Virus record (IMG/VR): IMGVR_UViG_3300033149_001989
Span: 32,001 to 96,000 of that record
Length of the DNA stretch: 64,000 nt
Direction: 5' to 3' (one strand)
Origin: a virus
Shown here: piece after piece, positions 1 to 64,000 of the stretch
How positions within the stretch are numbered: position 1 is the first letter of the stretch
How the letters are laid out: each line of letters begins with the position of its first letter
The notes under the pieces: generated by a model
The model's input: the letters and a program-made list of their open reading frames with translations, nothing else
Database searches by the model: none
Told to the model about the DNA's origin: nothing
Program-made: the position numbers and the translations under genes

Positions 1-780
1 GTGTTCACCAAGAACCAAGTGAACGTAATCATCGCCCTGCTCACCACCATATTGTTTTAGGTCGGCTTTGTGTTGCTGCTTGGTATATCTGACGCTCCTT
101 AGACGAGTAACGTTATGTCTTGAAAATTTATCATCAACTTGGTCACATTCATAAAGAACATTTTTCTCTCTCAAACCATTTGGTACACCGCTAACCCACA
201 ATTGAAAGTTGTCATCCCAGGTCGTGAGACACTGCATTAAGGAGTTCCAAGCAGTATAATTAAATACCTGAGCCTCATCAACAAAAATACAAGGAACGTG
301 CAGCCCGATAACATTACTGTCGGCGGTAGAACCAACGATACGACAACGAATAGTACAACCATTCAGCAGACGAATTTCGTGATTAGACATATTAACACTG
401 TTTCTATCTACGTAATGCTTAAATAGAAAATGACGTCTGAAGAAATTAATCAACCTAAGAAAGATTGGTTCTAATTGTGCCTTGTTCTGAACAACTAACA
501 ATATTTCATTGGCACTAGCTTTTCTATACTTGTTAGCCGAAGAATACCACAATATTTTAGTTTCCATACTAACTGTTTTACCAGTAGTACGCCCAGTACA
601 TATACTAATATGAGGTGAAGAATCTACTAACATTTCTCTTTGATAATTATCAAAATGCCATCCTTTACCTTCCTCTATTTCTTCATCGGTACTTCTAACA
701 AATTCCCCAAAAAATACTGGGTCATCAAGAATCTCAAGAAGTGCCCAATCCCCTTCGCTTAGTACAACTTTTTCCTTCAT
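1..780 (-). CDS. Terminase large subunit, N-terminal ATPase domain (runs off window start)
   Basis: Manual translation from ATG 780: MKEKVVLSEG...YQREML...ICTGRTTGKT (Walker A)...CIFVDEAQ (Walker B)...VSGVPNG (coupling motif); open to position 1; absent from ORF track because it has no stop in the window. Confidence 0.85.
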   Translation of the reverse strand, partial: MKEKVVLSEGDWALLEILDDPVFFGEFVRSTDEEIEEGKGWHFDNYQREMLVDSSPHISICTGRTTGKTVSMETKILWYSSANKYRKASANEILLVVQNKAQLEPIFLRLINFFRRHFLFKHYVDRNSVNMSNHEIRLLNGCTIRCRIVGSTADSNVIGLHVPCIFVDEAQVFNYTAWNSLMQCLTTWDDNFQLWVSGVPNGLREKNVLYECDQVDDKFSRHNVTRLRSVRYTKQQHKADLKQYGGEQGDDYVHLVLGEH

Positions 781-1349
781 CCTTCAGTCAACACAATGTT
801 CTCGTTGGATTCCTCTGCCACAGAGTGAACACCTTTTTTATGGCACTTCCAACACTCACATCTAATCGTATACTTGTAAGGTTCAACTGGTACAATTTCA
901 CTTTCTATAGAACCTTCCTCACCCTTCTCAGTAACATAAATAAAATATTTGGCTAAAACTTGACCACATTTAGGACATACCAACCTCTTTAAACGACTGT
1001 CTAAAAACTTAGAAGCCATATTCTGCAAATTCTCAATATGCTGGATTGGGCTTTCCTCAGTCTCGCTCTGCCTTTTCGCTCTATGAATTCCAAGTTTTTC
1101 CTGCAATTGAGCATAATTCTGGGTAGCATCACGCAAGGCACTATTCAACTCTCTAACCTTCTTAGAATCACTAACCTTGTCTTTTATTTTGTCAAGAGAT
1201 TCATTAATATCTTCAATATTTATTTCGAGGTGGCACAACTGCTTAAGAGAAGCCATATCATTAGCCTCATTCATTTCATCCAGTTCATAAGTCTCAAGAT
1301 ACTTCTCTAGTTTTTCCTGAAGTCGTGCCCCCTTCTTTTTCCTACCCAT
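777..1349 (-). CDS. Coiled-coil protein with Zn ribbon; possible terminase small subunit
   Basis: Directly upstream of and overlapping the terL start; helical N-terminus, CPKC...CWKC; function inferred from position only. Confidence 0.4.
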   Translation of the reverse strand: MGRKKKGARLQEKLEKYLETYELDEMNEANDMASLKQLCHLEINIEDINESLDKIKDKVSDSKKVRELNSALRDATQNYAQLQEKLGIHRAKRQSETEESPIQHIENLQNMASKFLDSRLKRLVCPKCGQVLAKYFIYVTEKGEEGSIESEIVPVEPYKYTIRCECWKCHKKGVHSVAEESNENIVLTEG

Positions 1350-1617
1350 CTGTCTCTATACCCCCTAAAACTACATTATAGTCAGTATCAACATCCCACT
1401 TAGTACCAAGATAATATAATTTAGGACGTATCCCTCTTTTTAGAAACCTTCTCATACGGTCACGTCTTTTATGCTCCACATTTTGCAAATACCGAACCCA
1501 CCGTTCCCTACCTCTTATTTCTTTTTTCCACGTTCTAAAGCAAGTGGAACAAAAAAAGCTGCGCCCCCTTTTTCCACGAGAAATCTCTCTTAAACAAATC
1601 GAACAATAATATTTCAT
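1342..1617 (-). CDS. Hypothetical Zn-finger protein
   Basis: CSIC...CSTC, basic; coupled to neighbours. Confidence 0.55.
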   Translation of the reverse strand: MKYYCSICLREISRGKRGRSFFCSTCFRTWKKEIRGRERWVRYLQNVEHKRRDRMRRFLKRGIRPKLYYLGTKWDVDTDYNVVLGGIETDG

Positions 1618-1624
1618 AGTTTAC

Positions 1625-4600
1625 CTAAGATAGAGAACACGAATCCCCATCACACTCCAAGCACAATTCCAAAACCTGCTGTTGCCTACTCCTATTGCGA
1701 AAAACAGTAAGACCTTTCAAATTAAGGTCATAAGCAAGTTTCAATATTTTTTCAACATCCTCAACAGTCGCACCAAATGGCATATTAATTGTTTTAGAAA
1801 TAGAATTGTTAACATGCCTCTGAAAAGCCGCTTGCATCCTGACATGGTTCTCTGGTAACACTTCCAACGCTGTTCTAAACACCCTCTGCCACTTTTCAGG
1901 AACCTCATCTAAACCAGTAACTCTACCACCATTTTTGATAATCTTATTAACAAGTATTTGAGAGAACCACCCCTCTCGCTTGGCGATAATCTCAAAAATC
2001 GGGTTCACCTCAAAAAACGTCTGGTTTTCAAGAATATTAGTTTTCTGATAAACAATAGCAAATGCTGGTTCAATACCACTTGATGTTTCAGCAATGATAG
2101 AAATAGAACCTGTTGGAGCAATGGTAGTCAAAGTTGCATTCCTTTGTGGTGCTGTTAGTATAGAATCATTAATACTAGGAAAACTACCCCTGTCCTCAGC
2201 CAACTTAATCGATGCCTTACGAGCTTCAACATTAATAAAGTCCATCACCTCTTCCGCAATTACCTCAGCCTCTTTAGAATCGTATGGAATACCGAGCATA
2301 AATAACATATCAGCAAATCCCATTACTCCAAGCCCAATCTTTCGATTTAACTTAACTCGCTTCTCTATAACCTCAAGCGGATAACTAGAAGTATCAATAA
2401 CATCGTCAAGAAACCTGACAGCGTGGTGAACAACCTTCCTTAATGAATTATAAACAATTTGTCCATCCTCAACAAACTTAGACAAATTAATTGAACCAAG
2501 AACACACGCCTCATATGGTAACAAGTCTTGCTCACCACAATTTGACACCACTATACCATTAACAATCAAAGAATGGGTAGTATTAGCAACGACCTCAAAA
2601 ACCTTATCTTCGCCATCGGGCTCAACAGACACCACTTCGGCAGTTTCAGTCCCACCTGCTTTATAATTACTCCAAGTATTAGCAATATTATCTTTTTGTG
2701 GAGACAAGTAAAAGCCGATAATATCTCTAAAAGCCAAGGCATCTCTACCAGTAATATTTAGCATCCAAGCCTGTGAAAAATTACTAACCTTATCCCCATA
2801 TTTTACACCCCTTTTACAACTATGAGCATAGATACTTGACTTGATACCAAAATAGCTCAACATTAATTGGACACGCTCTATTTTATTTTTATTTATAGAA
2901 GTGAGATTTATCACCCTATTTTTCTTGTTTGCTGAACCGTCCGCAGAGAACAACCCTTGTAGTATTCCCTTCATAATAGAAACATTCTTTAATAAGCAAT
3001 CAGGAATATCTCTATCACAACTCAACACACCAAAGTAGTCTCTAGCTTTAGCATTACCCACCTGCATCGTAAATATATTACCTTTTTGCTTATGAAAATG
3101 AACGTTGCCCAACCTAGAACAGTACTTTTCCAAGAACCTCATTGCAAATACTTCTTCACTATTACAAATAAAAGTGTACGAAGCGGGTTCACGCTTACTT
3201 ATATTACCATCGCCTAGCAACCACCCAATAACCCTACCATAATCAAGAGCAGACTCATCAATATCAAAAACGTTTATCGGTGCAATTGTTTGAATACAAA
3301 TTTTATCACCTTTTTTAAGCCCATCTGCTCTTACAAACTGATAAGAATCATAGCCAAAACTTTCTCTACAACCACCAACATCTACCAAAACCTTATGATT
3401 AGCCGTAAGACGTAACGATTGACCAGTGTTCAATATTACTTTATAAACAGGCTCTACACCTTGTGGTATAACTGTAAGTAATGTGCTCGTAACACCATTA
3501 GAATGAACAGAACGCAAATCTGTCAAAACGGGTACTTCACCAATATCTTCTATATTATAAATACCAGATGTAGTAAAAACTTTAGTACCTCTAGCCAACG
3601 CTAAATTTTTTATTAAATGTCCTTGCTTCGGTGTAGGGTTATCTTGTTCTATTTTATCCCAAAAAACAAAACCAGGTTCACCATTTCGCCACGCAGACTC
3701 AGCAATGAACCTAAATAAATGACGAGCATTAACTTTCTTAACAACTTTACCATCCTTTGGATTAAGCAACGAAAAGTCACTATCATTTTTTACTGCTCTC
3801 ATAAATTCATCTGTAATCGCTACAGATATATTAAAATTACTTAAATCGCCCTCTTCCATCTTGCATTGAATAAATTCTATAATGTCTGGATGATTAATCA
3901 ATAACAATCCAAGATTGCCACCACGACGTATGCCACCTTGCTTAATAACATCGCTAATGGTATTAAATATCCTCATAAAAGTAACAGGCCCACTAGCAAT
4001 TCCTTGTGTACTTTTAACAAAGTCTCCTGTTGGTCTTAGTTTAGAGAAGTTGAGACCGACACCACCTCCTGACTTCTGAACCATGCCACAATCCTTAGCT
4101 GTTCGTAAAATCTCCTCCATCGAGTCACCAATTTCAAAGGCATAACAAGCAAACAAATAATTCAGGTCACTATTACCAGCATTAGCAAGGCACGGAGTAT
4201 TCGGCAAGAATATTTGGTTAGCCATCAAATTATAGAAAACTTTACTCCAATAATCTGGATTACTACCATATTGCTTTTCTGCCGATGCCACGTGCTTCGC
4301 CACCCGCTTGAATAATTGCGAAGGTGTTTCTTTAGAACCATTAATATTTTTAAGATACCTCTGTTTCAGGAGTGCCAAGGCATTTACGCCAAGTTTCAAA
4401 TCGTCATCAACACCGATAGCCTCTCTGAAACCACGAATTTCCGCTCTTTTTGCTCTATAGAGAATATATGTCTTGGCAAGCTTAGTTCTACCAGAATTTA
4501 TTAAAACATCCTCTACCTTATCCTGTATTTCCTCTACAGAAATTTCTCTGCTACCATTTATAGTACTAGATACTCTTTCTGCAACCTCCTTAGCAAACCT

Positions 4601-4702
4601 CTCATCAACATCACCAATAGATGCCATCGCCCTGCTAACCGCAGTTACAATCTTATCTGAATTAAACTTTGCTATTCTACCATCACGTTTAATAATTCTC
4701 AA
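1625..4702 (-). CDS. nrdJ: Class II (B12-dependent) ribonucleotide reductase with ATP cone, interrupted by an intein
   Basis: N-terminal ATP cone (IIKRDGR...KI), [71 protein letters not shown]. Confidence 0.92.
2540..3601 (-). mobile_element. LAGLIDADG intein (354 aa) in nrdJ, starting with Ala
   Basis: KNL|[10 protein letters not shown]...LTANH (block B)...GWLLGDG and GLFSADG (LAGLIDADG)...IVNGIVVSN|CGEQ; removal restores NLCGEQ. Confidence 0.85.
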
Positions 4703-4703
4703 T

Positions 4704-5423
4704 TTAAACCACTCCTTTAACTAGTCTATTCATGCCTCTAAAAGCACCATTTGGTGTTATTAGATTTGATAAACCAGAAGCACGTACAGTAACCCAAGTA
4801 GCTCCATGTATAGTGCCGTCATTATCATTTTCCGTTGCATCGTAAGCGGTTGCTCCTGAGCCTTCGTCAAGATACCACAAGCCAACCGTGTGCTCATCAA
4901 GAGGGAATGGCCTTCCTTTACCACCATTCCAGTTAGCCGTTATTTCTTCTTGAGTCCTAGCTTTGTTGGAGATGCGAACTTGCGCTATAATACCAGTAAA
5001 AGACCCCCCTCCTGTTCCTGCTAAGTTATCACCAATATAGCATTTTCCATCGTTAGTATTGATGGCAATTGACTGATTGTCCTCGTTTGTGCTGTTGACA
5101 TAAAGGATTGTTACTCCCTCACTATGGACAAAGGCAAAGTAATACTCGTTTCCGTAGGAGACATAGTAATTAAATGTTACTATCGGACTGGAATATGCTG
5201 AATGGAAGGGCTGGCTACTACTTCTGATACCTACTCCTGACTGCTTTCCTGCTGAATTGTTGCCAATACTAGCTATGTATCCGTAAGATTTTTCCTGTTG
5301 TTTTGGTAAATAGACCCAAGCCTCAATGGTGTGGTCTCCACTTCCCACATTGAAGACCTCGTCATTGCCACAATTCACATAATCATTATCTCCATCGAAG
5401 CTGAGAGCAAATTCTGTAACCAT
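4704..5423 (-). CDS. LamG/concanavalin A-like domain protein (likely virion-associated)
   Basis: ALSFDGDNDYV, TIEAWV, FTGIIAQVRISNKART, GLWYLDEGSG..AYD. Confidence 0.8.
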   Translation of the reverse strand: MVTEFALSFDGDNDYVNCGNDEVFNVGSGDHTIEAWVYLPKQQEKSYGYIASIGNNSAGKQSGVGIRSSSQPFHSAYSSPIVTFNYYVSYGNEYYFAFVHSEGVTILYVNSTNEDNQSIAINTNDGKCYIGDNLAGTGGGSFTGIIAQVRISNKARTQEEITANWNGGKGRPFPLDEHTVGLWYLDEGSGATAYDATENDNDGTIHGATWVTVRASGLSNLITPNGAFRGMNRLVKGVV

Positions 5424-5425
5424 TA

Positions 5426-5857
5426 TTAAACACCCTCAGTTACTAATAGTGTCATTCCCCCGCTTGCACAAATCCCCGCTATCGCTGCTGTACTAAGATT
5501 ACCTAATTTTGAACTCATTTCGTAACTTCCACCACTGGCAGGAATTCTTATTCCTGTGTTAACAGCAGCAGTGCCACCAATATTAATATAGATTTCCTCT
5601 GACGAATCATTAATCAAACAAAGATACTTTCTATTTGTATTTGCTGCTATAACTAGTGTTGAAGAAGCACCAATCTCTGGTGCTGTATGAGTCATGGTAA
5701 CTGTAGAATCAACAACAATATTACCATCAGAGTCAACCTTAACTACTTGATACTCATCGTCACCAACCTGGCCGACAAGCAGCGTTACCTTGCAGTTATC
5801 GTTAAAACTGAGTTCTTTTATTAAATCTCCTAATTGCGCTAATGTATATGTTGCCAT
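5426..5857 (-). CDS. Hypothetical beta-rich protein (possibly structural)
   Basis: Small-residue-rich, AANTNRKYLCLIND; operonic with LamG gene. Confidence 0.5.
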   Translation of the reverse strand: MATYTLAQLGDLIKELSFNDNCKVTLLVGQVGDDEYQVVKVDSDGNIVVDSTVTMTHTAPEIGASSTLVIAANTNRKYLCLINDSSEEIYINIGGTAAVNTGIRIPASGGSYEMSSKLGNLSTAAIAGICASGGMTLLVTEGV

Positions 5858-5864
5858 AATTTAA

Positions 5865-6335
5865 CTACCTCTTATCATGTACTCCCTCACCGTTCCAATA
5901 CTTATTCCAATGAACAAGCACCTCTACAGCACTATCAAAATCGGGGACAATGCGAGTAGCATAATACTCTAACCACCCACCAACATGGTTTTTGGCAATA
6001 ACAAGAGTTGGTTTAGGACAAATCCAAGTGGCATAATAAAACTCGCCAGCGGTCCCCCAACTGGCATCATCACCAGTTAACACAACTACAGCATCAACGT
6101 TACGAACATCATTTAAATCACGATTAATACACTCTTGAATTGTTAACCCATTCTTAAATACGCTATTATCAATCGTCTTACAACTAGTTAAATGCTGCTT
6201 ACCACGCATTGGGTTCCGACATTTAATACCAACCGCATTAAGTTTATCCGTAAGTATGTCTCTTTCTCTTATTGCCTCTTTATAACTTAAGTTGGCAACA
6301 CGACCAGAAAGATAGACTTCGTATTCCTTTTCCAT
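5865..6335 (-). CDS. Nucleoside 2-deoxyribosyltransferase-like protein
   Basis: VYLSG...NPMR...RDLNDVRNVDAVVV...SWGTAGEFYYA; start moved to ATG 6335 behind an SD. Confidence 0.7.
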   Translation of the reverse strand: MEKEYEVYLSGRVANLSYKEAIRERDILTDKLNAVGIKCRNPMRGKQHLTSCKTIDNSVFKNGLTIQECINRDLNDVRNVDAVVVLTGDDASWGTAGEFYYATWICPKPTLVIAKNHVGGWLEYYATRIVPDFDSAVEVLVHWNKYWNGEGVHDKR

Positions 6336-6345
6336 CCCTTTCCTC

Positions 6346-6777
6346 CTATTTTCCTGTAGAACCAAAACCTCCAGCACCACGCTCAGTAGTAGATAATTTA
6401 GTTACCACCTTAAACCCTGTAGGTTCGTTCCGCACTAATCTACATTGTGCAATTCGATGACCAACCTCAAAAATCTCGTGGTTATTCATACAAACACCGT
6501 AGAGTAGTACCATAATTTCACCACGATAATCAGCATCAATAATCCCAGGTGAATTTAAAACTACAATACCTTTGGATGCCATACCACTCCTTGGATATAT
6601 CTCAACGTGATACCCTTTTGGAATCTCAAAGATAAGCCCAGTCCCAGCCTTCTTGAAATAACCATTATAAAGAACAAATCGTTCACACGTATGCAAATCG
6701 AAACACGCCGCATCTTTGGTAGATATTTTCGGTATAATTGCTTTAGAGTTTACCCTTTTTACATTTATAATAGCCAT
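6346..6777 (-). CDS. dut: dUTPase (trimeric)
   Basis: AACFDL, PRSG, GIIDADYRGEI, RIAQ, RGAGGFGSTG. Confidence 0.95.
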   Translation of the reverse strand: MAIINVKRVNSKAIIPKISTKDAACFDLHTCERFVLYNGYFKKAGTGLIFEIPKGYHVEIYPRSGMASKGIVVLNSPGIIDADYRGEIMVLLYGVCMNNHEIFEVGHRIAQCRLVRNEPTGFKVVTKLSTTERGAGGFGSTGK

Positions 6778-7352
6778 TATTCCTCTATCCTATCTACTAG
6801 TCCCATTTCTAAGCATTCTTCACTCTGGTACCACTGAGGAGTATTATCTCTAAGAACTTCATACCAAAAATTAGGATTGCTCCACTGAGTACCGTCCTTA
6901 CATCTCATCGCCATCAAATTAGCAAACTGCTCGTGCCAGTATTCTAACAATTTCCGCTCGGCATCCATATTTTTCATGTCACCAGTAAAACCTGTAGTAA
7001 CTCCGTGAGCCATCTGGACACACAACCGCCCCATCGTCCTCTCGTCACAACACTGCAAAATAAAAAAAGCCATAGAGCAAGCCTGACCGTGAACTTGTCC
7101 AATAACTCTTATACCACGACGTTGTGCTATCCTGATTCCCCTGATTATAGACAATCCAGAAAAAATGTTACCGCCTGGCGAAGCAATAATAATTACAATT
7201 GGTTTCTCAGAATTGCTCAGAAGAATCATATGAATATCTTCAATAAACTGAGCCGCAGTCCCAGACTCTATCTCACCACTTAATAAAATTATCCTTTTGT
7301 CCCTTAATTGTCGTCTTTCGTATTCCGCAATAACGATAACATCTTCACACAT
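6777..7352 (-). CDS. ClpP-like serine protease
   Basis: RIILLSGEI, IASPGG, GQACSMA (catalytic Ser), MAHG (His), EECLEMGLVDRI. Confidence 0.8.
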   Translation of the reverse strand: MCEDVIVIAEYERRQLRDKRIILLSGEIESGTAAQFIEDIHMILLSNSEKPIVIIIASPGGNIFSGLSIIRGIRIAQRRGIRVIGQVHGQACSMAFFILQCCDERTMGRLCVQMAHGVTTGFTGDMKNMDAERKLLEYWHEQFANLMAMRCKDGTQWSNPNFWYEVLRDNTPQWYQSEECLEMGLVDRIEE

Positions 7353-7559
7353 CAAGCCACTCCGTCTTTTCCAAAATATCTTTTGCAATTTTTTTGTCTC
7401 GCTCATTCATTTGCGAATAAACTGCTTTTATAACTCTACGAATAAGTTCCTGCTCGTAATAGGAAAACCCAGGGGCTGTTAACTTAGCCGTCATATCCCG
7501 AAGCCTTCTTAAACTTTCCTCTAACTTCATTGTAACACACCAACACCGACTTGTCAAGC

Positions 7560-7823
7560 CTACCTGTTACGACAGCGACTACAAGTTCGGAAAATATCAT
7601 CAAGGTCTCTTCCTGATATTTTAGTTACTATTTCGGCATACCTGGGAAACTTACCCACCATATATTCTCTCTTCTTGGGGTCCGCCATATCAGCAATGTG
7701 AAGACAACACCACATACAAATTTGCTTTGTCAGTACTGGGCAAGTAAATAAAATACCCGCATAACCTGATTTTGTCATTTTTGCATGTTCTTCTTTTAAT
7801 TCATTTGCTAAAGCGCACTTCAT
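7560..7823 (-). CDS. Hypothetical Cys-rich protein
   Basis: CPV...ICMWCC...CSRC. Confidence 0.5.
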   Translation of the reverse strand: MKCALANELKEEHAKMTKSGYAGILFTCPVLTKQICMWCCLHIADMADPKKREYMVGKFPRYAEIVTKISGRDLDDIFRTCSRCRNR

Positions 7824-8074
7824 TTTTTCCTATCCCTCCTATGAAAATAATTATAGAGGTCAATTTCTATGTTTGTCAAATTATTAAACAGTGTAAACAA
7901 TTCCGAAACAATAGCAAACCTGGCAACCCTATTTGTTCTAGCATCAGAACCAAGTAACTCAAGATTATCTATAATGGTTTGCATCCTATCCTTCTCTATA
8001 TTAAGAGCCTTTATCAATTTTCTTAGTTGCATCGAACCCACAACTCCGATGTACAAAGTACGTACTATTATCAA
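7820..8074 (-). CDS. Hypothetical protein
   Basis: ORF coupled to the downstream gene; start uncertain. Confidence 0.45.
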   Translation of the reverse strand: MIIVRTLYIGVVGSMQLRKLIKALNIEKDRMQTIIDNLELLGSDARTNRVARFAIVSELFTLFNNLTNIEIDLYNYFHRRDRKK

Positions 8075-8134
8075 TTAATAATATATTATATAGTACTTAT
8101 TGTACATAAATTTTGGTATCTCATTTTTGGTGTT

Positions 8135-8725
8135 TTATACACGAGGTTTCCTAACAGAATTTCCTAACACCTTCTTTTTTGACACAGTTTTATCCATCTC
8201 TCTTTTTAAATGCTCAACATCGGAATCTGTGTACAAAATAAGTTTACCGCAGCGTTTACCTTTATTCAAATCCATTGGCAAATCCAGATGAGTTCCCCTG
8301 AACTTGTGCCGTCCATTTTTTATTTCACGCCAGTATTTACCACTCTCTGTATTTACAAATGCATGAATATTGAATTTGAACCCTCGGTAATAAATAACAT
8401 AATCTACCCCGCAAATATCAATTTTTTCGTCATACAAAACCTTCTTGAAATGTTTTCTAAGGATATATCCTAAATGATATTCCCGAACATATGACAAATA
8501 AGCTCTTTTTAATCTTGAGGTCAATCCTTTTAATTTTATTTTGGGATAAGTAGATTTGAACTCGTTTATAAATTCTTCTTGGGTTGGTGGAATTTCATCT
8601 TTAATTAAATTTCTAAATGTTGTTAACATAAAAGGAAGGGATTTATTTTCTACCTCAGACCCACGAAATTTCGGCTTGCTTATCTTGTACTTTGAAAGGA
8701 CAACCTCTAATTCCTCGATGTCCAT
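8135..8725 (-). CDS. PD-(D/E)xK nuclease, restriction-endonuclease-like (TaqI-like)
   Basis: RAYLSYVREYH...DEKIDICGVDYVI...FNIHAFV; family resemblance recalled, not searched. Confidence 0.45.
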   Translation of the reverse strand: MDIEELEVVLSKYKISKPKFRGSEVENKSLPFMLTTFRNLIKDEIPPTQEEFINEFKSTYPKIKLKGLTSRLKRAYLSYVREYHLGYILRKHFKKVLYDEKIDICGVDYVIYYRGFKFNIHAFVNTESGKYWREIKNGRHKFRGTHLDLPMDLNKGKRCGKLILYTDSDVEHLKREMDKTVSKKKVLGNSVRKPRV

Positions 8726-9005
8726 AACTTTCTCCGATAGGCACAAAAAACCCGCAAGTAAACTGTCTTTGTTTACTAGGGTCACCTTCATCTTCTTCTG
8801 GATAACCTTTAGTGACACCTCTTGTGTCACAGTCATCGCATTTCCAAACTGACCTGTTAGAAGCAATGTGTGTGTATAGGTATCTCATCGGTTTCTTACA
8901 AACAGGACATCTCGGAACATTGCTAAATCTAATTGCTTTATTTTCCACTGGTCCCTTATGGGCGGTATCATTCTTGTTTTTTGGCCTTTTCTTTATATAA
9001 ATCAT
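8655..9005 (-). CDS. Hypothetical Zn-ribbon protein
   Basis: CPVC...WKCDDC. Confidence 0.45.
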   Translation of the reverse strand: MIYIKKRPKNKNDTAHKGPVENKAIRFSNVPRCPVCKKPMRYLYTHIASNRSVWKCDDCDTRGVTKGYPEEDEGDPSKQRQFTCGFFVPIGESYGHRGIRGCPFKVQDKQAEISWV

Positions 9006-9153
9006 CCCGCTGCTCAGGCGTTAGTTTCCTGAATGCTTCGAAACAATTATTTTTGGTAAAACACGAAAATCTAAATAGGCACTTGTTGCACAGATTCGTG
9101 CCGAGAAAAGGTTGGTCTCCCCTTAGTAATGCTGCGTTGTTCATTTGAACCAT
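8968..9153 (-). CDS. Small protein carrying CxxCxxRFxC[ST] module
   Basis: CNKCLFRFSCFT. Confidence 0.65.
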   Translation of the reverse strand: MVQMNNAALLRGDQPFLGTNLCNKCLFRFSCFTKNNCFEAFRKLTPEQRDDLYKEKAKKQE

Positions 9154-9373
9154 TCCTTAATCGCCAACGTTTCTCCCTTAGCGTCTTAACTCTTTTATTA
9201 ATACCCTCTGCGGGAAAGGTAATTACTAAATCGCCATTTGACGTATAACATTTATATCTCAAAGCGCACCCATCACAATTAGTACAGTCGCACCAGAAAG
9301 AATCGTATTGTTTACCATTTGTATCTCGGATGAGTATTTGTCTACACTTCATTGGTTTCTGTGTCGGCAGCAC
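9071..9373 (-). CDS. Small protein carrying CxxCxxRFxC[ST] module
   Basis: CTNCDGCALRYKCYT. Confidence 0.65.
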   Translation of the reverse strand: MLPTQKPMKCRQILIRDTNGKQYDSFWCDCTNCDGCALRYKCYTSNGDLVITFPAEGINKRVKTLREKRWRLRNGSNEQRSITKGRPTFSRHESVQQVPI

Positions 9374-9813
9374 TCACTAACATCAATAAATGGAATCTCG
9401 TCAACTAAACCATTATATCCGTGAATAAGTTCTTGTAATTGGTCTTCATTCATATTCGATAATTCAGCAGAATCAATCATATGTATAATATTATCACGCA
9501 ATTCCCTGGCTTCTAAATAAATCTGATGAATACGGGTATCTTTCCAAGGTGCTATATCATTTAATAGTTTTTCTTGGTAAGATTTAATATCATTTATTTT
9601 ACCCTCATCGAATAAGGATACCGCAACGTTATGTGCCCACCTATTATCATTAAATCTACTTGATTGTGCAGGATAGTGTAGTAGCGTTGTCTCTTCAACA
9701 AATTTTACTTTGTGGCGACGGTGCATATTGCTTATCGCTTGAAACGTAGCGTAGGTACGTCTCTTCAATACAGAGTCAGGTCTACCGAATAATTTCATTG
9801 TTTTCCTTTTCAT
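9349..9813 (-). CDS. Hypothetical protein
   Basis: GGAG SD and ATG just downstream of the tmRNA. Confidence 0.6.
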   Translation of the reverse strand: MKRKTMKLFGRPDSVLKRRTYATFQAISNMHRRHKVKFVEETTLLHYPAQSSRFNDNRWAHNVAVSLFDEGKINDIKSYQEKLLNDIAPWKDTRIHQIYLEARELRDNIIHMIDSAELSNMNEDQLQELIHGYNGLVDEIPFIDVSECCRHRNQ

Positions 9814-9824
9814 TATATCTCCTG

Positions 9825-10164
9825 TGGAGGTGGGGAAGGGTCGAACTTCCCGTCCAATATGTCTCCCATTATAATTTCTACAGGTTTAGTTACTTTTTCA
9901 ATTTTCGAAAGGTTTTAGAAAGCAACATCTAAAACTCTCTAGCTTAATTATTTTTACAGTCTTATTAAGCAGCGACTGGTTCTGCTGAGAAACTTTCTTC
10001 TATAACAGCCTCAGCGTCACCGTTGTAGAAGAGTAGCCCTTCATCGAGAACTACGATAAGTACTGATTTCTCAGTTATTTTTTGTGGGCTGTTTTTAATC
10101 TGTTCCCACCTAAGATTACCTGCTTATATAATAAGCCAACACATTGTCGAATCCATGCACCCCC
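9825..10164 (-). ncRNA. ssrA: tmRNA
   Basis: 5' GGGGGTGCATGGATTCGAC; 3' GACGGGAAGTTCGACCCTTCCCCACCTCCA with G3:U pair; resume context AAATAACT-GAG; tag ORF 10072-9968 ending ...PVAA-TAA-TAA. Confidence 0.92.
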
Positions 10165-10311
10165 GTGTTATCTATGCTCTGCTAAGGTATCCCGAACTAT
10201 TTTAAAATAACGGGATAGGACATTTCTGCATTTCTTATTTCAAAAATATTTTTATTTTTACCCCTATATATACTATATCAGTTTTATCCGACTTTGACCA
10301 GTTTAAACTAG

Positions 10312-10719
10312 TCATAAATTAACAAATTTCTTTTGTTTCGTGCTTTTTTCTCGCCAAACGTTTATCAAGTCTATGTCATCTGGTTTTAAACTAAAGATAA
10401 AGTCGAAAAGTAACATATCAAATTCGTTTGAGACATAAATGTCGGGCAAAGCAAGTACATCTGTCCCGACATCCAGCACGGGTTCCTTACTTTCAGGACC
10501 ATCAATGTAAATACCTATACAATTCTTTCTAATGACTATTTCAGCCTTAAATTGATAGTTTTTTTGTAATGGCTCAATTGGAATTGGTAAGAACATCTCA
10601 CCACTCCAGGGAAGACGTTTTAGAGTACGTTGAGCTATTGTTACTTCGTTAAGTAATTTATCATCAATGGTTAATTTATAGGGTTCACCAAAAACCCCAC
10701 ACACAAATAATGTTTTCAT
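10312..10719 (-). CDS. Hypothetical protein
   Basis: ATGA overlap with upstream gene. Confidence 0.6.
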   Translation of the reverse strand: MKTLFVCGVFGEPYKLTIDDKLLNEVTIAQRTLKRLPWSGEMFLPIPIEPLQKNYQFKAEIVIRKNCIGIYIDGPESKEPVLDVGTDVLALPDIYVSNEFDMLLFDFIFSLKPDDIDLINVWREKSTKQKKFVNL

Positions 10720-10913
10720 TTTCTTCTAGCCTTCTCAACTATAATACCGATGTCACCAATCTTCTTACATTTAAACCACTCTCTAGCTGTGACAAATATG
10801 TATTTGTCACGACACGTCATACACCGAAAACGAAGCAAGCAAGAGGCACACTCACCGTGACACCAAGAATAACTGATGTATTTATCATCTTCAGTAACTA
10901 ATCTTCTAATCAT
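10716..10913 (-). CDS. Small protein carrying CxxCxxRFxC[ST] module
   Basis: CHGECASCLLRFRCMT; promoter immediately upstream. Confidence 0.65.
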   Translation of the reverse strand: MIRRLVTEDDKYISYSWCHGECASCLLRFRCMTCRDKYIFVTAREWFKCKKIGDIGIIVEKARRK

Positions 10914-10925
10914 CTTCCCATTATA

Positions 10926-10954
10926 ATTATATCATACGAAGGCAAAGTTGTCAA
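10926..10954 (-). promoter_or_regulatory. sigma70-type promoter
   Basis: TTGACA-17nt-TATAAT with extended TG. Confidence 0.8.
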
Positions 10955-11028
10955 GCCTTAAACGTAGGTTTTTATATATAAGTGCCGACATTACGGAACG
11001 AAGTTTGAAAAAATTTTTATAATTTTGG

Positions 11029-11052
11029 GAATGGGACGGCAAGTTTAAAAAT
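11029..11052 (+). repeat. 24-25 bp direct repeat, copy 1
   Basis: GAATGGGACGGCAAGTTTAAAAAT; copy 2 at 15901-15925 has one extra A. Confidence 0.8.
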
Positions 11053-11451
11053 TGTTCTTATTGCGTGAGATGACCACAACAACGTGAAGATGTGCCACCC
11101 GCCCTATTTTTTAACGCTGGGGCGGGCGGCTATCTCAGTTCCAAGTATCATATAAGTCTTTACCGTCAATACGTAGGTAAAGATTTAAGGTGTCAACGTA
11201 ATAGGTATGCTGTTTTGTGATTAAGTCACAAAGTAATGTTAGGTAATCAAAAGTAGACAAAAACATAAATCACCCCCGTTTTTTGGTTTTACTTTGTCGC
11301 ATAGCATTTAAATCCTCTACTTGCTTTTTGTGAATTATACAAGTATTGCAATTCTTGTGTTTGCAATCTAAACAAGACATAAAGCACCTCTCATTTTTTA
11401 TTGCTAGTTTCATTTTATAGTCTCGAAACTAGCAAACTGTGACTATAGAGG

Positions 11452-12132
11452 TTAGCTAGGTTCGTCTTGGTTTTCAGCTAGGATGCGAGCTTGCGCATCA
11501 GTATCACTTTTTAATTTAATCTCAGGTGTATCAAGACTATCGTCACGGTATCCTGACCGTTTACTTATAGGTATCTTCCTTGGTGAATACTGATAACGCA
11601 ATTTTTTGCTTCCATCTTCCCATCCAGCTATGTGGACTGATAGTAATTTGGGTTTTGACTTGTCTACCACATGGGGAGAATGAATCATCGTCATCCCACC
11701 AATACCATCAAAAGCTGATATTAAATTGTCTGTTAGGGTAGTTGCGGTTTTAGCAACTTCTTTGAAGAGTACTATCATTTGTTTTGAAGACAATTTAACA
11801 TCACCCCGTTGAAATTTAATTGCTGTATTGATGGGTGCAAGAAAATCTTGCGTTTCGATAATTAAATTGTCTCTTGTTTGCTGGTCTTGCTCTCTCTTAC
11901 CACTATTAGATGGTTTATTGAGAGCACTGATAGCATTAAGGTACTCTTCGAACTCAATTCCGAAAATTTTAGCATCTTCAGCTTGACGCTTGGTAATATC
12001 AGCTTCAGTAACCCCGTCAATCTTTGCTAGGTTTTCGTATTCTTTGCGTTTTCTACCTAGTGTTGACTTGCTTATCATTTTATTACCTCTCCGTTTAGTT
12101 TTATCAATTTTACTACTTTGGTAGTCATTCAC
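11452..12132 (-). CDS. Hypothetical protein (start may be ATG 12078)
   Basis: 226-aa ORF, SD GGAGAGG before the second ATG; inverted repeat 11401-11435 downstream. Confidence 0.6.
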   Translation of the reverse strand: MNDYQSSKIDKTKRRGNKMISKSTLGRKRKEYENLAKIDGVTEADITKRQAEDAKIFGIEFEEYLNAISALNKPSNSGKREQDQQTRDNLIIETQDFLAPINTAIKFQRGDVKLSSKQMIVLFKEVAKTATTLTDNLISAFDGIGGMTMIHSPHVVDKSKPKLLSVHIAGWEDGSKKLRYQYSPRKIPISKRSGYRDDSLDTPEIKLKSDTDAQARILAENQDEPS

Positions 12133-12274
12133 CTAGCATTGATTTACTAGCTTGGTACCAGTATAGCAAACTGGACTCAGTATCTCTACTGATAGCTTTA
12201 TGTTGCTTACTCTTACCTTTGCAACTAGGTTTATTGTTTTATCATTCATACTCCATATTTTTTATTCTACTCCA

Positions 12275-12303
12275 ATTATAAAGGATAATTCTTAATTTGT
12301 CAA
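12275..12303 (-). promoter_or_regulatory. sigma70-type promoter
   Basis: TTGACA-17nt-TATAAT. Confidence 0.75.
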
Positions 12304-12811
12304 GTGGTTTTTAGGGTTTTTTGGACTAATTTTAAAAAATTCGCTAAAAATCTAGCAAGGAGTAGCTGCTGGTTTTATACATATTTTCGTATGTCAAATT
12401 GGTACAAAAGCCATGGTATAGAACAACGAACAGGCAAAAATGCCCGAACCAGAACAACCAAACAGAACTGGCACCCCCTCTCGGCTAGTCGGCTATTGTC
12501 GGCTTCATGCTGAGTAGCAAAAATGCCGTAGATGATAAAAAATATGGCAAATATGCCAATGGTTGAACGGAAACAAACTATCAAGACTAGACTGTATTTT
12601 CAGGCTCAAATCTATTTATTTACACCCAAAAAACACTTCGCACAAAAAATTGCTACATCATGCTCTTCTACAAATTCGCCGTTTTCAATAATAGCAAAAT
12701 TGCCTGAGCTAGAATAACCAAGTTTTACTATATGGCAATTCTGCCAGATTGTAGAACAGCAGAGGGCAATGAGTTTTCGTACTACCCTCTAACTTTGTGG
12801 TGATTTTTTAT

Positions 12812-13102
12812 TTACTTACTTACCCAAAATTCACATTCCGCATCATCATCTATCCATTCTAGTGGTAATACCCAGACATAACCTTGCTTGTCAAATAGGA
12901 TTAGGTTATTAGAGTCATCAAATGTAGCACAACGTTTACGAGAGTTACATTTTATCTCCGCATTTATGATGGTATTAGGAAGATACGGAATTTTACCTTG
13001 CTCATACCAAAGTTTTGCTACTTTGTCACATTCTATATTGTTTTTGCAATTGTGACACTGACCTGACTCCTTTCTGGTAAATTTACTGTCTATGTAGTCC
13101 AT
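12812..13102 (-). CDS. Hypothetical Cys-rich protein
   Basis: SD GGAGGTG; own promoter; CHNCKNNIEC. Confidence 0.65.
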   Translation of the reverse strand: MDYIDSKFTRKESGQCHNCKNNIECDKVAKLWYEQGKIPYLPNTIINAEIKCNSRKRCATFDDSNNLILFDKQGYVWVLPLEWIDDDAECEFWVSK

Positions 13103-13127
13103 TACTACACCTCCTATATTTTCTTAC

Positions 13128-13156
13128 ATTATACCATAGTACATAATATTTGTCAA
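13128..13156 (-). promoter_or_regulatory. sigma70-type promoter
   Basis: TTGACA-17nt-TATAAT with extended TG. Confidence 0.8.
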
Positions 13157-13317
13157 GTTAAATTTGTGGCATACTTTCGGCTATTGATTATCAGAGGCAA
13201 TAATGCCTAATTGCAGTAAGGGCAAATATGCCTGGAGATGAACGGCATTCAATTTAAATTTGGGTACTATTGCCAAAGGGCTGAACAGGCAATATGGGAT
13301 TGGCGCCTTGGGCACTA

Positions 13318-13342
13318 AGAAAGGGGCGAAAAGCCCCTTTCT
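13318..13342. terminator. GC-rich hairpin, probable terminator
   Basis: AGAAAGGGGC-GAAAA-GCCCCTTTCT downstream of the 13409-13612 gene. Confidence 0.6.
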
Positions 13343-13408
13343 CAAACCCAATATATCTTTACTTAATCGGCGGAACTCACCTCCCTTCTACTAGCAGTCA
13401 GGTGCCGC

Positions 13409-13612
13409 TTACTTGACCTTCACCACAACACCGTCACGTACCTCTACCTGAGCATACCAACGGTGTGGCTCTGGATAGTGAGGACCTTCCACAAATTCGA
13501 TACCGTTCTCTTTGGGGGTTCCTAAGCCAGGAGCATACAAAGTAATCTTGTCCCCACGTGCCACAGCTTCCTTGAATGCTTTTTTGTTTTTGAAGTTAAT
13601 GCTTGTATACAT
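13409..13612 (-). CDS. Small hypothetical phage protein
   Basis: SD AAGGAG; VEGPHYPEPHRWYAQV. Confidence 0.7.
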   Translation of the reverse strand: MYTSINFKNKKAFKEAVARGDKITLYAPGLGTPKENGIEFVEGPHYPEPHRWYAQVEVRDGVVVKVK

Positions 13613-13628
13613 TTTATAACTCCTTTCT

Positions 13629-13841
13629 TCATTTAATGTGGTCTGCCATAAAATCCCAATGCTCTTTGAAGACTTTACTGCCAGCTTTGTGCTTGCGGTT
13701 GCATTTGGTACAGAAGTAGGATTTAATAGCAGGTTTTGCCCTCTCTTCTGCTATCGCTTTGTCAACCTGAGCCTGACGCTCTGCAAGCATCTCTTTGGTC
13801 GGGTGTGCCGCATACCAATCTTCCTTCTTCCAGATCCTCAT
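13629..13841 (-). CDS. Small hypothetical protein (CxxC-H-H finger)
   Basis: YFCTKCNRKH...H; promoter upstream. Confidence 0.6.
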   Translation of the reverse strand: MRIWKKEDWYAAHPTKEMLAERQAQVDKAIAEERAKPAIKSYFCTKCNRKHKAGSKVFKEHWDFMADHIK

Positions 13842-13851
13842 TGTTACTTAC

Positions 13852-13880
13852 ATTGTAACATATAGCCCGAAATTTGTCAA
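13852..13880 (-). promoter_or_regulatory. sigma70-type promoter
   Basis: TTGACA-17nt-TACAAT with extended TG. Confidence 0.75.
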
Positions 13881-14330
13881 GTCCCACTTGAATGCCAGGA
13901 GCTGTTATTAGGACAAAATTGCCAGACCAAATAAAAGGCAATAGTGCCCAGGACTGAACAGGAGATAGGCTCCGCTTTCCAGCTCTCTGACTGGATTAAA
14001 GCAAATCCTATCTTCAAGTGCTAGGCTTTTGTGACAGTTAACTTTATCTTATCAGGGTTGCCAAGCTCAGCGACTTCCGTCTTAAGGAGATAAAGCTGTT
14101 TAGGATGACCGTCTGACTGTTCGGCAAACCTGATGGTATTCTTGGTTACTTTGTCTTTGTATAGTATAACTTCCATCTAACTCCTTCCTTGCCAGTGAGT
14201 GACAGGTGGGATAGCAATTACACCATTCACCACAGTAATGACACCCAAGCGGGCAATTATTGACTGGTGTTGCGTTTTTAATAATTTTCATTTTAACCCC
14301 CGATAACTCCGATTGCTAATGGTGCCTCCC

Positions 14331-14525
14331 TTACAAAGATTTCAACACTGACTTGAGAGCATCAGCATCTTTGCACGCCTGAGCAATTGCTTGCTGCTTA
14401 TGCTGGAGACTACAAAAGTTAAAACCATTTGGCTCATTATGAATAGCAAGACCAAGTATGGCTCTAACACTGATAGTCAACTTGTTGAGCGTGCCGTTAA
14501 GAGCAAGTTCATCGTTATTAGTCAT
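14331..14525 (-). CDS. Hypothetical protein
   Basis: Strong SD AAGGAGG. Confidence 0.55.
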   Translation of the reverse strand: MTNNDELALNGTLNKLTISVRAILGLAIHNEPNGFNFCSLQHKQQAIAQACKDADALKSVLKSL

Positions 14526-14601
14526 TGGCTTCCTCCTTTCCCTATGTTATTTATCACACCGTAAAATATCACAGTAAATAGCGACAACTAACAACAAATA
14601 T

Positions 14602-14913
14602 CTACGAAATCGGCGCATTTTTCTTCAACTCCTGACAAATTTTACAATGGCGAGATAAATTCTTCTCCCGTTTCAGGCGTATCTCCCGATAACGTGCTTC
14701 CTGTTTTGTGGGATAGGTTTCTACTAGTCCTATCTGAAAGTCACATCCCTTATCAAGAGCATATCTGACTAACATTGAACCTGTCCCGTTACGATGTTTC
14801 TTGATACGCTCACTAACACCTAAACTGGTATATCCTATATAGTGTCTAGCATTACTCCAATAACGTTTATCAAAATGTAGAATATAGACCTGATTTTCTC
14901 GTGGCTTATTCAT
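14602..14913 (-). CDS. GIY-YIG nuclease-like protein
   Basis: VYIL...HYIGYT...ERIKKH...EIRLKR. Confidence 0.75.
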   Translation of the reverse strand: MNKPRENQVYILHFDKRYWSNARHYIGYTSLGVSERIKKHRNGTGSMLVRYALDKGCDFQIGLVETYPTKQEARYREIRLKREKNLSRHCKICQELKKNAPIS

Positions 14914-15095
14914 TTGTCTAACTCCTTCTATGCTTGCTGGCTCGGTTTCACCTGACCATCTGGTTTGCTCGGCACCAAACTAGCCGAAATCACACATCCC
15001 CAGCAGTTTCCCGATTATCACACCATTTCTTTGCCCCCCAATCAGTAAGGTCATTGGAATTAGTCCACAATCTTCACACCTCTATATTCTCCCTT

Positions 15096-15124
15096 ATCCT
15101 ATCACAATGCCATAGATTTGTCAA
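15096..15124 (-). promoter_or_regulatory. sigma70-type promoter
   Basis: TTGACA-17nt-TAGGAT with extended TG. Confidence 0.65.
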
Positions 15125-15327
15125 GTACAACTTACACGCCCACCAAATTCGTTTGGCAAAATTGCCCCACAAAATGAGACGGTTCGAAGGCAAAAACACC
15201 GAGCAAATTTTATGGCTTTAATGCCAAAGACTGAACAGCACCTCGGTTCTTGGCTTTGTAAGAACTCCATCACAGTTTCGGCTGTTTTTGTAATGTTATC
15301 TAGTAAACATCTTATGCCTCCCTGTAT

Positions 15328-15624
15328 CTATTTAATTTTGTAATAGGCTATGTCTCCCTGTCTATTAACATTTATCATCGTAAGCCTGCTATTCTTAGCC
15401 CCCGATAAAATACTCACAACATCATCTTGCCTTAATGTCTTGAAGTTAGCATAACCTAGCGGTGATTTAGTCTTCTTCCAATGAGATATAGCCCTTGGAG
15501 TTAGTTCAAGGTTATTGGGAATGTCTGCCCAATCGAAGCAGAATTTAGTATCCCAATTACGAGACAAACCATGAGCATATTTGTGCCCCCTCTTTATTAT
15601 TACAACTTTACTCCACCGCTTCAC
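15328..15624 (-). CDS. Hypothetical protein
   Basis: GGGAGG SD, GTG start, own promoter. Confidence 0.55.
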   Translation of the reverse strand: MKRWSKVVIIKRGHKYAHGLSRNWDTKFCFDWADIPNNLELTPRAISHWKKTKSPLGYANFKTLRQDDVVSILSGAKNSRLTMINVNRQGDIAYYKIK

Positions 15625-15658
15625 TTCTTTTTAAACCTCCCTTATCGCTTTAACATAC

Positions 15659-15687
15659 ATATTACCACAAGCCATTAAATAAGTCAA
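15659..15687 (-). promoter_or_regulatory. sigma70-type promoter
   Basis: TTGACT-17nt-TAATAT with extended TG. Confidence 0.6.
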
Positions 15688-15900
15688 GTTATATTTTTAA
15701 GCCTTCTTAAATACTCATCCTTACGGCAAAATAGCCATATAGAACAGGACTTAGAACCTGGCTTTTTACAATAGAGTAACTACGTGGCAATAATGTTAGA
15801 ACCGAACAAGCACGTGGGGCAGTAGTGTTATCTTTCTTCTTGTCCCCTAGGCAATAGTGTTGTATAGTAGAACAGCATATGTATTAGAATGGAACGTCAA

Positions 15901-15925
15901 GAATGGGACGGCAAAGTTTAAAAAT
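15901..15925 (+). repeat. 24-25 bp direct repeat, copy 2
   Basis: GAATGGGACGGCAAAGTTTAAAAAT. Confidence 0.8.
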
Positions 15926-16204
15926 GACTCTCCACGAGGAGAAAACGTTGCTAGTCATACCCTATAAGGTGCCCTCTTTTGCCTATTATTACACGTCTTA
16001 CACAATACTCTGAAGCCGTTCTTATATGTAATACCATTAACGGTGTAATCATTAGGATAATTATTATCTCTAAGCCATCTATAAAAAGCAGCACTATCAC
16101 CATGTTTTAATTCTTCCCTATGTTGCTTGCCATATGCGTATTTATAGGGGTAGGATGGAATGCCAATTTACAAAACCAAATCCCACGACGGCTAGAACCT
16201 GTGC

Positions 16205-16233
16205 TTGACACTTTTCAGGCTTTATGATAAGAT
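16205..16233 (+). promoter_or_regulatory. sigma70-type promoter opening the + strand arm
   Basis: TTGACA-17nt-TAAGAT with extended TG. Confidence 0.7.
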
Positions 16234-16266
16234 ATATATGAAACTGAGGAAGGGAGATAATACCAA

Positions 16267-16680
16267 ATGGCACGAAAAGGTAAGCAATCTGAGATATACC
16301 ATTGTGACGGTTATTACTATCACAAGGTATGCCCCTCTCGTGGGGAAGAAGACCCTGCCGACATCCGTATTGACAGTCAAGGATGGGTTCGGCGTTCCCG
16401 TTGTATCTGTAAGACATTAGGACTGTCACCATTCTCTACACCAAAATACGAAATGTGCCCCCACTGTGTTGAATTCAAAAAATACTTTCGACACGCACCC
16501 GCTCATGACCGAGCCACTCTCATTGAGCGGACACCGTTCAAGGCAATCAGTTCGGATTACAAAGTGCAACGGGCGTGGAAAACCCAAAGGTCATTAGTGA
16601 AGTTTTTGGCAGACCATCCTACCTGTCATGGTGTAAATGTAAATACAGGACAAATTATCTATGCTAAAACAGTGGTGTAA
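16267..16680 (+). CDS. Hypothetical Cys-rich protein
   Basis: SD GGGAG; first gene after the promoter. Confidence 0.6.
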   Translation: MARKGKQSEIYHCDGYYYHKVCPSRGEEDPADIRIDSQGWVRRSRCICKTLGLSPFSTPKYEMCPHCVEFKKYFRHAPAHDRATLIERTPFKAISSDYKVQRAWKTQRSLVKFLADHPTCHGVNVNTGQIIYAKTVV

Positions 16681-16707
16681 AAAAGAAGAAGAAAGGAGAT
16701 AGCCAGA

Positions 16708-17055
16708 ATGACCTGTAAGATATGCGGGGTGGGCTCCACGTCTATGTTATGTGGTGCTTGTGAGGCTAACAAAGACGAAATGGATAACTACTCTGGGCAG
16801 AACCATGATACTCTTATCAGCAGGATAATGAATATGCCAGACGATTTATTCTTCTATGGTTTAAAAAAGCATATTCTACTCAAGGACACAAATGGCACCC
16901 CTCTTGTTGATTATCTCTGCAAGGTAGATAATGGAACTATCTGGGAGAGGCTCAAGGGGTATCGTGGTAGTCGTGGCGTGTCATATCAATCTGACACCAA
17001 TTCTTGGGCAAATCCATATGATAGATATGATACTAACCCGATAAAATACTGGTAG
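16708..17055 (+). CDS. Hypothetical protein with N-terminal Zn finger
   Basis: SD AAGGAG; CKIC...CGAC. Confidence 0.6.
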   Translation: MTCKICGVGSTSMLCGACEANKDEMDNYSGQNHDTLISRIMNMPDDLFFYGLKKHILLKDTNGTPLVDYLCKVDNGTIWERLKGYRGSRGVSYQSDTNSWANPYDRYDTNPIKYW

Positions 17056-17064
17056 AGGTGAGTT

Positions 17065-17529
17065 ATGACCGAAGCCAAAGCAAAAGCGGAGAGAGTGGAT
17101 AATAGCATCCGCCAAGAACAAGATGAAGTCGCTGAACAGCGCCGTAGGGGTAATTTGGCTTGGAGAATAGCAAGGGAAATTGATACGCTATCCTTTGATA
17201 AGGATGGTATTATTTTTATCACTGATTGTAAATTCTCCGATAATGACATCTTCTACATAGACAGCAATGACATTGCCAAAGGGTTGGATACTGCAATATC
17301 AATTCAGAATTGTGTAGATAGGTATGGTGTCCCAGTACAGTTTAGAGTTGATATGCACTTTCGTCGCCACAGGTCACGTAATCGTAAGTATATCGTCATT
17401 ACTGAAGCAGATAGAGGCTATTCAATCAAAGTTACCAGAGCTAAAAGAATTAGCACACAAAGAGTAAGCAAAGCAACGGAAGCGTCAAAGTCAGAGAATA
17501 AATTAGAAAGGAGGCACCAAATGAAATGA
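17065..17529 (+). CDS. Hypothetical protein
   Basis: SD GAGGTG; operonic. Confidence 0.6.
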   Translation: MTEAKAKAERVDNSIRQEQDEVAEQRRRGNLAWRIAREIDTLSFDKDGIIFITDCKFSDNDIFYIDSNDIAKGLDTAISIQNCVDRYGVPVQFRVDMHFRRHRSRNRKYIVITEADRGYSIKVTRAKRISTQRVSKATEASKSENKLERRHQMK

Positions 17530-18203
17530 AGGCAAAAGTGATTTTGGAAGGGAAATCAATAAGCCCACCTCCAGGTACCCCTGTTGCTTCATCTCTAGAC
17601 AGCAGGTATGGTGGTGGCAGAAAAGGTAAAATTCTTGGTGTTCCAGTATGGCTTAAAGGAATTTCACCCACTTGCGAGAAGCTAAATTATGACCGTTCAC
17701 CATATTATGAAAGAGCGGCATATATTATTAGTGAAATGCTTGGTCTAAACCTTGTCCCGCCGACAATACTTTACTTACTAGAAGGCGAAGTAGTATCTGC
17801 TATGAAGTGGATGACTAGGGCAGAGGCTGCGTGGGATAGAGCAGAGGAAACCGACCCCCAGTGGAAACTGCGACTTGATGTATTTGATTATCTTATTGGT
17901 AACACTGACAGACATTGTGGCAACTGGTTAATCACGAAAACAGGTAGGGTGTGGGCGATTGATAATGCTTATGCTTTTAACTTTGCAAGTTATGATAATG
18001 GGCGTGGATATGGAGACGAATTTGACTTGAGAAAGGGAAGCAAATTGCCTACGAAGATTGTTCTAAAGATGCGGCAAACAGTGGAAAATCCAGATTACTT
18101 TCGTAGCCAACTGAATGGGTTGATAGATAAAGAAATAATAGAGGCTATCTTAAAAAGGATGGAGAAGATAGTAAAGAAAATAGAGAAAGGAGGTGCCGAG
18201 TGA
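17526..18203 (+). CDS. PI3/PI4-kinase-like (HipA-related) kinase
   Basis: ERAAY...LGLNLVPPT...FDYLIGNTDRHCGNWL...WAIDNAYAF. Confidence 0.8.
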   Translation: MKAKVILEGKSISPPPGTPVASSLDSRYGGGRKGKILGVPVWLKGISPTCEKLNYDRSPYYERAAYIISEMLGLNLVPPTILYLLEGEVVSAMKWMTRAEAAWDRAEETDPQWKLRLDVFDYLIGNTDRHCGNWLITKTGRVWAIDNAYAFNFASYDNGRGYGDEFDLRKGSKLPTKIVLKMRQTVENPDYFRSQLNGLIDKEIIEAILKRMEKIVKKIEKGGAE

Positions 18204-18499
18204 AAACCTATAAAGCAGTCCTATTTAGCCCAGACGGAGATTGGGTGGTGGATTATGGAAATTGCGAAACAAAAGAACAAGTCATTGACAGGCTGGCAAA
18301 CCGAGGTTCAAGATGGTATTTCTTTCCGTTTGAGGGTATCATTTTGGATAAGGGCGGACTAACTACCGCAAATCAGCGATTGCTCGATGTGGCTCCAAAC
18401 TTACCAAGAGAGTTAGTTGGTAAGTCAATCAAGACAGTCAAGCGGTGGTTTGAGAGGCAGACTGATACTGACTTATACTATTATTTAACAGGTGGGTAA
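18200..18499 (+). CDS. Hypothetical protein
   Basis: GTGA overlap, SD GGAGG. Confidence 0.6.
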   Translation: MKTYKAVLFSPDGDWVVDYGNCETKEQVIDRLANRGSRWYFFPFEGIILDKGGLTTANQRLLDVAPNLPRELVGKSIKTVKRWFERQTDTDLYYYLTGG

Positions 18500-18905
18500 T
18501 GTTTATATTTGGCTACCAGATATAAATTGGAAGTTCTGGCGTAAAAAGAAATTAGTTCCCATAGTGGGATTGGTGCCACTGGAGAGTGGAAAAAGGGGAC
18601 TGAACGACGGAAACCAACATCTGGACAGCGACTCGTGGCAACTGAACAGAACTTGACAGAGAATAGGCTCTGTGGTAAGATGATAATAGGGAGAACAGAG
18701 AAGGAAAAGATGGTATTAAAGGTAATCCCAATAGACGAACTAGAAAAGGCGGCGGAGAATAGGAAAAGAATAGAGGAACAACGCCGAAAAGAACCTTACT
18801 ACTGGTGGGAATATCCTGATGTTGAGTATAAACAAGAAGCCAGTAATCCAAGAGGGTTAGCACAAACTCGTAAAGAATTAAAAGAGAGAAATGAAAGGAG
18901 TAAAA

Positions 18906-20267
18906 ATGGCAGAAATACGTAGATTAACTGTTGAAAGTTCTTATTGTAAGAACTGGACTGTTGTTGATGCCCTGCGGGAACTGATACAAAATGCTTTAGA
19001 TACGAAAACAAAAGTTACTTTTAATAATTGCGGCAGTAAATTGTGGGAGATTAGAGATAGAGGTCAGGGATTAAAGTTAACAGACTTTCTAATTGGTAGG
19101 AGTTCAAAACAGTCAAATGACGGAGTAATTGGGCAGTTTGGTGAGGGTGCTCCTATTGGATGCTTAGTTCTTGCTCGTAATAACCGTAAGGTAACGGTGC
19201 AGTCACTGGGCAAACAGTATTCATTCTCCCTCCAGTATGATAACCAGTGGGAAACTGACTTGCTGACTATCAGTATTGACACTTGTGATACTGGTAGAGG
19301 GACAGGCGTATTTGTAGAGTGTAGTGAAGAGGAGATAAATTCGGCGAAACATTTATTTATGAAATTAAACCCACCACTTGTATTGCACAAAGTGAGGGCT
19401 TCTACATTCAAAGCAGATATTCTGGACTGCCCCAAAATTATATATGTTAACGGATTAGTCGTAACGCAAGTTGACTCTATGTTTGGTTACAATTTCTATG
19501 ATAAGTCTCTTGTAAACAGGGATAGAGCGGCAATCGGTTATGATGCTGTTAGAGGGCAAGTCGAGGCTACATTAAGTAACTTAACTAATCAATATTTAAT
19601 TGAGAAATTACTCAAAAGTGCGGTGGGTAATTCTGATAGTTCTTTTATTGAATTTAATGTTAATTTTAACCCACGAAGAAACGTTTGGCTTAGAGTAATT
19701 AGAGAATGTTTTGGTGATAGAGTATGTTTGAGTAGCAATCCAAAGGATGATTTAAGAGCTACAGAAGATAACTGGTCTGTCCTTAAAGTACCACTTAATT
19801 TTTGCTTTTCACTTGATTTTATTCTACCGTATTCTACTAAGGTTGGTGGCAAAGATAAAAAAATAATACCACAAAAAGATTTATCAATATCAGAAAAAAC
19901 TCTTCTTGCTAGAGGCAAAGCAATTGCGGATGAGGTGGCGAAAGAAGTTGGTTTAGATACATTTCCTATTAAAATATTTGAGGATACTATCTCGCAAGAT
20001 ATAAAACGATTTGACTGGAGAGGATACTATCATAATGGCACAGTCGGGGTAGCGTGGGAGTTGCTAAAAACTGGCAGTATTAGCGATGTGGTTAAAACTA
20101 TCCTACACGAGTACATTCACGGTACAAATGGACACGAAGATAATTCTAGGGCATTTGAAAATGACCTGTGCGATGTTATTGCAACTTTAGCCCTAACTTG
20201 GATAGCAGAGAAAAACAATAAAGCCAGATGGAGTGGATTAAACTATGCGTTACGAGATATGTCATAA
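18906..20267 (+). CDS. GHKL (HATPase) ATPase fused to HExxH metallopeptidase-like domain
   Basis: ALRELIQNALD, IRDRGQG, IGQFGEG, GT; C-terminal ILHEYIH...H. Confidence 0.75.
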   Translation: MAEIRRLTVESSYCKNWTVVDALRELIQNALDTKTKVTFNNCGSKLWEIRDRGQGLKLTDFLIGRSSKQSNDGVIGQFGEGAPIGCLVLARNNRKVTVQSLGKQYSFSLQYDNQWETDLLTISIDTCDTGRGTGVFVECSEEEINSAKHLFMKLNPPLVLHKVRASTFKADILDCPKIIYVNGLVVTQVDSMFGYNFYDKSLVNRDRAAIGYDAVRGQVEATLSNLTNQYLIEKLLKSAVGNSDSSFIEFNVNFNPRRNVWLRVIRECFGDRVCLSSNPKDDLRATEDNWSVLKVPLNFCFSLDFILPYSTKVGGKDKKIIPQKDLSISEKTLLARGKAIADEVAKEVGLDTFPIKIFEDTISQDIKRFDWRGYYHNGTVGVAWELLKTGSISDVVKTILHEYIHGTNGHEDNSRAFENDLCDVIATLALTWIAEKNNKARWSGLNYALRDMS

Positions 20268-20541
20268 ACTAGCAATAGCATTTGTCGGGCTTAATGCTCT
20301 GGATGCGTTCCTGACATTAAAGATACTAGAACAGAACGGAACAGAACTAATGCCCCTTGCTAGAACAGTTATAGAACAACCATTGTTATTCTGGTCATTT
20401 AAAATAGGTGGCAGCACATTAGCGGCTTACCTTGTGCTTAGGCTGAACAATAGAAAATTTAGGTCTGCGAGTATTTTGGGGATACTGGTAATGGTTATGG
20501 TAGGTATTTGTATGTTTAACCTAGTAGGTATGCTAACTTGA
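20245..20541 (+). CDS. Small membrane protein (DUF5658-like)
   Basis: LNALDAFLT...GTELMPL...K; three hydrophobic segments. Confidence 0.6.
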   Translation: MRYEICHKLAIAFVGLNALDAFLTLKILEQNGTELMPLARTVIEQPLLFWSFKIGGSTLAAYLVLRLNNRKFRSASILGILVMVMVGICMFNLVGMLT

Positions 20542-21278
20542 CATCATTCTTGGCATATAATAAAATAAAGACATTGAGAAAATGGGAGGAAACCGTGCTT
20601 AGTAACAGCGAAGTAGCTAACCAATTTGCACTTGGCAAAACACGTGGTAAAAGCAATCGTATGACGATTGAGGGTGATACTCTCTACTCTTACTCGGCAC
20701 CGATTGCGATTAGAGATGGTGAGAAATTTATTATCTCGAATAGAGCGTCATTTCTAGGGGGATGCCCCTATTCAATGACTACCTCTCATCATATATCTTG
20801 CGTTTACTATGCTTGTAAAGGAAAGGGCACGATAAGGCTGGTTGATGGTTGGGCAGAGCGTGGTAAACCTGAGTTTTATATTCCTCAATTACCTAGTTAC
20901 AAGACAGTCAGTGGGCTTATAAGAGGGTTTGTTACCCATCCATATTGGAATGGCACATGGACAGGAATATGGCACCCCGACACAGGAACTAAGGAAGTCC
21001 ATTGGCGAACAAAGAACGACCAACTTATCTCGCCAGAGGGTGATGTAGTAGCATTTCGTGAGTATATAAGACAGCCTTGTAATAAGGACTGTGATAATTG
21101 CCTTGCTCGGTTTCTTTGTCTGTCTAATAAAGAATTATTTAATGGGTATGTTGTAACAATTATAAAGGATAGCCCATACTTCGAAAAAGTAAATTATCAC
21201 ATTCAGAAAGCATACAAGTCTTATCGGTGTAAGTATCCCTCTAACGATTTGATGCTAGTTAGAAATACATATAAGTAA
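20538..21278 (+). CDS. Hypothetical protein carrying CxxCxxRFxC[ST] module (true start probably GTG about 20595)
   Basis: CNKDCDNCLARFLCLS; the annotated TTG is the -35 box of promoter 20538-20566. Confidence 0.65.
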   Translation: MTSFLAYNKIKTLRKWEETVLSNSEVANQFALGKTRGKSNRMTIEGDTLYSYSAPIAIRDGEKFIISNRASFLGGCPYSMTTSHHISCVYYACKGKGTIRLVDGWAERGKPEFYIPQLPSYKTVSGLIRGFVTHPYWNGTWTGIWHPDTGTKEVHWRTKNDQLISPEGDVVAFREYIRQPCNKDCDNCLARFLCLSNKELFNGYVVTIIKDSPYFEKVNYHIQKAYKSYRCKYPSNDLMLVRNTYK

Positions 21279-21344
21279 GCAATCTGCGGGTCTGGCAGAG
21301 AATTGTAAATTCAGTATGAGGCTAAGCCTCAGAAGGAGAACAAA

Positions 21345-22127
21345 ATGGAAGATTATCTAGTAGAGGCAGAGGAACATCGGGGGCACAAGATTAAAATCTA
21401 TCAAGATATTGACCCACCTAATCCGAGAGAGTGGGAAGAAAATCTTGGCAAGATGGTATGTTTTCACAAGCGGTATAGTTTAGGTGATAAACACGACTTT
21501 CTCGATGCCAGAGACCTTATGGACTTCGTAGCAAGTGGGGATGTTGTATCCTTGCCCTTATTTTTGATTGACCATTCTGGACTGGCGATGAATACTGGTA
21601 GTTTCAGGCATTGTGACCCTCAAGGGTGGGATTGGGGGCAAGTTGGATTTATCTATGCCGACAAGGATGCTTTACGTAATGAGTATGGTGTCAAGCATAT
21701 TACAAAGAAAATCCGAGAAAAAGCCTTAACAGTTCTGCAAAACGAGGTTGAACGGTATGATAAGTTCCTGCGTGGCTGGGTTTATGGTTACTTGATTGAA
21801 GACGCCGATGGAGAGCAATTAGACTCCTGTTGGGGCTATTTTGATGAACCTTCTGATATAATCAAGGAATGTAAGTCAATAATAGACCACCACGTTGAGA
21901 AGAAGAATAAGCATTATCCTAAAGTAGAAGTGTTTGTAACTAAAGGAAACAAGTTCAGGGCACGTATTCGTGAAAGTATAACTGAACCTACTTATGAGGT
22001 AACAATTGGTGGTGAGGAGTGGCAGAAGGGTAAGGGGCGAAATCATTGGCAAAGAATAGAACTGTTGATGGATAAAATCCTGAAAGGGTTAGGTGAGGAA
22101 TACGGCAAAGCAATTAACAGAATTTAG
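21345..22127 (+). CDS. Hypothetical phage protein
   Basis: SD AAGGAG; NPREW, DHSGL, WDWGQVGFIY, DSCWGYF. Confidence 0.7.
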   Translation: MEDYLVEAEEHRGHKIKIYQDIDPPNPREWEENLGKMVCFHKRYSLGDKHDFLDARDLMDFVASGDVVSLPLFLIDHSGLAMNTGSFRHCDPQGWDWGQVGFIYADKDALRNEYGVKHITKKIREKALTVLQNEVERYDKFLRGWVYGYLIEDADGEQLDSCWGYFDEPSDIIKECKSIIDHHVEKKNKHYPKVEVFVTKGNKFRARIRESITEPTYEVTIGGEEWQKGKGRNHWQRIELLMDKILKGLGEEYGKAINRI

Positions 22128-22148
22128 ATAAATCCTTTTGATATAAAG

Positions 22149-22559
22149 GTGAAGGAAGTGGTTACCCTTGACGAAGTTCTTGGCATATGCGATAATAAAG
22201 ATAATGAGGAAGCACTCAAAAAACTGTTGGAAGCCACGAGAGGGGGAGTAAATATGCGACACGCTAAAGCAAAGAAGTATGAGGTCGGCAGAAATAGACC
22301 GACAGAAAATCGGGCTAGTAATGCTATGCTTAATGAGAGCATTAACGAATGGGTAAATAAGGTGAGAGACGCTGGCAAGATGCAAGAGGGTGATGGGGTA
22401 CAGAGTATTGGGGATAGGGTTGCTGGTGTACTAGTAAATCTGATTGGAGAGATTAAAGCTGGCAGAATACAGAGAGAGGTAATATCAGGGGTTGTAGAAC
22501 GGTTGGGGTTACATAATTCATTGATTAAAGCCCAAGAAATCTTGGAGAGGAGAAAATAG
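22149..22559 (+). CDS. Hypothetical protein
   Basis: ORF in operon orientation. Confidence 0.5.
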   Translation: MKEVVTLDEVLGICDNKDNEEALKKLLEATRGGVNMRHAKAKKYEVGRNRPTENRASNAMLNESINEWVNKVRDAGKMQEGDGVQSIGDRVAGVLVNLIGEIKAGRIQREVISGVVERLGLHNSLIKAQEILERRK

Positions 22560-22940
22560 GAATGTCGCTGGCAAAGGGAGTTAAAGGTAAAAATAGAAAA
22601 TTACTCGTTTTCTTACATAGACAATCTAAATTTGAGGAAGCCTTTAATAGATACCTAAATGGCGAAGTTTCGGCTGAATATGTGGGGGAACGTGCAAAAA
22701 AACTAAAGAACATCAAGGGGAAATGAGAAAAAGAGGCAAAGTTAAAATGAAAGATATGCGGAGAATAAACGAAGTCTGGCAAGCGTGTAACCATTTGGGC
22801 GAATGGTTTACGTATGCACGTGTTGGAAGTAGCAAGAATGCTTTCATTACTACATTGGCTGTTGGTGCGATGGCAGACCGTTATCAACATTTAGTTGGAA
22901 AGAGGTATTCAAATGGCTGAAATGGTGTGGTGTAACTGAG

Positions 22941-23291
22941 ATGGCTAAAATAACTCAGGCGCAAATTGAACAACGAGAAGATTATCTTGCTAAGCAAGAG
23001 TATGGTATACCCTTTGAGGACTTGCCACCCGATATAAAACAGAAAGTGCATAATGCGGCACTTGATTATTTGGGGGTGCGTATGGTATTTAAGTTTAAGT
23101 GCTTGGATTGTGGTACTGTGTATGAAGAGGAAATAGACAGAGAATTGGCAACTATATACACGGAGATACAATCTGAGACTAACAAACATATAATCGAGAG
23201 TGTATGCCCATTCTGCTTGGATAAACGGAATGGAACAGAAATTGAACGAGAGGTAGACGAATGGGCGAGGAAGTCAGAAAGCGTTATATAG
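22941..23291 (+). CDS. Hypothetical Zn-ribbon protein
   Basis: CLDC...CPFC. Confidence 0.55.
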   Translation: MAKITQAQIEQREDYLAKQEYGIPFEDLPPDIKQKVHNAALDYLGVRMVFKFKCLDCGTVYEEEIDRELATIYTEIQSETNKHIIESVCPFCLDKRNGTEIEREVDEWARKSESVI

Positions 23292-23506
23292 AAGTTGATG
23301 GCAAGATATATTCCGCTTGGGTGTGTCCACGTTGTGTCGGTGGAACGATGGTGATATGTCAGGATAAAGCCAATAGTCGACCCTACTTTTGCTGTGTTGC
23401 TTGCGGTAAAAAAGTTAGAATTAGTGAAAAGTTTGAGAAAAAGAGAGAAGATGCCCCCAAATTTGTGCGTAAAACAGGTAAAAAGGGCAAAAATAAGGAT
23501 AAATAA
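23261..23506 (+). CDS. Hypothetical Zn-ribbon protein
   Basis: CPRC...CVAC. Confidence 0.55.
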   Translation: MGEEVRKRYIEVDGKIYSAWVCPRCVGGTMVICQDKANSRPYFCCVACGKKVRISEKFEKKREDAPKFVRKTGKKGKNKDK

Positions 23507-23591
23507 ATGGTAATAAAATACAGTTTTTGGCAAATTACGCAAGCGTAAAGGTGCAATAAAATGTCATTTTGGCAATAAAATATGAGGACTG

Positions 23592-24506
23592 ATGATAACT
23601 TACCAAGATAAAAATCATTCACTATACGAAGGTTTGCCATTTATGGAAATTCGGGGGAATAGGATACCATTTCCCTGTTTTGCTGAGGTTAAACTCGATG
23701 GCGAATTTCAATACGTTATAAAAAATAAAGGTAAGGTATTCTTATTGAACAAAAGGGAGCACGGCAGAATACGAGAGGGTATGCCAATTACCAAGTTAGA
23801 TATTCCAGATAACACGATACTGTTAGGAGAATTAGTTTGGGGAGCAGGCAAATTCTTTTATGATTTTGCTAAACATAAATTGTCTCCAGATAACAATTTG
23901 GGAATATTTGGGTGCCTGCGGTGGGATGGTGAGGATATTTGGAAAACTAAAAATTATTTGGATGTTAGGAAATTTCTGGAAAGCCAGAAGTTTTATAATA
24001 GCAAAGTTGCTCTGACACCAAAAGCGATATGCCGAAACCAACAGGAACTAGATGGCTTTTTCAACAAAGTAGTTACTGCTGGTTATGAGGGGATTGTAAT
24101 TATAGACCCATATTCAAAGTTTGTAAATGGGGTAACAGTAAGACGAGCAAAGAAAAAGTTTGTTGCTGATAATGACTTTGTTATCATCGGCTTCCAAAAT
24201 GAAACGAAGCGAGCAAAAACACTTTCGGTTCTGGTGGGGCATAGAGTAAATGGTAAAGTTAAACGTTTATGCTATGTTGGTGGTGGGTTCACTTTAGAGC
24301 AAAAAAATACTTTATTAAGGGTTCTAAAGGATATGATTATCGCAAAGAATGGCGAAGAGTATTTAGTAGACCCCAAAATTATCATAACAGTAAAGCATTA
24401 TGGAATAATTAGGAATGATAAAGGTGAAGTTCACTCTTTACGCCATCCTCAATTCAAATGTTTTAGGTTAGATAAAGCAGTAAACCAGATAGATACAATT
24501 AGGTGA
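23592..24506 (+). CDS. ATP-dependent DNA ligase (minimal)
   Basis: EVKLDGE (motif I), LGELV, GYEGIVI, KKK, OB fold VGGGF...SLRHPQF..FRLDK. Confidence 0.85.
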   Translation: MITYQDKNHSLYEGLPFMEIRGNRIPFPCFAEVKLDGEFQYVIKNKGKVFLLNKREHGRIREGMPITKLDIPDNTILLGELVWGAGKFFYDFAKHKLSPDNNLGIFGCLRWDGEDIWKTKNYLDVRKFLESQKFYNSKVALTPKAICRNQQELDGFFNKVVTAGYEGIVIIDPYSKFVNGVTVRRAKKKFVADNDFVIIGFQNETKRAKTLSVLVGHRVNGKVKRLCYVGGGFTLEQKNTLLRVLKDMIIAKNGEEYLVDPKIIITVKHYGIIRNDKGEVHSLRHPQFKCFRLDKAVNQIDTIR

Positions 24507-24534
24507 CATAAAATACAAACGTAGATGGCATTGG

Positions 24535-24810
24535 ATGAAACCAAGAGGCGACACAAATTGTAATGATTGTCCAAGACGTTTTGAGTGCTTTACTGGTAAA
24601 GGTGAAGCTTGCCCGACTATAAATGGTAGTGAGATAACCTATTGTTATCCTTGCTACAATAATGTTTGTATTGGGCTTAGTAAAGATGATACTAATGTAT
24701 TTTGGAAATATAGAATAACACCCGACCAAATGCTAAAGTTGGTACAACGAGCTAAGTTTCGCACTTACAAGAAATATAATAGAATTTATTTAGAGGTATT
24801 AGATGAGTAA
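24535..24810 (+). CDS. Small protein carrying CxxCxxRFxC[ST] module (N-terminal)
   Basis: CNDCPRRFECFT. Confidence 0.7.
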   Translation: MKPRGDTNCNDCPRRFECFTGKGEACPTINGSEITYCYPCYNNVCIGLSKDDTNVFWKYRITPDQMLKLVQRAKFRTYKKYNRIYLEVLDE

Positions 24811-25132
24811 AGGCAGTGTTGTAAATCCAAAAGATGTTGTCATCAAAGTTACTGAGATAGAAGATGAAAAAGGTAAGCCAATTGTAGTAGTACTTCCTGT
24901 TGCTGCTGGTGGCAGGAAAGAATTGTGGATAATGTCTGATGTTCGTTGTATGGATAAGGACACCGATGTTTGTAATAAATGCCGTCTGCGTTATCAATGT
25001 TATAGTGGTAATGTTCTCAAGATAGATTATCTTGATACATTTGACCCCAATGATTTAACTCCTTTGAGCAGGAAGATTGAAGCACATTTAAGACGGTACA
25101 AACCAGAGGTTGACAGTAAGCAGGGCAAGTGA
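24803..25132 (+). CDS. Small protein carrying CxxCxxRFxC[ST] module
   Basis: CNKCRLRYQCYS. Confidence 0.7.
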   Translation: MSKGSVVNPKDVVIKVTEIEDEKGKPIVVVLPVAAGGRKELWIMSDVRCMDKDTDVCNKCRLRYQCYSGNVLKIDYLDTFDPNDLTPLSRKIEAHLRRYKPEVDSKQGK

Positions 25133-25138
25133 TATAAT
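25110..25138 (+). promoter_or_regulatory. sigma70-type promoter
   Basis: TTGACA-17nt-TATAAT, TG extension, ATG 8 nt after the -10 box. Confidence 0.8.
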
Positions 25139-25146
25139 TAGGTAGA

Positions 25147-25860
25147 ATGAAGTTTTATTGTAATCGCTGTAAATCTGCATTTACCACTTTCAGTAAAGAG
25201 GGTGGTGAAGCCAAGAGGAAAGAAAGGGAGTTTGCCTTTTCTCACGGAATTGAGAATAAAATGAGATGCCCAAAGTGTGGTGCATCTAATCCGCCCACAA
25301 GACTTGCTAACCCAAAGTATCAAAAACACTACCGCACAAGGTACCAACCGAAGCCAAGATATGCTACTGGTGAAGAAGATTATACTCCACCAACGATTAT
25401 CTTGCATCCAGATTGTCAAAAACGGATAATTAGTTCGGTGGGCAGTATTGGTGGTATGAAGGTTGTTTGTGAAGGATGCCCCCAAGTATTTAACTGCTGG
25501 ACTGGAAATGTTGATGATGGGTTGTGTAGCGAAATAAAGGCACCCGATGCGGACAAGGTAAAAGAAGCAACCAAAGCAATTGTTGAGCAAGATAAAATTT
25601 TGCTACAACTACAGAAGCAGCGAGCAGTATTTGGCAAAGTGAAATTCGGTTATGAAAGCAGAAACGGTTGCTGGTATTGTCGATTCGGGGGTACAGTTTG
25701 GAAGTTAGATACTAGTGACATTGAAGCGATAAAGAGTGGTAATTTTGGCACAAAAAAGACCACAATCATCAGGAATTCCCTGAAAAATAAGAAATTATCA
25801 CTAGCTGCGGTTACGTCACTACTGTTATTAGAGATGGAAGTGGCATCAAGTGGGCGTTGA
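25147..25860 (+). CDS. Zn-ribbon protein carrying a variant module
   Basis: CNRC...CPKC; CEGCPQVFNCWT. Confidence 0.65.
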   Translation: MKFYCNRCKSAFTTFSKEGGEAKRKEREFAFSHGIENKMRCPKCGASNPPTRLANPKYQKHYRTRYQPKPRYATGEEDYTPPTIILHPDCQKRIISSVGSIGGMKVVCEGCPQVFNCWTGNVDDGLCSEIKAPDADKVKEATKAIVEQDKILLQLQKQRAVFGKVKFGYESRNGCWYCRFGGTVWKLDTSDIEAIKSGNFGTKKTTIIRNSLKNKKLSLAAVTSLLLLEMEVASSGR

Positions 25861-25886
25861 CATCTGCCCAAGGCTCGTGATATAAT
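25857..25886 (+). promoter_or_regulatory. sigma70-type promoter
   Basis: TTGACA-18nt-TATAAT, TG extension. Confidence 0.75.
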
Positions 25887-25897
25887 GTAAGTGTAAA

Positions 25898-26230
25898 ATG
25901 AAAACCAGAGAAAATGATTTTGAGCATTATGTAAAGTGTCATTGTGGCTGGGAAGGGTTCTCCGCATGGATGATACACGGTTATGAGGGGTATGGGCACG
26001 GTGAAGATTGTGATGTTGAACCGATGGATTACTGCCCAAAATGTCGCACACCAGAAATAATGGTTGAGGCAATAGTTGAATGTCACGGTGATTGTCTGAA
26101 TTGCTCAGATAGGTTTCTATGCTTGACTGTGTTCGACAAGTTGCCTGTCCTACGGAAACATTATGACGAAGACTCTCGTCAAAAAAGCAATACCAAATTC
26201 TATAAAGGAGAGGATAATGGCAAGAAGTAG
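25898..26230 (+). CDS. Small protein carrying CxxCxxRFxC[ST] module
   Basis: CHGDCLNCSDRFLCLT. Confidence 0.65.
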   Translation: MKTRENDFEHYVKCHCGWEGFSAWMIHGYEGYGHGEDCDVEPMDYCPKCRTPEIMVEAIVECHGDCLNCSDRFLCLTVFDKLPVLRKHYDEDSRQKSNTKFYKGEDNGKK

Positions 26231-26972
26231 GGGATTTAAAATGTCTATTGCTGTTGGTGGAATGTTTTTAATTCCTGTTAGATTAGATAAAACCACCAGT
26301 GATAGCAAAATCAGCCTCCACGAATATCATAAAGATGATATGGGTAGCAGTGGTCGCAAGGCTTACTGTAAGTCTTGTGGTAAAGACCTAACCTCAGCTG
26401 ATATTGTTAAGGGTATTGAGGTAACGAAGGGGCAAGTGGTAACATTCTCTAAAGAGGAACTGGAAAGCCTACCACTAAGTACCACCAAGAATATTGAAGT
26501 TGACGGGTTTGTTAAGGCTGAGGAAATAAATCGTCTTGCTCTCGGCACTTCTTATTACCTTAGCCCTGATGAAACAAGCTCTCAGGCGTATAATCTGTTC
26601 GCACACGGGTTGAAGAAAATGGGTAGAGTTGCGGTGGGAAAGGTTGCTTTACGTAATCGTGAGAACTTGTGTATTGTCTATCCGATGAGTGGTGGTTTGG
26701 TACTTTCTATGATGTGCTGGCACGATGAATTCAAGGATAATCCATCAATTCCCAAGACAGAAATTACCGACACTCAGGCAGACCTGATGGATGTTATCAT
26801 CAAGAAGTATTCTAAACCATTTGACCATAGCGTGTATAGTGACCAGTATAATGATGCTTTAAAGAAGATGGCTGAACAAAAACTTAATGGTGATATTATC
26901 ACAATCAGCACTCCACAGGAACAGCAACCTCAAAATATTGAGGACGCCCTGAGAGCATTGGCTGCAGCATAG
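26217..26972 (+). CDS. ku: Ku DNA end-binding protein
   Basis: IPVRL, DIVKGIEVTKGQVVTFSKEELESLP, IEVDGFV, YYLSPD, VAVGKVALRNRE, YSDQYNDAL. Confidence 0.88.
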   Translation: MARSRGFKMSIAVGGMFLIPVRLDKTTSDSKISLHEYHKDDMGSSGRKAYCKSCGKDLTSADIVKGIEVTKGQVVTFSKEELESLPLSTTKNIEVDGFVKAEEINRLALGTSYYLSPDETSSQAYNLFAHGLKKMGRVAVGKVALRNRENLCIVYPMSGGLVLSMMCWHDEFKDNPSIPKTEITDTQADLMDVIIKKYSKPFDHSVYSDQYNDALKKMAEQKLNGDIITISTPQEQQPQNIEDALRALAAA

Positions 26973-27014
26973 ATAATGTCTGAAAAGTTCAGATACCTCT
27001 GGTGAGGAGTAAAT

Positions 27015-27383
27015 ATGAATAGTAAAATAGGTAGAGCAGTTAGTTTTGTAACGGCACTTGCTATCTTTGCTGGTGTTTTGGCTGGAATGTCGGCATTGTT
27101 TATGCTTGCGTGGAATGTAGTAATGGTACAGGCAACAAATGCTGAACCACTTACATTTCTGCAAACATATGGGGGTGTAACTCTTGTGTTTGGCGGTATT
27201 GCTTTAGTTAAATTCATCCATAGTTATTTAGAAGGAACTAGGGAACGAATAAGAGCGAAGGTGGCTAAGGAGGCGATGGAAGGGTTAATGAACGAAATGG
27301 AGAAGATGAACGCCGAAATGGAAAAGACGAAGGGTGATGATGAGCTACCAGATGATGACAGTGTATTTCGGCACTTTATGTAA
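27015..27383 (+). CDS. Membrane protein
   Basis: Two hydrophobic segments, acidic tail; SD GAGGAG. Confidence 0.6.
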   Translation: MNSKIGRAVSFVTALAIFAGVLAGMSALFMLAWNVVMVQATNAEPLTFLQTYGGVTLVFGGIALVKFIHSYLEGTRERIRAKVAKEAMEGLMNEMEKMNAEMEKTKGDDELPDDDSVFRHFM

Positions 27384-27725
27384 ATGAAGAATTTACCAAA
27401 AATTTTAAAAGAACATATAGCAAACCAAAATAGTATGCTTGGTTCAACTGCGAAGTCAGGTGAGTTGAATAATTGGTTGAACGGTCAATTAAAAGAATTA
27501 AAGACGGCAAACCCCGAACTTTACGATTATATTATAAGTAGGAGTAAGTCATTTGCTAATGGTATAATGATGGTGCGTGACCCATATTCGATAGCCGTTT
27601 CATTATCATTAGAATATGTTTTGCTTTTGCGACTACTTGACATCGGCTTTGGTAAAGAGGCTAGTTTAAAGAAATTTACTGATATGATGGATAAGTGGGG
27701 GTTAGAGGGGCTGAATGGTTTATAG
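27384..27725 (+). CDS. Hypothetical protein
   Basis: Operonic. Confidence 0.55.
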   Translation: MKNLPKILKEHIANQNSMLGSTAKSGELNNWLNGQLKELKTANPELYDYIISRSKSFANGIMMVRDPYSIAVSLSLEYVLLLRLLDIGFGKEASLKKFTDMMDKWGLEGLNGL

Positions 27726-28230
27726 GAAAGGCTACGGTTTTACTGCTGTTGACAAGGAAGAAGTCAGAAGCAAGTTTCTTGCCGTTCCAGAGAATAAGAA
27801 ATTATGGGATAGGTTAGAAGAAACAGTTAACCGTTTGCCTTGGACACGTTATTTAGTTGATAGTCTCAAAGATTGGATAGACCATCACGGCAGTTTAACC
27901 GCCAATCAAAAGTCACTGGTTACTAAATTATATTTGGATTGTTGTATTACTACTGAGGATAGATTGGCAGAGCAAAGGACTACACGAAAACTTTGTTATC
28001 GGCTGAATGAATTGGAGTTGGGCAAGTTACAAGTATTTATTAGTGATGTTTTATACAAAACTAATACAAGACCGTTTACGTCGGGACAAATAAACGCACT
28101 AAACAAGATTGCCCAAAGACACCAAAAAAAGTTGGCAGAAATTCCTGAGATACTTGATGAAAATTTCGATGGGTGGTTTTTCATAGAGCCTGATAAGTCC
28201 GAAGTTGACAATTCGGAAGGCATATGGTAA
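27715..28230 (+). CDS. Hypothetical protein
   Basis: Operonic; two SLTxxQ-type repeats. Confidence 0.55.
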   Translation: MVYRKGYGFTAVDKEEVRSKFLAVPENKKLWDRLEETVNRLPWTRYLVDSLKDWIDHHGSLTANQKSLVTKLYLDCCITTEDRLAEQRTTRKLCYRLNELELGKLQVFISDVLYKTNTRPFTSGQINALNKIAQRHQKKLAEIPEILDENFDGWFFIEPDKSEVDNSEGIW

Positions 28231-28233
28231 TAT
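28205..28233 (+). promoter_or_regulatory. sigma70-type promoter
   Basis: TTGACA-17nt-TAATAT, TG extension. Confidence 0.7.
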
Positions 28234-28262
28234 ACAAGAGAAAATAGTAAAGGGGATAGCAA

Positions 28263-29444
28263 ATGGAAAATATTGAACTCGTCAAATTATTGTTGCTTCA
28301 ATGCGGCAAAGTAGGAATTACACCAATGCTTTGGGGGCGTCACGGTATTGGTAAAAGTATGATTGTGAGGAGCATCTTTGAGGATGGGGGATATGAGGTT
28401 ATTGACCTTAGACTTGGACAGTTAGAAGTTGGTGACCTTATTGGTATGCCTGCTCAGGAATACTACTGTCCAAGTTGTAAAACAAAGTTTGGTTTTGCGG
28501 CTCGGTTCACTAATTGTCCTCTTTGCGAACAGAAAGGTGGTAAAGTTCCCATTTGCGGACAGACTGTTTGGTTACCCCCAAGTTGGTTTCCACAGCATGG
28601 CGAGAAGCGGTGCATCTTCTTTGACGAATTCAATCGTGGTCGGTTAGATGTTCAGCAGGCTGCTTTTCAGATTGTTCTTGACCGCAGAATACATACTCAC
28701 AAAATTCCTGATGATACCATTATCATTTGTGCCTGTAACCCACCATCAAGTGATGCAGGCACTGGTCAGGAATATAATGTTGAAGAACTTGACCCCGCCC
28801 TGCTAGACCGATTTGTGAATATTAAATTCACTTTAACTACTGATAACTGGTTACGGTGGGCACGAGAGAATAAAATCTTACAAGATATTATAGATTTTAT
28901 TGCTACTGAGCAGAAATTTCTCGGCAATGATGCAATAGATATTCCTATTGATATTACACCCTCTCCACGCTCCTACGAATTTCTGTCTAAACTGCTCTCT
29001 GGCGATACAATTCCTAAACGATACTGGACAGAGGTTGCTGAAACGGTAATTGGGTCAACTGCGGCTATTGCGTTTGTTCAATCCTTAAAGACTGATTTGG
29101 ATAAACCAATTAAGGCTAAAGACATATTTGACCATTTCGCTAAGGTTAAGAGTAAGGTTGAGGCTCAGGTTGGAACTGCGGATGATGGAAACGCTAGATT
29201 TGACTTACTCAGACTTACTCTTGATGAAATCACCCAATGTCTTGAGAATGATAAAAGCAGAAAGTATAATGAAAAACAACTTAATAATCTGGCTGATTTC
29301 CTTGTTATGCTTCCACAAGACTTGTCATTCTCTATGATTAAAGACTTGGCTACTAACCAAGATGTAAATGAGCGGCTGTTCCTTAATCGTGATGATTTGT
29401 TTACAATCCTAAAGACTGCTCGTAAAGGTGATATGAATGGCTAA
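28263..29444 (+). CDS. MoxR-like AAA+ ATPase
   Basis: LWGRHGIGKS, IDLRL, DLIGMP, IFFDEFNRG, ACNP, LDPALLDRF, SPRSY. Confidence 0.85.
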   Translation: MENIELVKLLLLQCGKVGITPMLWGRHGIGKSMIVRSIFEDGGYEVIDLRLGQLEVGDLIGMPAQEYYCPSCKTKFGFAARFTNCPLCEQKGGKVPICGQTVWLPPSWFPQHGEKRCIFFDEFNRGRLDVQQAAFQIVLDRRIHTHKIPDDTIIICACNPPSSDAGTGQEYNVEELDPALLDRFVNIKFTLTTDNWLRWARENKILQDIIDFIATEQKFLGNDAIDIPIDITPSPRSYEFLSKLLSGDTIPKRYWTEVAETVIGSTAAIAFVQSLKTDLDKPIKAKDIFDHFAKVKSKVEAQVGTADDGNARFDLLRLTLDEITQCLENDKSRKYNEKQLNNLADFLVMLPQDLSFSMIKDLATNQDVNERLFLNRDDLFTILKTARKGDMNG

Positions 29445-30969
29445 TAGTGAACTAATTGAGAGTGAAGTAATTGAACTATTGCTAGAGGGAAAGCACTTTT
29501 ATGGGCACTTCCTCCAGCAGTTTCGTAGACACGCTGTTAAAACAGGTATAGGTGAGGGCAATATCGTAGACACTCTTGGTGTTCTTATCAATGAGGATTT
29601 ACAACCTCACCTATACATAAATACTGATTTTTATAATAGTGGTGATTATGACCCAAAAAATCCTGCAAAACATAGTTGGGGGCTAACGCCAACTGAGAAG
29701 ATTGCTTTATTGGAACACGAAATACTGCATATTCTAAACAAGCATTTAATTCGCACCGAAAATCGTAATCACTATGTTGCTAATCTTGCCCAAGACCTAG
29801 CAATCAATCAGCATATCAAGGGGCTACCAAAGGGCGGTGGTTGTCCAAAGTGTAATGCTTTTGTAAGACTTACTCAGTTGGGACAGTTTAGAACTACTTG
29901 CCCTAGGTGTGGTGAGCTGCTTGACCCAAAGAAACATACATCAGAATGCCTCGATATTGGTAATTTTAAGATAGAGGGTAAAAAGTTAAATTTTGAACGA
30001 AACAAAGCGTTTGAGATTTATTACGATGCTCTCTGGAGTAAAATGCCAAAGTATATGGTAGAAATTGGAACTGCCATTACTGATAGTAAAGAAAAAGGTG
30101 CTAAAAGCAATATCAAGGGAGAATGTTCTGGTGGTACGGGTGATGGCACTTACAAGCAGAAAGAAGCTCAGGATAGTGAGAATAAGAATAAGGTTGGTTC
30201 AGGAAACAATGTTCAGATACAGGGTGTAGAAATACCAATGCCAATGGACAACCACGAAACTTGGGCTGCTGGTTCTGATAATCGGGAGATGGCTCACGAG
30301 AAAATAAAAGAAATGGCAAGGAAGGCGCTGCACAAAGCAAATGCTAAAAATCAGGGTAATATGCCAGGATGGTTGAAATCTCTTGTTGACCAATGCCTAG
30401 CACACAAGACAATCAGTTGGAAATCAGAACTGAAAAGGTTTTACGGTTTTCGGGAATTTTCGCACTTTGTCCCCACTCGAAAGAGGCTCAACCGCAGGTT
30501 TAGTATTGCATTCCCAGGCTACAAAGTTAAGCGGAAAGCACATATTGTCGTAGCGACGGATAGTTCGGGCAGTGTTTCTGATGAAGATTTTGCTAAATTT
30601 TGGGCAGAGATTATGACTATGTTCTCTGCTGGTGTTACCATAACTCACGTTGAATGTGATATGGATATTACTCACGTTCAACCATTCAAGAGAAAGCCAC
30701 CAAAAAATACTAAGATAAAGCGTTATGGATATGGTGGAACTACATTCAAACCACCATTTGAATTGGTAGAAAAAGGTCATTACAAGAATGGTAATGGTGA
30801 GGAATGGAAGTTAAAAACCAAAGTGGATGGTATCATCTATTGCACTGATGGTTATGGTGATTTTCCTAAGAAGATACCTTGTCCTACGATATGGGTTGTC
30901 ACGGCTGAACATAGCACTCACGGTTGGAGTCCAAAACTTGGTAAAATGATTGTGATGACAGAGGACTAA
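29437..30969 (+). CDS. vWA domain protein with HExxH metallopeptidase-like region (DUF2201-like)
   Basis: LEHEILH...NLAQDLAINQ; vWA MIDAS DSSGS, GGTTF, TDGYG. Confidence 0.8.
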   Translation: MANSELIESEVIELLLEGKHFYGHFLQQFRRHAVKTGIGEGNIVDTLGVLINEDLQPHLYINTDFYNSGDYDPKNPAKHSWGLTPTEKIALLEHEILHILNKHLIRTENRNHYVANLAQDLAINQHIKGLPKGGGCPKCNAFVRLTQLGQFRTTCPRCGELLDPKKHTSECLDIGNFKIEGKKLNFERNKAFEIYYDALWSKMPKYMVEIGTAITDSKEKGAKSNIKGECSGGTGDGTYKQKEAQDSENKNKVGSGNNVQIQGVEIPMPMDNHETWAAGSDNREMAHEKIKEMARKALHKANAKNQGNMPGWLKSLVDQCLAHKTISWKSELKRFYGFREFSHFVPTRKRLNRRFSIAFPGYKVKRKAHIVVATDSSGSVSDEDFAKFWAEIMTMFSAGVTITHVECDMDITHVQPFKRKPPKNTKIKRYGYGGTTFKPPFELVEKGHYKNGNGEEWKLKTKVDGIIYCTDGYGDFPKKIPCPTIWVVTAEHSTHGWSPKLGKMIVMTED

Positions 30970-30970
30970 G

Positions 30971-31279
30971 TTGTCGAAGTTGCCAATTACTATTGAGGGG
31001 TATCTCGGTAATGATAACCAAGAAGTTGACCGTGACGAATACGGCAGAATTGTGGAGAATTTTTACTATCTTGGTTGTCCTAATCTGGATAGTGAGCATA
31101 AATTAGGTTGGTATGGACAACCAAGGTTTATCTATGATGTAGAGAAAGATATTACAGATATACTACAAAACAATCTCGGAAAGTATATTAGAATAACCAT
31201 TGAGGCAGTCGAAATCGGGGGCAGGGCGGAATGTGAGGTTTGTAAGCGGAGATTTGAATGTCTGACCAAAATAAAATAA
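30971..31279 (+). CDS. Small protein carrying CxxCxxRFxC[ST] module (C-terminal)
   Basis: CEVCKRRFECLTKIK*. Confidence 0.7.
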   Translation: MSKLPITIEGYLGNDNQEVDRDEYGRIVENFYYLGCPNLDSEHKLGWYGQPRFIYDVEKDITDILQNNLGKYIRITIEAVEIGGRAECEVCKRRFECLTKIK

Positions 31280-31740
31280 CTAGGCACAAAATTGTACTAT
31301 GCTCTAACTGCGGTTTTACGCACACAAATGTTAAACCGTATGCCACAGTAGATATGCGGGGCAATAATGCCGTTATGGTCATCAAAGCGTTATGCCCCGA
31401 ATGTCGAAAGGAGCAATTGAAGAACGAGACTCGTTTAGTAAATTGTGCTTATTGTGGATTAACGAAAGGAGAGAAACTACACCCAACTCTGATTGAACGG
31501 AGGGTGTTTGACGGGCAGAACACTTGCAATTTCTTTATTCAACTATGTGATGATTGCAAGAAGATACCTCATAACATAATTCGAGAAAAATTAGATAAAC
31601 AACTACAAAGCCTATGTAATAGTTGTGATGATAGGTTTAAATGCTTCACTGCACAACACACGGCTCCGATGAAAAGTTACCCCACAAGGGATGGGGTTCA
31701 CAGGAATACAAGGTCGAAGCGATTTAGGAGGATAGTATGA
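31258..31740 (+). CDS. Multi-Zn-ribbon protein carrying CxxCxxRFxC[ST] module
   Basis: Four CxxC pairs, then CNSCDDRFKCFT. Confidence 0.7.
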   Translation: MSDQNKITRHKIVLCSNCGFTHTNVKPYATVDMRGNNAVMVIKALCPECRKEQLKNETRLVNCAYCGLTKGEKLHPTLIERRVFDGQNTCNFFIQLCDDCKKIPHNIIREKLDKQLQSLCNSCDDRFKCFTAQHTAPMKSYPTRDGVHRNTRSKRFRRIV

Positions 31741-32047
31741 ACGAGGTAGAAATTTTAGAGGAAATGTTATCTATCTACAAACGATACTTTGAGGTAGTCC
31801 AAGAAATGGGGGCTATCACAATGTCAGAGGATGATAGTAAGCGACTGGCTGAACTGGAAACAAAGTTAGAGGCAATTCGGGATTAGTTGAACATGGTGAG
31901 AAGAATAATTCTTAATAATAAGGAGAGGGGCAATAAGAATATAGTAAATCGCTACGAGAGTTAACTAAAATAAGATTTAGGATGGTAAAAAGTTTATTAT
32001 GATGGTTAACAAAGAGTATTACATAATTACATAAATGATGTGGTAAG

Positions 32048-32383
32048 ATGAAATTTGTAAGTGGAATAGTAATAAAAAGAATGATTTGCCCAAAGTGTGG
32101 TAATGTAGATAAATTCTACGTGGATGCACAAAAAACTATGGTTAGGGTAGTTCTCACGTTTGGAAAGGAGGGGGTAGAGTTAGATGACTCATTTCCCCAA
32201 GATGTAGAAATATTCCCAACAAGTTGCTATGAGTGCGGTGCCAATGTTAAATATCAGGGTTTTATATTAAAAGAAAAGAGTGACAAAGTATGTCAACATT
32301 GTGTGAACAGGTTTAAGTGTTTTACTGATAAGAATGAGTGCCTTGGGTTTCAGTTTGAACAGGAAAAAGTAGACCTGCTTTGA
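32048..32383 (+). CDS. Zn-ribbon protein carrying CxxCxxRFxC[ST] module
   Basis: CPKC...CYEC; CQHCVNRFKCFT. Confidence 0.7.
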   Translation: MKFVSGIVIKRMICPKCGNVDKFYVDAQKTMVRVVLTFGKEGVELDDSFPQDVEIFPTSCYECGANVKYQGFILKEKSDKVCQHCVNRFKCFTDKNECLGFQFEQEKVDLL

Positions 32384-32443
32384 AAAACAGTCGAATTACC
32401 AGAATTTGGTGCTTGGTACGTAAGGCAAAAAGTTGGTGTTTCT

Positions 32444-32818
32444 ATGAAAAAATACAATTTCTTTTGTGAAGTTCCTTCCCAATCTAATCCTAACAAGACC
32501 TATAAAATTAAAGTAGACGAAAAAGGTATGTTTTCGTGTTCATGTCCTAGTTGGATATTCAATCAACGTGGAAATCGGACTTGTAAACACATAGATAAAT
32601 TGCGGGGAGACGGCTTACATTTAGATGGTAAAGGGCAGTTAATAGAAGGTAAGATGCTTACTATTGTTGATAAGGAATATGGTTGGTATAATAAAGCACC
32701 GCTACTTTGCCAAAACTATCCTGAACAGTGTAATGATTGTAAAATGCGTTTCATCTGCTGGTCGCAGCGTGAGGCTGAATTTAGTCGAGAACAACTCAAA
32801 GAGGCTGGAAGAATATAA
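32444..32818 (+). CDS. SWIM Zn-finger protein carrying CxxCxxRFxC[ST] module
   Basis: VPSQS...Y...SCSCPSW...TCKHI (SWIM); CNDCKMRFICWS. Confidence 0.75.
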   Translation: MKKYNFFCEVPSQSNPNKTYKIKVDEKGMFSCSCPSWIFNQRGNRTCKHIDKLRGDGLHLDGKGQLIEGKMLTIVDKEYGWYNKAPLLCQNYPEQCNDCKMRFICWSQREAEFSREQLKEAGRI

Positions 32819-32905
32819 CACTTATATTATTCAAAAAGTTAACTCAGCAGGAGGCAGAAGAGGTGATTTCTGGTATCCAGAAGGTGAAGAGTATGCTGCA
32901 CCGAC

Positions 32906-33250
32906 TTGTTTAAGGTTCACATTTGGGAAGATGTGAAAATGAAAAAGATAAAAATAGGATATGGCGTTGAACTGATAAAAGATAAAACACTGTTCCCCAC
33001 AAGGTACGGCAGAACTAGAGAAAAGGAGTTTAAGTCTAGCAGTAGAGGTGTGGTAATTGATGTAAAAACTGTTTCCACTGGTAGTGGTTATCGTTATTAT
33101 AAGATAAAGAAATATAGGATTGACTTTGGTAACGATAATTTATTTTGGGCACAGTTTAGTGATTTGCGGAAATGTCAAAATATGCGAGATAACGTGAATA
33201 TTTGTGATACTTGCGAATTAAGATTTAAATGTTTTACAGGTGAAAAATGA
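32906..33250 (+). CDS. Small protein carrying CxxCxxRFxC[ST] module (C-terminal)
   Basis: CDTCELRFKCFTGEK*. Confidence 0.7.
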   Translation: MFKVHIWEDVKMKKIKIGYGVELIKDKTLFPTRYGRTREKEFKSSSRGVVIDVKTVSTGSGYRYYKIKKYRIDFGNDNLFWAQFSDLRKCQNMRDNVNICDTCELRFKCFTGEK

Positions 33251-33484
33251 AAAATCGGGAGTTGTTATTTAGTGTCACCAAGAAAGACCTTGAAATGCAG
33301 ACGTTTCGGGTTGGTGGGGCAAAATCAGAACAAAGTAAATAGTGGTGTTCGTTTTATCCATAAGGCTTCTGGTGCGGTTGGGGAAGCAAGGAACTCCAGG
33401 CACCAGCATCAAAATAAGAAGTCGGCATTCCTGAGACTCGTTAACAGTAGTAAATTTCAAGCTTGGGCAATTAGAGGATATTAA
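33247..33484 (+). pseudogene. Peptide-release-factor/ArfB-like peptidyl-tRNA hydrolase domain, frameshifted at the GGQ loop
   Basis: MKNRELLFSVTKKDLEMQTFRVGG / (frame change about 33318) QNQNKVNSGVRFIHKASG...RHQHQNKKSAF. Confidence 0.75.
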
Positions 33485-33637
33485 CAAAAAAGTTAAGGAG
33501 TTGATGAAACCTGAAACTTAAAGATTGAGTATTTAGGCAAAGATTGAAAAATGCTTCCAATAATTTTTTGGGCTAAATGGTTTTCTTATGAAACGTCAAG
33601 ATAAATTTGTTTGGGGAGATTAGGCTTAGTCTCAGAC

Positions 33638-33666
33638 TTGACAAGAGACGAGGCGTATGTTATAAT
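33638..33666 (+). promoter_or_regulatory. sigma70-type promoter
   Basis: TTGACA-17nt-TATAAT, TG extension. Confidence 0.8.
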
Positions 33667-33739
33667 GATAGCAGAATGAATGAACGTTTTTGAAATACCA
33701 GAAATAGAAATGAGAGAGTGTCAGGAACAGAAAATTTAA

Positions 33740-34210
33740 GTGCTGAACATTGGAGAGAGAATGAAATTTAATATAAGTATGGGGTATCATAAATACTTTA
33801 ATCAGACCATCGAGGCTGAAACTGAGGAAGAAGCAAAGAAACAGGCTGATGAACTCAGGAAAAAGGTCTATGAGGAGATTATGTCTGATGCCATAATGGC
33901 AGAGTTGAAACCTAATGTTGTTCTTTCTGATGATAACTTCCGCCTTAGAGAAGGTGCGATTTGCCTTGTTCGTAGATGGAGTAAGTGGTTTCCTGCCAGG
34001 GTTATTTATAGCAATCGGAACTGGCGCTATTGGGGTTACGACCATAGGTTTCAATTCTTGCACAATGGTCAGGGTGTGTGGCTTACTAATAGAAATAAGA
34101 CGATAAACGAGAGAATTGGTAAAGTTTTGTGTGAGGATGGTAAAATTGGTAAGGAACAGTGTGAACATTGTGTGGCTCGGTTCTACTGCTATTCGGAGAG
34201 AAACAAATAG
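33740..34210 (+). CDS. Protein carrying CxxCxxRFxC[ST] module (C-terminal)
   Basis: CEHCVARFYCYSERNK*. Confidence 0.7.
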   Translation: MLNIGERMKFNISMGYHKYFNQTIEAETEEEAKKQADELRKKVYEEIMSDAIMAELKPNVVLSDDNFRLREGAICLVRRWSKWFPARVIYSNRNWRYWGYDHRFQFLHNGQGVWLTNRNKTINERIGKVLCEDGKIGKEQCEHCVARFYCYSERNK

Positions 34211-34399
34211 TGTTTTGGGAAATATTTGGAACAGCGTGCTGTTCGGTTTTGGTTACTTTAGTAGTAATAAGTATCAATCAAGCAAAACACGAAGGTAGAA
34301 GGCGTAATGTCATCCTAAAGCGTGGTATCTGTCCCGAATGTGGTAGTCCTTTGATGAAAAAGGATGCACAGCATAAAGGGAAAGGAATAGGGTTTACAA

Positions 34400-34663
34400 A
34401 TGAACCAAGATGAAGCGATAGCAAAGGCTGATAGCAAGTGGTGGGCGGGTAAGTCTGCAAAGGAAATTGTTGACTTCCAACTCTATGAAGATAGATTGTG
34501 TATGCCATTTGACTTGTTTCAGCAGGCAGTTGAGGAAGTATTAAACAGACCAGTATGGGCACACGAATTTTGCCGTGCTGAGGGATTGCAGGCAGAATAT
34601 GAAGGTAAAAGACCACCAGAACATAATCCTATTGCTTCGGCAGAGAGAATAATTAAAGGTTAG
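34400..34663 (+). CDS. Hypothetical phage protein
   Basis: FQLYEDRLCMPFDLFQQAVEEVLNRPVWAHEF. Confidence 0.65.
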   Translation: MNQDEAIAKADSKWWAGKSAKEIVDFQLYEDRLCMPFDLFQQAVEEVLNRPVWAHEFCRAEGLQAEYEGKRPPEHNPIASAERIIKG

Positions 34664-34672
34664 GGAAGAAAA

Positions 34673-36115
34673 TTGATTACACTGGGGCAGTTAAGCAATA
34701 CCATAGGAACTAAAAGGCGACCAGACCTTGATGGGGAGATTGATTTTGATAAGATTGAACTTAGTCCATATGATATACGAACCGAAAGAAACGTGCCATT
34801 TATGGCAAAAAGTTTGGCAAGAGATGGGCAACTCCATCCACTTACAGTAACTTTTAATGGTGGCAAAATAATAACGGTAAATGGCAGAACTAGATACTAT
34901 GGATTTAAAACGTTAAAGGAGAAAGGTAAGTGGGTGCCCAATCTTGTTAATAGTAAAGTTAAAATTGAAGCATATGAAAATCTTGATAGATTAGAACAGA
35001 ATTATCTTAATGCGACTATCAACAGCCATCAAAAAACGCTAAATCCCGATGAGAAGTTAGCATTTGTTGAGCAACATAAAGACGATTTAGATGAGAATAG
35101 TTTGAGAGAGGCACTTGGATTAGAAAAGATAAAACAAGTAAGAAGCTATAAGGATGTTGCCGAAATGCTTGAAGAACAACCTGAGTTGAGACCCTATTTA
35201 AAAACTACCAAAGATGGTCGGGGGCGTGGTGAGGTAGAAATTGAAACGGCGAGTATAATTTCAAGTCTTGATGATAAAGTTGGTAGACTAGCATTGGCTA
35301 AACAGGCTAAACACTTAAAGAATAGGAATATAACTGATAGAGCAAGAAGAAAAGAACTTACTAATAAAGCAAAAAAATATAAGGAACTAAGAAAGAGTAA
35401 AGATAAAATTGGTTTAAACGATAAGCAGATAGCGGCTGCGGTAATGGAAAGGTCAAATGACAGTTTGTTTAGTTTATTCTCCGCTTCTAAAGGTAGTTCA
35501 GGTAAGTATGCAGCTTTCTATGATTGGCTTGCTATAAGTAAAGTTGATGTTGCTATAATATTTAATCCAACAACTCCTTACTTGGACGGGTCGCCAACCT
35601 TTGAAAGTGAGGCGGCTATGGCAATACGATTGTCGCAGATACAGGGGTTTGAGGTAATACTTATAGAACAAGATACTCCGATAGCCAAAATTTGGGAAAA
35701 TTATTGCAAATCATATAAAAATGTTAAGATTTATAATAAGAGTGCTGAAGAATTTATGGTTGAAAACTTAACTTTCTCTAAAGAAAAAACACTATTCTAT
35801 TTTAATTTTAAAGGAGATAGAGCGGCAAGAGAATTTATGCGACCAGCACTAACTATGGGCACACTAAGAAAAAGGAGACCCAATTCAACTATTGGGCATA
35901 TATTGGTGGAGGAGTGGAACATCCCCACAAGTAAGAAATCTAATTATTTGGAAATTTTAAGTTGGTTTGGTGTAGATTTTGTATCGTTAATTAAAACTAT
36001 TGAGGACTTTTCAAGTCAACTAGCGAGTGTTTGTGGTATTAGTTATAGTATCAAATGGCATAAATTACTGCAAGACGGAAATAAAAGAAGAACGGCGCTG
36101 GTGGTGTTTGAGTGA
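34673..36115 (+). CDS. ParB/sulfiredoxin-like N-terminal domain protein
   Basis: MAKSLARDGQLHPLTV...VNGRTRY...N...LNPDEK; C-terminal alpha/beta domain unassigned. Confidence 0.6.
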   Translation: MITLGQLSNTIGTKRRPDLDGEIDFDKIELSPYDIRTERNVPFMAKSLARDGQLHPLTVTFNGGKIITVNGRTRYYGFKTLKEKGKWVPNLVNSKVKIEAYENLDRLEQNYLNATINSHQKTLNPDEKLAFVEQHKDDLDENSLREALGLEKIKQVRSYKDVAEMLEEQPELRPYLKTTKDGRGRGEVEIETASIISSLDDKVGRLALAKQAKHLKNRNITDRARRKELTNKAKKYKELRKSKDKIGLNDKQIAAAVMERSNDSLFSLFSASKGSSGKYAAFYDWLAISKVDVAIIFNPTTPYLDGSPTFESEAAMAIRLSQIQGFEVILIEQDTPIAKIWENYCKSYKNVKIYNKSAEEFMVENLTFSKEKTLFYFNFKGDRAAREFMRPALTMGTLRKRRPNSTIGHILVEEWNIPTSKKSNYLEILSWFGVDFVSLIKTIEDFSSQLASVCGISYSIKWHKLLQDGNKRRTALVVFE

Positions 36116-36269
36116 AGTGCCATTTTGTCCAGAGAAAGCAACTATGCTCGTTGGTAAAGCAAAAGTACCAGTTTGCGACACGCACTACGAGCAATATCTA
36201 AAGAATGAAAAAACTCCTGAAAAAGATTGCAGAATTGGAGAAAAGTGTATAATATTGCCCAGATGAGAT

Positions 36270-36689
36270 GTGCTCGCCTTTGATACAAAAGTAATGGAGA
36301 AACTAATGGGAAACAAATATATAGTGACAATCCAGATAGTTGCTGATACAGGCAACCTTAAATCGAACAGTCTTAAGTCAAGGTTTGAATCAAAGCTAAA
36401 TGACTTTTCTCCTGTCTCACCTGAAATTCAAATCCAATCAAGGACAGTTATTGTGGAGGAATATCCTAAACCAATTCCTTCTAGGACTCAAAGATTTTTT
36501 GATGCCGTGGAAGTATTGAAGTTGCATCCTCTTTGGGTCATTATCGCCGAAGAGCACGAAAGAGACAGATATGCTTTGAAACCATTTGTTTGGCAAGGTC
36601 CTGGTGAGTATCGTAGGGTAGAAACGGAAGATGGTAGGGATGGTTTGGTAAAAGTTGTGCGTGATGCTGTTGGTAGGGAGATAATATGA
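36270..36689 (+). CDS. Hypothetical protein
   Basis: Operonic ORF. Confidence 0.5.
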   Translation: MLAFDTKVMEKLMGNKYIVTIQIVADTGNLKSNSLKSRFESKLNDFSPVSPEIQIQSRTVIVEEYPKPIPSRTQRFFDAVEVLKLHPLWVIIAEEHERDRYALKPFVWQGPGEYRRVETEDGRDGLVKVVRDAVGREII

Positions 36690-36771
36690 GTTATCGACAC
36701 CTAAGAAGAATAAAAGGTTTGATGATAAAGAGAAGTCTGCATCAAACTGGCATTGAAAGAGGAGGAACTAA

Positions 36772-37212
36772 TTGGGGAGTGTGGTGATGTCTGAAAAGAA
36801 GAAAATGAACGAACAAGAACTAAACAAAAAGCTAGCAGAATGGGCAGGGTTCACAAAGATTATTCAATTAGGCTCCTGCCTATGTGGGTACCCTCCAAAC
36901 TTTATCTATAAAAACTGGAACAAGCTAAGCGTTGGCATGTTCCCAATTCCTAACTTCACCCAATCCCTAGATGCCTGCTTCAGATGGCTTGTGCCGAAGT
37001 TCAAAGAAATGTGCACATCAAGGTCAGATTATAAAGGGTTTGGTACTTGTGACAACAGTGTTCACATTTTCTTGAGATTATGCGAAGGGCAGGGATGGGC
37101 AACAAAAGGCTGGCTTGCAAGCATACGAGGATTTAGAACAGAGACAATGGTAGAGGGAGTTGATTCTCCAGCATTAGCTTTCTGTAGGGCATTAGAGAAA
37201 TTTATTGAGTGA
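36772..37212 (+). CDS. Hypothetical phage protein (ABA-sandwich-like)
   Basis: ELNKKLAEWAG...PNFTQSLDACFRWLV...SPALAFCRA. Confidence 0.55.
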   Translation: MGSVVMSEKKKMNEQELNKKLAEWAGFTKIIQLGSCLCGYPPNFIYKNWNKLSVGMFPIPNFTQSLDACFRWLVPKFKEMCTSRSDYKGFGTCDNSVHIFLRLCEGQGWATKGWLASIRGFRTETMVEGVDSPALAFCRALEKFIE

Positions 37213-37377
37213 GCAGATGAGTGGAGAAAGAATTATAGGTGGATGAAGTTAATTACAATCCTACTCTTGCTGGTGATTGCATAGTTTTGTTTAGGTAAAC
37301 AAGGAAGTAATAGACTCGAAGAGAAGTTGCATTATTCGAAGACAGAACAGCACCTTGTTCGGAGTATTTTCGGGTAA

Positions 37378-37737
37378 ATGAAGTGTGAAGAACTAGAGCG
37401 GCGTATCAAGATTTTAGAGGACACTGTTGATATTTTAAAACAAAGAGTAACAAGATTAGACCATGATACTAATGATTACACTCTTGGATTGGTTATAAAG
37501 ATAAACGAAACAGTGGATAAAATAGTCGCCATTAGAACAGTTAGAACCCATCTTAGGTTAGGGCTGAGGGAGTCTAAAGAAATAGTTGACAGGGCACCTA
37601 CCACAATTAAAGGATTAGATAGTAAAACGGCTAAAGCGTTGATGAATGATTTAAACACTATTGGGGTATCCGCTTATCTTTGTGATTATAATTGTAGTAA
37701 ATGCTATTACAGATTTCAATGTTGGAGTAACAGATGA
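37378..37737 (+). CDS. Ribosomal protein L7/L12 C-terminal-domain protein with C-terminal CxxCxxRFxC[ST] module
   Basis: KIVAIRTVRTHLRLGLRESKEIVDRAPTTIKGLDSKTAKAL...IG; then CDYNCSKCYYRFQCWS. Confidence 0.75.
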   Translation: MKCEELERRIKILEDTVDILKQRVTRLDHDTNDYTLGLVIKINETVDKIVAIRTVRTHLRLGLRESKEIVDRAPTTIKGLDSKTAKALMNDLNTIGVSAYLCDYNCSKCYYRFQCWSNR

Positions 37738-38159
37738 TTATAGTTAATGGTTATAGATTAAATCTGGAAGACGGTGACGAGCTAGACGTTTTTCACCACG
37801 AATGTGGCAAGTGTGGTTATCATACTGAGATAACCGTACGCCGAGGAAACAAGGAAATCGCATCTCTAGGAGATGCGGTTCGGCTGCTTGATATGAAAGA
37901 TGAAGTATATGGTGGAGTTGTTGTTGACAAACAGGGCAATACTCTGCCCGACCCACGCAGGATAACTCATATAATTCCTAACGATAAAAGTGGGATGACC
38001 AAAGATAGATATTATTATGTTGGAATGTGCGGCAAAGTGCTGAGGGGTGACCACAACTACACTTTCATAACCTTCCCTTCTAATATGTCATATCTAAGTA
38101 AGAGAGAAAGAGAGACACTTTGTAAGGATTGTTTGAAAGAGTATGAAAAGCAGAAATAA
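37734..38159 (+). CDS. Hypothetical Zn-binding protein
   Basis: CGKC; H...MCG...CKDC. Confidence 0.55.
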   Translation: MIIVNGYRLNLEDGDELDVFHHECGKCGYHTEITVRRGNKEIASLGDAVRLLDMKDEVYGGVVVDKQGNTLPDPRRITHIIPNDKSGMTKDRYYYVGMCGKVLRGDHNYTFITFPSNMSYLSKRERETLCKDCLKEYEKQK

Positions 38160-38259
38160 ATGTAATAAAAGAATACCCATCAGCCGCAGAGGCGTGTAGA
38201 ATTACTGGAATTTCACATATTGATGATGTCGCTTCTGGTAGGAGATTGAGTGGTTTTAA

Positions 38260-38787
38260 TTGGAGGTGGAAACAATGATACCCTCAGAAGCGTGGGTTTT
38301 GCCACGTCCAGGTAAATCTAAGTACGTAGGAGCCTTTCCCCTCCACTTTGAACGTAAATTATTAAGGGAACTAAACATTGACCACGAAAAAGACAAGATA
38401 CTCCATCCATTTGGTGGTAAGGCTGAGTTTGGAACTAGATGCGATATTAACCCAGAAGTAGAACCTGATATAGTCTGTGATGCACACGATTTGCCATTTG
38501 AGGATAATACTTTTGACCTTGTGATTCTTGACCCACCATATAGTGAGGATTATGCTGAGAGATTGTATAATACCAAAAAGCACGGAAAACTGCGGTTCAA
38601 AAAATATACGGCAGAAGCGGTTAGAGTGACGAAAGTCGGTGGGTTCATCACTATGTACCACTATCTTGCTACACCAGCTATACGAGACACGATTCTAGTA
38701 AAAAGAATTCTAATGGAGACAAGGGTTTGGCACAAAGCAAGAATAATACACATACATCAGAAAAGACCAGAACTATGGCAAAAGTAG
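38260..38787 (+). CDS. Amino-methyltransferase (DPPY), probably DNA N6-adenine
   Basis: YVGAFP, LHPFGG, DINPE, CDAHDLPF..NTFDLVILDPPY. Confidence 0.75.
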   Translation: MEVETMIPSEAWVLPRPGKSKYVGAFPLHFERKLLRELNIDHEKDKILHPFGGKAEFGTRCDINPEVEPDIVCDAHDLPFEDNTFDLVILDPPYSEDYAERLYNTKKHGKLRFKKYTAEAVRVTKVGGFITMYHYLATPAIRDTILVKRILMETRVWHKARIIHIHQKRPELWQK

Positions 38788-39347
38788 TGCGTTATAAGAC
38801 TATCTATGCTGACCCTCCCTGGAAGTATAGGAACAACAAGGCGGATTCGGCTAGGTTAGGAGCGGCTACTTCAGCTTACCCTGTTATGAAATTGGAGGAT
38901 ATAATGGCTTTACCAGTTTCTAATATAGCTGATAGGGATGCTACATTATTATTATGGGTTACTATGCCTATGCTCCAAGATGGTTTGCGGGTTATAAAGG
39001 CTTGGGGTTTTACTTATAAAACTTGTGCCTTTGTTTGGGTAAAACTCAACCCCTCTGGTATAGGTGTCTATAGTGGTTTAGGGCACTGGGTTAATGGTAA
39101 TGCTGAGTTAGTTCTCCTAGCCAACAGAGGTCATCCATTGAGGCTGAGGAAAGATATTAAGCAAATAGTAATGGCGCCCAGAGGAGCACACTCCATTAAA
39201 CCAGATGAGGTTAGGAAGAGAATAGAACTACTATTTGAACCTCCAAGAATAGAATTATTTGCCAGAAGGAAACATGATGGATGGGATTGTTGGGGCAATG
39301 AAATTGATTCTGACATAAATATAGAGGATTACTTAGGGAAGAATTAA
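38775..39347 (+). CDS. MT-A70 family adenine methyltransferase
   Basis: IYADPPW, LLLWVT, WGFTYK, WVK, HSIKPDE, RIELFAR, GWDCWGNE. Confidence 0.9.
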   Translation: MAKVVRYKTIYADPPWKYRNNKADSARLGAATSAYPVMKLEDIMALPVSNIADRDATLLLWVTMPMLQDGLRVIKAWGFTYKTCAFVWVKLNPSGIGVYSGLGHWVNGNAELVLLANRGHPLRLRKDIKQIVMAPRGAHSIKPDEVRKRIELLFEPPRIELFARRKHDGWDCWGNEIDSDINIEDYLGKN

Positions 39348-39349
39348 CA

Positions 39350-39883
39350 ATGCACATGGTAGTTAGAGTCCTAGTATTTGCCAAAGATGCGGAGGAGGCA
39401 GTGAAGATAGCAGGAGATGCTCTTTACAGTATGTGTGGAGACGGTATGCCTTTTGATTACTACAATTTGTTTGATAACGAGGCTGCTTCTGAAAGGTGGG
39501 GTGAACTACCAGTTGTTATGAGGGTGTGCAATAAGATGGGAACAAAAAGATGTGATAACTGCCCCGACCGCTTCAAATGCTATACAGATAGGCAAGCCTA
39601 CGACCTGCTCGAAGAAGGGATACAGGCTTCAGAGAGGGAATTTTATCGCTATCTAACCGACCTACGTAAATGCTTTTACAAGAAAGACAAAAAGAAACTA
39701 ATAGATGATGGTCATTTTAGATACCTCTGCTATAAACTTGGTGAATATGGGGGTTCGTCTATTTACTTGTATAATGAAGAAGGAGAAGGTATACGTTCTC
39801 GAAAAGAATTAGAAGATATTCTGGTGCACGCTGATAGAGAAGATGAAATTCTATATATAATTCCAGCAGATGTGCATTATTAA
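39350..39883 (+). CDS. Hypothetical protein with internal CxxCxxRFxC[ST] module
   Basis: MH...FDYY...RWG...CDNCPDRFKCYT...IPADVHY. Confidence 0.7.
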   Translation: MHMVVRVLVFAKDAEEAVKIAGDALYSMCGDGMPFDYYNLFDNEAASERWGELPVVMRVCNKMGTKRCDNCPDRFKCYTDRQAYDLLEEGIQASEREFYRYLTDLRKCFYKKDKKKLIDDGHFRYLCYKLGEYGGSSIYLYNEEGEGIRSRKELEDILVHADREDEILYIIPADVHY

Positions 39884-39889
39884 AAGGGC

Positions 39890-39918
39890 TTGACTTCACA
39901 CTTGGCATATTGTATTAT
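39890..39918 (+). promoter_or_regulatory. sigma70-type promoter
   Basis: TTGACT-17nt-TATTAT. Confidence 0.6.
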
Positions 39919-40009
39919 AAAGTATTATGTATAATATAATTATGACTGTTTCCATTAGAGCGAAAGGGTCTACTGGAAATCAAAAATTTTAATTTGAAAT
40001 TAGAGGAAA

Positions 40010-40894
40010 ATGGCTTGCTTAACAGTAACTAAGTATATCGAACTGAGAAAATATCTGAGGGCTTTTAGAAAGCGGCACATTGGGTTGCTTATTGTGGTGT
40101 CTAGGGCTGGTCTAGGTAAAACTTCTTTAGTGGAAGAGGAATTAGAAGTGGAAGCACCATTGATACTCAATTCTCATATTACCCCGTTAGCCTTTTACAA
40201 GATGCTGGCTGAAAAAGTAAAAGAGGAAAAAGATTGTTTTGTTGTTATTGACGAAGCAGAAATAATGTTTAGCAATCCAAAATTAAAGACTATGCTAAAA
40301 TTGTTATGCGATACTAGAAAAGAAAAAATTGTGCAATATAGTTCCACTACACCATTACTTAGGGGTTTACCTAAAGAAATTCATACCGAAGCCAAAGTGA
40401 TAATGCTAATAAATACGCTTGAACCGAAAGATGAGCATATAAAGGCTATTATGTCTAGAGGACATCTAATATCCTTCGAACCTCCTGATATGGAAATATT
40501 TAACTACTTGGATAATTCTTTATGGGTTGAGGACAAAGAAGTTATCAAGTTTATAAAAGGTTATGCAAACTTGTCTAAATCTATGTCTCTTAGAACATAT
40601 GTTAAGGCAGTGGAAAGCAAAATGTCTAATCTTGATTGGCAAGCCATTGTATTAAATGATATGGAATTAGATAATAGATTGCTTGTTGTTCAAAGAATAC
40701 TACAAGATAAAAGTATTAGAAAAGAGGCAAAGCGGATTGAACAGTGGCGCACCCTGACTGGTGACAGTCAAGCACAATACTATCGTTATAGAAAAATGTA
40801 TCTCACTAAAGTCCTTGGAAAGAAATTGGATGATGAAATTGACAAAGAATTTATCAATTTATCACCAAATACAAACAATGCACAACCTCAGTAG
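40010..40894 (+). CDS. P-loop (AAA-like) ATPase
   Basis: SRAGLGKT, VVIDEAE, AIMSRG. Confidence 0.7.
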   Translation: MACLTVTKYIELRKYLRAFRKRHIGLLIVVSRAGLGKTSLVEEELEVEAPLILNSHITPLAFYKMLAEKVKEEKDCFVVIDEAEIMFSNPKLKTMLKLLCDTRKEKIVQYSSTTPLLRGLPKEIHTEAKVIMLINTLEPKDEHIKAIMSRGHLISFEPPDMEIFNYLDNSLWVEDKEVIKFIKGYANLSKSMSLRTYVKAVESKMSNLDWQAIVLNDMELDNRLLVVQRILQDKSIRKEAKRIEQWRTLTGDSQAQYYRYRKMYLTKVLGKKLDDEIDKEFINLSPNTNNAQPQ

Positions 40895-41367
40895 TGAACT
40901 TTACATTATGTCAAGCGGGTCGTGAACTTTGTTATATTTTATAATTTCTGTCATAATTGTTGTAATTGCATCGTTTATCATTACGTTACTTGGGAAAAAT
41001 CCTTACTCTAATCAAGTTAAATTGAAGAAAAATCGTCGAAAAAGTAAATCTCATGGCTTTAGTGATGGTGTGGGATGGAGATAATTGTTATTGCATTTAT
41101 TGTCGCCCTAGTAATTGTTTTCTGTTGTAAAAGATGACTGGAAAGAAGTTGGCTGGCAGGGAGATTATTCCCAATGATAAGCAAAAATAAGAAGGTAATA
41201 ACAGTGAGAAAATTCACCAAAGAAACAAAGAACCTAAAGGAAAGGCATTGAAACTGGTAACTCTTTATATAAGAAGGTTATCCAGTAAAAGCGGAACTAA
41301 TTGTAGACGACTTTCTCGACCTTATAGAGGAGGATATGCTCAAGGCTGGCTTTAGGAGTGTGGAGCT

Positions 41368-41562
41368 ATGAAAAGGTATGAATATGCAGAGCAGGAAGGA
41401 CATCATATCAAAGAAGATAATAGATTAACAGAAGTTGTATATGTCGAGTGTGAAGGTTGTGGGATAACTTCCAATGACCTTACTGGTTGGGGGTGTCTTT
41501 ATGATGATAGGGATGATGTGTGGTATTATCTTTGTCCTTCGTGTCAAGAGGTGGAGTTATGA
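41368..41562 (+). CDS. Small Zn-finger protein
   Basis: CEGC...GW...CPSC; diverged second copy near 51347. Confidence 0.55.
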   Translation: MKRYEYAEQEGHHIKEDNRLTEVVYVECEGCGITSNDLTGWGCLYDDRDDVWYYLCPSCQEVEL

Positions 41563-42055
41563 TAACGGTATTATGCCCAATATGTAACGGTGATGGGGAA
41601 GTAGAAAAGCGACAAGGTTCATCAGTAACCACAAAGATTAAATGTGTGAAGTGTGACGGGAAAGGATACATAGAGGCAAAAGAGGAATTTGTATTTTACC
41701 AGCCTTCTATTTCCCAACTCAAACATATGTTTGAGTAATGTCTTAACTCTAGGCTTATGGTAAGGATAGAAACGAGCTACCACTTACGGGTTGCCCAAAG
41801 GCAGCCACTATGGTACTTATTGTCAGGTCTGAAGCTAAAGGAGGTTAGAATGAACCAAGATGAACTAATTAAGTACAAGCTGACGGATAACCAATTGAAA
41901 CAAAATTTGGGATGACACCGAAAGCTATGACAGTATGGATGATTGGCGGAAAAAGGTTCGTAGAAATATAGCCGAAGACCAACTTCGCAAAGTAATTATT
42001 TCTGTTATCCGACAAGAAATTGCCGATGAGTTGAAATGTAAAAAGGAGGTAAAAA

Positions 42056-42547
42056 ATGAAAACCTATAGAGCCTTATGTATTCTTATCTATACGTCCATT
42101 GGTTTCCTCTTAGGTTGGTGTCTATGCCCTCAGTTCATAGAACCTGAAGTTGTGCCTGTAGGTTACTATACAGTAGTCCTAGTTGACCGCCCAGTACCTG
42201 AGCCTTACGCCGTACCAGTTGAGAGGGTAATAGTCAAAACCGAATATGTTAGAATACCTCAGCCATTGCGCAACTTTGAGACTGTAAACGAGTTAAAGGA
42301 TTTCCTCTCAAGAACCAACGTTGACGAAACCACGATTATAATGAATGACCCGAAGGAGAAAGCGGACTGCGATGACTATGCTCTACTTCTTATTAAGTAT
42401 GCCCATAGGGAAGGGTATGCTTTACATTTTCAGATAGACAAAATAGGGCACCGAGGACACGCCCTTTGCTGTGCTCTGATTGGGAATGAGGTATACTTCA
42501 TCGAGCCTTCTACTGATGAATATTGGAAAGTAGCAAACATAGATTAA
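42056..42547 (+). CDS. Membrane-anchored protein with papain/transglutaminase-like motif
   Basis: N-terminal TM; DCDDYA...GHALC...YFIEP. Confidence 0.55.
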   Translation: MKTYRALCILIYTSIGFLLGWCLCPQFIEPEVVPVGYYTVVLVDRPVPEPYAVPVERVIVKTEYVRIPQPLRNFETVNELKDFLSRTNVDETTIIMNDPKEKADCDDYALLLIKYAHREGYALHFQIDKIGHRGHALCCALIGNEVYFIEPSTDEYWKVANID

Positions 42548-42987
42548 CCTTAATAAAAATGGCCATGGACGAAAAAGAATTGAACCAGAAAATAAAAGAC
42601 GGGAGGTGTATTTGTGATGCTTGTGCCAGACGGTTTATCTGTTGGACACAAAAAAGAGCGTTCAGTGAACCAGCTTATCAATCTTTATATGAGGTTCATA
42701 TCCAAGAGGGTAAAAGTCATGAAGAGGCTATTGCTCAGGTAAGAAGTTTTGTTGAACATGAATGTTCTACTGCAATACAAATAGCCGAAAGAGGCAAAAG
42801 AGCAGAAGTGAAGGATTGTTGGGTTAAAGAACGGAAATTGCATCCCTCATATTCGAAGCAAGATAGGTGGGTATATGATAAATTATCATCGGTTAGAGAC
42901 TCAACGAGGTCGGTTGATGAGTTTAAAAAAGAAATAACAGATTTAAAAAAGAAAATGCGGAAAGCGTTTTATGGAAAAGATGCCTAG
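42523..42987 (+). CDS. Protein carrying CxxCxxRFxC[ST] module
   Basis: CICDACARRFICWT. Confidence 0.7.
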   Translation: MESSKHRLTLIKMAMDEKELNQKIKDGRCICDACARRFICWTQKRAFSEPAYQSLYEVHIQEGKSHEEAIAQVRSFVEHECSTAIQIAERGKRAEVKDCWVKERKLHPSYSKQDRWVYDKLSSVRDSTRSVDEFKKEITDLKKKMRKAFYGKDA

Positions 42988-44476
42988 AGCAAACTGTGAT
43001 GTTTGCACACTAAAGGATTCAGTATTTGTTCCATCCGAGATTAATGACTCAGGGGTTTTAATTTTGGTAGAGGCACCAGGATACCACGAGTCTAAAGAAG
43101 GTAAGCCGTTAGTGGGGGTTGCTGGTCACGACTTGGAAAGTATTATTAAAGAGTTGGGTTATGAAAGAAAAGATGCTAGTTATATCAATGCAGTGACTTG
43201 TTTAACAAATCCTAGAGTAAGCATTTATACTTCTAAAGGATGGGTTATATGGAAAAGGTTGAAAGTTGGGGATTTGGTTCTTACTCATACTGGCAAGTTT
43301 AAACGAATTATCTCTAAGATTGAATTTTCGGCTAAAAAAGAAATATTTAAAGTAAAAACAAAGGCTGGTAATGTTTGGGTATCTAGTGACCATAGATTTA
43401 ATACGAAAGATGGGTGGAAATTTGTATCTAAACTAAAGATTGGTGACAAAATTCAAGTTTTTGGCGAAAAGTGTCCTGTCTGCGATAAAATCTTCTATTC
43501 AAGAAATAAATTTTGTTCACCTAATTGTGAAAAAATAGATAGAAGTAAACGAATGGCGGAACGTAATAAATTAGGGTTATCACTTGAAACGAGAGAAAAA
43601 ATACGGAAATCTATGCTTACTCAGTATCAATCTGGATTAAGAAATCCACAAGAGATTACTAAACGTGCCCACGAAGTATATAAACAAGGATGTACTGGTT
43701 TAGGTGAAAATGAACTAAAAGGTTTATTATCTTTGTGGAATTATAATTTTATCCACCACGCAGAAGTTGATAAATGGCAAGTTGACTTTTTGTTAAATAA
43801 CAAAATTATTGTAGAAATATGGACTGGTGGGTTAAGCGAGTGGCAAGAAATAGAAAGCAAAAGAAAATATTTAGAACCTTTGGGGTATACAGTATTAGAT
43901 TATCATTTTTCTCTTGTATATAGGTATCCTGACTTAATACGTTACGAATTAGACAATATAAATAAAAATCATAATAAGGAATTTAGCTTTGATTTTGTTT
44001 CTATTGATAGTATTAAGAAAGGGAGTGGTGTATTTAGACGTAAGTTTTATTCATTAGAAGTGGAAGATGACGAATCTTTTGTGGCTAGAAATATTGTTCA
44101 CCATAATTGTCGCCCGACTAAGCAGAGGGATGGGAAAACATATAACCGCACCCCTACCAATAAGGAAATCGAGTGGTGTAACGAAAGGATGATTGCTGAA
44201 ATTGAAAAGTTACATTCACAAATAATTGTTTGTATGGGTAAGATACCTTATGTTGCGTTGACTGGTAACAAAGATGCAGTTATGCGTAATATTGTTGGTT
44301 CAACCTTTGAATGGCGGGGCAAGTTTGATGTAATTGTTACCTATCATCCAGCGGCGATAACCCACTCAGGTGGTAGTGGAACAGAACGTGGAAGAATGAT
44401 AAGAAATGAAATAAAGAATACCCTCCGCAAGGCTTTTGGAACAAAACCAAAGCCAAAGCAGTTAAAATTGTTATGA
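42971..44476 (+). CDS. Family 4 uracil-DNA glycosylase interrupted by an intein
   Basis: CDVC, EAPGYHE..EGKPLVGVAG, YINAVT|...|CRP...NRTPT..EIEWC, IVCMG, TYHPAA. Confidence 0.85.
   Translation: MEKMPRANCDVCTLKDSVFVPSEINDSGVLILVEAPGYHESKEGKPLVGVAGHDLESIIKELGYERKDASYINAVTCLTNPRVSIYTSKGWVIWKRLKVGDLVLTHTGKFKRIISKIEFSAKKEIFKVKTKAGNVWVSSDHRFNTKDGWKFVSKLKIGDKIQVFGEKCPVCDKIFYSRNKFCSPNCEKIDRSKRMAERNKLGLSLETREKIRKSMLTQYQSGLRNPQEITKRAHEVYKQGCTGLGENELKGLLSLWNYNFIHHAEVDKWQVDFLLNNKIIVEIWTGGLSEWQEIESKRKYLEPLGYTVLDYHFSLVYRYPDLIRYELDNINKNHNKEFSFDFVSIDSIKKGSGVFRRKFYSLEVEDDESFVARNIVHHNCRPTKQRDGKTYNRTPTNKEIEWCNERMIAEIEKLHSQIIVCMGKIPYVALTGNKDAVMRNIVGSTFEWRGKFDVIVTYHPAAITHSGGSGTERGRMIRNEIKNTLRKAFGTKPKPKQLKLL
43199..44107 (+). 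mobile_element. Intein (303 aa) with Zn-finger/NUMOD and Vsr/DUF559-like endonuclease region
   Basis: CLTNPRVSIYTSKG...VGDLVLTHTG...SSDHRF...FYSLEVEDDESFVARNIVHHN|C; internal CPVC..FCSPNC and VDFL..IIVEI. Confidence 0.85.
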
Positions 44477-44868
44477 AATCTTTATCTAAAGGAATCGTAA
44501 AAAAAGTTAAACCTATTGGGAAAGTTAATCGAAACATTGTAAGACCGATGGACGGAGAACGCATTGTCTTTCGGGTAATAAGTAGACACCCAAAATTCTA
44601 CTATGACCAAGACTATGGGTGCAAACCAGAAAAGGTAGAAGATTGCGATACTTGTCCCTATAAATTCGAATGTTTTACCATAGGAAGGCATACCAATTGG
44701 GATGGTAGTGACCTTATTCAAATAGAATTTAAGGGTAAGACACTTGGTATTTTCCCAAGATACTGGAAGACACCAGAACCAACAACAAACGAACTTGAGG
44801 CATATCTTTGGGGGGAGTCTAATGGTAGGCTTCAAATGAGGACTTCTAGGGGTAGTAGTTGGAGATAA
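44473..44868 (+). CDS. Protein carrying CxxCxx[RK]FxC[ST] module
   Basis: CDTCPYKFECFT. Confidence 0.7.
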   Translation: MKSLSKGIVKKVKPIGKVNRNIVRPMDGERIVFRVISRHPKFYYDQDYGCKPEKVEDCDTCPYKFECFTIGRHTNWDGSDLIQIEFKGKTLGIFPRYWKTPEPTTNELEAYLWGESNGRLQMRTSRGSSWR

Positions 44869-44892
44869 AAATAGATGTGTCGCAAAAAGGAC

Positions 44893-44921
44893 TTGACATT
44901 TAGCGTGGCATATGGTAGGAT
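44893..44921 (+). promoter_or_regulatory. sigma70-type promoter
   Basis: TTGACA-17nt-TAGGAT, TG extension. Confidence 0.65.
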
Positions 44922-44961
44922 AATAATATGACAGTAAAAGTATTTATTGTAGCGAAAGAGG

Positions 44962-45162
44962 TTGGGGACAACGAATCCAAACTTTGAAAGATTCAAAATA
45001 ATGTCAGAACCTTGTGAAAGTACACTTTTTTCGGGGTACATATCGGTAGATGCCATGTTTTATCCCTGTTCATTTGCCGAAGGTGTGGGTGAGTGGTGTG
45101 AGGGAATAGATGTTATAAATAGTAATGATTTTGTTAAAGATGTATGGTGGTGGGGTAGTTGA
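44962..45162 (+). pseudogene. C-terminal (SPASM-like) remnant of a radical SAM protein
   Basis: EPCESTLFSGYISVDAMFYPCSF; no CxxxCxxC core upstream. Confidence 0.5.
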
Positions 45163-45450
45163 AGACCTTGCTAAGTTAATCGCAACAAATGGTTGGGCTG
45201 AGGATTTTGGCCTAGAAGAGATTGACGATTATGATATAGAACGGGCAAAAATTTCATTAAAGAGAATGAAGGTAGAGTAGCTTATATATTTAGAATATCA
45301 GATTTCGGAGAGGAAACTGAATCCAGTATGAGAAGTGGTGATGTTTTTGATGGTGTGATTCCATACGATGCGTGGCTATGATGTCTATAGATAGAAAAGA
45401 ACGCCGTAAAAAAGTAAGGAAAGCAGAAATCTTTTGTATGAGGTGAATCA

Positions 45451-45669
45451 ATGAAGGAATTATTGAAGCAGTATGTCAATAAACAGGTGTCCATTATGGT
45501 AAAGGATAGTAACAAAGCCAAAGGTGGAATACTAGAGGTTGTGGGTGAAGATTGTATAGTGCTTAACCCAAGAACCAACCACGTAGACAGAATTATTATC
45601 GCAATCAGTGAGATAACAAGTATTTTAGTCAGTAAATCAGTAGGTGAAGACAATGGAAATGGAAGGTAA
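45451..45669 (+). CDS. Small Sm/LSm-like protein
   Basis: LLKQYVNKQVSI...GILEVVGEDCIVL...IIAISEITSI. Confidence 0.55.
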   Translation: MKELLKQYVNKQVSIMVKDSNKAKGGILEVVGEDCIVLNPRTNHVDRIIIAISEITSILVSKSVGEDNGNGR

Positions 45670-45716
45670 GAATAATCACTGGACAACGGTGCCAGATAGC
45701 ATATTTAGGAAAATCG

Positions 45717-46103
45717 GTGTCCAGTTTACAATTTGGAGGTATAATGAAGATTGAATATAAGACCATCGTTCACGGTATGGTTAAGGAGTTAAAGTGGCAA
45801 GATAGCAGAGAAGTTGTGCAGTGGGTTGCTTGTTGTGATAAAATGAGGTCTGCCATAGAGCGTAGAATCATTGAACCTTCTGGTGATGGTTTCTTGCTAA
45901 TGAATGTGGAAAATGAATATGAATGTGGTTACTACCCATCAAGAGACCACCTTTGCCCTGGCAAGTTCTGTCCTTATTGTGGCACCGAGGTTGAATTAAT
46001 TGAAGTAAAGAAAGTTAGACGAGAAACTAGAACCAGAAGGGTTAGAGCAAAAACAACACCTGCACACGCAGAAACATACACCGTCGAGGTGGGAGTAAAA
46101 TGA
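45717..46103 (+). CDS. Hypothetical protein
   Basis: CCDKM...FCPYCG. Confidence 0.55.
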   Translation: MSSLQFGGIMKIEYKTIVHGMVKELKWQDSREVVQWVACCDKMRSAIERRIIEPSGDGFLLMNVENEYECGYYPSRDHLCPGKFCPYCGTEVELIEVKKVRRETRTRRVRAKTTPAHAETYTVEVGVK

Positions 46104-46266
46104 AAACAGCAGAAGAACATCCAACATATCTCAAATGCCCCAAATGTGATGAAAAATTTGAGGAAGACGAAGTACTTGCAATAACTACTTATAAAGGTGT
46201 CTGGGAAGAAGAACTTGTTTTCTTTATTCCAGCTTGCGGAATTGTAAAATCTAGGAGATATATTTA

Positions 46267-46707
46267 GTGGGAGTTGGTAATAGGCAAAGATATAATGTGG
46301 TTTGTAGTGTTAGCATTTATAAGTCAAGAAGTGAGGAAATTGTTGCAACAAAAGAGGAGGCTGAGCGGCTTTTGGAGTCCCTACAGGATGAGGTTCGGGC
46401 AATGGTTGATATTGAGAAGGAATTGCGGGTACATGTTACCAAGAACAATTACTTGAAAGCAGGAGATTTTGTAAGAGTAAACCATAATGGGAAACCCTGT
46501 ATAGCACGTATAATACGGCTACGAGAATACACTTACAGAGGTACAAAATATAACCTAACACTTGATGCTGCTGGAACTATATTGAAAGTTAAATGCGGAC
46601 TTCGTATTCCAAATAATATTGTTCTGGAATGGTTGTGCGATGGTAAATTATCAAATTACTGTAATGAGTGCGAAAACAGATTTTATTGTATGACGAGTAA
46701 AAGATGA
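46267..46707 (+). CDS. Protein carrying CxxCxxRFxC[ST] module (C-terminal)
   Basis: CNECENRFYCMTSKR*. Confidence 0.7.
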   Translation: MGVGNRQRYNVVCSVSIYKSRSEEIVATKEEAERLLESLQDEVRAMVDIEKELRVHVTKNNYLKAGDFVRVNHNGKPCIARIIRLREYTYRGTKYNLTLDAAGTILKVKCGLRIPNNIVLEWLCDGKLSNYCNECENRFYCMTSKR

Positions 46708-47084
46708 AAATAAGAAATGGATTTGTAAGTAATAGTAGTAGTTCATCTTTTGTGGTGGCGTTACATGACCTATCACTTAAACAAGTAGGCATGATACTTA
46801 ATCATCTTGAATGGGGTAAGAAGCTTGGTATAGAAGGTATAGAATACTGTAAGAGTGGTGATACTTGGGACATAGAAGTTAAAAACGGTATTCTTGCAGG
46901 TGTAACCAGTATGGATAATTTTGATATGCAGAATTTTTTAGATAAGATTGGTGTCTCTACCGCCAAGTTTGGTCACAGTAATGGTACGTGGCTTCTTAAA
47001 GAAGATTATCCTAATGAGTGTAATCAAGATTGTGAAAATTACCATATGAGGTTCATTTGCTTAACAAATGATTGGATAAGATAA
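46704..47084 (+). CDS. MKIRxGFVSNSSSSSF-type phage protein with degenerate module
   Basis: MKIRNGFVSNSSSSSF; CNQDCENYHMRFICLT. Confidence 0.7.
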   Translation: MKIRNGFVSNSSSSSFVVALHDLSLKQVGMILNHLEWGKKLGIEGIEYCKSGDTWDIEVKNGILAGVTSMDNFDMQNFLDKIGVSTAKFGHSNGTWLLKEDYPNECNQDCENYHMRFICLTNDWIR

Positions 47085-47364
47085 GAAATTGTAAGTTACC
47101 GCACACGAAAGGATTATCAGTGGAAACGACAGAATGCGATAAAATGTTAGTAGTTCGAGGGCAGAGCCTAATTTGAGCGAGTTTGTAGATTGGCTTAATA
47201 GAAATGGTTATACTATATGCACCCTTGAGATAACTGACGGTTATCCGCAGTATATACACATCGTGAATCTTATGAGCAGATATTTGCCAAGTATTTTGGT
47301 ATTGACTTAGAAAAAGTAGAACAAGAAAAGCAGGTAATGCTGGCAGAAATTAAGAGGAAAAATA

Positions 47365-47709
47365 GTGAAAGTGAAAGTGGACGAAGTTAAAGTTGTTTTG
47401 GAGTGTGGAGAAATTATTCACACTATGAAATGCGATAGTTGCCCACATAGATTTTTGTGTTGGACACATAAAGGAATAACGTTTTATCCAAATCAAATGG
47501 ATATAACGGATAATCTTAATATGGGTAGAAGAGTTAATATAACAGTAAGTATTAATAGAGCACCCTGCATACCACAATCGAAAATGCTCGGTATACCTAT
47601 GGTAATATATGTTGATAACGTACCTGCGTTTAAGGGAATTGTAACTAGACAATCATATGAGTTTTCTAAAGACGGGCAGGAAATGTCAATTTATGTCAAT
47701 TTGTGGTGA
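47365..47709 (+). CDS. Protein carrying CxxCxxRFxC[ST] module
   Basis: CDSCPHRFLCWT. Confidence 0.7.
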   Translation: MKVKVDEVKVVLECGEIIHTMKCDSCPHRFLCWTHKGITFYPNQMDITDNLNMGRRVNITVSINRAPCIPQSKMLGIPMVIYVDNVPAFKGIVTRQSYEFSKDGQEMSIYVNLW

Positions 47710-47918
47710 ATCAAATATTGGTCTGTGATACTTGTAAGTATAGGTTTCGTTGTTGGACAGTAAATGCAAACTATTGCCCGCTGACAAAATTAGAGAGTTT
47801 TCGGGGTAAATGGTTTAATGAGGTTGTACCTTATTTAAGACAAATGGAATTGGATGAGATAATATTACTAAAAGATATGGGTTTAATAGATATTATTGTG
47901 GATGGTAGAAATGCCTAG
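47703..47918 (+). CDS. Small protein carrying CxxCxxRFxC[ST] module (N-terminal)
   Basis: CDTCKYRFRCWT. Confidence 0.7.
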   Translation: MVNQILVCDTCKYRFRCWTVNANYCPLTKLESFRGKWFNEVVPYLRQMELDEIILLKDMGLIDIIVDGRNA

Positions 47919-48417
47919 AATAAGAGAAGACCTCAAGAAAGAAATTAAGAAAGCGGAGAAGAGGGCACGAAAGGAAGCACTAAAACCAAAAAAGAGAAGG
48001 AGATATTCCACAAGGGTAACAAAACCTCAGCATCCGACTAGTAAATGGGTTGATGATGAGTGGGGGGAACAGGGTTGTATCTTTTTTGATGGTTATTGTC
48101 ATTGGGTAATAGAACTAAGGAATTCTCGTGATTGTCTTCGTGTCGTAAACAGGGGACTAACGGTAGAAGAGTGGAACAATTACACTAAAGGGAACTACAA
48201 AATACGGGAGAACGGTAGTTATGAATTTGGCGGAAAATATTTGGAACGAACAAGAAGTGCTGGACCTGCTAGGGGTGAACAAACGCCAACTGAGCAGACT
48301 TATAAGCAACGAAAACCTACCCGTAATAAGATTGGGAAATGCAAAAGTCTTCCTGGCAGAAAGTCTTCTAAATTGGTTAAAGGAAAAAGAAAAAGCAGGA
48401 AAATAGTAAAAAATTGA
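47896..48417 (+). CDS. Basic hypothetical protein
   Basis: ORF; its 3' part overlaps the HTH gene in another frame. Confidence 0.5.
   Translation: MWMVEMPRIREDLKKEIKKAEKRARKEALKPKKRRRYSTRVTKPQHPTSKWVDDEWGEQGCIFFDGYCHWVIELRNSRDCLRVVNRGLTVEEWNNYTKGNYKIRENGSYEFGGKYLERTRSAGPARGEQTPTEQTYKQRKPTRNKIGKCKSLPGRKSSKLVKGKRKSRKIVKN
48221..48406 (+). CDS. Excisionase/MerR-like HTH protein
   Basis: EQEVLDLLGVNKRQLSRLI...LPVIRLG...F..ESLLNWL. Confidence 0.7.
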   Translation: MNLAENIWNEQEVLDLLGVNKRQLSRLISNENLPVIRLGNAKVFLAESLLNWLKEKEKAGK

Positions 48418-48697
48418 TATAAAATGGTATATTATGTCCTATTTTGTAGCGATTTTGTAGGGTCATTTAATAACTAATACAAAAGTATAGGCATGTCCTT
48501 TTTTTTGAAGTTTGTGGAATGAGAATAGAAAAGCGACAACCTAAAAATGAAGTAAGAATTCATTTAGCCAGTGGTAAAATAGATGAAAAAGATTTCACCT
48601 TCTCACTACTTGGTGACGGTTCGGGTATACTTGTTGAGTTTACCGATGTATGTTACTTTGTATCTACAGAAGAATTAATTAAGGAAATATTGGTGGA

Positions 48698-48928
48698 ATG
48701 TGGCAAGATATAGCAATAGCAGTCGGGCAATTTGTGCTTGGGACAGCGTTAATACCAAGTGTTGTTAGTTCATTTAAACCGAATAAGAAAACGTGCTTAA
48801 TTAGTTTAGTTGTAGTAATTGTGTTTGCTTTCACTTTTGCTAGTTTGGGGATGCCACTATCAGTTGCTAGTTCTATAATGAACGTTGTATTGTGGGGTAT
48901 ATTATTAAAACAAGTAAATGCACAATAA
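48698..48928 (+). CDS. Small membrane protein
   Basis: Three hydrophobic segments. Confidence 0.55.
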   Translation: MWQDIAIAVGQFVLGTALIPSVVSSFKPNKKTCLISLVVVIVFAFTFASLGMPLSVASSIMNVVLWGILLKQVNAQ

Positions 48929-49012
48929 ACAAACAAGTTTGGTATAACTGTAAACAAGAGCAAAGGAAGACGAAATATATAAAAAATATTCTACCTGCCC
49001 AAATAGATTTGA

Positions 49013-49510
49013 ATGTTGGACAAATTGATGGAAAAAAGAAAATTAGTAACGATACCAGATACGAGATTAAGGGAAACAGCATCGCCTGTCACAAACCAAG
49101 ATATTAGTGAATTGGTTGAAGAAATGTCCCGAATAAGACAGGAAAATGGTGGTATAGGTATTGCTGCACCGCAAGTGGGGGAGCTACTTAGAGTAATAAA
49201 CGTTTTATTTCGTGGGCGTGAAGTTACTATTGTTAATCCTGTAATTTTGCACAAAAAGGGAAAACAAGTAATATACGAAGGATGCCTGAGTCTACCAGGA
49301 AAACTATACCGCACGACGAAATCGCAGAAATTAACAGTAATTGGGGCAGATATTTACGGTAAGCAAATCAAATTAAAATGCCGAGAAGATGAGGCACCCG
49401 TTCTGGAGCACGAAATTGACCACTTAGACGGCATTATGATAGATGAGAAGGGGACGTTGGTTGCCGAATTCAAACCAGTAGTGCAAGATAAATTAGCCTT
49501 CAGCGATTAA
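49013..49510 (+). CDS. def: Peptide deformylase
   Basis: GIGIAAPQVG, EGCLSLPG, HEIDHLDG. Confidence 0.95.
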   Translation: MLDKLMEKRKLVTIPDTRLRETASPVTNQDISELVEEMSRIRQENGGIGIAAPQVGELLRVINVLFRGREVTIVNPVILHKKGKQVIYEGCLSLPGKLYRTTKSQKLTVIGADIYGKQIKLKCREDEAPVLEHEIDHLDGIMIDEKGTLVAEFKPVVQDKLAFSD

Positions 49511-49511
49511 C

Positions 49512-49540
49512 TTGACAAGGGACTTGGCATAGTGTATAAT
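49512..49540 (+). promoter_or_regulatory. sigma70-type promoter
   Basis: TTGACA-17nt-TATAAT. Confidence 0.8.
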
Positions 49541-49617
49541 AAAGGAAGAAAACTACCAGAGCGTTTACGGTTCACCCCATTCTTGAATATTTGCTCAGTA
49601 ATAACTAAGAGGTTGAA

Positions 49618-50115
49618 GTGAGCGCCGCAAAAATTCATAACTACAAGAATTCTGTAGTCGTTGCTAACGTAAAGGAGATGCACGAGGCTGGTAAAGTTGT
49701 GGTTGCAATCTCTGGTTACTTTGACCCACCTACACCAGCACATATAAGATATATGTGGGAGGCAAGACAATTAGGAGACAGGCTTGTTGTTATTCTAAAC
49801 AATGACCACCAGTTATTATTGAAAAGGAAAGGAACGAGACTAGAGGGTAGAGTGAGGTATCCATTTGCAGATAGAATGGAAATCATATCTAATCTAAGAC
49901 CAGTTGACGATGTAGTTGAAAGCGTAGATGATGATGAAACAGTTGCAGAAACTATTAAACTGCTATGTCCTGACGTTTTTGCTAAGGGTGGTGATAGAAC
50001 ACTAGAAACATTACCTAAAGCAGAAGTGGATGCTTGTGAAGTAGTGGGTTGTAAAATTGTATGTAATGTTGGTGGTAAGAAGACACACTCTAGTTCTTGG
50101 TACAATTGGGAATGA
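49618..50115 (+). CDS. Cytidylyltransferase-like nucleotidyltransferase
   Basis: SGYFDP..PAH, ARQLGDRLVVILNND, FAKGGDR, HSSS. Confidence 0.8.
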   Translation: MSAAKIHNYKNSVVVANVKEMHEAGKVVVAISGYFDPPTPAHIRYMWEARQLGDRLVVILNNDHQLLLKRKGTRLEGRVRYPFADRMEIISNLRPVDDVVESVDDDETVAETIKLLCPDVFAKGGDRTLETLPKAEVDACEVVGCKIVCNVGGKKTHSSSWYNWE

Positions 50116-50657
50116 AAGTAATAAAACCAAAAAAACCGAAACAATATAATTATGAACTTCGAAAAAAGCGGTGGCAACAAACAGTTAAAATACACGGTTT
50201 TCCAATTACTGCTAGAATAAAACCTACAGCACACAAACAGTATTGTTTTTTATGTCGTAAATTAATAGAAAAGGGTGAACCACAGATGTCGGTGGAGGCT
50301 GGTCTTTGGTACTCTTGGATAAAAAATGGTAAGTTAGAACATCACTTTGCTTACACTCCACTTTACGATTCCCCTGTGTTGGTAAAACCAAGAATTATAA
50401 ACTATGACGAAGTATCTGGTGTCTCAAAGAAAATATATGTTCAGAGAAAGATTTATTTACATACTGATTGTTACGCTTGCATTATGAACAGAATGTGGAT
50501 AAAGATGGGGCTTAATTATTTGGTTAATCAAACACTATGTGATTCTTGTAAAAATAGGTTTAACTGCTATACAGGTAATCTTAATGTAAACCTAACTGAT
50601 ATAACATATCGTAAACCAACCTATATACCGTCAAGACCATGTGAGGTCAAGATGTAA
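50097..50657 (+). CDS. Zn-finger protein carrying CxxCxxRFxC[ST] module
   Basis: CFLC..IEKGE...HTDC; CDSCKNRFNCYT. Confidence 0.7.
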   Translation: MVQLGMKVIKPKKPKQYNYELRKKRWQQTVKIHGFPITARIKPTAHKQYCFLCRKLIEKGEPQMSVEAGLWYSWIKNGKLEHHFAYTPLYDSPVLVKPRIINYDEVSGVSKKIYVQRKIYLHTDCYACIMNRMWIKMGLNYLVNQTLCDSCKNRFNCYTGNLNVNLTDITYRKPTYIPSRPCEVKM

Positions 50658-50774
50658 GGTGACGGAGTTATAAACATTTCCAATCTTGGGCAATTAGTAA
50701 TAAATGGTTTAAGATTAGGAAATACGAAAGTGGAACGCAACATGGTGGAGGAGCTTATGATAGCTGACAGGATA

Positions 50775-51016
50775 GCAGAAACCTGCGAAGGTCATAAGTG
50801 AGCCTGGTGGGAAGTAAGCCGTAATGCAATAGGACTTTATGTAGGCTCAGGCAAAGGGACTGGGGTGAGCACAAGATAGAGCTGGTGCGGTTTAAATGGG
50901 ACAGAGACCTAACCATTGGTTAGAGTAGCCGAGTAGGAATACAGAAGCCAGCCCTAGTCCTCAAGGAAAATGGGCTTGGTGGGGTAGTAAGGTTAAAAAC
51001 TTAGCCCCATCAAGCC
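50775..51016 (+). ncRNA. Candidate structured non-coding RNA (unassigned)
   Basis: GC-rich intergenic stretch with stems TGAGCCT/AGGCTCA, GGGACTGGGG/CCCTAGTCCT, GGCTTGGTGGGG/CCCCATCAAGCC. Confidence 0.45.
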
Positions 51017-51035
51017 ACAGTAGAGGGGGTAACTA

Positions 51036-51350
51036 ATGGACAAGTTGAGAGAGGAGATAGCAGAATACCTGTATGACTGTGATAATGGCATATTCCCAGA
51101 CAGAACAGTCCTAATTGAATGGCGACTAGCTAGTGAGGGCAATAAAGCAGAGTATTATCGTAGGGCTAACCAAATCATGGCTCTAATCAAGCAGGCAGGC
51201 TACGTCAAGCTAGCAGAAGACCAGAGCTTGCCCCAAGTCCCAGAAGCACCGATATATTTTAGTCAAGAAGGAGCTGTTGGTTGGAGCAACGGATACCAGA
51301 TTGCACAAGAGGGCATGCTCAAGGTTGGTTTTAGGAGGATAAAGTTATGA
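51036..51350 (+). CDS. Hypothetical protein
   Basis: SD GAGGGGG; LREEIA...GYVKLAEDQSLP. Confidence 0.6.
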   Translation: MDKLREEIAEYLYDCDNGIFPDRTVLIEWRLASEGNKAEYYRRANQIMALIKQAGYVKLAEDQSLPQVPEAPIYFSQEGAVGWSNGYQIAQEGMLKVGFRRIKL

Positions 51351-51778
51351 AGAAACATGAATATACAGAACAGGAGGGGCATCACATCATAGAGGGTGAT
51401 AGATTTACAGAAGTTGTATACGTTGAGTGCAAATATAATACCATGCATTCTGTCTATCATCGAGAAGACGCATCCAACCAGTAATGTCATTAGAAATCAT
51501 TCCGCATTCCATGGCTAGAAATTGCTATGACTTTCTAAAGTTCCTTGAGTCTGAAAGGTGAAGATGATGGTTGACCCCAAGTATATCTTCTTAGTTTACC
51601 CCCGCTATCTTGTAATACTGGAGAAACTCCTTAGATGGATAAAGGACTTGGTATTACGGTAAACTCTGCAAGGAGATAGTAAATATGATTTACATGGAGG
51701 TGCTTAATGGCTCACGCAGAATTATGTCCTGTTTGTAATGGAAAAGGGACAGTCGCTTAATACTAGGAGATAAATAGC

Positions 51779-52345
51779 GTGGTTAAGAAATATCAAATAA
51801 TATATGCTGACCCACCTTGGTATTTTCCTGCAAACTACGGAAAGGTTGGAAAATCTAGGCTAAGTGGATTTGGTGCTAAATTGCGATATAATCTTATGAC
51901 CGATAAAGAATTACTTGAGCTACCTATAAAAGATTATATTGACGATAATTGTGCTTTGTTTTTATGGGTAGTCAACTCACGGCTAGATTTTGGTATTGAG
52001 GTATTAAAACATTGGGGATTGTCATATAAAACAGTTGCTTTTAATTGGGTTAAGACTGCAAAGAATAGCGGTATTCCCAATTGTCGCCTGGGTTATTGGA
52101 CACTGGGTGGTTCCGAGTTGTGTTTATTAGGGATTAAAGGCAAAATGAAGCCAGTTAAACATAATATTAGGCAAGTTGTGTTACACCATCGTATAGGGCA
52201 CTCAGTTAAACCACCTATATTTAGAGAAAAGATAGTTGAGTTATTTGGAGACAGACCTAGACTAGAGCTATTTGCCCGTCAGAAAGTGGAAGGCTGGGAC
52301 TGTTGGGGCAATGAGGTAGAAAGTGATATTGACCTCAAGTGGTAG
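51779..52345 (+). CDS. MT-A70 family adenine methyltransferase (second copy)
   Basis: IYADPPW, LFLWV, WVK, HSVKP, RLELFARQKVEGWDCWGNE. Confidence 0.9.
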   Translation: MVKKYQIIYADPPWYFPANYGKVGKSRLSGFGAKLRYNLMTDKELLELPIKDYIDDNCALFLWVVNSRLDFGIEVLKHWGLSYKTVAFNWVKTAKNSGIPNCRLGYWTLGGSELCLLGIKGKMKPVKHNIRQVVLHHRIGHSVKPPIFREKIVELFGDRPRLELFARQKVEGWDCWGNEVESDIDLKW

Positions 52346-52371
52346 TATAGTTAAAGTAGGGGGGTTTAAGT

Positions 52372-53499
52372 ATGAATGATAATAATTTAGCCAAAAAACT
52401 ATTTGGTAAAGATTACCAAGAATTCACTGAGCAAGACCCATTTAATCCGATGAACAGCCTATCAGGATTCATATCTCGCAAATCCAATGAATACTATGGT
52501 GCACTACTAATTACTAAAATCAACGGTAAAACTACAGAACAGCTTATTATGGGTACACCCAAAATGCACTACCCATTTACCACAAGACAAGATGGTTCAC
52601 GCAAATATGAGTTTCCTATAGCTAAGAACGTAGAGGTTTATGAGAAATTAGATGGTACTAATATTCTTACCTACACCTATAAACATAATGGCAAAGATTA
52701 TATCACATTTAAGACACGTCTCCGCCCCTTCGTAGCATCAGGGCGATTTGGTAATTTCTATGAGATGTGGCAAGAGGTTGGTATACCTCATATTGACCAA
52801 ATTAAAACCTTAATGGAAACCCACAAATGCAATCTTTCATTTGAGATTTATGGGGCTAGAAATCCTCACTTGATAATGTATCCTAATTCTCTAGATATAG
52901 CCCTACTCTTTGGAGTAACGAATACTGGGAGGATAATTAGTCCATCACAGTTTACAACCAGTTTACCCACCCCTCCGTTACTTGTTACCATTACTGCTGA
53001 ATATCAAACCCATTATGAAAATATACAAAAACAATTACAGGATGGGCTAAAACAAGAGGACGAGGGTTACTATTCAGGGCAAGAAGGTACCGTATGGTAT
53101 CTAACTACCATTGATGGAAGATGTGTTCAACTAAAATGTAAACCTGAAACAATAGAAGCTATCCACTTCTCGGCAGGGTGCGGTATTAATAAGAATGTGC
53201 TTCTTGCTACTTGTTGGAATGCCTTTGAGAATGTTGACAAATTGACGGTGGACTTTATCAAACAACTTTTGCTTGAGGAGTTTCCGCAACACGTTGTAGA
53301 AGCTAACCATGCTCTCATTCAGAAGTCCATCGCATTCGTTGAGGCTGAAGCAGAGTTTCGCCAAAAAGTAATTGAGAAATATAGAGTGTTTGGTAAAAAC
53401 ATCTTGTTGGATAAGGTAAAGGTTATGCGTCATATGTCGCAACTCTTTAACAAGAAAGATATGAGAAAGGTTCATAGCATAATAACCAACTTAGTATAG
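52372..53499 (+). CDS. RNA ligase-like nucleotidyltransferase
   Basis: PKMHY, YEKLDGTNI, FEIYG, QEGTV, LKCK. Confidence 0.7.
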   Translation: MNDNNLAKKLFGKDYQEFTEQDPFNPMNSLSGFISRKSNEYYGALLITKINGKTTEQLIMGTPKMHYPFTTRQDGSRKYEFPIAKNVEVYEKLDGTNILTYTYKHNGKDYITFKTRLRPFVASGRFGNFYEMWQEVGIPHIDQIKTLMETHKCNLSFEIYGARNPHLIMYPNSLDIALLFGVTNTGRIISPSQFTTSLPTPPLLVTITAEYQTHYENIQKQLQDGLKQEDEGYYSGQEGTVWYLTTIDGRCVQLKCKPETIEAIHFSAGCGINKNVLLATCWNAFENVDKLTVDFIKQLLLEEFPQHVVEANHALIQKSIAFVEAEAEFRQKVIEKYRVFGKNILLDKVKVMRHMSQLFNKKDMRKVHSIITNLV

Positions 53500-53542
53500 A
53501 TATTGGGTATATCACTTTAGAAAGGTGGAAGTATGAAAATAA

Positions 53543-54937
53543 ATGTCGTTAAAGATTCAAGAGTGGAATAAAAAATACTTACTAAAGGAGCTAACTAGAA
53601 AGTTCAATGAGAAAGGCTTTAACCTGTACTTAGTAGGTGGTTTTGTTAGAGACACTATTATGGGTAGAGAAACACACGATATAGATATGACTACAGATGC
53701 TCTCCCCCAAGATACTAAAGAAATTCTTGAAGAGCTTGGTAGTATTTATACAGTAGGTAAAGAGTTTGGAACTATTGGATTAAACTTGGATGGACAAACA
53801 ATAGAAGTAACTACTTTTAGAAAAGAGGTCTATCCTACAGAAAGTAGAAAACCTATTGTTGAGTGGGGGACTTCTTTGGTTGATGACTTAGCAAGACGTG
53901 ACTTTACTATTAACAGTATAGCCAGAAACGAACTCACGGGCGAAATAATTGACCCTTTTGGTGGAATAGAGGATATAAGGAAGAAAGTTGTTAGAGTGGT
54001 CGGTAGCAACGATAGATTTAACGAAGACCCGTTAAGGATGCTTCGTGCAATTCGTCTTGCCTGTGAACTTAATTTCAAACTACACATCAATATTTCTCAC
54101 CCAGAAAGAATCAAGATAGTATCAAAAGAGAGAGTTCGTGATGAGCTAGTTAAGATACTACTTTCAAGAAAACCAACATTTGGTATTAGAAAGTTGTGCA
54201 AGATTGGTTTGATGCAATATATTATACCAGAATTTGTGGAACTAAAGAATGTGGCACAAGGTAAAAATCATATTAAAGATGCCTTCGAGCACTCCTTGCT
54301 GGTTCTTTACAAGGGTTCTCACATAGACCATAACGAGAGAAATCTTGCATTTCGTCTTGCCTGCTTACTACATGATATTGGTAAATCAGATACTAAGATA
54401 ATTGATGATGATGGTGTACACTTTTATGGTCACCACTCAGTTGGTGCCAGAAAAGTAAGAAAAATACTATGCAGGTTGCATTTCGACAGTAATATTGTTG
54501 AAGACGTTGCTATGCTAGTAAAGTATCATATGACACCAATTATGCTTCAAAGAGAAATAGTCAAGGGCAAGATAAAGAAGAGAATAATTATGAGGCTTGT
54601 CCGTAGGGTCGGGGTAAGTAATATTTATCTCCTGCTTGACCTTGTAAAATGCGATATACGCTCTTCGAAGAATCCAAGATATAAATTTGTGACTATCCTT
54701 ACTAGGTTGGTAAACGAATGTATGGCAGAGAAACCAGAAACTCTAGTCTCTCCAATAGATGGTCACGAGATTATGAAAGAATTTAATCTTAAACCAGGTG
54801 TATTCATAGGTGAAGTTAAGAACTATCTCACTAATTTAGTAATAGATGGTAAGTTAAAGAAGGGGGATAGAGAAGGTGCCTATGCCGAGGCTAGGAGATA
54901 CATCTACAACAAAAGACGAAAAGTTGGAGTTGCTTAA
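53543..54937 (+). CDS. cca: CCA tRNA nucleotidyltransferase with HD domain
   Basis: LVGGFVRD, DIDMTT, EVTTFR, DLARRDFTINSIA, EDPLRMLRA, LLHDIGK, FYGH. Confidence 0.9.
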   Translation: MSLKIQEWNKKYLLKELTRKFNEKGFNLYLVGGFVRDTIMGRETHDIDMTTDALPQDTKEILEELGSIYTVGKEFGTIGLNLDGQTIEVTTFRKEVYPTESRKPIVEWGTSLVDDLARRDFTINSIARNELTGEIIDPFGGIEDIRKKVVRVVGSNDRFNEDPLRMLRAIRLACELNFKLHINISHPERIKIVSKERVRDELVKILLSRKPTFGIRKLCKIGLMQYIIPEFVELKNVAQGKNHIKDAFEHSLLVLYKGSHIDHNERNLAFRLACLLHDIGKSDTKIIDDDGVHFYGHHSVGARKVRKILCRLHFDSNIVEDVAMLVKYHMTPIMLQREIVKGKIKKRIIMRLVRRVGVSNIYLLLDLVKCDIRSSKNPRYKFVTILTRLVNECMAEKPETLVSPIDGHEIMKEFNLKPGVFIGEVKNYLTNLVIDGKLKKGDREGAYAEARRYIYNKRRKVGVA

Positions 54938-55162
54938 AGCCAACTTTGAAATACTCGTCAAAGCAATCTTAGACAGTGGTCTTGATTTATTAAATGCAGT
55001 ACGTTGTGCCAAATCTGCTAAAGAATTAAACGAGTCTGTTGACAAGTTTAAGGAGATGTTACGTGAGCAGGAAAAGAGATTTAGTACCCGCTAAAAAGAA
55101 ACCAAAACCTATAAAAATAGGAAAACCAAAACCAGTTTCAAAGGAGGAGAGGAAAGAACCTG

Positions 55163-55585
55163 GTGCAGATATTTGATTGTAATAACTGCCAGTATAGATT
55201 TAAATGTTTTACTAGCAAATATAGACCAAAAGTTGTAACACTAAATTGGAAAATATCTTTTAGGTGTGCAGATTGTAAACACGCTTATTTTAATGGTATA
55301 GTTACTGGTAGTTATAGTTGGGACGCTGGTCATGTTGGGTTGTGCCGATTAAGAAATATGATAGTTCACAAGAATTCTTGTGCTTGTGACATCTTCTACA
55401 CAGACAGTAAAGATATTTCACGTCACACTGCTGGCAGGGAAAGGTCAATAAAGCAAGCACAAAAGGAGCTTAAGTCAGTATTAAATAGAAAGCACACCAG
55501 AACTAAATTACCAAAATATTGTCTAAATACTGAGGGAATTCCAAGGTCTCTACTAGAATATTTAAGTAGTGATGATGATTTGTGA
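55163..55585 (+). CDS. Cys-rich protein with N-terminal module (paralog A)
   Basis: CNNCQYRFKCFT...RCADC...GLC.L.N..VH..S...LPKYC. Confidence 0.7.
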   Translation: MQIFDCNNCQYRFKCFTSKYRPKVVTLNWKISFRCADCKHAYFNGIVTGSYSWDAGHVGLCRLRNMIVHKNSCACDIFYTDSKDISRHTAGRERSIKQAQKELKSVLNRKHTRTKLPKYCLNTEGIPRSLLEYLSSDDDL

Positions 55586-55937
55586 TAATTGTAAGTATCG
55601 TTATAAATGTTATACTGTACCTGATAAGAGTAGACCGCAGATAGTAAACGGTGTAAGATGGCAACCAGCACTTAGGTGTGGTATGTGCAGTTACGGTGAA
55701 TTTAAAAAGAAGAAAAAGAGAGGGGCATGGGGTTGGTTTACAGTTCTTGACCCAGTTGGTAAGTGTACACTCCACAACTATGTAGTACATCAATATTCTG
55801 CTAGTTGTAATGACTTTGTTGGAAAAACATCAATAAGACAGGACAAGGTTAAAAAAGGTTTAATGCAAGCTCTTAAAAAACGAAAAAATAGATTCAGATT
55901 ACCTACTTATTGTGTGGACGACAATGAACATAAATAA
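55569..55937 (+). CDS. Cys-rich protein with N-terminal module (paralog B)
   Basis: CDNCKYRYKCYT...RCGMC...GKC.L.N..VH..S...LPTYC. Confidence 0.7.
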   Translation: MMMICDNCKYRYKCYTVPDKSRPQIVNGVRWQPALRCGMCSYGEFKKKKKRGAWGWFTVLDPVGKCTLHNYVVHQYSASCNDFVGKTSIRQDKVKKGLMQALKKRKNRFRLPTYCVDDNEHK

Positions 55938-56452
55938 AATAATAAGAGAACATTGTTATTTGCAAGGGGAATTTCACTTATCCAGCGGTGGTTGGGACAC
56001 AAATTATATTGATTTGTGGCAAATTTTAACAAGAAAATTTTATGTTAAGCAAATAGCAGAACTCATTATCAAAAAACCTGTATGCTCCCATACGATACAG
56101 TGGGTGGTTGCGAATTAGCTGCTATGCCGATAGCAGATGCTATTATGTTTTCGAGTACCACAGTCAATCGGACACTCTTAGTGAGAAAGAAAATGAAGGG
56201 GCACGGAACAAACAGAATGATTGAGGAGAAATTATCCCAAAATCGTGCGTCCTTGTGGTTGAAGATGTAGCCAGCACAGGACAAAGTGCGGCACACGCAA
56301 TTCAGGTTTTTCGAGATAGTGGTTTGTCTGTGATTGGTGCAATTACTATTGTTGATAGAGAAGAAGGTGCTAGAGAGTTTCTTTTAAACAGGTTTGGGAT
56401 TGAACTTATGTCATTAACAACATTAAAGGCAATAAAGAATGTAAATAAATAA
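55924..56452 (+). pseudogene. pyrE: Orotate phosphoribosyltransferase split over three frames
   Basis: GEFHLSSG..TNYID / VGGCELAAMPIA...VRKKMKGHG / VEDVASTGQS...IVDREEGA. Confidence 0.8.
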
Positions 56453-56472
56453 ATAACATTTAGGCAAAATAA

Positions 56473-56500
56473 AAACCCAGAGAAATCTGGGTTTCTTTTT
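56473..56500. terminator. Bidirectional intrinsic terminator at the strand convergence
   Basis: AAACCCAGA-GAAA-TCTGGGTTT flanked by A and T tracts. Confidence 0.8.
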
Positions 56501-56508
56501 ATGCCATT

Positions 56509-56898
56509 TTATAAAGCAGAACTTAGTATTAAAATTACTTCTTCCTTTTCAACATCATTAAGAGGACGACATTCAATTCCTCTACAATGGGATATTACAT
56601 CTTCTTCTGGTTGCAATTCATAATGTCCCGTTACAACACCATCACAATAAAACCTAAGATGTATTTGATAATCAGCATCCAATACCTTTCTTGTAGTAAA
56701 TACTTGTTTGCGATAGGTTGTAGACATATAGTTATATTGATGACAATTTCTAGCCAACGTATCGTATAGAGGTTTAATATCAACGGGTATTGGTATATGA
56801 CAAATATAAAAATCCTCCCTTCTCTCTTGGAGCCCACAAAAAAATATTCTAAACTGTCTTGTAAATCTAACAAGATTATATAAATAATTCATAGCCAC
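56509..56898 (-). CDS. Hypothetical protein
   Basis: QIHLRFY...VTGHYE..PE...H. Confidence 0.6.
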   Translation of the reverse strand: MAMNYLYNLVRFTRQFRIFFCGLQERREDFYICHIPIPVDIKPLYDTLARNCHQYNYMSTTYRKQVFTTRKVLDADYQIHLRFYCDGVVTGHYELQPEEDVISHCRGIECRPLNDVEKEEVILILSSAL

Positions 56899-56980
56899 TA
56901 TTCAATCACCCGAACCCCAGTCTATTATAATTTCTACTACAAATTAAGACCCTTTTTGCAGTATCTAATTAAAAAGAATT

Positions 56981-57351
56981 GCAAGCAAGCCCGTAAGCGG
57001 GATTCTGTTTTATGTGAACATTTATCTTGGTTCAATGTTACCATTAAACTCTTTGCCACCCACCCGAAAGCTAGCCGAGCACATCATTGCTTTCTGCTTG
57101 GTGTTGCACCAGATGGAGTTTACCTCTCCTACTTACCTTAAACAAGTCTTGTTAGAACTATTTTTGGTCGTAAGTTTTTATAGTCCCACACACGTCACCC
57201 TGCCCAGTTATCCGTTTACACATAAACTTCGTGGTAGAGATAAGTAGGAGTTTAGCACTTGTCGTCAGGTTACCCTGCCAGGGTGTTACCCTGCATCCTG
57301 CTCGGTGGTGTCCCGACTTTCCTCCCCGTAGGGCGTCCACTCAGCTTGCTC
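56981..57351 (-). ncRNA. rnpB: RNase P RNA (catalytic domain conserved, specificity domain atypical)
   Basis: P1 GAGCAAGC/GCTTGCTT; CR-I GAGGAAAGTCGGG; GGTAAACTCC...GTGCAA; CR-IV AGATAAAT; CR-V ACAGAATCCCGCTTA. Confidence 0.88.
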
Positions 57352-57582
57352 ACAATCTCTTTTGTATACTGTCCTCCCGTAATTTATCCGATTCCAGATT
57401 CTTTCAAATCCAAAATGTAACCCGAAACAAATACCCTCAACAACAAGGGCTAACCCCAAAGCAATTTTAAGGTCAGGAATAAAGAAGGAAAATATAAGAG
57501 TATCTATTGCTATTTCAATTGCTCTAAACGAAATCGCTTTTGCTAGTGACCGCTTCTTTGTTTCGTGTACTTTTAATTCCAA
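57286..57582 (-). CDS. DUF2061-like small membrane protein
   Basis: ETKKRSLAKAISFR...ERIWNRINYG; ORF reads into the 5' end of rnpB. Confidence 0.6.
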   Translation of the reverse strand: MELKVHETKKRSLAKAISFRAIEIAIDTLIFSFFIPDLKIALGLALVVEGICFGLHFGFERIWNRINYGRTVYKRDCEQAEWTPYGEESRDTTEQDAG

Positions 57583-57594
57583 TTATTTTCCTTT

Positions 57595-57682
57595 TGGCGG
57601 AGGGGGAGGGATTCGAACCCTCGGTGGTTTGACCCACGTCAGTTTTCAAGACTGCTCCTTTAATCCGCTCAGGCACCCCTCC
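57595..57682 (-). tRNA. tRNA-Ser(TGA)
   Basis: Cloverleaf, long variable arm, loop CT-TGA-AA, encoded CCA. Confidence 0.92.
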
Positions 57683-57761
57683 TATAGTAATATCCCAACC
57701 TGTACTCTTTGTCATAACTTTTATTGGACAACTCTCCGATATTTACCTATCCTATTTTTTA

Positions 57762-58445
57762 TCACAGTAAACTTCTTATAACTTTTTTAGTATCTGTAAC
57801 ACTATCTACCTTAATACACTTTACTCCAACTTCTTTAACCGCAAAATCATTACCGATAAATAAAATTTCCTTCTTTTTGAAGCCCTGCTCCATAATTTTT
57901 GAAATAGCGAATGCTTTATTAATACCCTTCTTAGTAATATCTATTGAAGTTGTTCCACCTATTTTTATCTCTAGACCAACAAGTAAAGCCTCAAGTCTCG
58001 CACACATTATTTTACGTTTTGAGGCATCCGCATCCCATTTACTTTTTAATTCAAGTGGTGCATTCCGACCTAACGCTGAGAACGTTATTTGTGTTCCTCT
58101 ATCCTCTATAATATCCCCGTAAGAATTCCCCCAAGAAATATCAATACCAACTGAGGCTGTTTCTAACGCTCTATAGATTTTATTCTTAACATTTTCGTTT
58201 AGGTTATCTTCATAAATACATTTGTAATGCCCATCGTACATCTTAGAACCGTTTGTGGGAAATAGCATCAATTTATCGTGTTCAATAGTTAACTGAGAAA
58301 TAAATTGTTTTATATCACCACCAGAAATAACTGCCACAAAATACTTATCAAGTAATTTATATAACAGTTCTTTCATTTCACTATCAACCAAACATTTACT
58401 TTCGGTTAATGTACCATCAAGGTCAAAAACAATTACTTTCTTCAT
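57762..58445 (-). CDS. HAD-IIB hydrolase (phosphomannomutase-like)
   Basis: FDLDGTL, ISGG, EDRGTQITFSALG, IGGTTSIDIT..GINKA, FIGND. Confidence 0.85.
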   Translation of the reverse strand: MKKVIVFDLDGTLTESKCLVDSEMKELLYKLLDKYFVAVISGGDIKQFISQLTIEHDKLMLFPTNGSKMYDGHYKCIYEDNLNENVKNKIYRALETASVGIDISWGNSYGDIIEDRGTQITFSALGRNAPLELKSKWDADASKRKIMCARLEALLVGLEIKIGGTTSIDITKKGINKAFAISKIMEQGFKKKEILFIGNDFAVKEVGVKCIKVDSVTDTKKVIRSLL

Positions 58446-58446
58446 G

Positions 58447-58519
58447 CTGCCGAGGGTGGACTCGAACCACCAATTACAGGTTCAAAGCCTGCTGTCCTTA
58501 CCAATTAGACTACTCGGCA
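58447..58519 (-). tRNA. tRNA-Gln(TTG)
   Basis: Cloverleaf, loop CT-TTG-AA, no encoded CCA. Confidence 0.9.
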
Positions 58520-58791
58520 TTTGTTAAGCACATAAATTTATGTTCGCAATACTTACATTTTTGTACTAGTTGTTTTGTTCTTACTTTATTTTCCCAACAT
58601 TCCCAACAAGGACGTAATTGCCTTGAATAGTTTGCATTGTGATATTTATTTGGACATAAATGGTGAACCTCATTACTAAATCCATATTTTACATCCCACT
58701 TAAAGAATTCTCTGCAAGTTAAACAGAATCCATACTTAGGATTAAAATCTTTCCATCGAGGCTGTTTCCAATTTGTTATTAAGTCATCCAT
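58510..58791 (-). CDS. Cys-rich protein carrying the module (C-terminal)
   Basis: ATG 58791 right after tRNA-Thr; CKYCEHKFMCLT. Confidence 0.65.
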   Translation of the reverse strand: MDDLITNWKQPRWKDFNPKYGFCLTCREFFKWDVKYGFSNEVHHLCPNKYHNANYSRQLRPCWECWENKVRTKQLVQKCKYCEHKFMCLTNAE

Positions 58792-58793
58792 TG

Positions 58794-58875
58794 AGCCGCC
58801 AGCAGGACTCGAACCCGCAATGAGTTTCCTCAGCATTTTACAAGAATGCTGCACTACCAATTGTGCGATGGCGGC
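58794..58875 (-). tRNA. tRNA-Thr(TGT) with long variable arm
   Basis: GCCGCCA/TGGCGGC-T; loop CT-TGT-AA; extra hairpin TGAG-GAAA-CTCA. Confidence 0.85.
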
Positions 58876-58984
58876 TAATAACTTTTACCTCGACGTATCT
58901 TTGACACCGATAGTTTTTCCGCCTTCTCTATTTTTGGATTTATATGATACACAATCAAATGGTTCAAGCAATATCATTTCATTT

Positions 58985-59060
58985 TGGTGGGGGTAGGGGG
59001 ATTCGAACCCCCACTGACAGATTGAAGGTCTGTCATCCTAGCCTTTTAGATTATACCCCC
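58985..59060 (-). tRNA. tRNA-Glu(TTC), C at position 33
   Basis: ACAGA-CC-TTC-AA-TCTGT; encoded CCA. Confidence 0.8.
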
Positions 59061-59262
59061 ATTTTTCTCAAACCATTTTTTAAGTTCTTTGACATTACCT
59101 GCTAAACTATTTAGATACTTTACTACATTACCAAGTTCAGTAATTGCTTCATTCAAATGTTTTTCACAGTCCTTTGTTCTCTCTTTCCCCAACTCCAAAT
59201 TCATTTGTTCTAACGTAATATCATCAAATTCACCCATTTCAACCTCAACGCAAGTTACTATC

Positions 59263-59323
59263 TGGTCTGGGTGGTTGAATTCGAACCAACGACCTCCTGG
59301 CTCTGTCACTAACGTACACCCAG
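59263..59323 (-). pseudogene. Truncated tRNA-like gene (acceptor stem, T-arm and CCA intact; D and anticodon arms collapsed)
   Basis: CTGGGTG...GTTGG-TTCGAAT-TCAAC-CACCCAG-A-CCA; 61 nt; Pro-like C1:G72, A73. Confidence 0.7.
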
Positions 59324-59324
59324 A

Positions 59325-59400
59325 TGGTCAGGGTGGGAGAATTTGAATCTCCTCTAAATGCTCCCAAAGCACTTGTGCTACCGTTAAACACTACACCCTG
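59325..59400 (-). tRNA. tRNA-Pro(TGG)
   Basis: Loop TT-TGG-GA, encoded CCA. Confidence 0.9.
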
Positions 59401-59434
59401 TACATTCCGATTACCTAACACATATTCCTCTTCT

Positions 59435-60034
59435 TTAATAATCAATTACTATTGGTTTGTTAACCAAATGATAACATTCATTGACCACCGAAGCGTTTAT
59501 AAATCTAGTTTCACGATTATACTTCTCTCCATACGCTTCGTGAATATGACCAAAAACGTGAAATTGCGGTTTAATTTCCCTTACCTTGTCCAATAATGAT
59601 TGCGAACCAGCACAAACGTTCCCAATTGTTCTATCCAAGAATCCCCTTGGTGGCGAGTGAGTTATCAAAATATCCGTTCCTCTTGGTATCTGTTCCCACA
59701 TCTTTGCAAGTTCTTTTTCACCAGTCATAAAAGCCCAAGCACCAAATTTAGGGCTAAACGGGGAAGCCCAAACCTTTATTCCTTTAAACTTTAGCGGCTC
59801 GTTTATCAAGGTTATTGCATTCTTTAATTGCCTATCTCTCGTAACAAACCTGAAATCGTGGTTACCTGGTGTAAAGATTATATAATTAAATGGCAACGTT
59901 CCCAACCAAGCATCAAACATATCAACTTCCTCATCATTGCCCATCATGGTGGCATCACCAGCGTGGATTAAAACATCACCTTCTGGTAACTCTGGTGTTA
60001 ACCCATGTGTATCTGATATAATTACTAATCTCAT
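59435..60034 (-). CDS. Calcineurin-like metallophosphoesterase
   Basis: ISDTHG, HAGD, GNHD, ITHSPP, FGHIHE. Confidence 0.9.
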   Translation of the reverse strand: MRLVIISDTHGLTPELPEGDVLIHAGDATMMGNDEEVDMFDAWLGTLPFNYIIFTPGNHDFRFVTRDRQLKNAITLINEPLKFKGIKVWASPFSPKFGAWAFMTGEKELAKMWEQIPRGTDILITHSPPRGFLDRTIGNVCAGSQSLLDKVREIKPQFHVFGHIHEAYGEKYNRETRFINASVVNECYHLVNKPIVIDY

Positions 60035-60108
60035 TGGTGGAGGTTACGAGACTCGAACTCGTCTTAATGCCTTGCAAGGGCATTGTTCTCCCGCTGAACT
60101 AAACCCCC
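60035..60108 (-). tRNA. tRNA-Ala(TGC)
   Basis: G3:U70, loop CT-TGC-AA, encoded CCA. Confidence 0.92.
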
Positions 60109-60214
60109 TTTATTTAATATCTCTTCCCAAGTCAAACCGAGATTACGCATACACCAATGTACTGCCTTGTGGCAAATACCACATTTGTGCGTCAGTTATA
60201 CTATAATCATCCAT

Positions 60215-60306
60215 TGGTGGGAGAGGTAGGACTTGAACCTACAACGTTTACCCTGTGGGTGGGAGTTTTACAGACTCCTGCCTTCACCAATTCGGCTCAC
60301 TCTCCC
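60215..60306 (-). tRNA. tRNA-Tyr(GTA)
   Basis: Loop CT-GTA-AA, long variable arm, encoded CCA. Confidence 0.9.
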
Positions 60307-60352
60307 TAATGTTCCCAAATTGAGGTGGTTTAAATTCTTTAGAGCTACCTCT

Positions 60353-60487
60353 CAGGGTTTTCAGCAGACCATCTACCTTCCACAGCGGATACAGCACCAT
60401 GATGATTGCCGTTCACTCAAACTGGTTAGATTTTCCCGCACCTGCCCCTAGCTACGGCTAGTTAGGTGTATCTGCTTACTAACCCTG
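60353..60487 (-). ncRNA. Candidate structured ncRNA inside the tRNA array (unassigned)
   Basis: Closing stems CAGGGTT/AACCCTG and AGCAGAT/GTCTGCT; inner CACCT/AGGTG and CTAGC-CGTA-GCTAG. Confidence 0.45.
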
Positions 60488-60562
60488 TGTCGGTGATGAG
60501 ATTCGAACTCACACTGAGTAGATTTTAAGTCTACTACCTCTGCCAAATTGGGTTACACCGAC
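60488..60562 (-). tRNA. tRNA-Leu(TAA), short variable loop
   Basis: Loop CT-TAA-AA, A73. Confidence 0.85.
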
Positions 60563-60895
60563 TTAATCCAACCAACCTTTCAGGTATCGTGACTTTCTAA
60601 TTGCCAAATCAACTTCTGCAAACTGGTCAATCACATCTAGCATCTGACGTGCTTCTCTAATAGGAATATAACCCCAATGCCTTCGAGGATTACCGCACAC
60701 ACAACAAGAACAGGGAACTCTGGTTTTTCTATAAATTCCTAGAAATCTCTCAATTTCATAATCTGTAAACTTGTACCTTGTACCAGATTGTTTTTTATTT
60801 CTAGGATTAAACCCGTGCCATTTCTTGAAAACTTTGGTGGCTACCTTATTGGCAATGACTAATCTATTTCCACGCACGAAACCTCCGTTGCTCAA
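60563..60895 (-). CDS. Hypothetical phage protein
   Basis: KTRVPCSCCVCGNPRR. Confidence 0.6.
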   Translation of the reverse strand: MSNGGFVRGNRLVIANKVATKVFKKWHGFNPRNKKQSGTRYKFTDYEIERFLGIYRKTRVPCSCCVCGNPRRHWGYIPIREARQMLDVIDQFAEVDLAIRKSRYLKGWLD

Positions 60896-60928
60896 TCTAC
60901 ATATTTATCGCTATCACCTCAGTTGGCT

Positions 60929-61007
60929 TGGCGGGAGTGGAAGGACTTGAACCCTCATTACCTCGTTTTGGAGACGAATATTTTTTATCCAATTAAACTA
61001 CACTCCC
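60929..61007 (-). tRNA. tRNA-Trp(CCA)
   Basis: Loop CT-CCA-AA, G73, encoded CCA. Confidence 0.88.
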
Positions 61008-61014
61008 TTAATAG

Positions 61015-61088
61015 TACCCAGGGAGAGATTCGAACTCTCAAAATCTCGCTTTTGAGGCGAACACGTCTACCAATTGCGTCACCTGGGC
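61015..61088 (-). tRNA. tRNA-Leu(CAA), short variable loop
   Basis: Loop CT-CAA-AA, A73. Confidence 0.85.
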
Positions 61089-61244
61089 TTATAGGTTTTT
61101 TCGTTCACAATATATGATATAAGACTTTTATTTATCGCACAACAGGGTATATGACACCCCACACCTTCTTGCTAATCTAATTTCCTCGGCTTGTTCTTCG
61201 ATATTCTTCTTCATTATGACAAGGTATAATCACTACCGCATCTG

Positions 61245-61317
61245 AGCGGGTGATGGGTTTCGAACCCACTACCTTCTGGACGGCAACCAAACGTTCATCC
61301 AAATGAACTTCACCCGC
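61245..61317 (-). tRNA. tRNA-Gly(GCC)
   Basis: GCGGGTG/CACCCGC-T; loop TT-GCC-GT. Confidence 0.88.
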
Positions 61318-61520
61318 TTATTTCTTTTTCCACTTTATGTTTGCTCTCAAGAATTCAAACCAAGTGTCAAAATTTACATAATGCACAACTTCTTTGTTTT
61401 GTGTATAGCAAGAAAACCTGATAGGACAACACTCACAACCCCTCTGAACATTCTACTGTGAAGGGGTATATTCCTGCTAATGCTTTATCCCTGTATCAAT
61501 GTATAATTCCATTATTCCAT
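61318..61520 (-). pseudogene. Frameshifted small gene carrying the CxxCxxRFxC[ST] module
   Basis: ...IYPFTVECSEG / GCECCPIRFSCYTQNKEVVHYVNFDTWFEFLRANIKWKKK*; module at 61437-61402. Confidence 0.55.
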
Positions 61521-61521
61521 T

Positions 61522-61596
61522 TGGGGTGAGCGGTGGGTATCGAACCCACTTCAAGAGGGTCACAACCTCTTATTCTGCTTTTGAACTACGCCCACC
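61522..61596 (-). tRNA. tRNA-His(GTG)
   Basis: G-1:C73, loop TT-GTG-AC, encoded CCA. Confidence 0.9.
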
Positions 61597-61597
61597 A

Positions 61598-61752
61598 TTT
61601 CTACCAGCGAATGTCTCAATCTGACTATTACAGTTTGGGCAGAGAGGTCTCAAGTTCTCTAGTCTAGAATTGTCTCTTACACCGTTTTTATGGTCAAGAA
61701 TAAGAACCATAGGTTTGCCTTGCCAAATAGGTTCTAATCCACAAATTGCACA
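61598..61752 (-). pseudogene. HNH endonuclease remnant
   Basis: CAICG...WQGKPMVLILDHKNG..DNSRLENLRPLCPNCNSQ, preceded by an in-frame stop. Confidence 0.7.
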
Positions 61753-61798
61753 TTAGATAATTGCTATATCTTACTTCTTTTCCTACGTTTCATACTTA

Positions 61799-62296
61799 TC
61801 ACACCAAAATTTTAGTAAACGTTAGCTGACTGGGTAAGGGTATCTTATATGTAAACCACGCTGTTGCAAACCAAGGTATTTGCTTACCAGACGGTATTTC
61901 GAACTTTACTCTCTTATTCATCAAAAGAAGACTAATCCCATATCGTGAGAATAATTCCTGTCTTGCTTCCGATTCCAAAGCCGTTAAAGGAAGAAGTAAA
62001 GCGAATGGTTTACCAAGACTGTAACATCGCTCCAGCACTCTTGTCTTAATGGAGTAAGGTGGATTACTGACAATGGCATCAAAGTTATCGGGACATTTAG
62101 TCAAACAGTCATAATTAGTACCAATAACCTTAAATCCTTTCTCACGCAAAACAGTAGTAACATTACCAGTAGCTTCCGAAAGTTCCCAAATAGTCCACAC
62201 CTTATTCAGGTAAGGAATTAGTGGTTCCACCGCATAATTAGGAGTATATACTTCATCCTGTTTTTTGTTATGTAATAATCTAAGTTTACTATCCAT
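61799..62296 (-). CDS. Adenine amino-methyltransferase (NPPY)
   Basis: DEVYTP.YAVEPL, IVSNPPYS, KPFALLLP. Confidence 0.75.
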   Translation of the reverse strand: MDSKLRLLHNKKQDEVYTPNYAVEPLIPYLNKVWTIWELSEATGNVTTVLREKGFKVIGTNYDCLTKCPDNFDAIVSNPPYSIKTRVLERCYSLGKPFALLLPLTALESEARQELFSRYGISLLLMNKRVKFEIPSGKQIPWFATAWFTYKIPLPSQLTFTKILV

Positions 62297-62344
62297 AGTT
62301 TTTTCGTCTTACTCTACAATACTTTTTATCTTCTTTCATATTAA

Positions 62345-62373
62345 ATAGTACCACGTGCCCGACAAAAAGTCAA
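62345..62373 (-). promoter_or_regulatory. sigma70-type promoter
   Basis: TTGACT-17nt-TACTAT, TG extension. Confidence 0.65.
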
Positions 62374-62393
62374 GTACATCCTTTCAGCCGAAA

Positions 62394-62470
62394 TGGTGGA
62401 GATAACAGGATTCGAACCTGTACTAAATTGGTTCTTAGCCAATTGCCTCTACCAATTGGGCTATATCTCC
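62394..62470 (-). tRNA. tRNA-Leu(AAG), short variable loop
   Basis: ATTGG-CT-AAG-AA-CCAAT; A73; encoded CCA. Confidence 0.85.
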
Positions 62471-62513
62471 AGAGTGGTCACTAAAATAAAAACTTTATGC
62501 TTCAATATATCAA

Positions 62514-62588
62514 TGGTTCCCAAGTGAGGATTCGAACCTCAAATTCAACGTTCAGAGCGTTACGTCCTACCTGTTAGACTACTTGGGA
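62514..62588 (-). tRNA. tRNA-Gln(CTG)
   Basis: Loop CT-CTG-AA, encoded CCA. Confidence 0.88.
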
Positions 62589-62593
62589 ATAAT

Positions 62594-62650
62594 TGGTTGC
62601 GGTAACTGGGATTCGAACCATCGGTTAACAGCCGAGTCTATTATACCGCA
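62594..62650 (-). pseudogene. Truncated tRNA-Asn(GTT)-like gene (no D-arm, shortened variable/T region)
   Basis: TGCGGTA/TACCGCA-A-CCA; TCGG-CT-GTT-AA-CCGA; GGTTCGAATCC; 57 nt. Confidence 0.7.
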
Positions 62651-62690
62651 AAATATTCTTTCCTTTACAATCTATTACGTTCGGCAGGAA

Positions 62691-63209
62691 TTAGATTTGT
62701 CCAGTACTAAACTTTTCTAACATTTCTTTTTGTTCGTCAGTTAAAGCTTTTGGTAGAACTACCCTTAAAATAAAGTAGTATTTATTATTACCATCTTGTA
62801 CATGTATTATTTGTCCATTTTGGGACAATTCTGGTATTTTTAAAGAAATTTTTTTACCAATATCAACAACCTTCACCCCACCAAGAATCATTGTTAACCA
62901 GTCCACTGGGATTTCTATCTGAACAGTTCTGACAGTATACCCACTACCCCAACGGGCAAAAACATCATCAAATGGATTACTAAAATTAAACTCCCTGTAA
63001 AATATATCAAACGGGTTTATATTTTGCCTATGTTTTAGTCGCTTCGTTAACCCCTCGTAGGCTTCGTTGATTTCTTTGAACCTATTCTCTGCTTCGATAG
63101 ATTTATTCACATCAGGATGCCACTTTCGTGCTAACCTACGATATGCCTTCTTAATCTCATCAAGTGAGGCATTTCTGTTTACCCCTAGTATCTTATAGTA
63201 ATCCTTCAT
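62691..63209 (-). CDS. J-domain (DnaJ-like) co-chaperone
   Basis: KDYYKILGV...[15 protein letters not shown]...FKEINEAYE; short DnaJ C-terminal segment. Confidence 0.9.
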
Positions 63210-63235
63210 ATTTCCCTCATAATACGTGGATTTGC

Positions 63236-63628
63236 TTATGAGACAAACCTAGTTATAGCCCTCCCCTTTAATATATTCACTAACGTAGGAAAAGGAATAT
63301 GCTTTGCTCCTGGCAAATCATAAAGCATCATTTTAGCACCAGCATAATTTAGGGTGTGTATTATAATTTGCTTACTTCTTATATTATTATCAGCGATATA
63401 TTTAGCTACCCACCACCCAGTATTGGGGTCAAGTGAATCTACATAAACCTTTCCACCCAAGTCGTGGTCTAGAAACATAATATCAAAGTCATTTTCATTC
63501 TTTAAGATTTCAATTGCTGTATCTCTGGAGTCCGCCACAAAAATCACAGATTCATTAATCACGTCTTTCAACAGTCTCAACAGAGTGTTTTGTCGTTCTA
63601 CCATATCATCTAAGATAAATATTTTCAT
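63236..63628 (-). CDS. Stand-alone receiver-like domain protein
   Basis: MKIFILDD...MFLDHDLG...TG..VA...IIIHTLN; start moved to ATG 63628 because upstream sequence is tRNA. Confidence 0.75.
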
Positions 63629-63630
63629 TT

Positions 63631-63707
63631 TGGCTCTGGTGGCTAGGCTCGAACTAGCATATTTCTCCTTAACAGGGAGGTTCATTACCTTATTATGATA
63701 CACCAGA
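63631..63707 (-). tRNA. tRNA-Asn(GTT)
   Basis: Loop CT-GTT-AA, G73, encoded CCA. Confidence 0.88.
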
Positions 63708-63711
63708 ATCG

Positions 63712-63786
63712 AGGCACGGGTGGGAATTGAATCCACGTATGCGGTCTTGCAAACCGCCGCCTAAACCTAACTCGGACCACCGTGCC
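63712..63786 (-). tRNA. tRNA-Cys(GCA)
   Basis: Loop TT-GCA-AG, U73. Confidence 0.88.
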
Positions 63787-63828
63787 ACTTTCTTCATTTT
63801 ATCTTTATACGGTATTTATTTTTCTATG

Positions 63829-63903
63829 CCCCCCGTAGCGGACTTGAACCGCTAATCTCTCTGCTCGACAGGCAGGTATTTTAGCCGATTAAACTAACGA
63901 GGG
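63829..63903 (-). tRNA. tRNA-Asp(GTC)
   Basis: Loop CT-GTC-GA, G73. Confidence 0.85.
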
Positions 63904-64000
63904 ATGTTGCTCAACCAACACTAATGACCTTATTTCTCTTTTCTATAAAGAGTACCTTCTATATTAACTGTATTAGGAAACTTGACCCACGCATATTTCA

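Follow-up and report, generated by a model that had tools for sequence, protein, structure and literature searches.

Metal sites with the same ligand spacing have been described in three settings. The "iron staple" of Cas4 is reported to use Cys64, Cys200, Cys203, and Cys209 as ligands (PMC4176176), FeoC to bind a [4Fe-4S] cluster through CX4CX2CX5C (PMC8749426), and EBF1 to hold a zinc knuckle of the form H-X3-C-X2-C-X5-C (PMC4312928). As presented in those sources, these centers offer metal-holding precedents for a C-x2-C-x5-C peptide module that recurs in the phage DNA analyzed here, and the Fe-S-like spacing noted in a preliminary description of this DNA is indeed that of known Fe-S sites. 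Additionally, other viral contigs encode a PD-(D/E)XK-like nuclease whose C-terminal Cys triad is C.FC[ED]FRFSCWT.

The window (the whole 64,000-nucleotide stretch analyzed) comes from a complete IMG/VR phage record of 133,760 bp. A six-frame scan of it for the module, C-x2-C-x2-[RK]-[FY]-x-C-[aromatic/LM]-[TS], recovered 25 exact copies, defined as matches to the regular expression C..C..[RK][FY].C[FWYLM][TS], and two variants, CEGCPQVFNCWT at 25468-25503 and CENYHMRFICLT at 47031-47066. All 27 peptides and open reading frames (ORFs) of the preliminary description were thereby found as listed; the positions given there are low-coordinate ORF ends (start on the plus strand, stop on the minus strand), not motif positions, except for the last (61437), which is a motif end. 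Genome-wide, there are 29 exact copies in addition to the 2 variants; another 2 copies, both outside the window, have Ala instead of Thr. About 1/10 of the proteins of this phage carry the module, and up to 1/5 do so in its relatives. As had been claimed, there is one copy per carrier, near the N terminus, near the C terminus, or internal, on both strands. The copies in the window are as follows.

9055..9090, minus: CNKCLFRFSCFT, residues 22-33 of ORF 8968-9153 (61 aa); fourth Cys 3 residues downstream
9242..9277, minus: CDGCALRYKCYT, ORF 9071-9373 (100 aa); two Cys directly upstream (wCdCtn); the ORF also has a weak, subthreshold PF13751 match
10815..10850, minus: CASCLLRFRCMT, ORF 10716-10913 (65 aa); upstream Cys 3 residues apart and a Cys immediately following the motif
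21090..21125, plus: CDNCLARFLCLS, internal in ORF 20538-21278 (246 aa); 3 residues between upstream Cys and motif
24559..24594, plus: CNDCPRRFECFT, N terminus of ORF 24535-24810 (91 aa); next Cys 5 residues downstream
24971..25006, plus: CNKCRLRYQCYS, ORF 24803-25132 (109 aa, 4 Cys in total); one of two carrier families found in 5/5 near-complete genomes
25468..25503, plus: CEGCPQVFNCWT, variant with Val for Arg, ORF 25147-25860 (237 aa); 9.0 bits with the module HMM
26093..26128, plus: CLNCSDRFLCLT, ORF 25898-26230 (110 aa); upstream Cys 3 residues apart, CxxC farther upstream
31232..31267, plus: CEVCKRRFECLT, 3 residues from the C terminus of ORF 30971-31279 (102 aa); the sole other Cys is residue 35, far upstream
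31615..31650, plus: CNSCDDRFKCFT, ORF 31258-31740 (160 aa, 12 Cys, several CxxC pairs)
32291..32326, plus: CQHCVNRFKCFT, zinc-ribbon protein, ORF 32048-32383 (111 aa); the loop is longer and lacks RF in two homologs, which retain the Cys
32729..32764, plus: CNDCKMRFICWS, ORF 32444-32818 (124 aa); SWIM-like CxC...CxH, then C-x6-C-x2-C-x5-C; core family, 6/6 members carriers
33203..33238, plus: CDTCELRFKCFT, C terminus of ORF 32906-33250 (114 aa)
34160..34195, plus: CEHCVARFYCYS, C terminus of ORF 33740-34210 (156 aa)
37693..37728, plus: CSKCYYRFQCWS, C terminus of ORF 37378-37737 (119 aa); ribosomal L7/L12 C-terminal-like domain (PF00542, E 8.5e-9)
39551..39586, plus: CDNCPDRFKCYT, internal in ORF 39350-39883 (177 aa)
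42613..42648, plus: CDACARRFICWT, near the N terminus of ORF 42523-42987 (154 aa); 1 residue between upstream Cys and motif
44644..44679, plus: CDTCPYKFECFT, Lys form, internal in ORF 44473-44868 (131 aa, 4 Cys in total)
46660..46695, plus: CNECENRFYCMT, C terminus of ORF 46267-46707 (146 aa)
47031..47066, plus: CENYHMRFICLT, degenerate, ORF 46704-47084 (126 aa); MKIRxGFVSNSSS paralog family
47431..47466, plus: CDSCPHRFLCWT, near the N terminus of ORF 47365-47709 (114 aa)
47724..47759, plus: CDTCKYRFRCWT, N terminus of ORF 47703-47918 (71 aa, 4 Cys in total); fourth Cys 5 residues downstream
50538..50573, plus: CDSCKNRFNCYT, ORF 50097-50657 (186 aa)
55178..55213, plus: CNNCQYRFKCFT, N terminus of ORF 55163-55585 (140 aa); paralog of ORF 55569-55937
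55581..55616, plus: CDNCKYRYKCYT, N terminus of ORF 55569-55937 (122 aa); paralog of ORF 55163-55585
58522..58557, minus: CKYCEHKFMCLT, Lys form, C terminus of ORF 58510-58860, flanked by two tRNA genes; the true start is probably an in-frame Met codon at about 58791 (hand-derived position), because the listed TTG falls within tRNA-Thr
61402..61437, minus: CECCPIRFSCYT, 44-codon frame 61318-61452, between tRNA-Gly and tRNA-His

The last of these frames, wedged between its two tRNA genes, has no ATG, GTG, or TTG from the upstream stop to the motif; it is probably a truncated or frameshifted gene, which fits its earlier description as broken.

The motif occurs far more often than chance would allow. 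Residues were shuffled 1000 times within each protein of a genome-wide set of 237 crude genes; no shuffle gave a single exact copy, versus 24 observed in that set, and the bare C-x2-C-x5-C spacing was found 31 times versus a shuffle mean of 0.9 and a maximum of 4. The back-translated DNA pattern in its Arg-only form likewise had 23 matches in the window versus 0.01 expected (100 dinucleotide shuffles). Arg is encoded by AGA (10), AGG (7), CGT (6), CGG (3), and CGC (2) and Ser by AGT, TCG, and TCT, and the 36-nucleotide sites share a mean pairwise identity of 57%. Because codons differ between copies, selection acts on the peptide, and the module is not a DNA repeat, as had been proposed.

Five related records contained 61, 34, 48, 40, and 45 copies by the DNA pattern (reversed-pattern control, 0), and the module is confined to this one clade of uncultured phages of ~134 to 153 kb with direct terminal repeats. 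The 227 carriers of the six genomes, each with one copy, fall into 125 BLAST families; thus, as judged by sequence comparison, the module is attached to at least 125 unrelated families of small accessory proteins. Within this genome, the only BLAST-level paralog pair among carriers is the one at 55163 and 55569, just as first described. No Pfam family represents the module (in a scan of 150 carriers, even the most frequent family matched at most 6), our literature searches found no description of it, and it appears to be undescribed so far. The motif is absent from the recognizable enzymes of this genome, namely, RNR, DNA ligase, RNA ligase, UDG, the CCA enzyme, PDF, MT-A70, Ku, and the AAA/VWA pair, in agreement with the initial claim. 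A Pfam survey of 91 proteins of at least 90 aa, drawn from roughly two thirds of the genome, listed no Fe-S biogenesis or radical-SAM family (one part of this survey rests on 25 of 29 families), and none was found in 10 further core proteins.

Several unrelated folds bear the module, consistent with the portability claimed for it: the L7/L12 C-terminal domain (E 1.5e-11), SWIM, zinc ribbons (one of the Elf1 type, 8e-6), and an SH3-like barrel (AlphaFold pLDDT 85.5; Foldseek matches to eL21/SH3/KOW). In the MKIRxGFVSNSSS paralog family, it is a C-terminal appendage in 3 closely aligned members plus 2 short outlier rows of 16, with the remaining members lacking it. Of the 48 multimember BLAST families of the six genomes, 40 consist entirely of carriers.

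All 227 carriers have one or more Cys besides those of the motif (a single one in 70 carriers), whereas 162 of 863 noncarriers of 50 to 200 aa have no Cys at all, a frequency at which 38.3 carriers without an extra Cys would be expected (0 observed; P about e^-43.8). The extra Cys is invariant in 19 of 26 families with at least 3 carriers, in which Cys accounts for 49 of 386 invariant nonmotif columns. Its placement is family specific and can shift within a family: each of nine paralogs has a fourth Cys, which four members place in an N-terminal strand, three in a central "GC," one 3 residues upstream, and one 5 residues downstream. Since the fourth Cys is obligatory and yet relocates, the unit is a four-Cys site, C-xn-C-x2-C-x5-C, and extension of the three-Cys motif to a predicted four-ligand metal site is well supported. 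Ligand-type changes also occur, with His for the third Cys in the homolog CPHCGRRLEHFS and Tyr for the second Cys, with an adjacent His, in CENYHMRFICLT.

The preliminary description proposed that a single common partner recognizes the conserved nonligand face, R-F-x-C-aromatic-T, and these residues (R 91%, F 93%, T 91%) are about as conserved as the ligands across the 125 families, exceeding most structural zinc sites in this respect. Moreover, C-x2-C-x5-C is retained amid quite different flanks in the Cas4-like nuclease of this clade, so R-F...aromatic-T is unnecessary merely to ligate such a center, leaving room for an added shared function. However, very small metal domains usually keep a few core and second-sphere residues for their own folding, which would account for this conservation more simply; a shared partner or a sorting signal may exist but need not be invoked, and the analysis turned up nothing pointing to a packaging signal, a degron, or a redox switch.

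We therefore favor, with a probability of roughly 0.6, a self-contained four-Cys metal or Fe-S "staple" microdomain of ~16 to 25 residues borne by unrelated small proteins, with the motif as its three-Cys core and the consensus C-x(n)-[EKD]-K-C-[DEN]-x-C-[KPE]-x-R-F-[KR]-C-[WYF]-T-[EST]-[RK]. Most likely, its four thiolates hold a single center, either a metal ion or an iron-sulfur cluster, with Zn(II) and Fe-S about equally probable; the very small core of the module and its second coordination sphere would be built from the conserved Arg, Phe, aromatic, and Thr residues. Both AlphaFold2 models, which are metal free and built on shallow alignments (5 and 9 sequences), give the module low confidence (pLDDT of <50 in one and, in the other, 39 to 48 over the final 13 residues) and so lend the staple geometry no structural support. 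The fourth Cys may lie close to the motif on either side or far away in the protein, so the center could act as a staple that fastens a loop or a tail at either terminus to the body of a small protein. Once attached, the module would be inherited stably, and its anatomy suggests that stabilization of its carriers may be its primary function.

A six-frame scan of the 64-kb window recovered the Cys module C-x2-C-x2-[RK]-[FY]-x-C-[FWYLM]-[TS] in 25 exact copies and in the two variants named in the preliminary description, each lying in an open reading frame as had been listed there. The whole genome of the phage (G000), a 133,760-bp contig that has direct terminal repeats and is classed as complete in IMG/VR, contains 29 exact copies and 2 variants, along with 2 further copies with Ala at the Thr position. 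The composition-preserving shuffle that had been proposed as a check returned no motif by chance: when residues were permuted within each of 237 crudely called proteins 1,000 times, the exact motif appeared in 0 of the 1,000 shuffles, and the bare C-x2-C-x5-C spacing, observed 31 times, occurred at a mean of 0.9 and a maximum of 4. At the DNA level, the back-translated pattern matched the window 23 times versus 0.01 expected from dinucleotide shuffles. The within-protein and dinucleotide shuffles together rule out a chance product of a Cys-rich proteome. The 36-nt motif sites have a mean nucleotide identity of 57%; Arg is encoded in them by five different codons, Cys by both of its codons, and Ser by three unrelated ones. 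From these varying codons and the mean site identity, it follows that selection acts on the peptide, as had been claimed, and a DNA repeat or mobile DNA element is ruled out.

A profile of 31 copies, searched against 1.84 billion representative proteins (E up to 0.001), recovered 24 matches, of which 10 are the phage's own proteins and the other 14 are small metagenome proteins, homologs of proteins in related IMG/VR records (33 to 79% identity over local alignments of 17 to 86 residues). A DUF4096 match of one metagenome homolog was rejected as spurious (15.0 bits versus a cutoff of 34.3, over only 19 residues around the motif). The degenerate DNA pattern matched at least 117 stretches in IMG/VR; among the matches listed, at least 23 loci, from at least 9 contigs, have three or more peptide-level copies, and the single-copy loci are mostly short out-of-frame chance matches. 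Five related records (G001 to G005) form one clade with the phage, and the reversed-pattern control gave 0 in all five of them. The six genomes encode a total of 227 proteins holding the module (hereafter, carriers), with exactly one copy each, and carriers make up 10 to 23% of the crudely called genes per genome.

Table. Module copies and carriers in the six clade genomes. Copies are DNA pattern counts per record; carriers and gene totals come from crude gene calling on whole records.
G000 (phage under study): 25 carriers among 246 genes
G001, 149 kb: 61 pattern copies; 53 carriers among 296 genes
G002, 54.7-kb fragment: 34 pattern copies; 32 carriers among 140 genes
G003, 134 kb: 48 pattern copies; 42 carriers among 275 genes
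G004, 138.6 kb: 40 pattern copies; 35 carriers among 281 genes
G005, 152.8 kb: 45 pattern copies; 40 carriers among 301 genes

As a cellular control, the degenerate DNA pattern was compared with 596 Gb of bacterial and archaeal genomes, where it matched at least 120 stretches, each with a single match. Among the 80 of these loci that were examined, 32 had a peptide-level match; the stop-to-stop frames of these 32 have a median length of 36 aa, and in 6 of them a stop codon interrupts the motif. We read these single matches, short frames, and internal stops as chance and reject a general occurrence of the module in cellular genomes. No DNA relatives were found among 50,697 deposited phage records, and the protein matches in deposited phages were only distant (terminase, about 25% identity; VWA protein, 24 to 31%). 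The lack of a DNA match and the divergence of the terminase from its best matches place the clade, as far as sequence comparison goes, far from cultured phages.

The logo of the 227 copies, [EKD]-K-C-[DEN]-x-C-[KPE]-x-R-F-[KR]-C-[WYF]-T-[EST]-[RK], falls to background level outside positions -2 to +14: the flanks carry 0.05 to 0.43 bits, whereas the aromatic position carries 2.4 and the Cys, Arg, Phe, and Thr positions 3.7 to 5.4. Its basic residues are Arg at position 7 (91%), Lys/Arg at position 9 (49%), and Arg/Lys at position 14 (53%), and it has two aromatic positions; positions 2 and 13 are often acidic. The second Cys is followed most often by Lys (21%), Pro (16%), or Glu (14%), and Gly is not among the top five residues there. 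Copies lie within 8 residues of the C terminus in 73 carriers, within 25 residues of the N terminus in 50, and internally in 104. The carriers, with a median length of 107 aa, fall into 125 families when clustered by BLAST (E at most 1e-5, coverage of 50% or more), 77 of which are singletons; 40 of the 48 multimember families consist only of carriers, indicating that the module is retained after its acquisition. The MKIRxGFVSNSSSxSF paralog family (window positions 46704 to 47084 and 15 homologs), for whose window member no Pfam match was found, comprises 16 members in five of the six genomes. The module ends three closely aligned members, the degenerate window copy included, and is also held by two short outlier rows of the alignment; the other paralogs end just before the module position or continue differently.

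We scanned 150 of the 223 referenceable carriers against Pfam (E up to 0.5) and, among the best 25 of 162 families, found none that covers the module and none matching more than 6 of the 150. The matches comprised generic zinc ribbons (at most 6 each), SWIM (4), the L7/L12 C-terminal domain (3; best E, 1.5e-11), the Elf1-type ribbon (3; 8e-6), DDE_Tnp_1_6 (3), Whib (2), and the TFIIB ribbon. A search of a 5.8-billion-protein index for homologs of the L7/L12-domain carrier retrieved only the protein itself, and a PDB sequence search with the module profile yielded no significant match, the best (E 0.18) being a chance CxxC...C in USP9X. AlphaFold2 modeling of a nine-paralog family of G001 gave a mean pLDDT of 85.5 for the body and values of 39 to 48 for the 13-residue module tail, and Foldseek matched the body to eL21, SH3, KOW, and NdhS structures (best E, 3e-3; TM about 0.5); the model of a SWIM-type carrier was poor (pLDDT 54), its module again being of low confidence. 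The predicted structures thus speak for different bodies with the same tail and not to ligand geometry. No published description of the module was found in the full-text literature, a coverage that excludes subscription journals and supplements.

Every one of the 227 carriers has Cys outside the motif as well, a single one in 70 of them. Given the Cys frequency of non-carriers (1.95%), 38.3 carriers would be expected to have no extra Cys, versus 0 observed, so that the probability of an extra Cys in all carriers by chance is about e^-43.8; of the 863 non-carriers of 50 to 200 aa, 162 lack Cys altogether. In 154 carriers the nearest extra Cys lies at most 14 residues upstream, with spacing peaks at x3, x4, and x7 (upstream spacings of x3, x4, and x6 occur in 29, 22, and 12 carriers, respectively), at most 10 residues downstream in 12, and only further away in 61. 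An extra Cys is invariant in 19 of the 26 families with at least three carriers, and Cys accounts for 49 of the 386 invariant non-motif columns. In the nine tandem paralogs of G001, the motif is always C-terminal and the fourth Cys is present in nine of nine, but its place varies: an N-terminal strand (four members), a central "GC" (three), 3 residues upstream of the motif (one), or 5 residues downstream of it (one). To judge from the sequences, such a relocating Cys, one in each of the nine paralogs, matches a required fourth ligand in the folded protein. Homologs that depart from the strict motif point in the same direction, to a required four-ligand site: in one, the third Cys is replaced by His; in the degenerate copy of the window, the second Cys is replaced by Tyr with an adjacent His; and two homologs of a zinc-ribbon carrier keep the Cys residues with a longer loop.

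We favor the interpretation, with a probability of roughly 0.6 for the statement as a whole, that the module is a metal-binding microdomain with stabilization as its main role, whose four Cys would act as a staple, pinning a tail or loop onto the body of small, unrelated proteins. The narrower proposition that the four Cys bind metal is very probable. Zinc and Fe-S are about evenly placed: the combination of three close Cys with one anywhere, the nuclease and FeoC look-alikes discussed below, and Pro or Lys instead of Gly after the second Cys argue for Fe-S, and the compact x3 form resembling the EBF1 knuckle, the His substitutions, and what it would cost to load dozens of proteins with Fe-S during infection argue for zinc. 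The strong conservation of the Arg, Phe, aromatic, and Thr residues can reflect what so tiny a domain needs for its minicore and for balancing charge. At the same time, nothing argues better for an additional, shared function, since the same clade has a nuclease that keeps the Cys spacing but not these residues. Among 91 G000 proteins of at least 90 aa, drawn from about two-thirds of the genome, the Pfam families listed (in part the best 25 of 29) include none for Fe-S assembly and no radical-SAM family, and neither Fe-S biogenesis nor radical-SAM families were found among 10 further core proteins. A phage-encoded maturation partner was rejected on this basis, with the first third of the genome, mainly structural genes, sampled only partly.

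Several known systems share the Cys spacing, and the comparison separates what is common from what is peculiar to the module. One of them is the "iron staple" of Cas4/AddB nucleases (PF01930/PF12705), in which one distant Cys and a C-terminal C-x2-C-x5-C hold an Fe-S cluster (Cys64, 200, 203, and 209 in the Cas4 protein Pcal_0546), the clusters of the RecB family (Cas4 etc.) being proposed to stabilize the domain (PMC4176176). All 227 carriers likewise have C-x2-C-x5-C and a further Cys, the sole further Cys being distant in 61. Unlike these nucleases, however, the carriers lack a nuclease core (PDDEXK_1 and Cas_Cas4 were neither among the Pfam families, the best 25 of 162, that matched at least 2 of the 150 carriers nor found in carriers scanned singly), their fourth Cys is usually close (the 154 with one at most 14 residues upstream), and the module is spread over 125 families rather than confined to one enzyme family. 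The clade's own PDDEXK_1 nuclease has Cys14 and Cys226, 229, and 235, a pattern conserved in five genomes, with C-x2-C-x5-C flanks that differ from the module and no R-F...aromatic-T signature. On other viral contigs, a protein of about 285 aa with a weak PDDEXK_1 match (E 0.0038, below the cutoff) has a C-terminal Cys triad, C.FC[ED]FRFSCWT, that amounts to the full module signature. It is encoded at the following places in IMG/VR contigs:
L025, 878 to 1735: PDDEXK_1-like protein of about 285 aa
L030, 3790 to 4641: PDDEXK_1-like protein of about 285 aa
L081, 10609 to 11463: PDDEXK_1-like protein of about 285 aa

The same motif also occurs in contigs L028, L117, and L120. Among ESM Atlas structure neighbors of the module part, 6 of 10 rows are RecB-like or Cas4 clusters and 1 of 10 is a FeoC cluster; we treat these predicted neighbors as a lead only, because the TM scores are low and the model is of low confidence.

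Escherichia coli FeoC, with 56-CX4CX2CX5C-70, forms a [4Fe-4S] cluster anaerobically and resembles the module in having four Cys within about 15 residues near the protein end, the last three identically spaced, whereas its archetypal motif, CxxGxCKxCPx4-7C, is without the R-F and aromatic-T of the module (PMC8749426). The CX4CX2CX5C spacing is matched by 22 of the 227 carriers; no winged-helix part was seen in carriers, and the one FeoC neighbor (PF09012) in the Atlas has a low TM score. FeoC itself, a winged-helix protein, belongs to the Feo iron transporter and is not a portable module. The Wbl proteins (PF02467), which belong to actinobacteria and their phages, have the spacing C-xn-C-x2-C-x5-C, and the carriers share it; against this actinobacterial setting, the clade genomes have 37 to 42% G+C. 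Wbl proteins are small proteins with a [4Fe-4S] cluster on four conserved Cys, needed for sigma factor binding, the cluster site binding a common partner, sigma domain 4 (PMC7363131). The Whib profile, however, matched only 2 of the 150 carriers (best E, 0.029), and the carriers are of diverse folds without the common four-helix fold. In the eukaryotic EBF1/COE proteins, the knuckle H-X3-C-X2-C-X5-C binds zinc and touches DNA (PMC4312928). It shares with the module a compact four-ligand site, the C-x2-C-x5-C core, and a ligand three residues upstream (Cys-x3 in 29 of the 227 carriers), but its first ligand is His where that of the module is Cys, it sits within a large DNA-binding domain, and there is no sequence similarity beyond the spacing.

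DDE_Tnp_1_6 (PF13751), the domain of IS1182-type transposases, was the only Pfam model with recurring weak matches to carriers (3 of the 150), the best reaching 17.7 bits (E 0.0044) versus a cutoff of 25.1. Two genuine members have C-x(20-27)-C-x2-C-P-[FY]-x3-C-T (...CEGCPFKQACT... and ...CKTCPYLERCT...), and the recurring match reflects this similar Cys motif; unlike the module, it has the aromatic and Thr positions in a different register, and the carriers are without a transposase domain. Endonuclease III and MutY carry C-x6-C-x2-C-x5-C at the C terminus, holding a [4Fe-4S] cluster beside basic residues, and FNR uses the same Cys spacing as the module for a labile [4Fe-4S] cluster; the preliminary description had already cited the spacings of these proteins. 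The x6 spacing occurs in 12 of the 227 carriers, which, however, lack an HhH-GPD glycosylase domain. In classical zinc ribbons and rubredoxins, CxxC knuckles come as a pair, and Gly typically follows the second Cys of a knuckle; the module, in contrast, has a single CxxC and a lone Cys five residues on. Separate genuine ribbons occur elsewhere in the chain of some carriers.

Carriers are encoded among small genes on both strands, adjoining genes related to DNA repair and translation. These neighbors include Ku, ATP-dependent DNA ligase, an AAA/VWA pair, RNA ligase, the CCA-adding enzyme, peptide deformylase (no close cellular relative of which was found), a protein with the IF3 C-terminal domain, a J-domain protein, and intein-bearing uracil-DNA glycosylase (UDG) and ribonucleotide reductase (RNR). 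The genes of the window that bear on the discussion are as follows:
1625 to 4702, minus strand: RNR large subunit with an intein and a LAGLIDADG domain
8968 to 9153, minus strand: carrier
9071 to 9373, minus strand: carrier, in a different frame from the preceding ORF and overlapping it by 83 nt
17526 to 18203, plus strand: small kinase-like protein (PI3/PI4-kinase, E 6.8e-9; weaker HipA C-terminal match, E 4.9e-4)
23592 to 24506, plus strand: ATP-dependent DNA ligase
26163 to 26972, plus strand: Ku homolog
28263 to 29444, plus strand: MoxR-type AAA ATPase
29437 to 30969, plus strand: DUF2201 metallopeptidase/VWA protein
37378 to 37737, plus strand: carrier with a ribosomal L7/L12 C-terminal-like domain (PF00542, E 8.5e-9) and the Cys module at its end
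42971 to 44476, plus strand: UDG-family gene with an intein
62691 to 63209, minus strand: J-domain protein (PF00226, E 9.5e-25)

The DNA ligase and Ku genes, 1.7 kb apart with three module carriers between them, constitute a phage-encoded end-joining pair. The MoxR AAA and VWA genes overlap, and the pair is conserved in all five near-complete clade genomes; pairs of this type are maturation chaperones in other systems. The J-domain protein has no Cys at all and hence is without the Cys-rich zinc-finger region of DnaJ, and the profile matches of the product of 17526 to 18203 suggest a phage kinase. An array of 26 tRNAs, including tRNA-Cys(GCA), extends over 57595 to 63903 of the window (17 tRNAs) and over 318 to 10526 of L003, a downstream stretch of the same genome, and small protein genes, some with the Cys module, are wedged between individual tRNAs. 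The L7/L12-like carrier, taken with the IF3_C protein, peptide deformylase, the CCA enzyme, and the many tRNAs, suggests a heavy investment in translation. BLAST families common to the five near-complete genomes number 32, and carriers account for 2 of them. Outside the window, at 96 to 134 kb of the genome (L003 and L004), Pfam matches to DruA (Druantia), cREC_REC, RVT_3/RNase H, ThyX, RecA, dCMP deaminase, and the N-terminal domain of dATP/dGTP diphosphohydrolase all lie in a replication/nucleotide block, and a further Hint/intein match was found in the replication region.

The strength of conservation at non-ligand positions, which across the 125 families equals that at the ligands, is what most invites a reading beyond stabilization. 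As a less likely possibility, the metal-bound module may offer its R-F...aromatic-T-x-[RK] face to one shared partner, whether of the host (RNA polymerase/sigma, ribosome, or chaperone) or a phage machine, in parallel with the Wbl [4Fe-4S] site that binds sigma domain 4; WhiD and WhiB1 bind the principal sigma factor in a cluster-dependent manner (PMC7363131). The nuclease with the same Cys spacing and none of these residues is consistent with this, as are the carriers with domains of translation or transcription type (the L7/L12 C-terminal domain, Elf1 and TFIIB ribbons, and an SH3/KOW-like barrel). Nevertheless, the 32 core families common to the five near-complete genomes include no obvious partner candidate, small metal domains often conserve a few core residues for folding alone, and the Whib model matched just 2 of 150 carriers at E 0.029 or worse. 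In its boldest form, which we hold to be doubtful though conceivable, the module would be a metal- or cluster-dependent plug by which 25 to 60 proteins per phage dock on a single hub, or through which iron, oxygen, or redox state switches them jointly, by analogy a proteome-scale version of the sigma factor binding that Wbl proteins perform one at a time. The basic residues and two aromatic positions of the consensus can instead be read as a metal knuckle with putative low-specificity affinity for DNA or RNA, akin to retroviral CCHC knuckles, the EBF1 zinc knuckle, or the endonuclease III Fe-S cluster loop. The closest sequence look-alikes do lie in DNA enzymes (the Cas4-like nuclease and the IS1182-type transposase), and in EBF1 a knuckle of this spacing makes contact with the minor groove of DNA (PMC4312928); yet positions 2 and 13 are often acidic, basic residues are also needed against the negative charge of a tetrathiolate metal site, and we consider an anchoring role rather unlikely.

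The redox switch or degron suggested in the preliminary description would rest on an Fe-S cluster sensitive to oxygen, NO, or iron; when it is lost, the carriers would unfold or become exposed and be switched or degraded jointly. FNR, Wbl proteins, and FeoC (for the last, PMC8749426) use the Cys spacing of the module for labile [4Fe-4S] clusters, and the phage encodes a ClpP-family protease and a J-domain protein. However, zinc may be the metal, the ClpP-like gene could encode no more than the prohead protease, degrons are usually at a protein end while 104 of the 227 copies are internal, and nothing ties the carriers to a common regulatory fate; we regard this as improbable. Two further explanations are unlikely. 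That the module is not portable at all, every carrier being an extremely diverged paralog of one small ancestor in which only the metal site is still recognizable, could draw on the tandem arrays of similar-sized small genes, such as the nine paralogs of G001, and on the 77 singletons among the 125 families, whose kinship lies beyond BLAST resolution. We find it highly unlikely given the N-terminal (50), C-terminal (73), and internal (104) placements, the joining of the module to different recognizable folds, flanks almost without information, and its presence in some MKIRxGFVSNSSS paralogs and clean absence from others that end just before it. Least credible of all is a modification motif, for a radical-SAM Cys-Thr thioether or for Thr/Ser phosphorylation by the phage kinase-like protein (PI3/PI4-kinase/HipA-like): position 12 is indeed Thr or Ser in all copies defined by the regular expression, with Ala in only 2 extra ones, but no radical-SAM family was listed for the 91 proteins from about two-thirds of the genome (in part the best 25 of 29 families), and the obligatory fourth Cys fits a metal site better.

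It is highly unusual for a phage that one microdomain of strict signature occurs on 10 to 23% of its crudely called genes, in 125 or more unrelated families. The signature also marks this uncultured clade sharply, all 14 non-self protein matches being homologs of proteins in the related records. If the module is only a stabilizing staple, it would be a ready-made clamp that makes many tiny, fast-evolving phage proteins foldable, and protein engineering would gain a compact module. Were the metal an Fe-S cluster, the Fe-S assembly of the host would face a heavy, previously unrecognized demand during infection. Should the conserved face bind a single partner, the module would mark an effector cohort converging on one target, making dozens of "hypothetical" genes tractable at once, and docking on a single hub or joint switching, if true, would represent a new viral way to address or coregulate such a cohort.

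Follow-up and report, generated by a model that had tools for sequence, protein, structure and literature searches.

The question raised by this locus is whether an RNase P RNA gene carried by a phage has exchanged its tRNA-reading module for foreign sequence, and, if so, what that sequence is and whether the RNA could still work. The specificity domain of RNase P RNA is thought to hold the tRNA elbow by means of the CR-II and CR-III T-loops. The stretch of DNA analysed here (64,000 nt, referred to below as the window) was originally predicted to encode a phage RNase P RNA in which this module is swapped for an unrelated insert with a long stem, perhaps as an adaptation to odd phage tRNAs or other substrates.

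Gene identity and genomic setting

A cmscan search placed a type-A RNase P RNA gene (rnpB) on the minus strand at 56978-57352, with a score of 176 bits (E 4e-55; gathering score, 100 bits) against RF00010 (RNaseP_bact_a) over model positions 1-367. This is the one RF00010 match in the whole virus record, which is 133,760 bp long, has direct terminal repeats and is given a CheckV completeness of 100. Within 56900-57450 of the window, bacterial type A was both the best and the sole reported Rfam family, one lower-scoring overlapping match of the same clan having been dropped by the tool. The fold of the whole RNA has a z-score of -3.0 relative to shuffled sequence. The gene and its neighbours are listed here.

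52372-53499, plus strand: RNA-ligase-like protein, a weak assignment (PF09414 E 3.4e-4, under the curated cut-off; phrog_562 E 3.6e-6)
53543-54937, plus strand: tRNA nucleotidyltransferase, the CCA-adding enzyme (PF01743 E 8e-35; phrog_2244 E 1e-72)
56978-57352, minus strand: rnpB, bacterial type A, 375 nt
57286-57582, minus strand: DUF2061 membrane-protein ORF, 98 aa (PF09834 E 1.1e-5, residues 13-64)
57595-63903, minus strand: array of 17 tRNA genes, directly upstream of rnpB and on the same strand

The final 67 nt of the DUF2061 ORF overlap the 5′ end of rnpB, and ORFs for HAD, metallophosphatase and DnaJ proteins are scattered among the tRNA genes. A 3′ CCA is encoded by 9 of the 17 tRNAs (tRNA-Pro is ambiguous), and the record also codes for a tmRNA. 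The gene is evidently a genuine type-A RNase P RNA gene of the phage itself, situated at the end of its tRNA array. A search of the phage record for rnpA (PF00825) gave no match at E ≤ 1, which implies that the protein partner comes from the host. When the window region was compared by blastn with 50,697 GenBank phage records, zero matches were obtained. The exact 21-nt pattern of the clade likewise had no match in genome contigs and so provides no lead on a bacterial donor or host. The cultured Microcystis phage MaAM05 also has a full rnpB gene, at approximately 115284-115683 and unannotated in its record (MW495066.1).

Retained helices and covariation

The window gene was compared with its relatives in a clade set of nine distinct rnpB sequences (the window, L053, L054, L055, L056, L060, L061, L065 and L066). 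The following parts of the canonical RNA were located in the window by alignment to the bacterial type-A consensus or covariance model.

57315-57324, minus strand: CR-I (GAGGAAAGUC), including the 5′ strand of P4 with its bulged U (consensus alignment)
57254-57298, minus strand: proximal part of the specificity domain, comprising the 5′ strand of P7, the P8 hairpin, the P9 hairpin with a GUAA loop, and the 5′ strands of P10/P11 (covariance alignment)
56994-57028, minus strand: CR-IV region (57019-57028), the 3′ strand of P2, and CR-V with the 3′ strand of P4 (56994-57008; covariance alignment)

When the helices were mapped from the Rfam structure, P1, P2, P3, P4, P5, P7, P8, P9, P10/11, P15 and P18 showed standard pairs at 72 of 73 positions. 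P4 (8/8), P7, P8 and P9 (5/5 each) and P10/11 (7/7) are fully paired, and P2 is paired at 6 of 7 positions. The covariance alignment also retains the L15 segment CGGGU. The GNRA loops L9 and L18 are present, with GUAA replaced by GAAA in L055. The total RF00010 score is that of a relative which carries both CR-II and CR-III (175.6 bits for L054). P13 and P14 are missing from the window RNA, as they are from all members of the clade and from the phage rnpB sequences L015 and L045; such loss is termed 'not unusual' among bacteria in the accessible text of PMC8172020. The catalytic-domain landmarks that had been read in the letters of the window (CR-I, CR-IV, CR-V, P1 and P4) all align with RF00010.

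Covariation among the phage homologues, proposed earlier as a check on the structure, strongly supports these helices. In the covariation set of eight sequences, 95.7% of 575 cells are paired, and 25 of 73 pairs have changed on both sides. None of 500 shuffles reached 25 such pairs, and slid controls gave at most 3. Two compensatory pair changes across the clade fall in P4. These counts were made on the structure derived from Rfam, which replaced that from RNAalifold; RNAalifold alone mis-paired CR-III with the 3′ strand of P2, and its structure was set aside. The figure of 2/7 paired positions for P10/11 of L055 is an alignment artefact caused by misalignment of the 5′ strand.

Replacement of CR-II, P12 and CR-III by a clamped insert

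Between the two strands of P10/P11 the RNA departs from the canonical form, and the following features take the place of the distal specificity module.

57247-57254, minus strand: TAAACTCC, one copy (upstream) of an 8-nt direct repeat flanking the insert on both sides; the other, at 57115-57122, being the native 3′ strand of P11/P10
57251-57253, minus strand: 3-nt joiner AAA in place of CR-II (J11/12), where relatives have about 11 nt, AACAGAGACGAG
57238-57250, minus strand: 5′ strand of the clamp stem (10 Watson-Crick pairs, or 13 pairs with one G-U); the same 10 letters occur in L055 and L066
57139-57237, minus strand: 99-nt loop, read below as a decayed homing-endonuclease cassette, whose ends match the cassette of L055
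57126-57138, minus strand: 3′ strand of the clamp stem, within which the stop codon TAG of the L055 HNH gene falls
57116-57124, minus strand: 3′ strands of P11 and P10, preceded by a single A in place of CR-III; relatives have GUGAAAC just before this strand

In the covariance alignment of the window RNA, nine CR-II positions (ACAGAAAac) are deleted, and all that aligns to CR-III is an incomplete match, GGGUGA, within the insert, for which the final three model positions are also deleted. This GGGUGA is not a conserved CR-III, since it is absent from L055, which shares the junctions. Inspection of the window RNA by eye revealed neither ACAGA nor UGAAA between P11 and its 3′ strand. The RF00010 alignment thus places no canonical CR-II or CR-III within the insert, and the central observation of the original prediction, that CR-II, P12 and CR-III are replaced in a phage RNase P RNA with an intact catalytic domain, is upheld.

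The 10-bp stem was also found exactly where it had been placed, with CTCCTACTTA at 57250-57241, TAAGTAGGAG at 57135-57126 and 105 nt between them. An inverted-repeat search extended it to 13-nt arms (57238-57250 and 57126-57138, 92% complementary as DNA), the only inverted repeat reported within 56950-57400, and RNAfold includes it in both the MFE and the centroid structure. As the clamp letters are identical in all carriers, this stem itself receives no support from covariation. The P12 drawn by the covariance model (57250-57240 with 57214-57202) contains one mismatch and three G-U pairs in a sequence absent from L055, and the long-range clamp was preferred to it. The 8-nt direct repeat, which has the same arrangement in L055, may be an insertion or recombination footprint.

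Content of the insert

The nature of the insert is revealed by comparison with relatives. At the same site, L055 has an ORF of 167 aa with an HNH domain (PF01844, 26.7 bits against a cut-off of 21.4; phrog_10822, E 3e-36), and L066 has an intact homologue of it; the window insert is without an HNH-motif ORF. The first 22 nt of the insert are identical to those in L055, and blastn matches of the window RNA to L055 and L066 continue through RNA position 139. The first 25 nt or so of the loop correspond to the leader of the HNH gene in L055, and an ATG at 57221-57223 to its start codon. A remnant ORF of 21 codons, sharing this start, ends at 57158 (frame-0 translation). The middle of the loop showed no similarity to the HNH protein (best tblastn E, 2.0), and blastn-short matched L055 at the ends only. 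The window thus keeps only the 5′ leader, start codon and 3′ end of the cassette. The stability of the loop interior does not exceed that of shuffled sequence (z = -0.02).

Two further sequences show related decay.

61597-61793, minus strand: second, broken HNH copy of the same family, inside the tRNA array (53% identity to residues 107-163 of the L055 HNH protein)

This copy keeps its start (MKRRKRSKI, then a stop) and the C-terminal HNH core, with one TAA inside. In a 153-nt contig from DNA run X1, the position equivalent to 57231 is joined to that equivalent to 57135 by 23 nt, 21 letters of which correspond, by eye, to the final codons of the HNH gene in L055. On the two flanks of this joint, 1 of 89 and 1 of 41 letters depart from the window sequence. 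Judged from these letters, the X1 contig is an independent, ORF-less derivative of the cassette.

The cassette of L066 carries, in addition, a second ORF with no Pfam or PHROG match. It was considered as possible kin of a methyltransferase-like ORF of the window, and on comparison the two proved unrelated. The loop contents of the carriers differ completely: an HNH gene, an HNH gene with a second ORF, 99 nt, or approximately 33 nt. The insert is best explained as the remnant of a homing endonuclease, a selfish element, and not as a purpose-built specificity module.

Distribution of the cassette

The 5′ junction GUGC-UAAA-CUCCUACUUA occurs in 3 of the 9 clade sequences (the window, L055 and L066), with the corresponding 3′ junction seen in two of them, the window and L055. 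The other six (L053, L054, L056, L060, L061 and L065) keep an ACAGAGA-type CR-II together with a GUGAAA CR-III. The same junctions were recovered from the independent assemblies L055 and L066 and from contigs of DNA runs X1 and X2, and the variant is therefore not an assembly artefact. With the window itself, the architecture is found in at least five populations or assemblies. The ORF has been lost in different ways among them; the junctions have been kept, as has the clamp where contigs span both of its strands.

The cassette is thus polymorphic, present or absent at one homologous site with differing flanks. Along the 71 alignment columns that extend from CR-I to P11, 4 differences separate the window from the cassette-free L060 and L065, compared with 9 for the carriers L055 and L066; between L066 and the cassette-free L061 there is only 1. 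By identity of the CCA-adding enzyme, L055 is the most distant of four relatives (61%, versus 65-70%). The occurrence of the cassette in different rnpB backbones suggests homing. In viral contigs, the 15-mer of the variant junction was found at 29 loci and the HNH protein at 56 loci, and in each search a single locus involved rnpB (L092 and L097, respectively, both of which are the L055 contig). By these counts, the HNH family is widespread and its rnpB insertion site is rare.

Proposed history and function

The following history would account for these data. An HNH cassette would have overwritten the distal specificity module (J11/12 with CR-II, P12, and J12/13 with CR-III), coming to lie in the P12 position in sense orientation, where a clamp helix of 10-13 bp closes it and brings the halves of the ribozyme together. 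The endonuclease ORF would since have been lost in this phage, leaving the unconserved 99-nt loop. The cassette would spread by homing into cassette-free rnpB alleles, and its putative target would be the CR-II/CR-III stretch that it replaces, so that by inserting it removes its own target. Both homing and target are putative.

The RNA is presumed still to be made; in relatives, in which tRNA genes abut rnpB, it would be released by tRNA processing. It would cleave pre-tRNA leaders by means of its catalytic domain and the host RnpA. Its substrates would be recognized by the acceptor stem, the leader and the 3′ CCA (through L15), and the elbow formed by the T-loop and D-loop would no longer be read. 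Loss of elbow reading would be expected to lower affinity and to loosen the choice of substrate. As the loop is a cassette remnant, any such relaxed reading would be a consequence of selfish insertion and not of design.

Taken as a whole, and with moderate confidence, the locus is therefore regarded as the scar of a homing endonuclease in a ribozyme that is probably still functional by virtue of its catalytic domain and host RnpA, although the tRNA elbow is no longer read. High confidence attaches to the structural and historical side of this interpretation. Retained catalytic function of the window RNA is a prediction from its preserved core that is favoured only slightly.

Alternative explanations

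The main rival holds that the RNA is in early decay: the cassette destroyed the elbow reader, the phage relies on host RNase P, and rnpB is a recent pseudogene with no visible damage as yet. Among other phage rnpB specificity domains inspected, CR-II is present in 9 of 9 (L053, L054, L056, L060, L061, L065, L015, L045 and MaAM05), even in the two smallest RNAs (276-279 nt), and a GUGAAA CR-III in 8 of 9, MaAM05 having GGGUGCAA there. Such conservation suggests that the T-loops matter and that their loss may cripple the enzyme, and a phage copy may be dispensable since the host has its own RNase P. Decay is evident in the cassette ORF and in the second HNH copy, the inside of the loop lacks both structure and conservation, and no RnpA is encoded by the phage. 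Evidence against a pseudogene comes, however, from near-complete pairing of the helices, retention of all aligned conserved segments and of the L9 and L18 GNRA loops, and an Rfam score on a par with that of the intact relative L054. Lineage-specific compensatory changes, U-A to C-G in P3 private to the window and C-G to U-A in P8 private to L055, likewise count against it, as does the persistence of junctions and covered clamps across at least five populations or assemblies while the ORF was lost in various ways. Movement of the cassette between backbones prevents the compensatory changes from being placed before or after the invasion, and an intact catalytic domain would carry little weight if the cassette arrived only recently. 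Early decay is considered unlikely, yet it is the rival to be taken most seriously.

Two other explanations are far less probable. The insert might leave the transcript as a self-splicing intron, or a double-strand RNase might excise it at the clamp as an intervening sequence, to give a compact or two-piece ribozyme. The endonuclease ORF does sit within a structured RNA gene, as is the case for many phage introns, and the 13-bp clamp, continuous with P10/11, could conceivably be a substrate of the RNase III type. Excision would nevertheless fail to restore CR-II and CR-III, which are absent from the flanks, and an Rfam scan (E ≤ 1) of window positions 56900-57450 and L055 positions 15400-16420 identified neither an intron nor a further ribozyme family. 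The cassette sequence outside the ORF amounts to only about 30 nt in L055, and the whole insert of the window to 125 nt; a group I or group II core needs more room than this. A self-splicing intron of either group was rejected on these two grounds, the missing Rfam match and the lack of space, and removal of the insert by any route is very improbable. The same low standing is given to adaptive re-targeting, the function that had originally been proposed, in which a new module was selected for changed substrates, either atypical tRNAs of the phage or targets other than tRNA. An active enzyme without its elbow reader must indeed recognize substrates in a relaxed or changed way, and the architecture does recur across several phage populations. 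That proposal is not supported, given the HNH gene at the same site in L055 and L066, of which the window has only the cassette ends, and given a loop that is neither conserved among carriers nor stabler than shuffled sequence; with contents wholly different among carriers, there is no conserved new RNA module. The supposedly odd phage tRNAs look ordinary, 15 of the 17 scoring at least 52 bits on RF00005, and the canonical module is retained next to comparable tRNA arrays in the closest relatives that lack the cassette. The homing-endonuclease scar is therefore retained as the preferred interpretation.

Comparison with known systems

The window RNA resembles the RF00010 type-A RNA in possessing P1-P5, P7-P11, P15, P18, CR-I, CR-IV, CR-V and the P4 pseudoknot with its bulged U. 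It differs in being phage-encoded, in sharing with its whole clade the lack of P13/P14, and in having no CR-II, native P12 or CR-III.

Archaeal RNase P of type T works with several protein subunits. The type T RNAs of the Thermoproteaceae (Pyrobaculum) are natural RNase P RNAs poor in specificity domain, without P12, CR-II and CR-III, and are reported to be catalytically active in the accessible text of PMC7191817. They offer, by analogy, the strongest precedent for possible continued activity of the window RNA, and to that extent the comparison made in the original prediction is fair. It does not extend to membership, which was rejected: bacterial type A was the sole reported family, and P10/P11 are retained. 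Type T is archaeal and has another type of catalytic domain, and the region is simply absent there, whereas in the window it is occupied by a clamp helix with a mobile-element loop.

Distal reduction of the specificity domain in a bacterial-type RNA is also seen in the P12-less RNAs of Mycoplasma fermentans and some CPR bacteria; loss of P12 is termed 'highly unusual' in the accessible text of PMC8172020. Unlike the window rnpB, those genes are chromosomal and essential and have no endonuclease cassette.

With regard to the cassette, the nearest parallel is provided by the free-standing HNH homing endonucleases of phages and intron-less homing, exemplified by the T4 seg/mob genes. A small ORF present or absent at one site, varied flanks and decay after fixation are common to both. 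Here, however, the cassette is sense-oriented inside a ribozyme gene, at P12 and closed by an RNA clamp, and not in an intergenic region, an intron or an intein. The intervening sequences of bacterial rRNA, which are excised by RNase III, are similar in that extra sequence replaces a helix tip and is held by a long stem; in the window RNA, conserved functional joiners have been lost as well.

Significance

We know of no earlier case in which a homing endonuclease lies within an RNase P RNA and no intron is involved. No paper on a phage-encoded RNase P RNA was found in the literature searched, much of it accessible in part; supplementary tables of large-phage surveys may list such genes. A further point likewise not found in print is that the tRNA arrays of large phages quite often include an RNase P RNA gene. 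The cassette described here shows homing endonucleases in a new kind of habitat, a ribozyme gene that has no intron. It is tentatively suggested, as a reading of the locus that is somewhat doubtful, that an endonuclease colonizing a ribozyme gene has given rise to a natural bacterial-type RNase P without the T-loop elbow reader, P12 serving as a safe harbour, the transcript of the tRNA array and rnpB as messenger, and the clamp keeping the fold around an ORF of approximately 500 nt.

Taken as a series of alleles, a single phage clade offers the module itself (smallest in L061 and L045), a live endonuclease in its place (L055 and L066) and the scar only (the window and X1). Comparison of these alleles would allow a direct test of the contribution of the module, with catalytic domain and protein partner held constant. 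If the interpretation is true, phage rnpB alleles with and without the cassette would constitute a natural experiment on the RNase P specificity domain in vivo.

The RNase P RNA gene and its genomic setting

The model for bacterial type-A RNase P RNA (RF00010) has a single match in the entire virus record, at 56978-57352 on the minus strand, which covers model positions 1-367 with E 4e-55 and 176 bits, the gathering score being 100. Its score, its core and its covariation make this gene (rnpB) a member of the RF00010 family. The original prediction, that an insert had replaced the specificity (S-) domain, placed the stem closing that insert exactly, with arms CTCCTACTTA (57250-57241) and TAAGTAGGAG (57135-57126) lying 105 nt apart. 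In an inverted-repeat search the arms extend to 13 nt (57238-57250 and 57126-57138), and no other inverted repeat was reported in 56950-57400. The stem, referred to here as the clamp, is present in both the MFE and centroid folds, and the interior of its loop shows no stability beyond that of shuffled sequence (z = -0.02).

The T-loop motifs CR-II and CR-III, which flank P12 and read the tRNA elbow, were sought in the covariance alignment. Nine positions of the CR-II stretch are deleted in the window RNA, and CR-III is represented by just a partial GGGUGA inside the insert. This piece is missing from L055, a relative with identical junctions, and therefore the insert is not considered to contain canonical CR-II/III, as had been predicted. 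The order observed is P11 (GUGCU), AAA, clamp, a single A and the P11/P10 3′ strand; the joiners of 3 and 1 nt compare with about 11 and about 8 nt, respectively, in relatives.

The virus record (133,760 bp) has direct terminal repeats and a CheckV completeness of 100, and large ORFs in the window match phage families, e.g. ribonucleotide reductase and an ATPase. The features relevant to rnpB are as follows.

57595-63903, minus strand: 17 tRNA genes, upstream of rnpB
among these tRNA genes, minus strand: small ORFs for HAD, metallophosphatase and DnaJ
53543-54937, plus strand: CCA-adding enzyme, just downstream of rnpB (PF01743, E 8e-35; phrog_2244, E 1e-72)
just downstream of rnpB, plus strand: RNA-ligase-like ORF (weak match)
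9822-10164, minus strand: tmRNA (RF00023, 112.6 bits), about 47 kb from rnpB

A 3′ CCA is encoded in nine of the 17 tRNAs, a tenth being ambiguous. No match to RnpA (PF00825) was obtained in the phage record at E ≤ 1. Genes for rnpB and tmRNA also occur together in two other viral loci, L028 and L051.

S-domain states in related phages

A CR-I pattern scan of viral contigs yielded 51 loci, and the 14 lying on contigs of 80 kb or more were taken to cmscan. RF00010 was above threshold in 12 of these (L047, L019, L025, L049, L035, L046, L028, L052, L051, L015, L045 and L009), nine of them scoring 259-277 bits, and tRNA genes were found in the same loci. An RNase P RNA gene is a frequent feature of large viral contigs and shares its locus with tRNA genes. 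One 385-kb contig matched by the CR-I pattern, L039, has no RF00010 at threshold; its tRNA region contains a GOLLD RNA (RF02032, 212 bits) at 5070-5488 on the minus strand.

Closer relatives were reached via the window's CCA-adding enzyme (L053-L056, identity 61-70%) and via a clade-specific pattern of 21-23 nt (L057-L066). When duplicates of identical contigs were dropped, nine distinct clade rnpB sequences remained, none of which has P13/P14, a loss described as not unusual in bacteria (PMC8172020). Both CR-II and CR-III are kept in six of the nine (L053, L054, L056, L060, L061 and L065), with an ACAGAGA-type CR-II right after P11, GUGAAA right before the P11 3′ strand, and a P12 between them of about 20 nt (L061) to about 190 nt (L054). 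Two small phage rnpB genes outside the clade, L015 (325 nt) and L045 (276 nt), are likewise reduced in layout and keep CR-II/CR-III. The RNAs at L045:1199-1474 (minus strand, 276 nt) and L061:4404-4682 (plus strand, 279 nt), with a tiny P12, no P13/P14 and both motifs present, are natural minimal S-domains. The enlarged P12 of L054 contains a 43-codon ORF (20420-20551, minus strand), the stop codon of which is the UGA of the CR-III GUGAAA; this ORF may be due to chance or may be a micro-gene.

The remaining three sequences are those of the window, L055 and L066. All share the 5′ junction GUGC-UAAA-CUCCUACUUA, and the window and L055 share the 3′ junction UAAGUAGGAG-A-GGUAAACUCC; L066 ends before that point. 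The rnpB of L055 has a second expansion, a segment of approximately 85 nt (about 16237-16321, minus strand) that replaces the clade's P3 UACG tetraloop.

The insert probably derives from an HNH cassette

The clamp loop of L055 holds a 167-aa ORF (15628-16131, on the rnpB strand), with its stop codon within the 3′ stem strand, that encodes an HNH endonuclease (PF01844, 26.7 bits against 21.4; phrog_10822, E 3e-36). In L066 an intact HNH homologue overlaps, stop to start, a second, downstream ORF that is at least 166 aa long (L066:2-499, minus strand) and for which neither Pfam nor PHROG gives a match; no 3′ half of rnpB is reached before the end of the contig. The second ORF means that the cassette can carry cargo.

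Of the cassette, the window retains ~37 nt at the 5′ end, in which the start codon lies at 57221-57223, and ~10-17 nt at the 3′ end. The middle 60-70 nt of its insert have no match, and the frame ends after 21 codons. Further remnants were observed in short, low-depth assemblies from two public sequencing runs, X1 and X2. In the X1 contig (153 nt), positions 57231 and 57135 are linked by 23 nt, of which 21, as read by eye, equal the final codons of the HNH gene in L055; the flanking parts of the contig show one difference from the window in 89 letters and one in 41. The X2 contig has 56993-57159 in common with the window, apart from a 4-nt insertion, and diverges beyond this. The HNH ORF has thus been lost more than once and by different routes, with the junctions persisting. 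The clamp persists wherever contigs span both of its strands. The count of three loci and two run contigs is a lower bound on carriers, public collections having been scanned with exact patterns only; the genome contigs so scanned gave no match and hence no host lead.

The cassette lies between two direct copies of the 8-nt sequence TAAACTCC, at 57247-57254 and 57115-57122 (minus strand), and L055 is arranged likewise. The downstream copy is native P11/P10 strand, and the repeat may be the footprint of the original insertion event.

Other homing elements were observed in the window. A broken, internally deleted HNH-family copy, with a start, a stop after nine codons and the HNH core, lies in the tRNA array at 61597-61793 (minus strand), between a methyltransferase-like ORF (61799-62296, minus strand; phrog_799, E 6e-29) and tRNA-His. 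The ribonucleotide reductase large subunit (1025 aa; 1625-4702, minus strand) contains an intein whose LAGLIDADG endonuclease domain matches PF14528 (residues 578-663) and whose splicing domain is matched weakly; this intein adds a different class of homing element to the phage carrying the rnpB scar.

Probable mobility of the cassette

Backbones were compared over 71 alignment columns running from CR-I through P11. The window differs at four columns from the cassette-free L060 and L065, as opposed to nine from the carriers L055 and L066, and L066 differs from the cassette-free L061 at just one. In P4, the window shares the pair set CGGG/CCCG with L060 and L065; the remaining five full-length sequences, L055 among them, have CCGA/UCGG. 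The P4 5′ strand of L066, read by eye, is CCGA. The CCA-adding enzyme of L055 is the farthest of the four relatives (61% identity). The occurrence of a single cassette in several backbones suggests homing with short co-conversion tracts, which would produce such a pattern. A large P12 (L060), a minimal P12 (L061) and the HNH cassette (L066) occur under one record-name prefix, and therefore cassette-free and cassette-bearing alleles may meet.

Phage-encoded RNase P RNA elsewhere

In full-text literature searches no description was found of an RNase P RNA encoded by a phage, nor of an endonuclease gene within rnpB; supplementary tables may nevertheless record genes of this kind. A complete canonical type-A rnpB (251.8 bits) with CR-II, P13 and P14 is present in the cultured Microcystis phage MaAM05 at L153:1462-1861 (plus strand; about MW495066.1 115284-115683), where no feature is annotated; 'RNase P' has no occurrences in the portion of the MaAM05 paper available. 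The CR-II/CR-III feature, which the window gene lacks, is kept in every other phage copy inspected, with GGGUGCAA replacing GUGAAA in MaAM05.

Constraint on the ribozyme and its possible function

Helices derived from Rfam were mapped on an alignment of eight sequences (73 pairs, 575 cells). Standard pairs occupy 95.7% of the 575 cells and both partners vary in 25 of the 73 pairs, values reached by none of 500 shuffles; slid controls gave at most three such pairs. The window RNA is paired at 72 of 73 positions, the lone mismatch, at the base of P2, being common to all eight sequences. Private compensatory changes occur in P3 of the window (U-A to C-G) and P8 of L055 (C-G to U-A); they cannot be dated relative to cassette invasion. 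The L9 loop is GNRA throughout (GUAA or GAAA), and L18 is GUAA throughout. The window's RF00010 score of 176 compares with 175.6 in L054, which bears CR-II/III. Against such constraint, the clamp does not covary, all carriers having the same letters there, and its loop interior, as noted above, is folded no more stably than shuffled controls.

The RNA is predicted to fold into P7-P11 and a full type-A catalytic domain, with an internal loop (3 x 1) between P11 and the clamp, which would bear a dispensable loop. In relatives, tRNA genes lie 1-12 nt from rnpB, and for this reason the RNA would probably be released there by tRNA processing. With host RnpA, the window RNA would cleave pre-tRNA leaders, reading acceptor stem, leader and CCA, with the elbow contact absent; the L15 segment CGGGU is retained.

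The original prediction also proposed that the insert serves altered substrate selection. This is contradicted by the carriers, among which no loop content is conserved, and adaptive re-targeting is accordingly given little probability. Removal of the insert at the RNA level is also improbable, since excision would leave CR-II and CR-III unrestored. A self-splicing intron was rejected: at E ≤ 1, cmscan detected RF00010 alone in window 56900-57450 and, in L055 15400-16420, RF00010 pieces, one tRNA and two weak unrelated matches, with no intron family in either stretch, and the non-coding sequence of the cassette falls far short of the length of a self-splicing core. Early pseudogenisation of the window rnpB is a more serious possibility, albeit rather an unlikely one.

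The mechanism of leader cleavage with the elbow contact absent is supported by two precedents. Catalytic-domain-only RNase P constructs are active with protein. Type-T RNase P RNAs, from which the module is absent, are yet reported active (PMC7191817). There is a slightly better than even chance that the window ribozyme has retained its activity.
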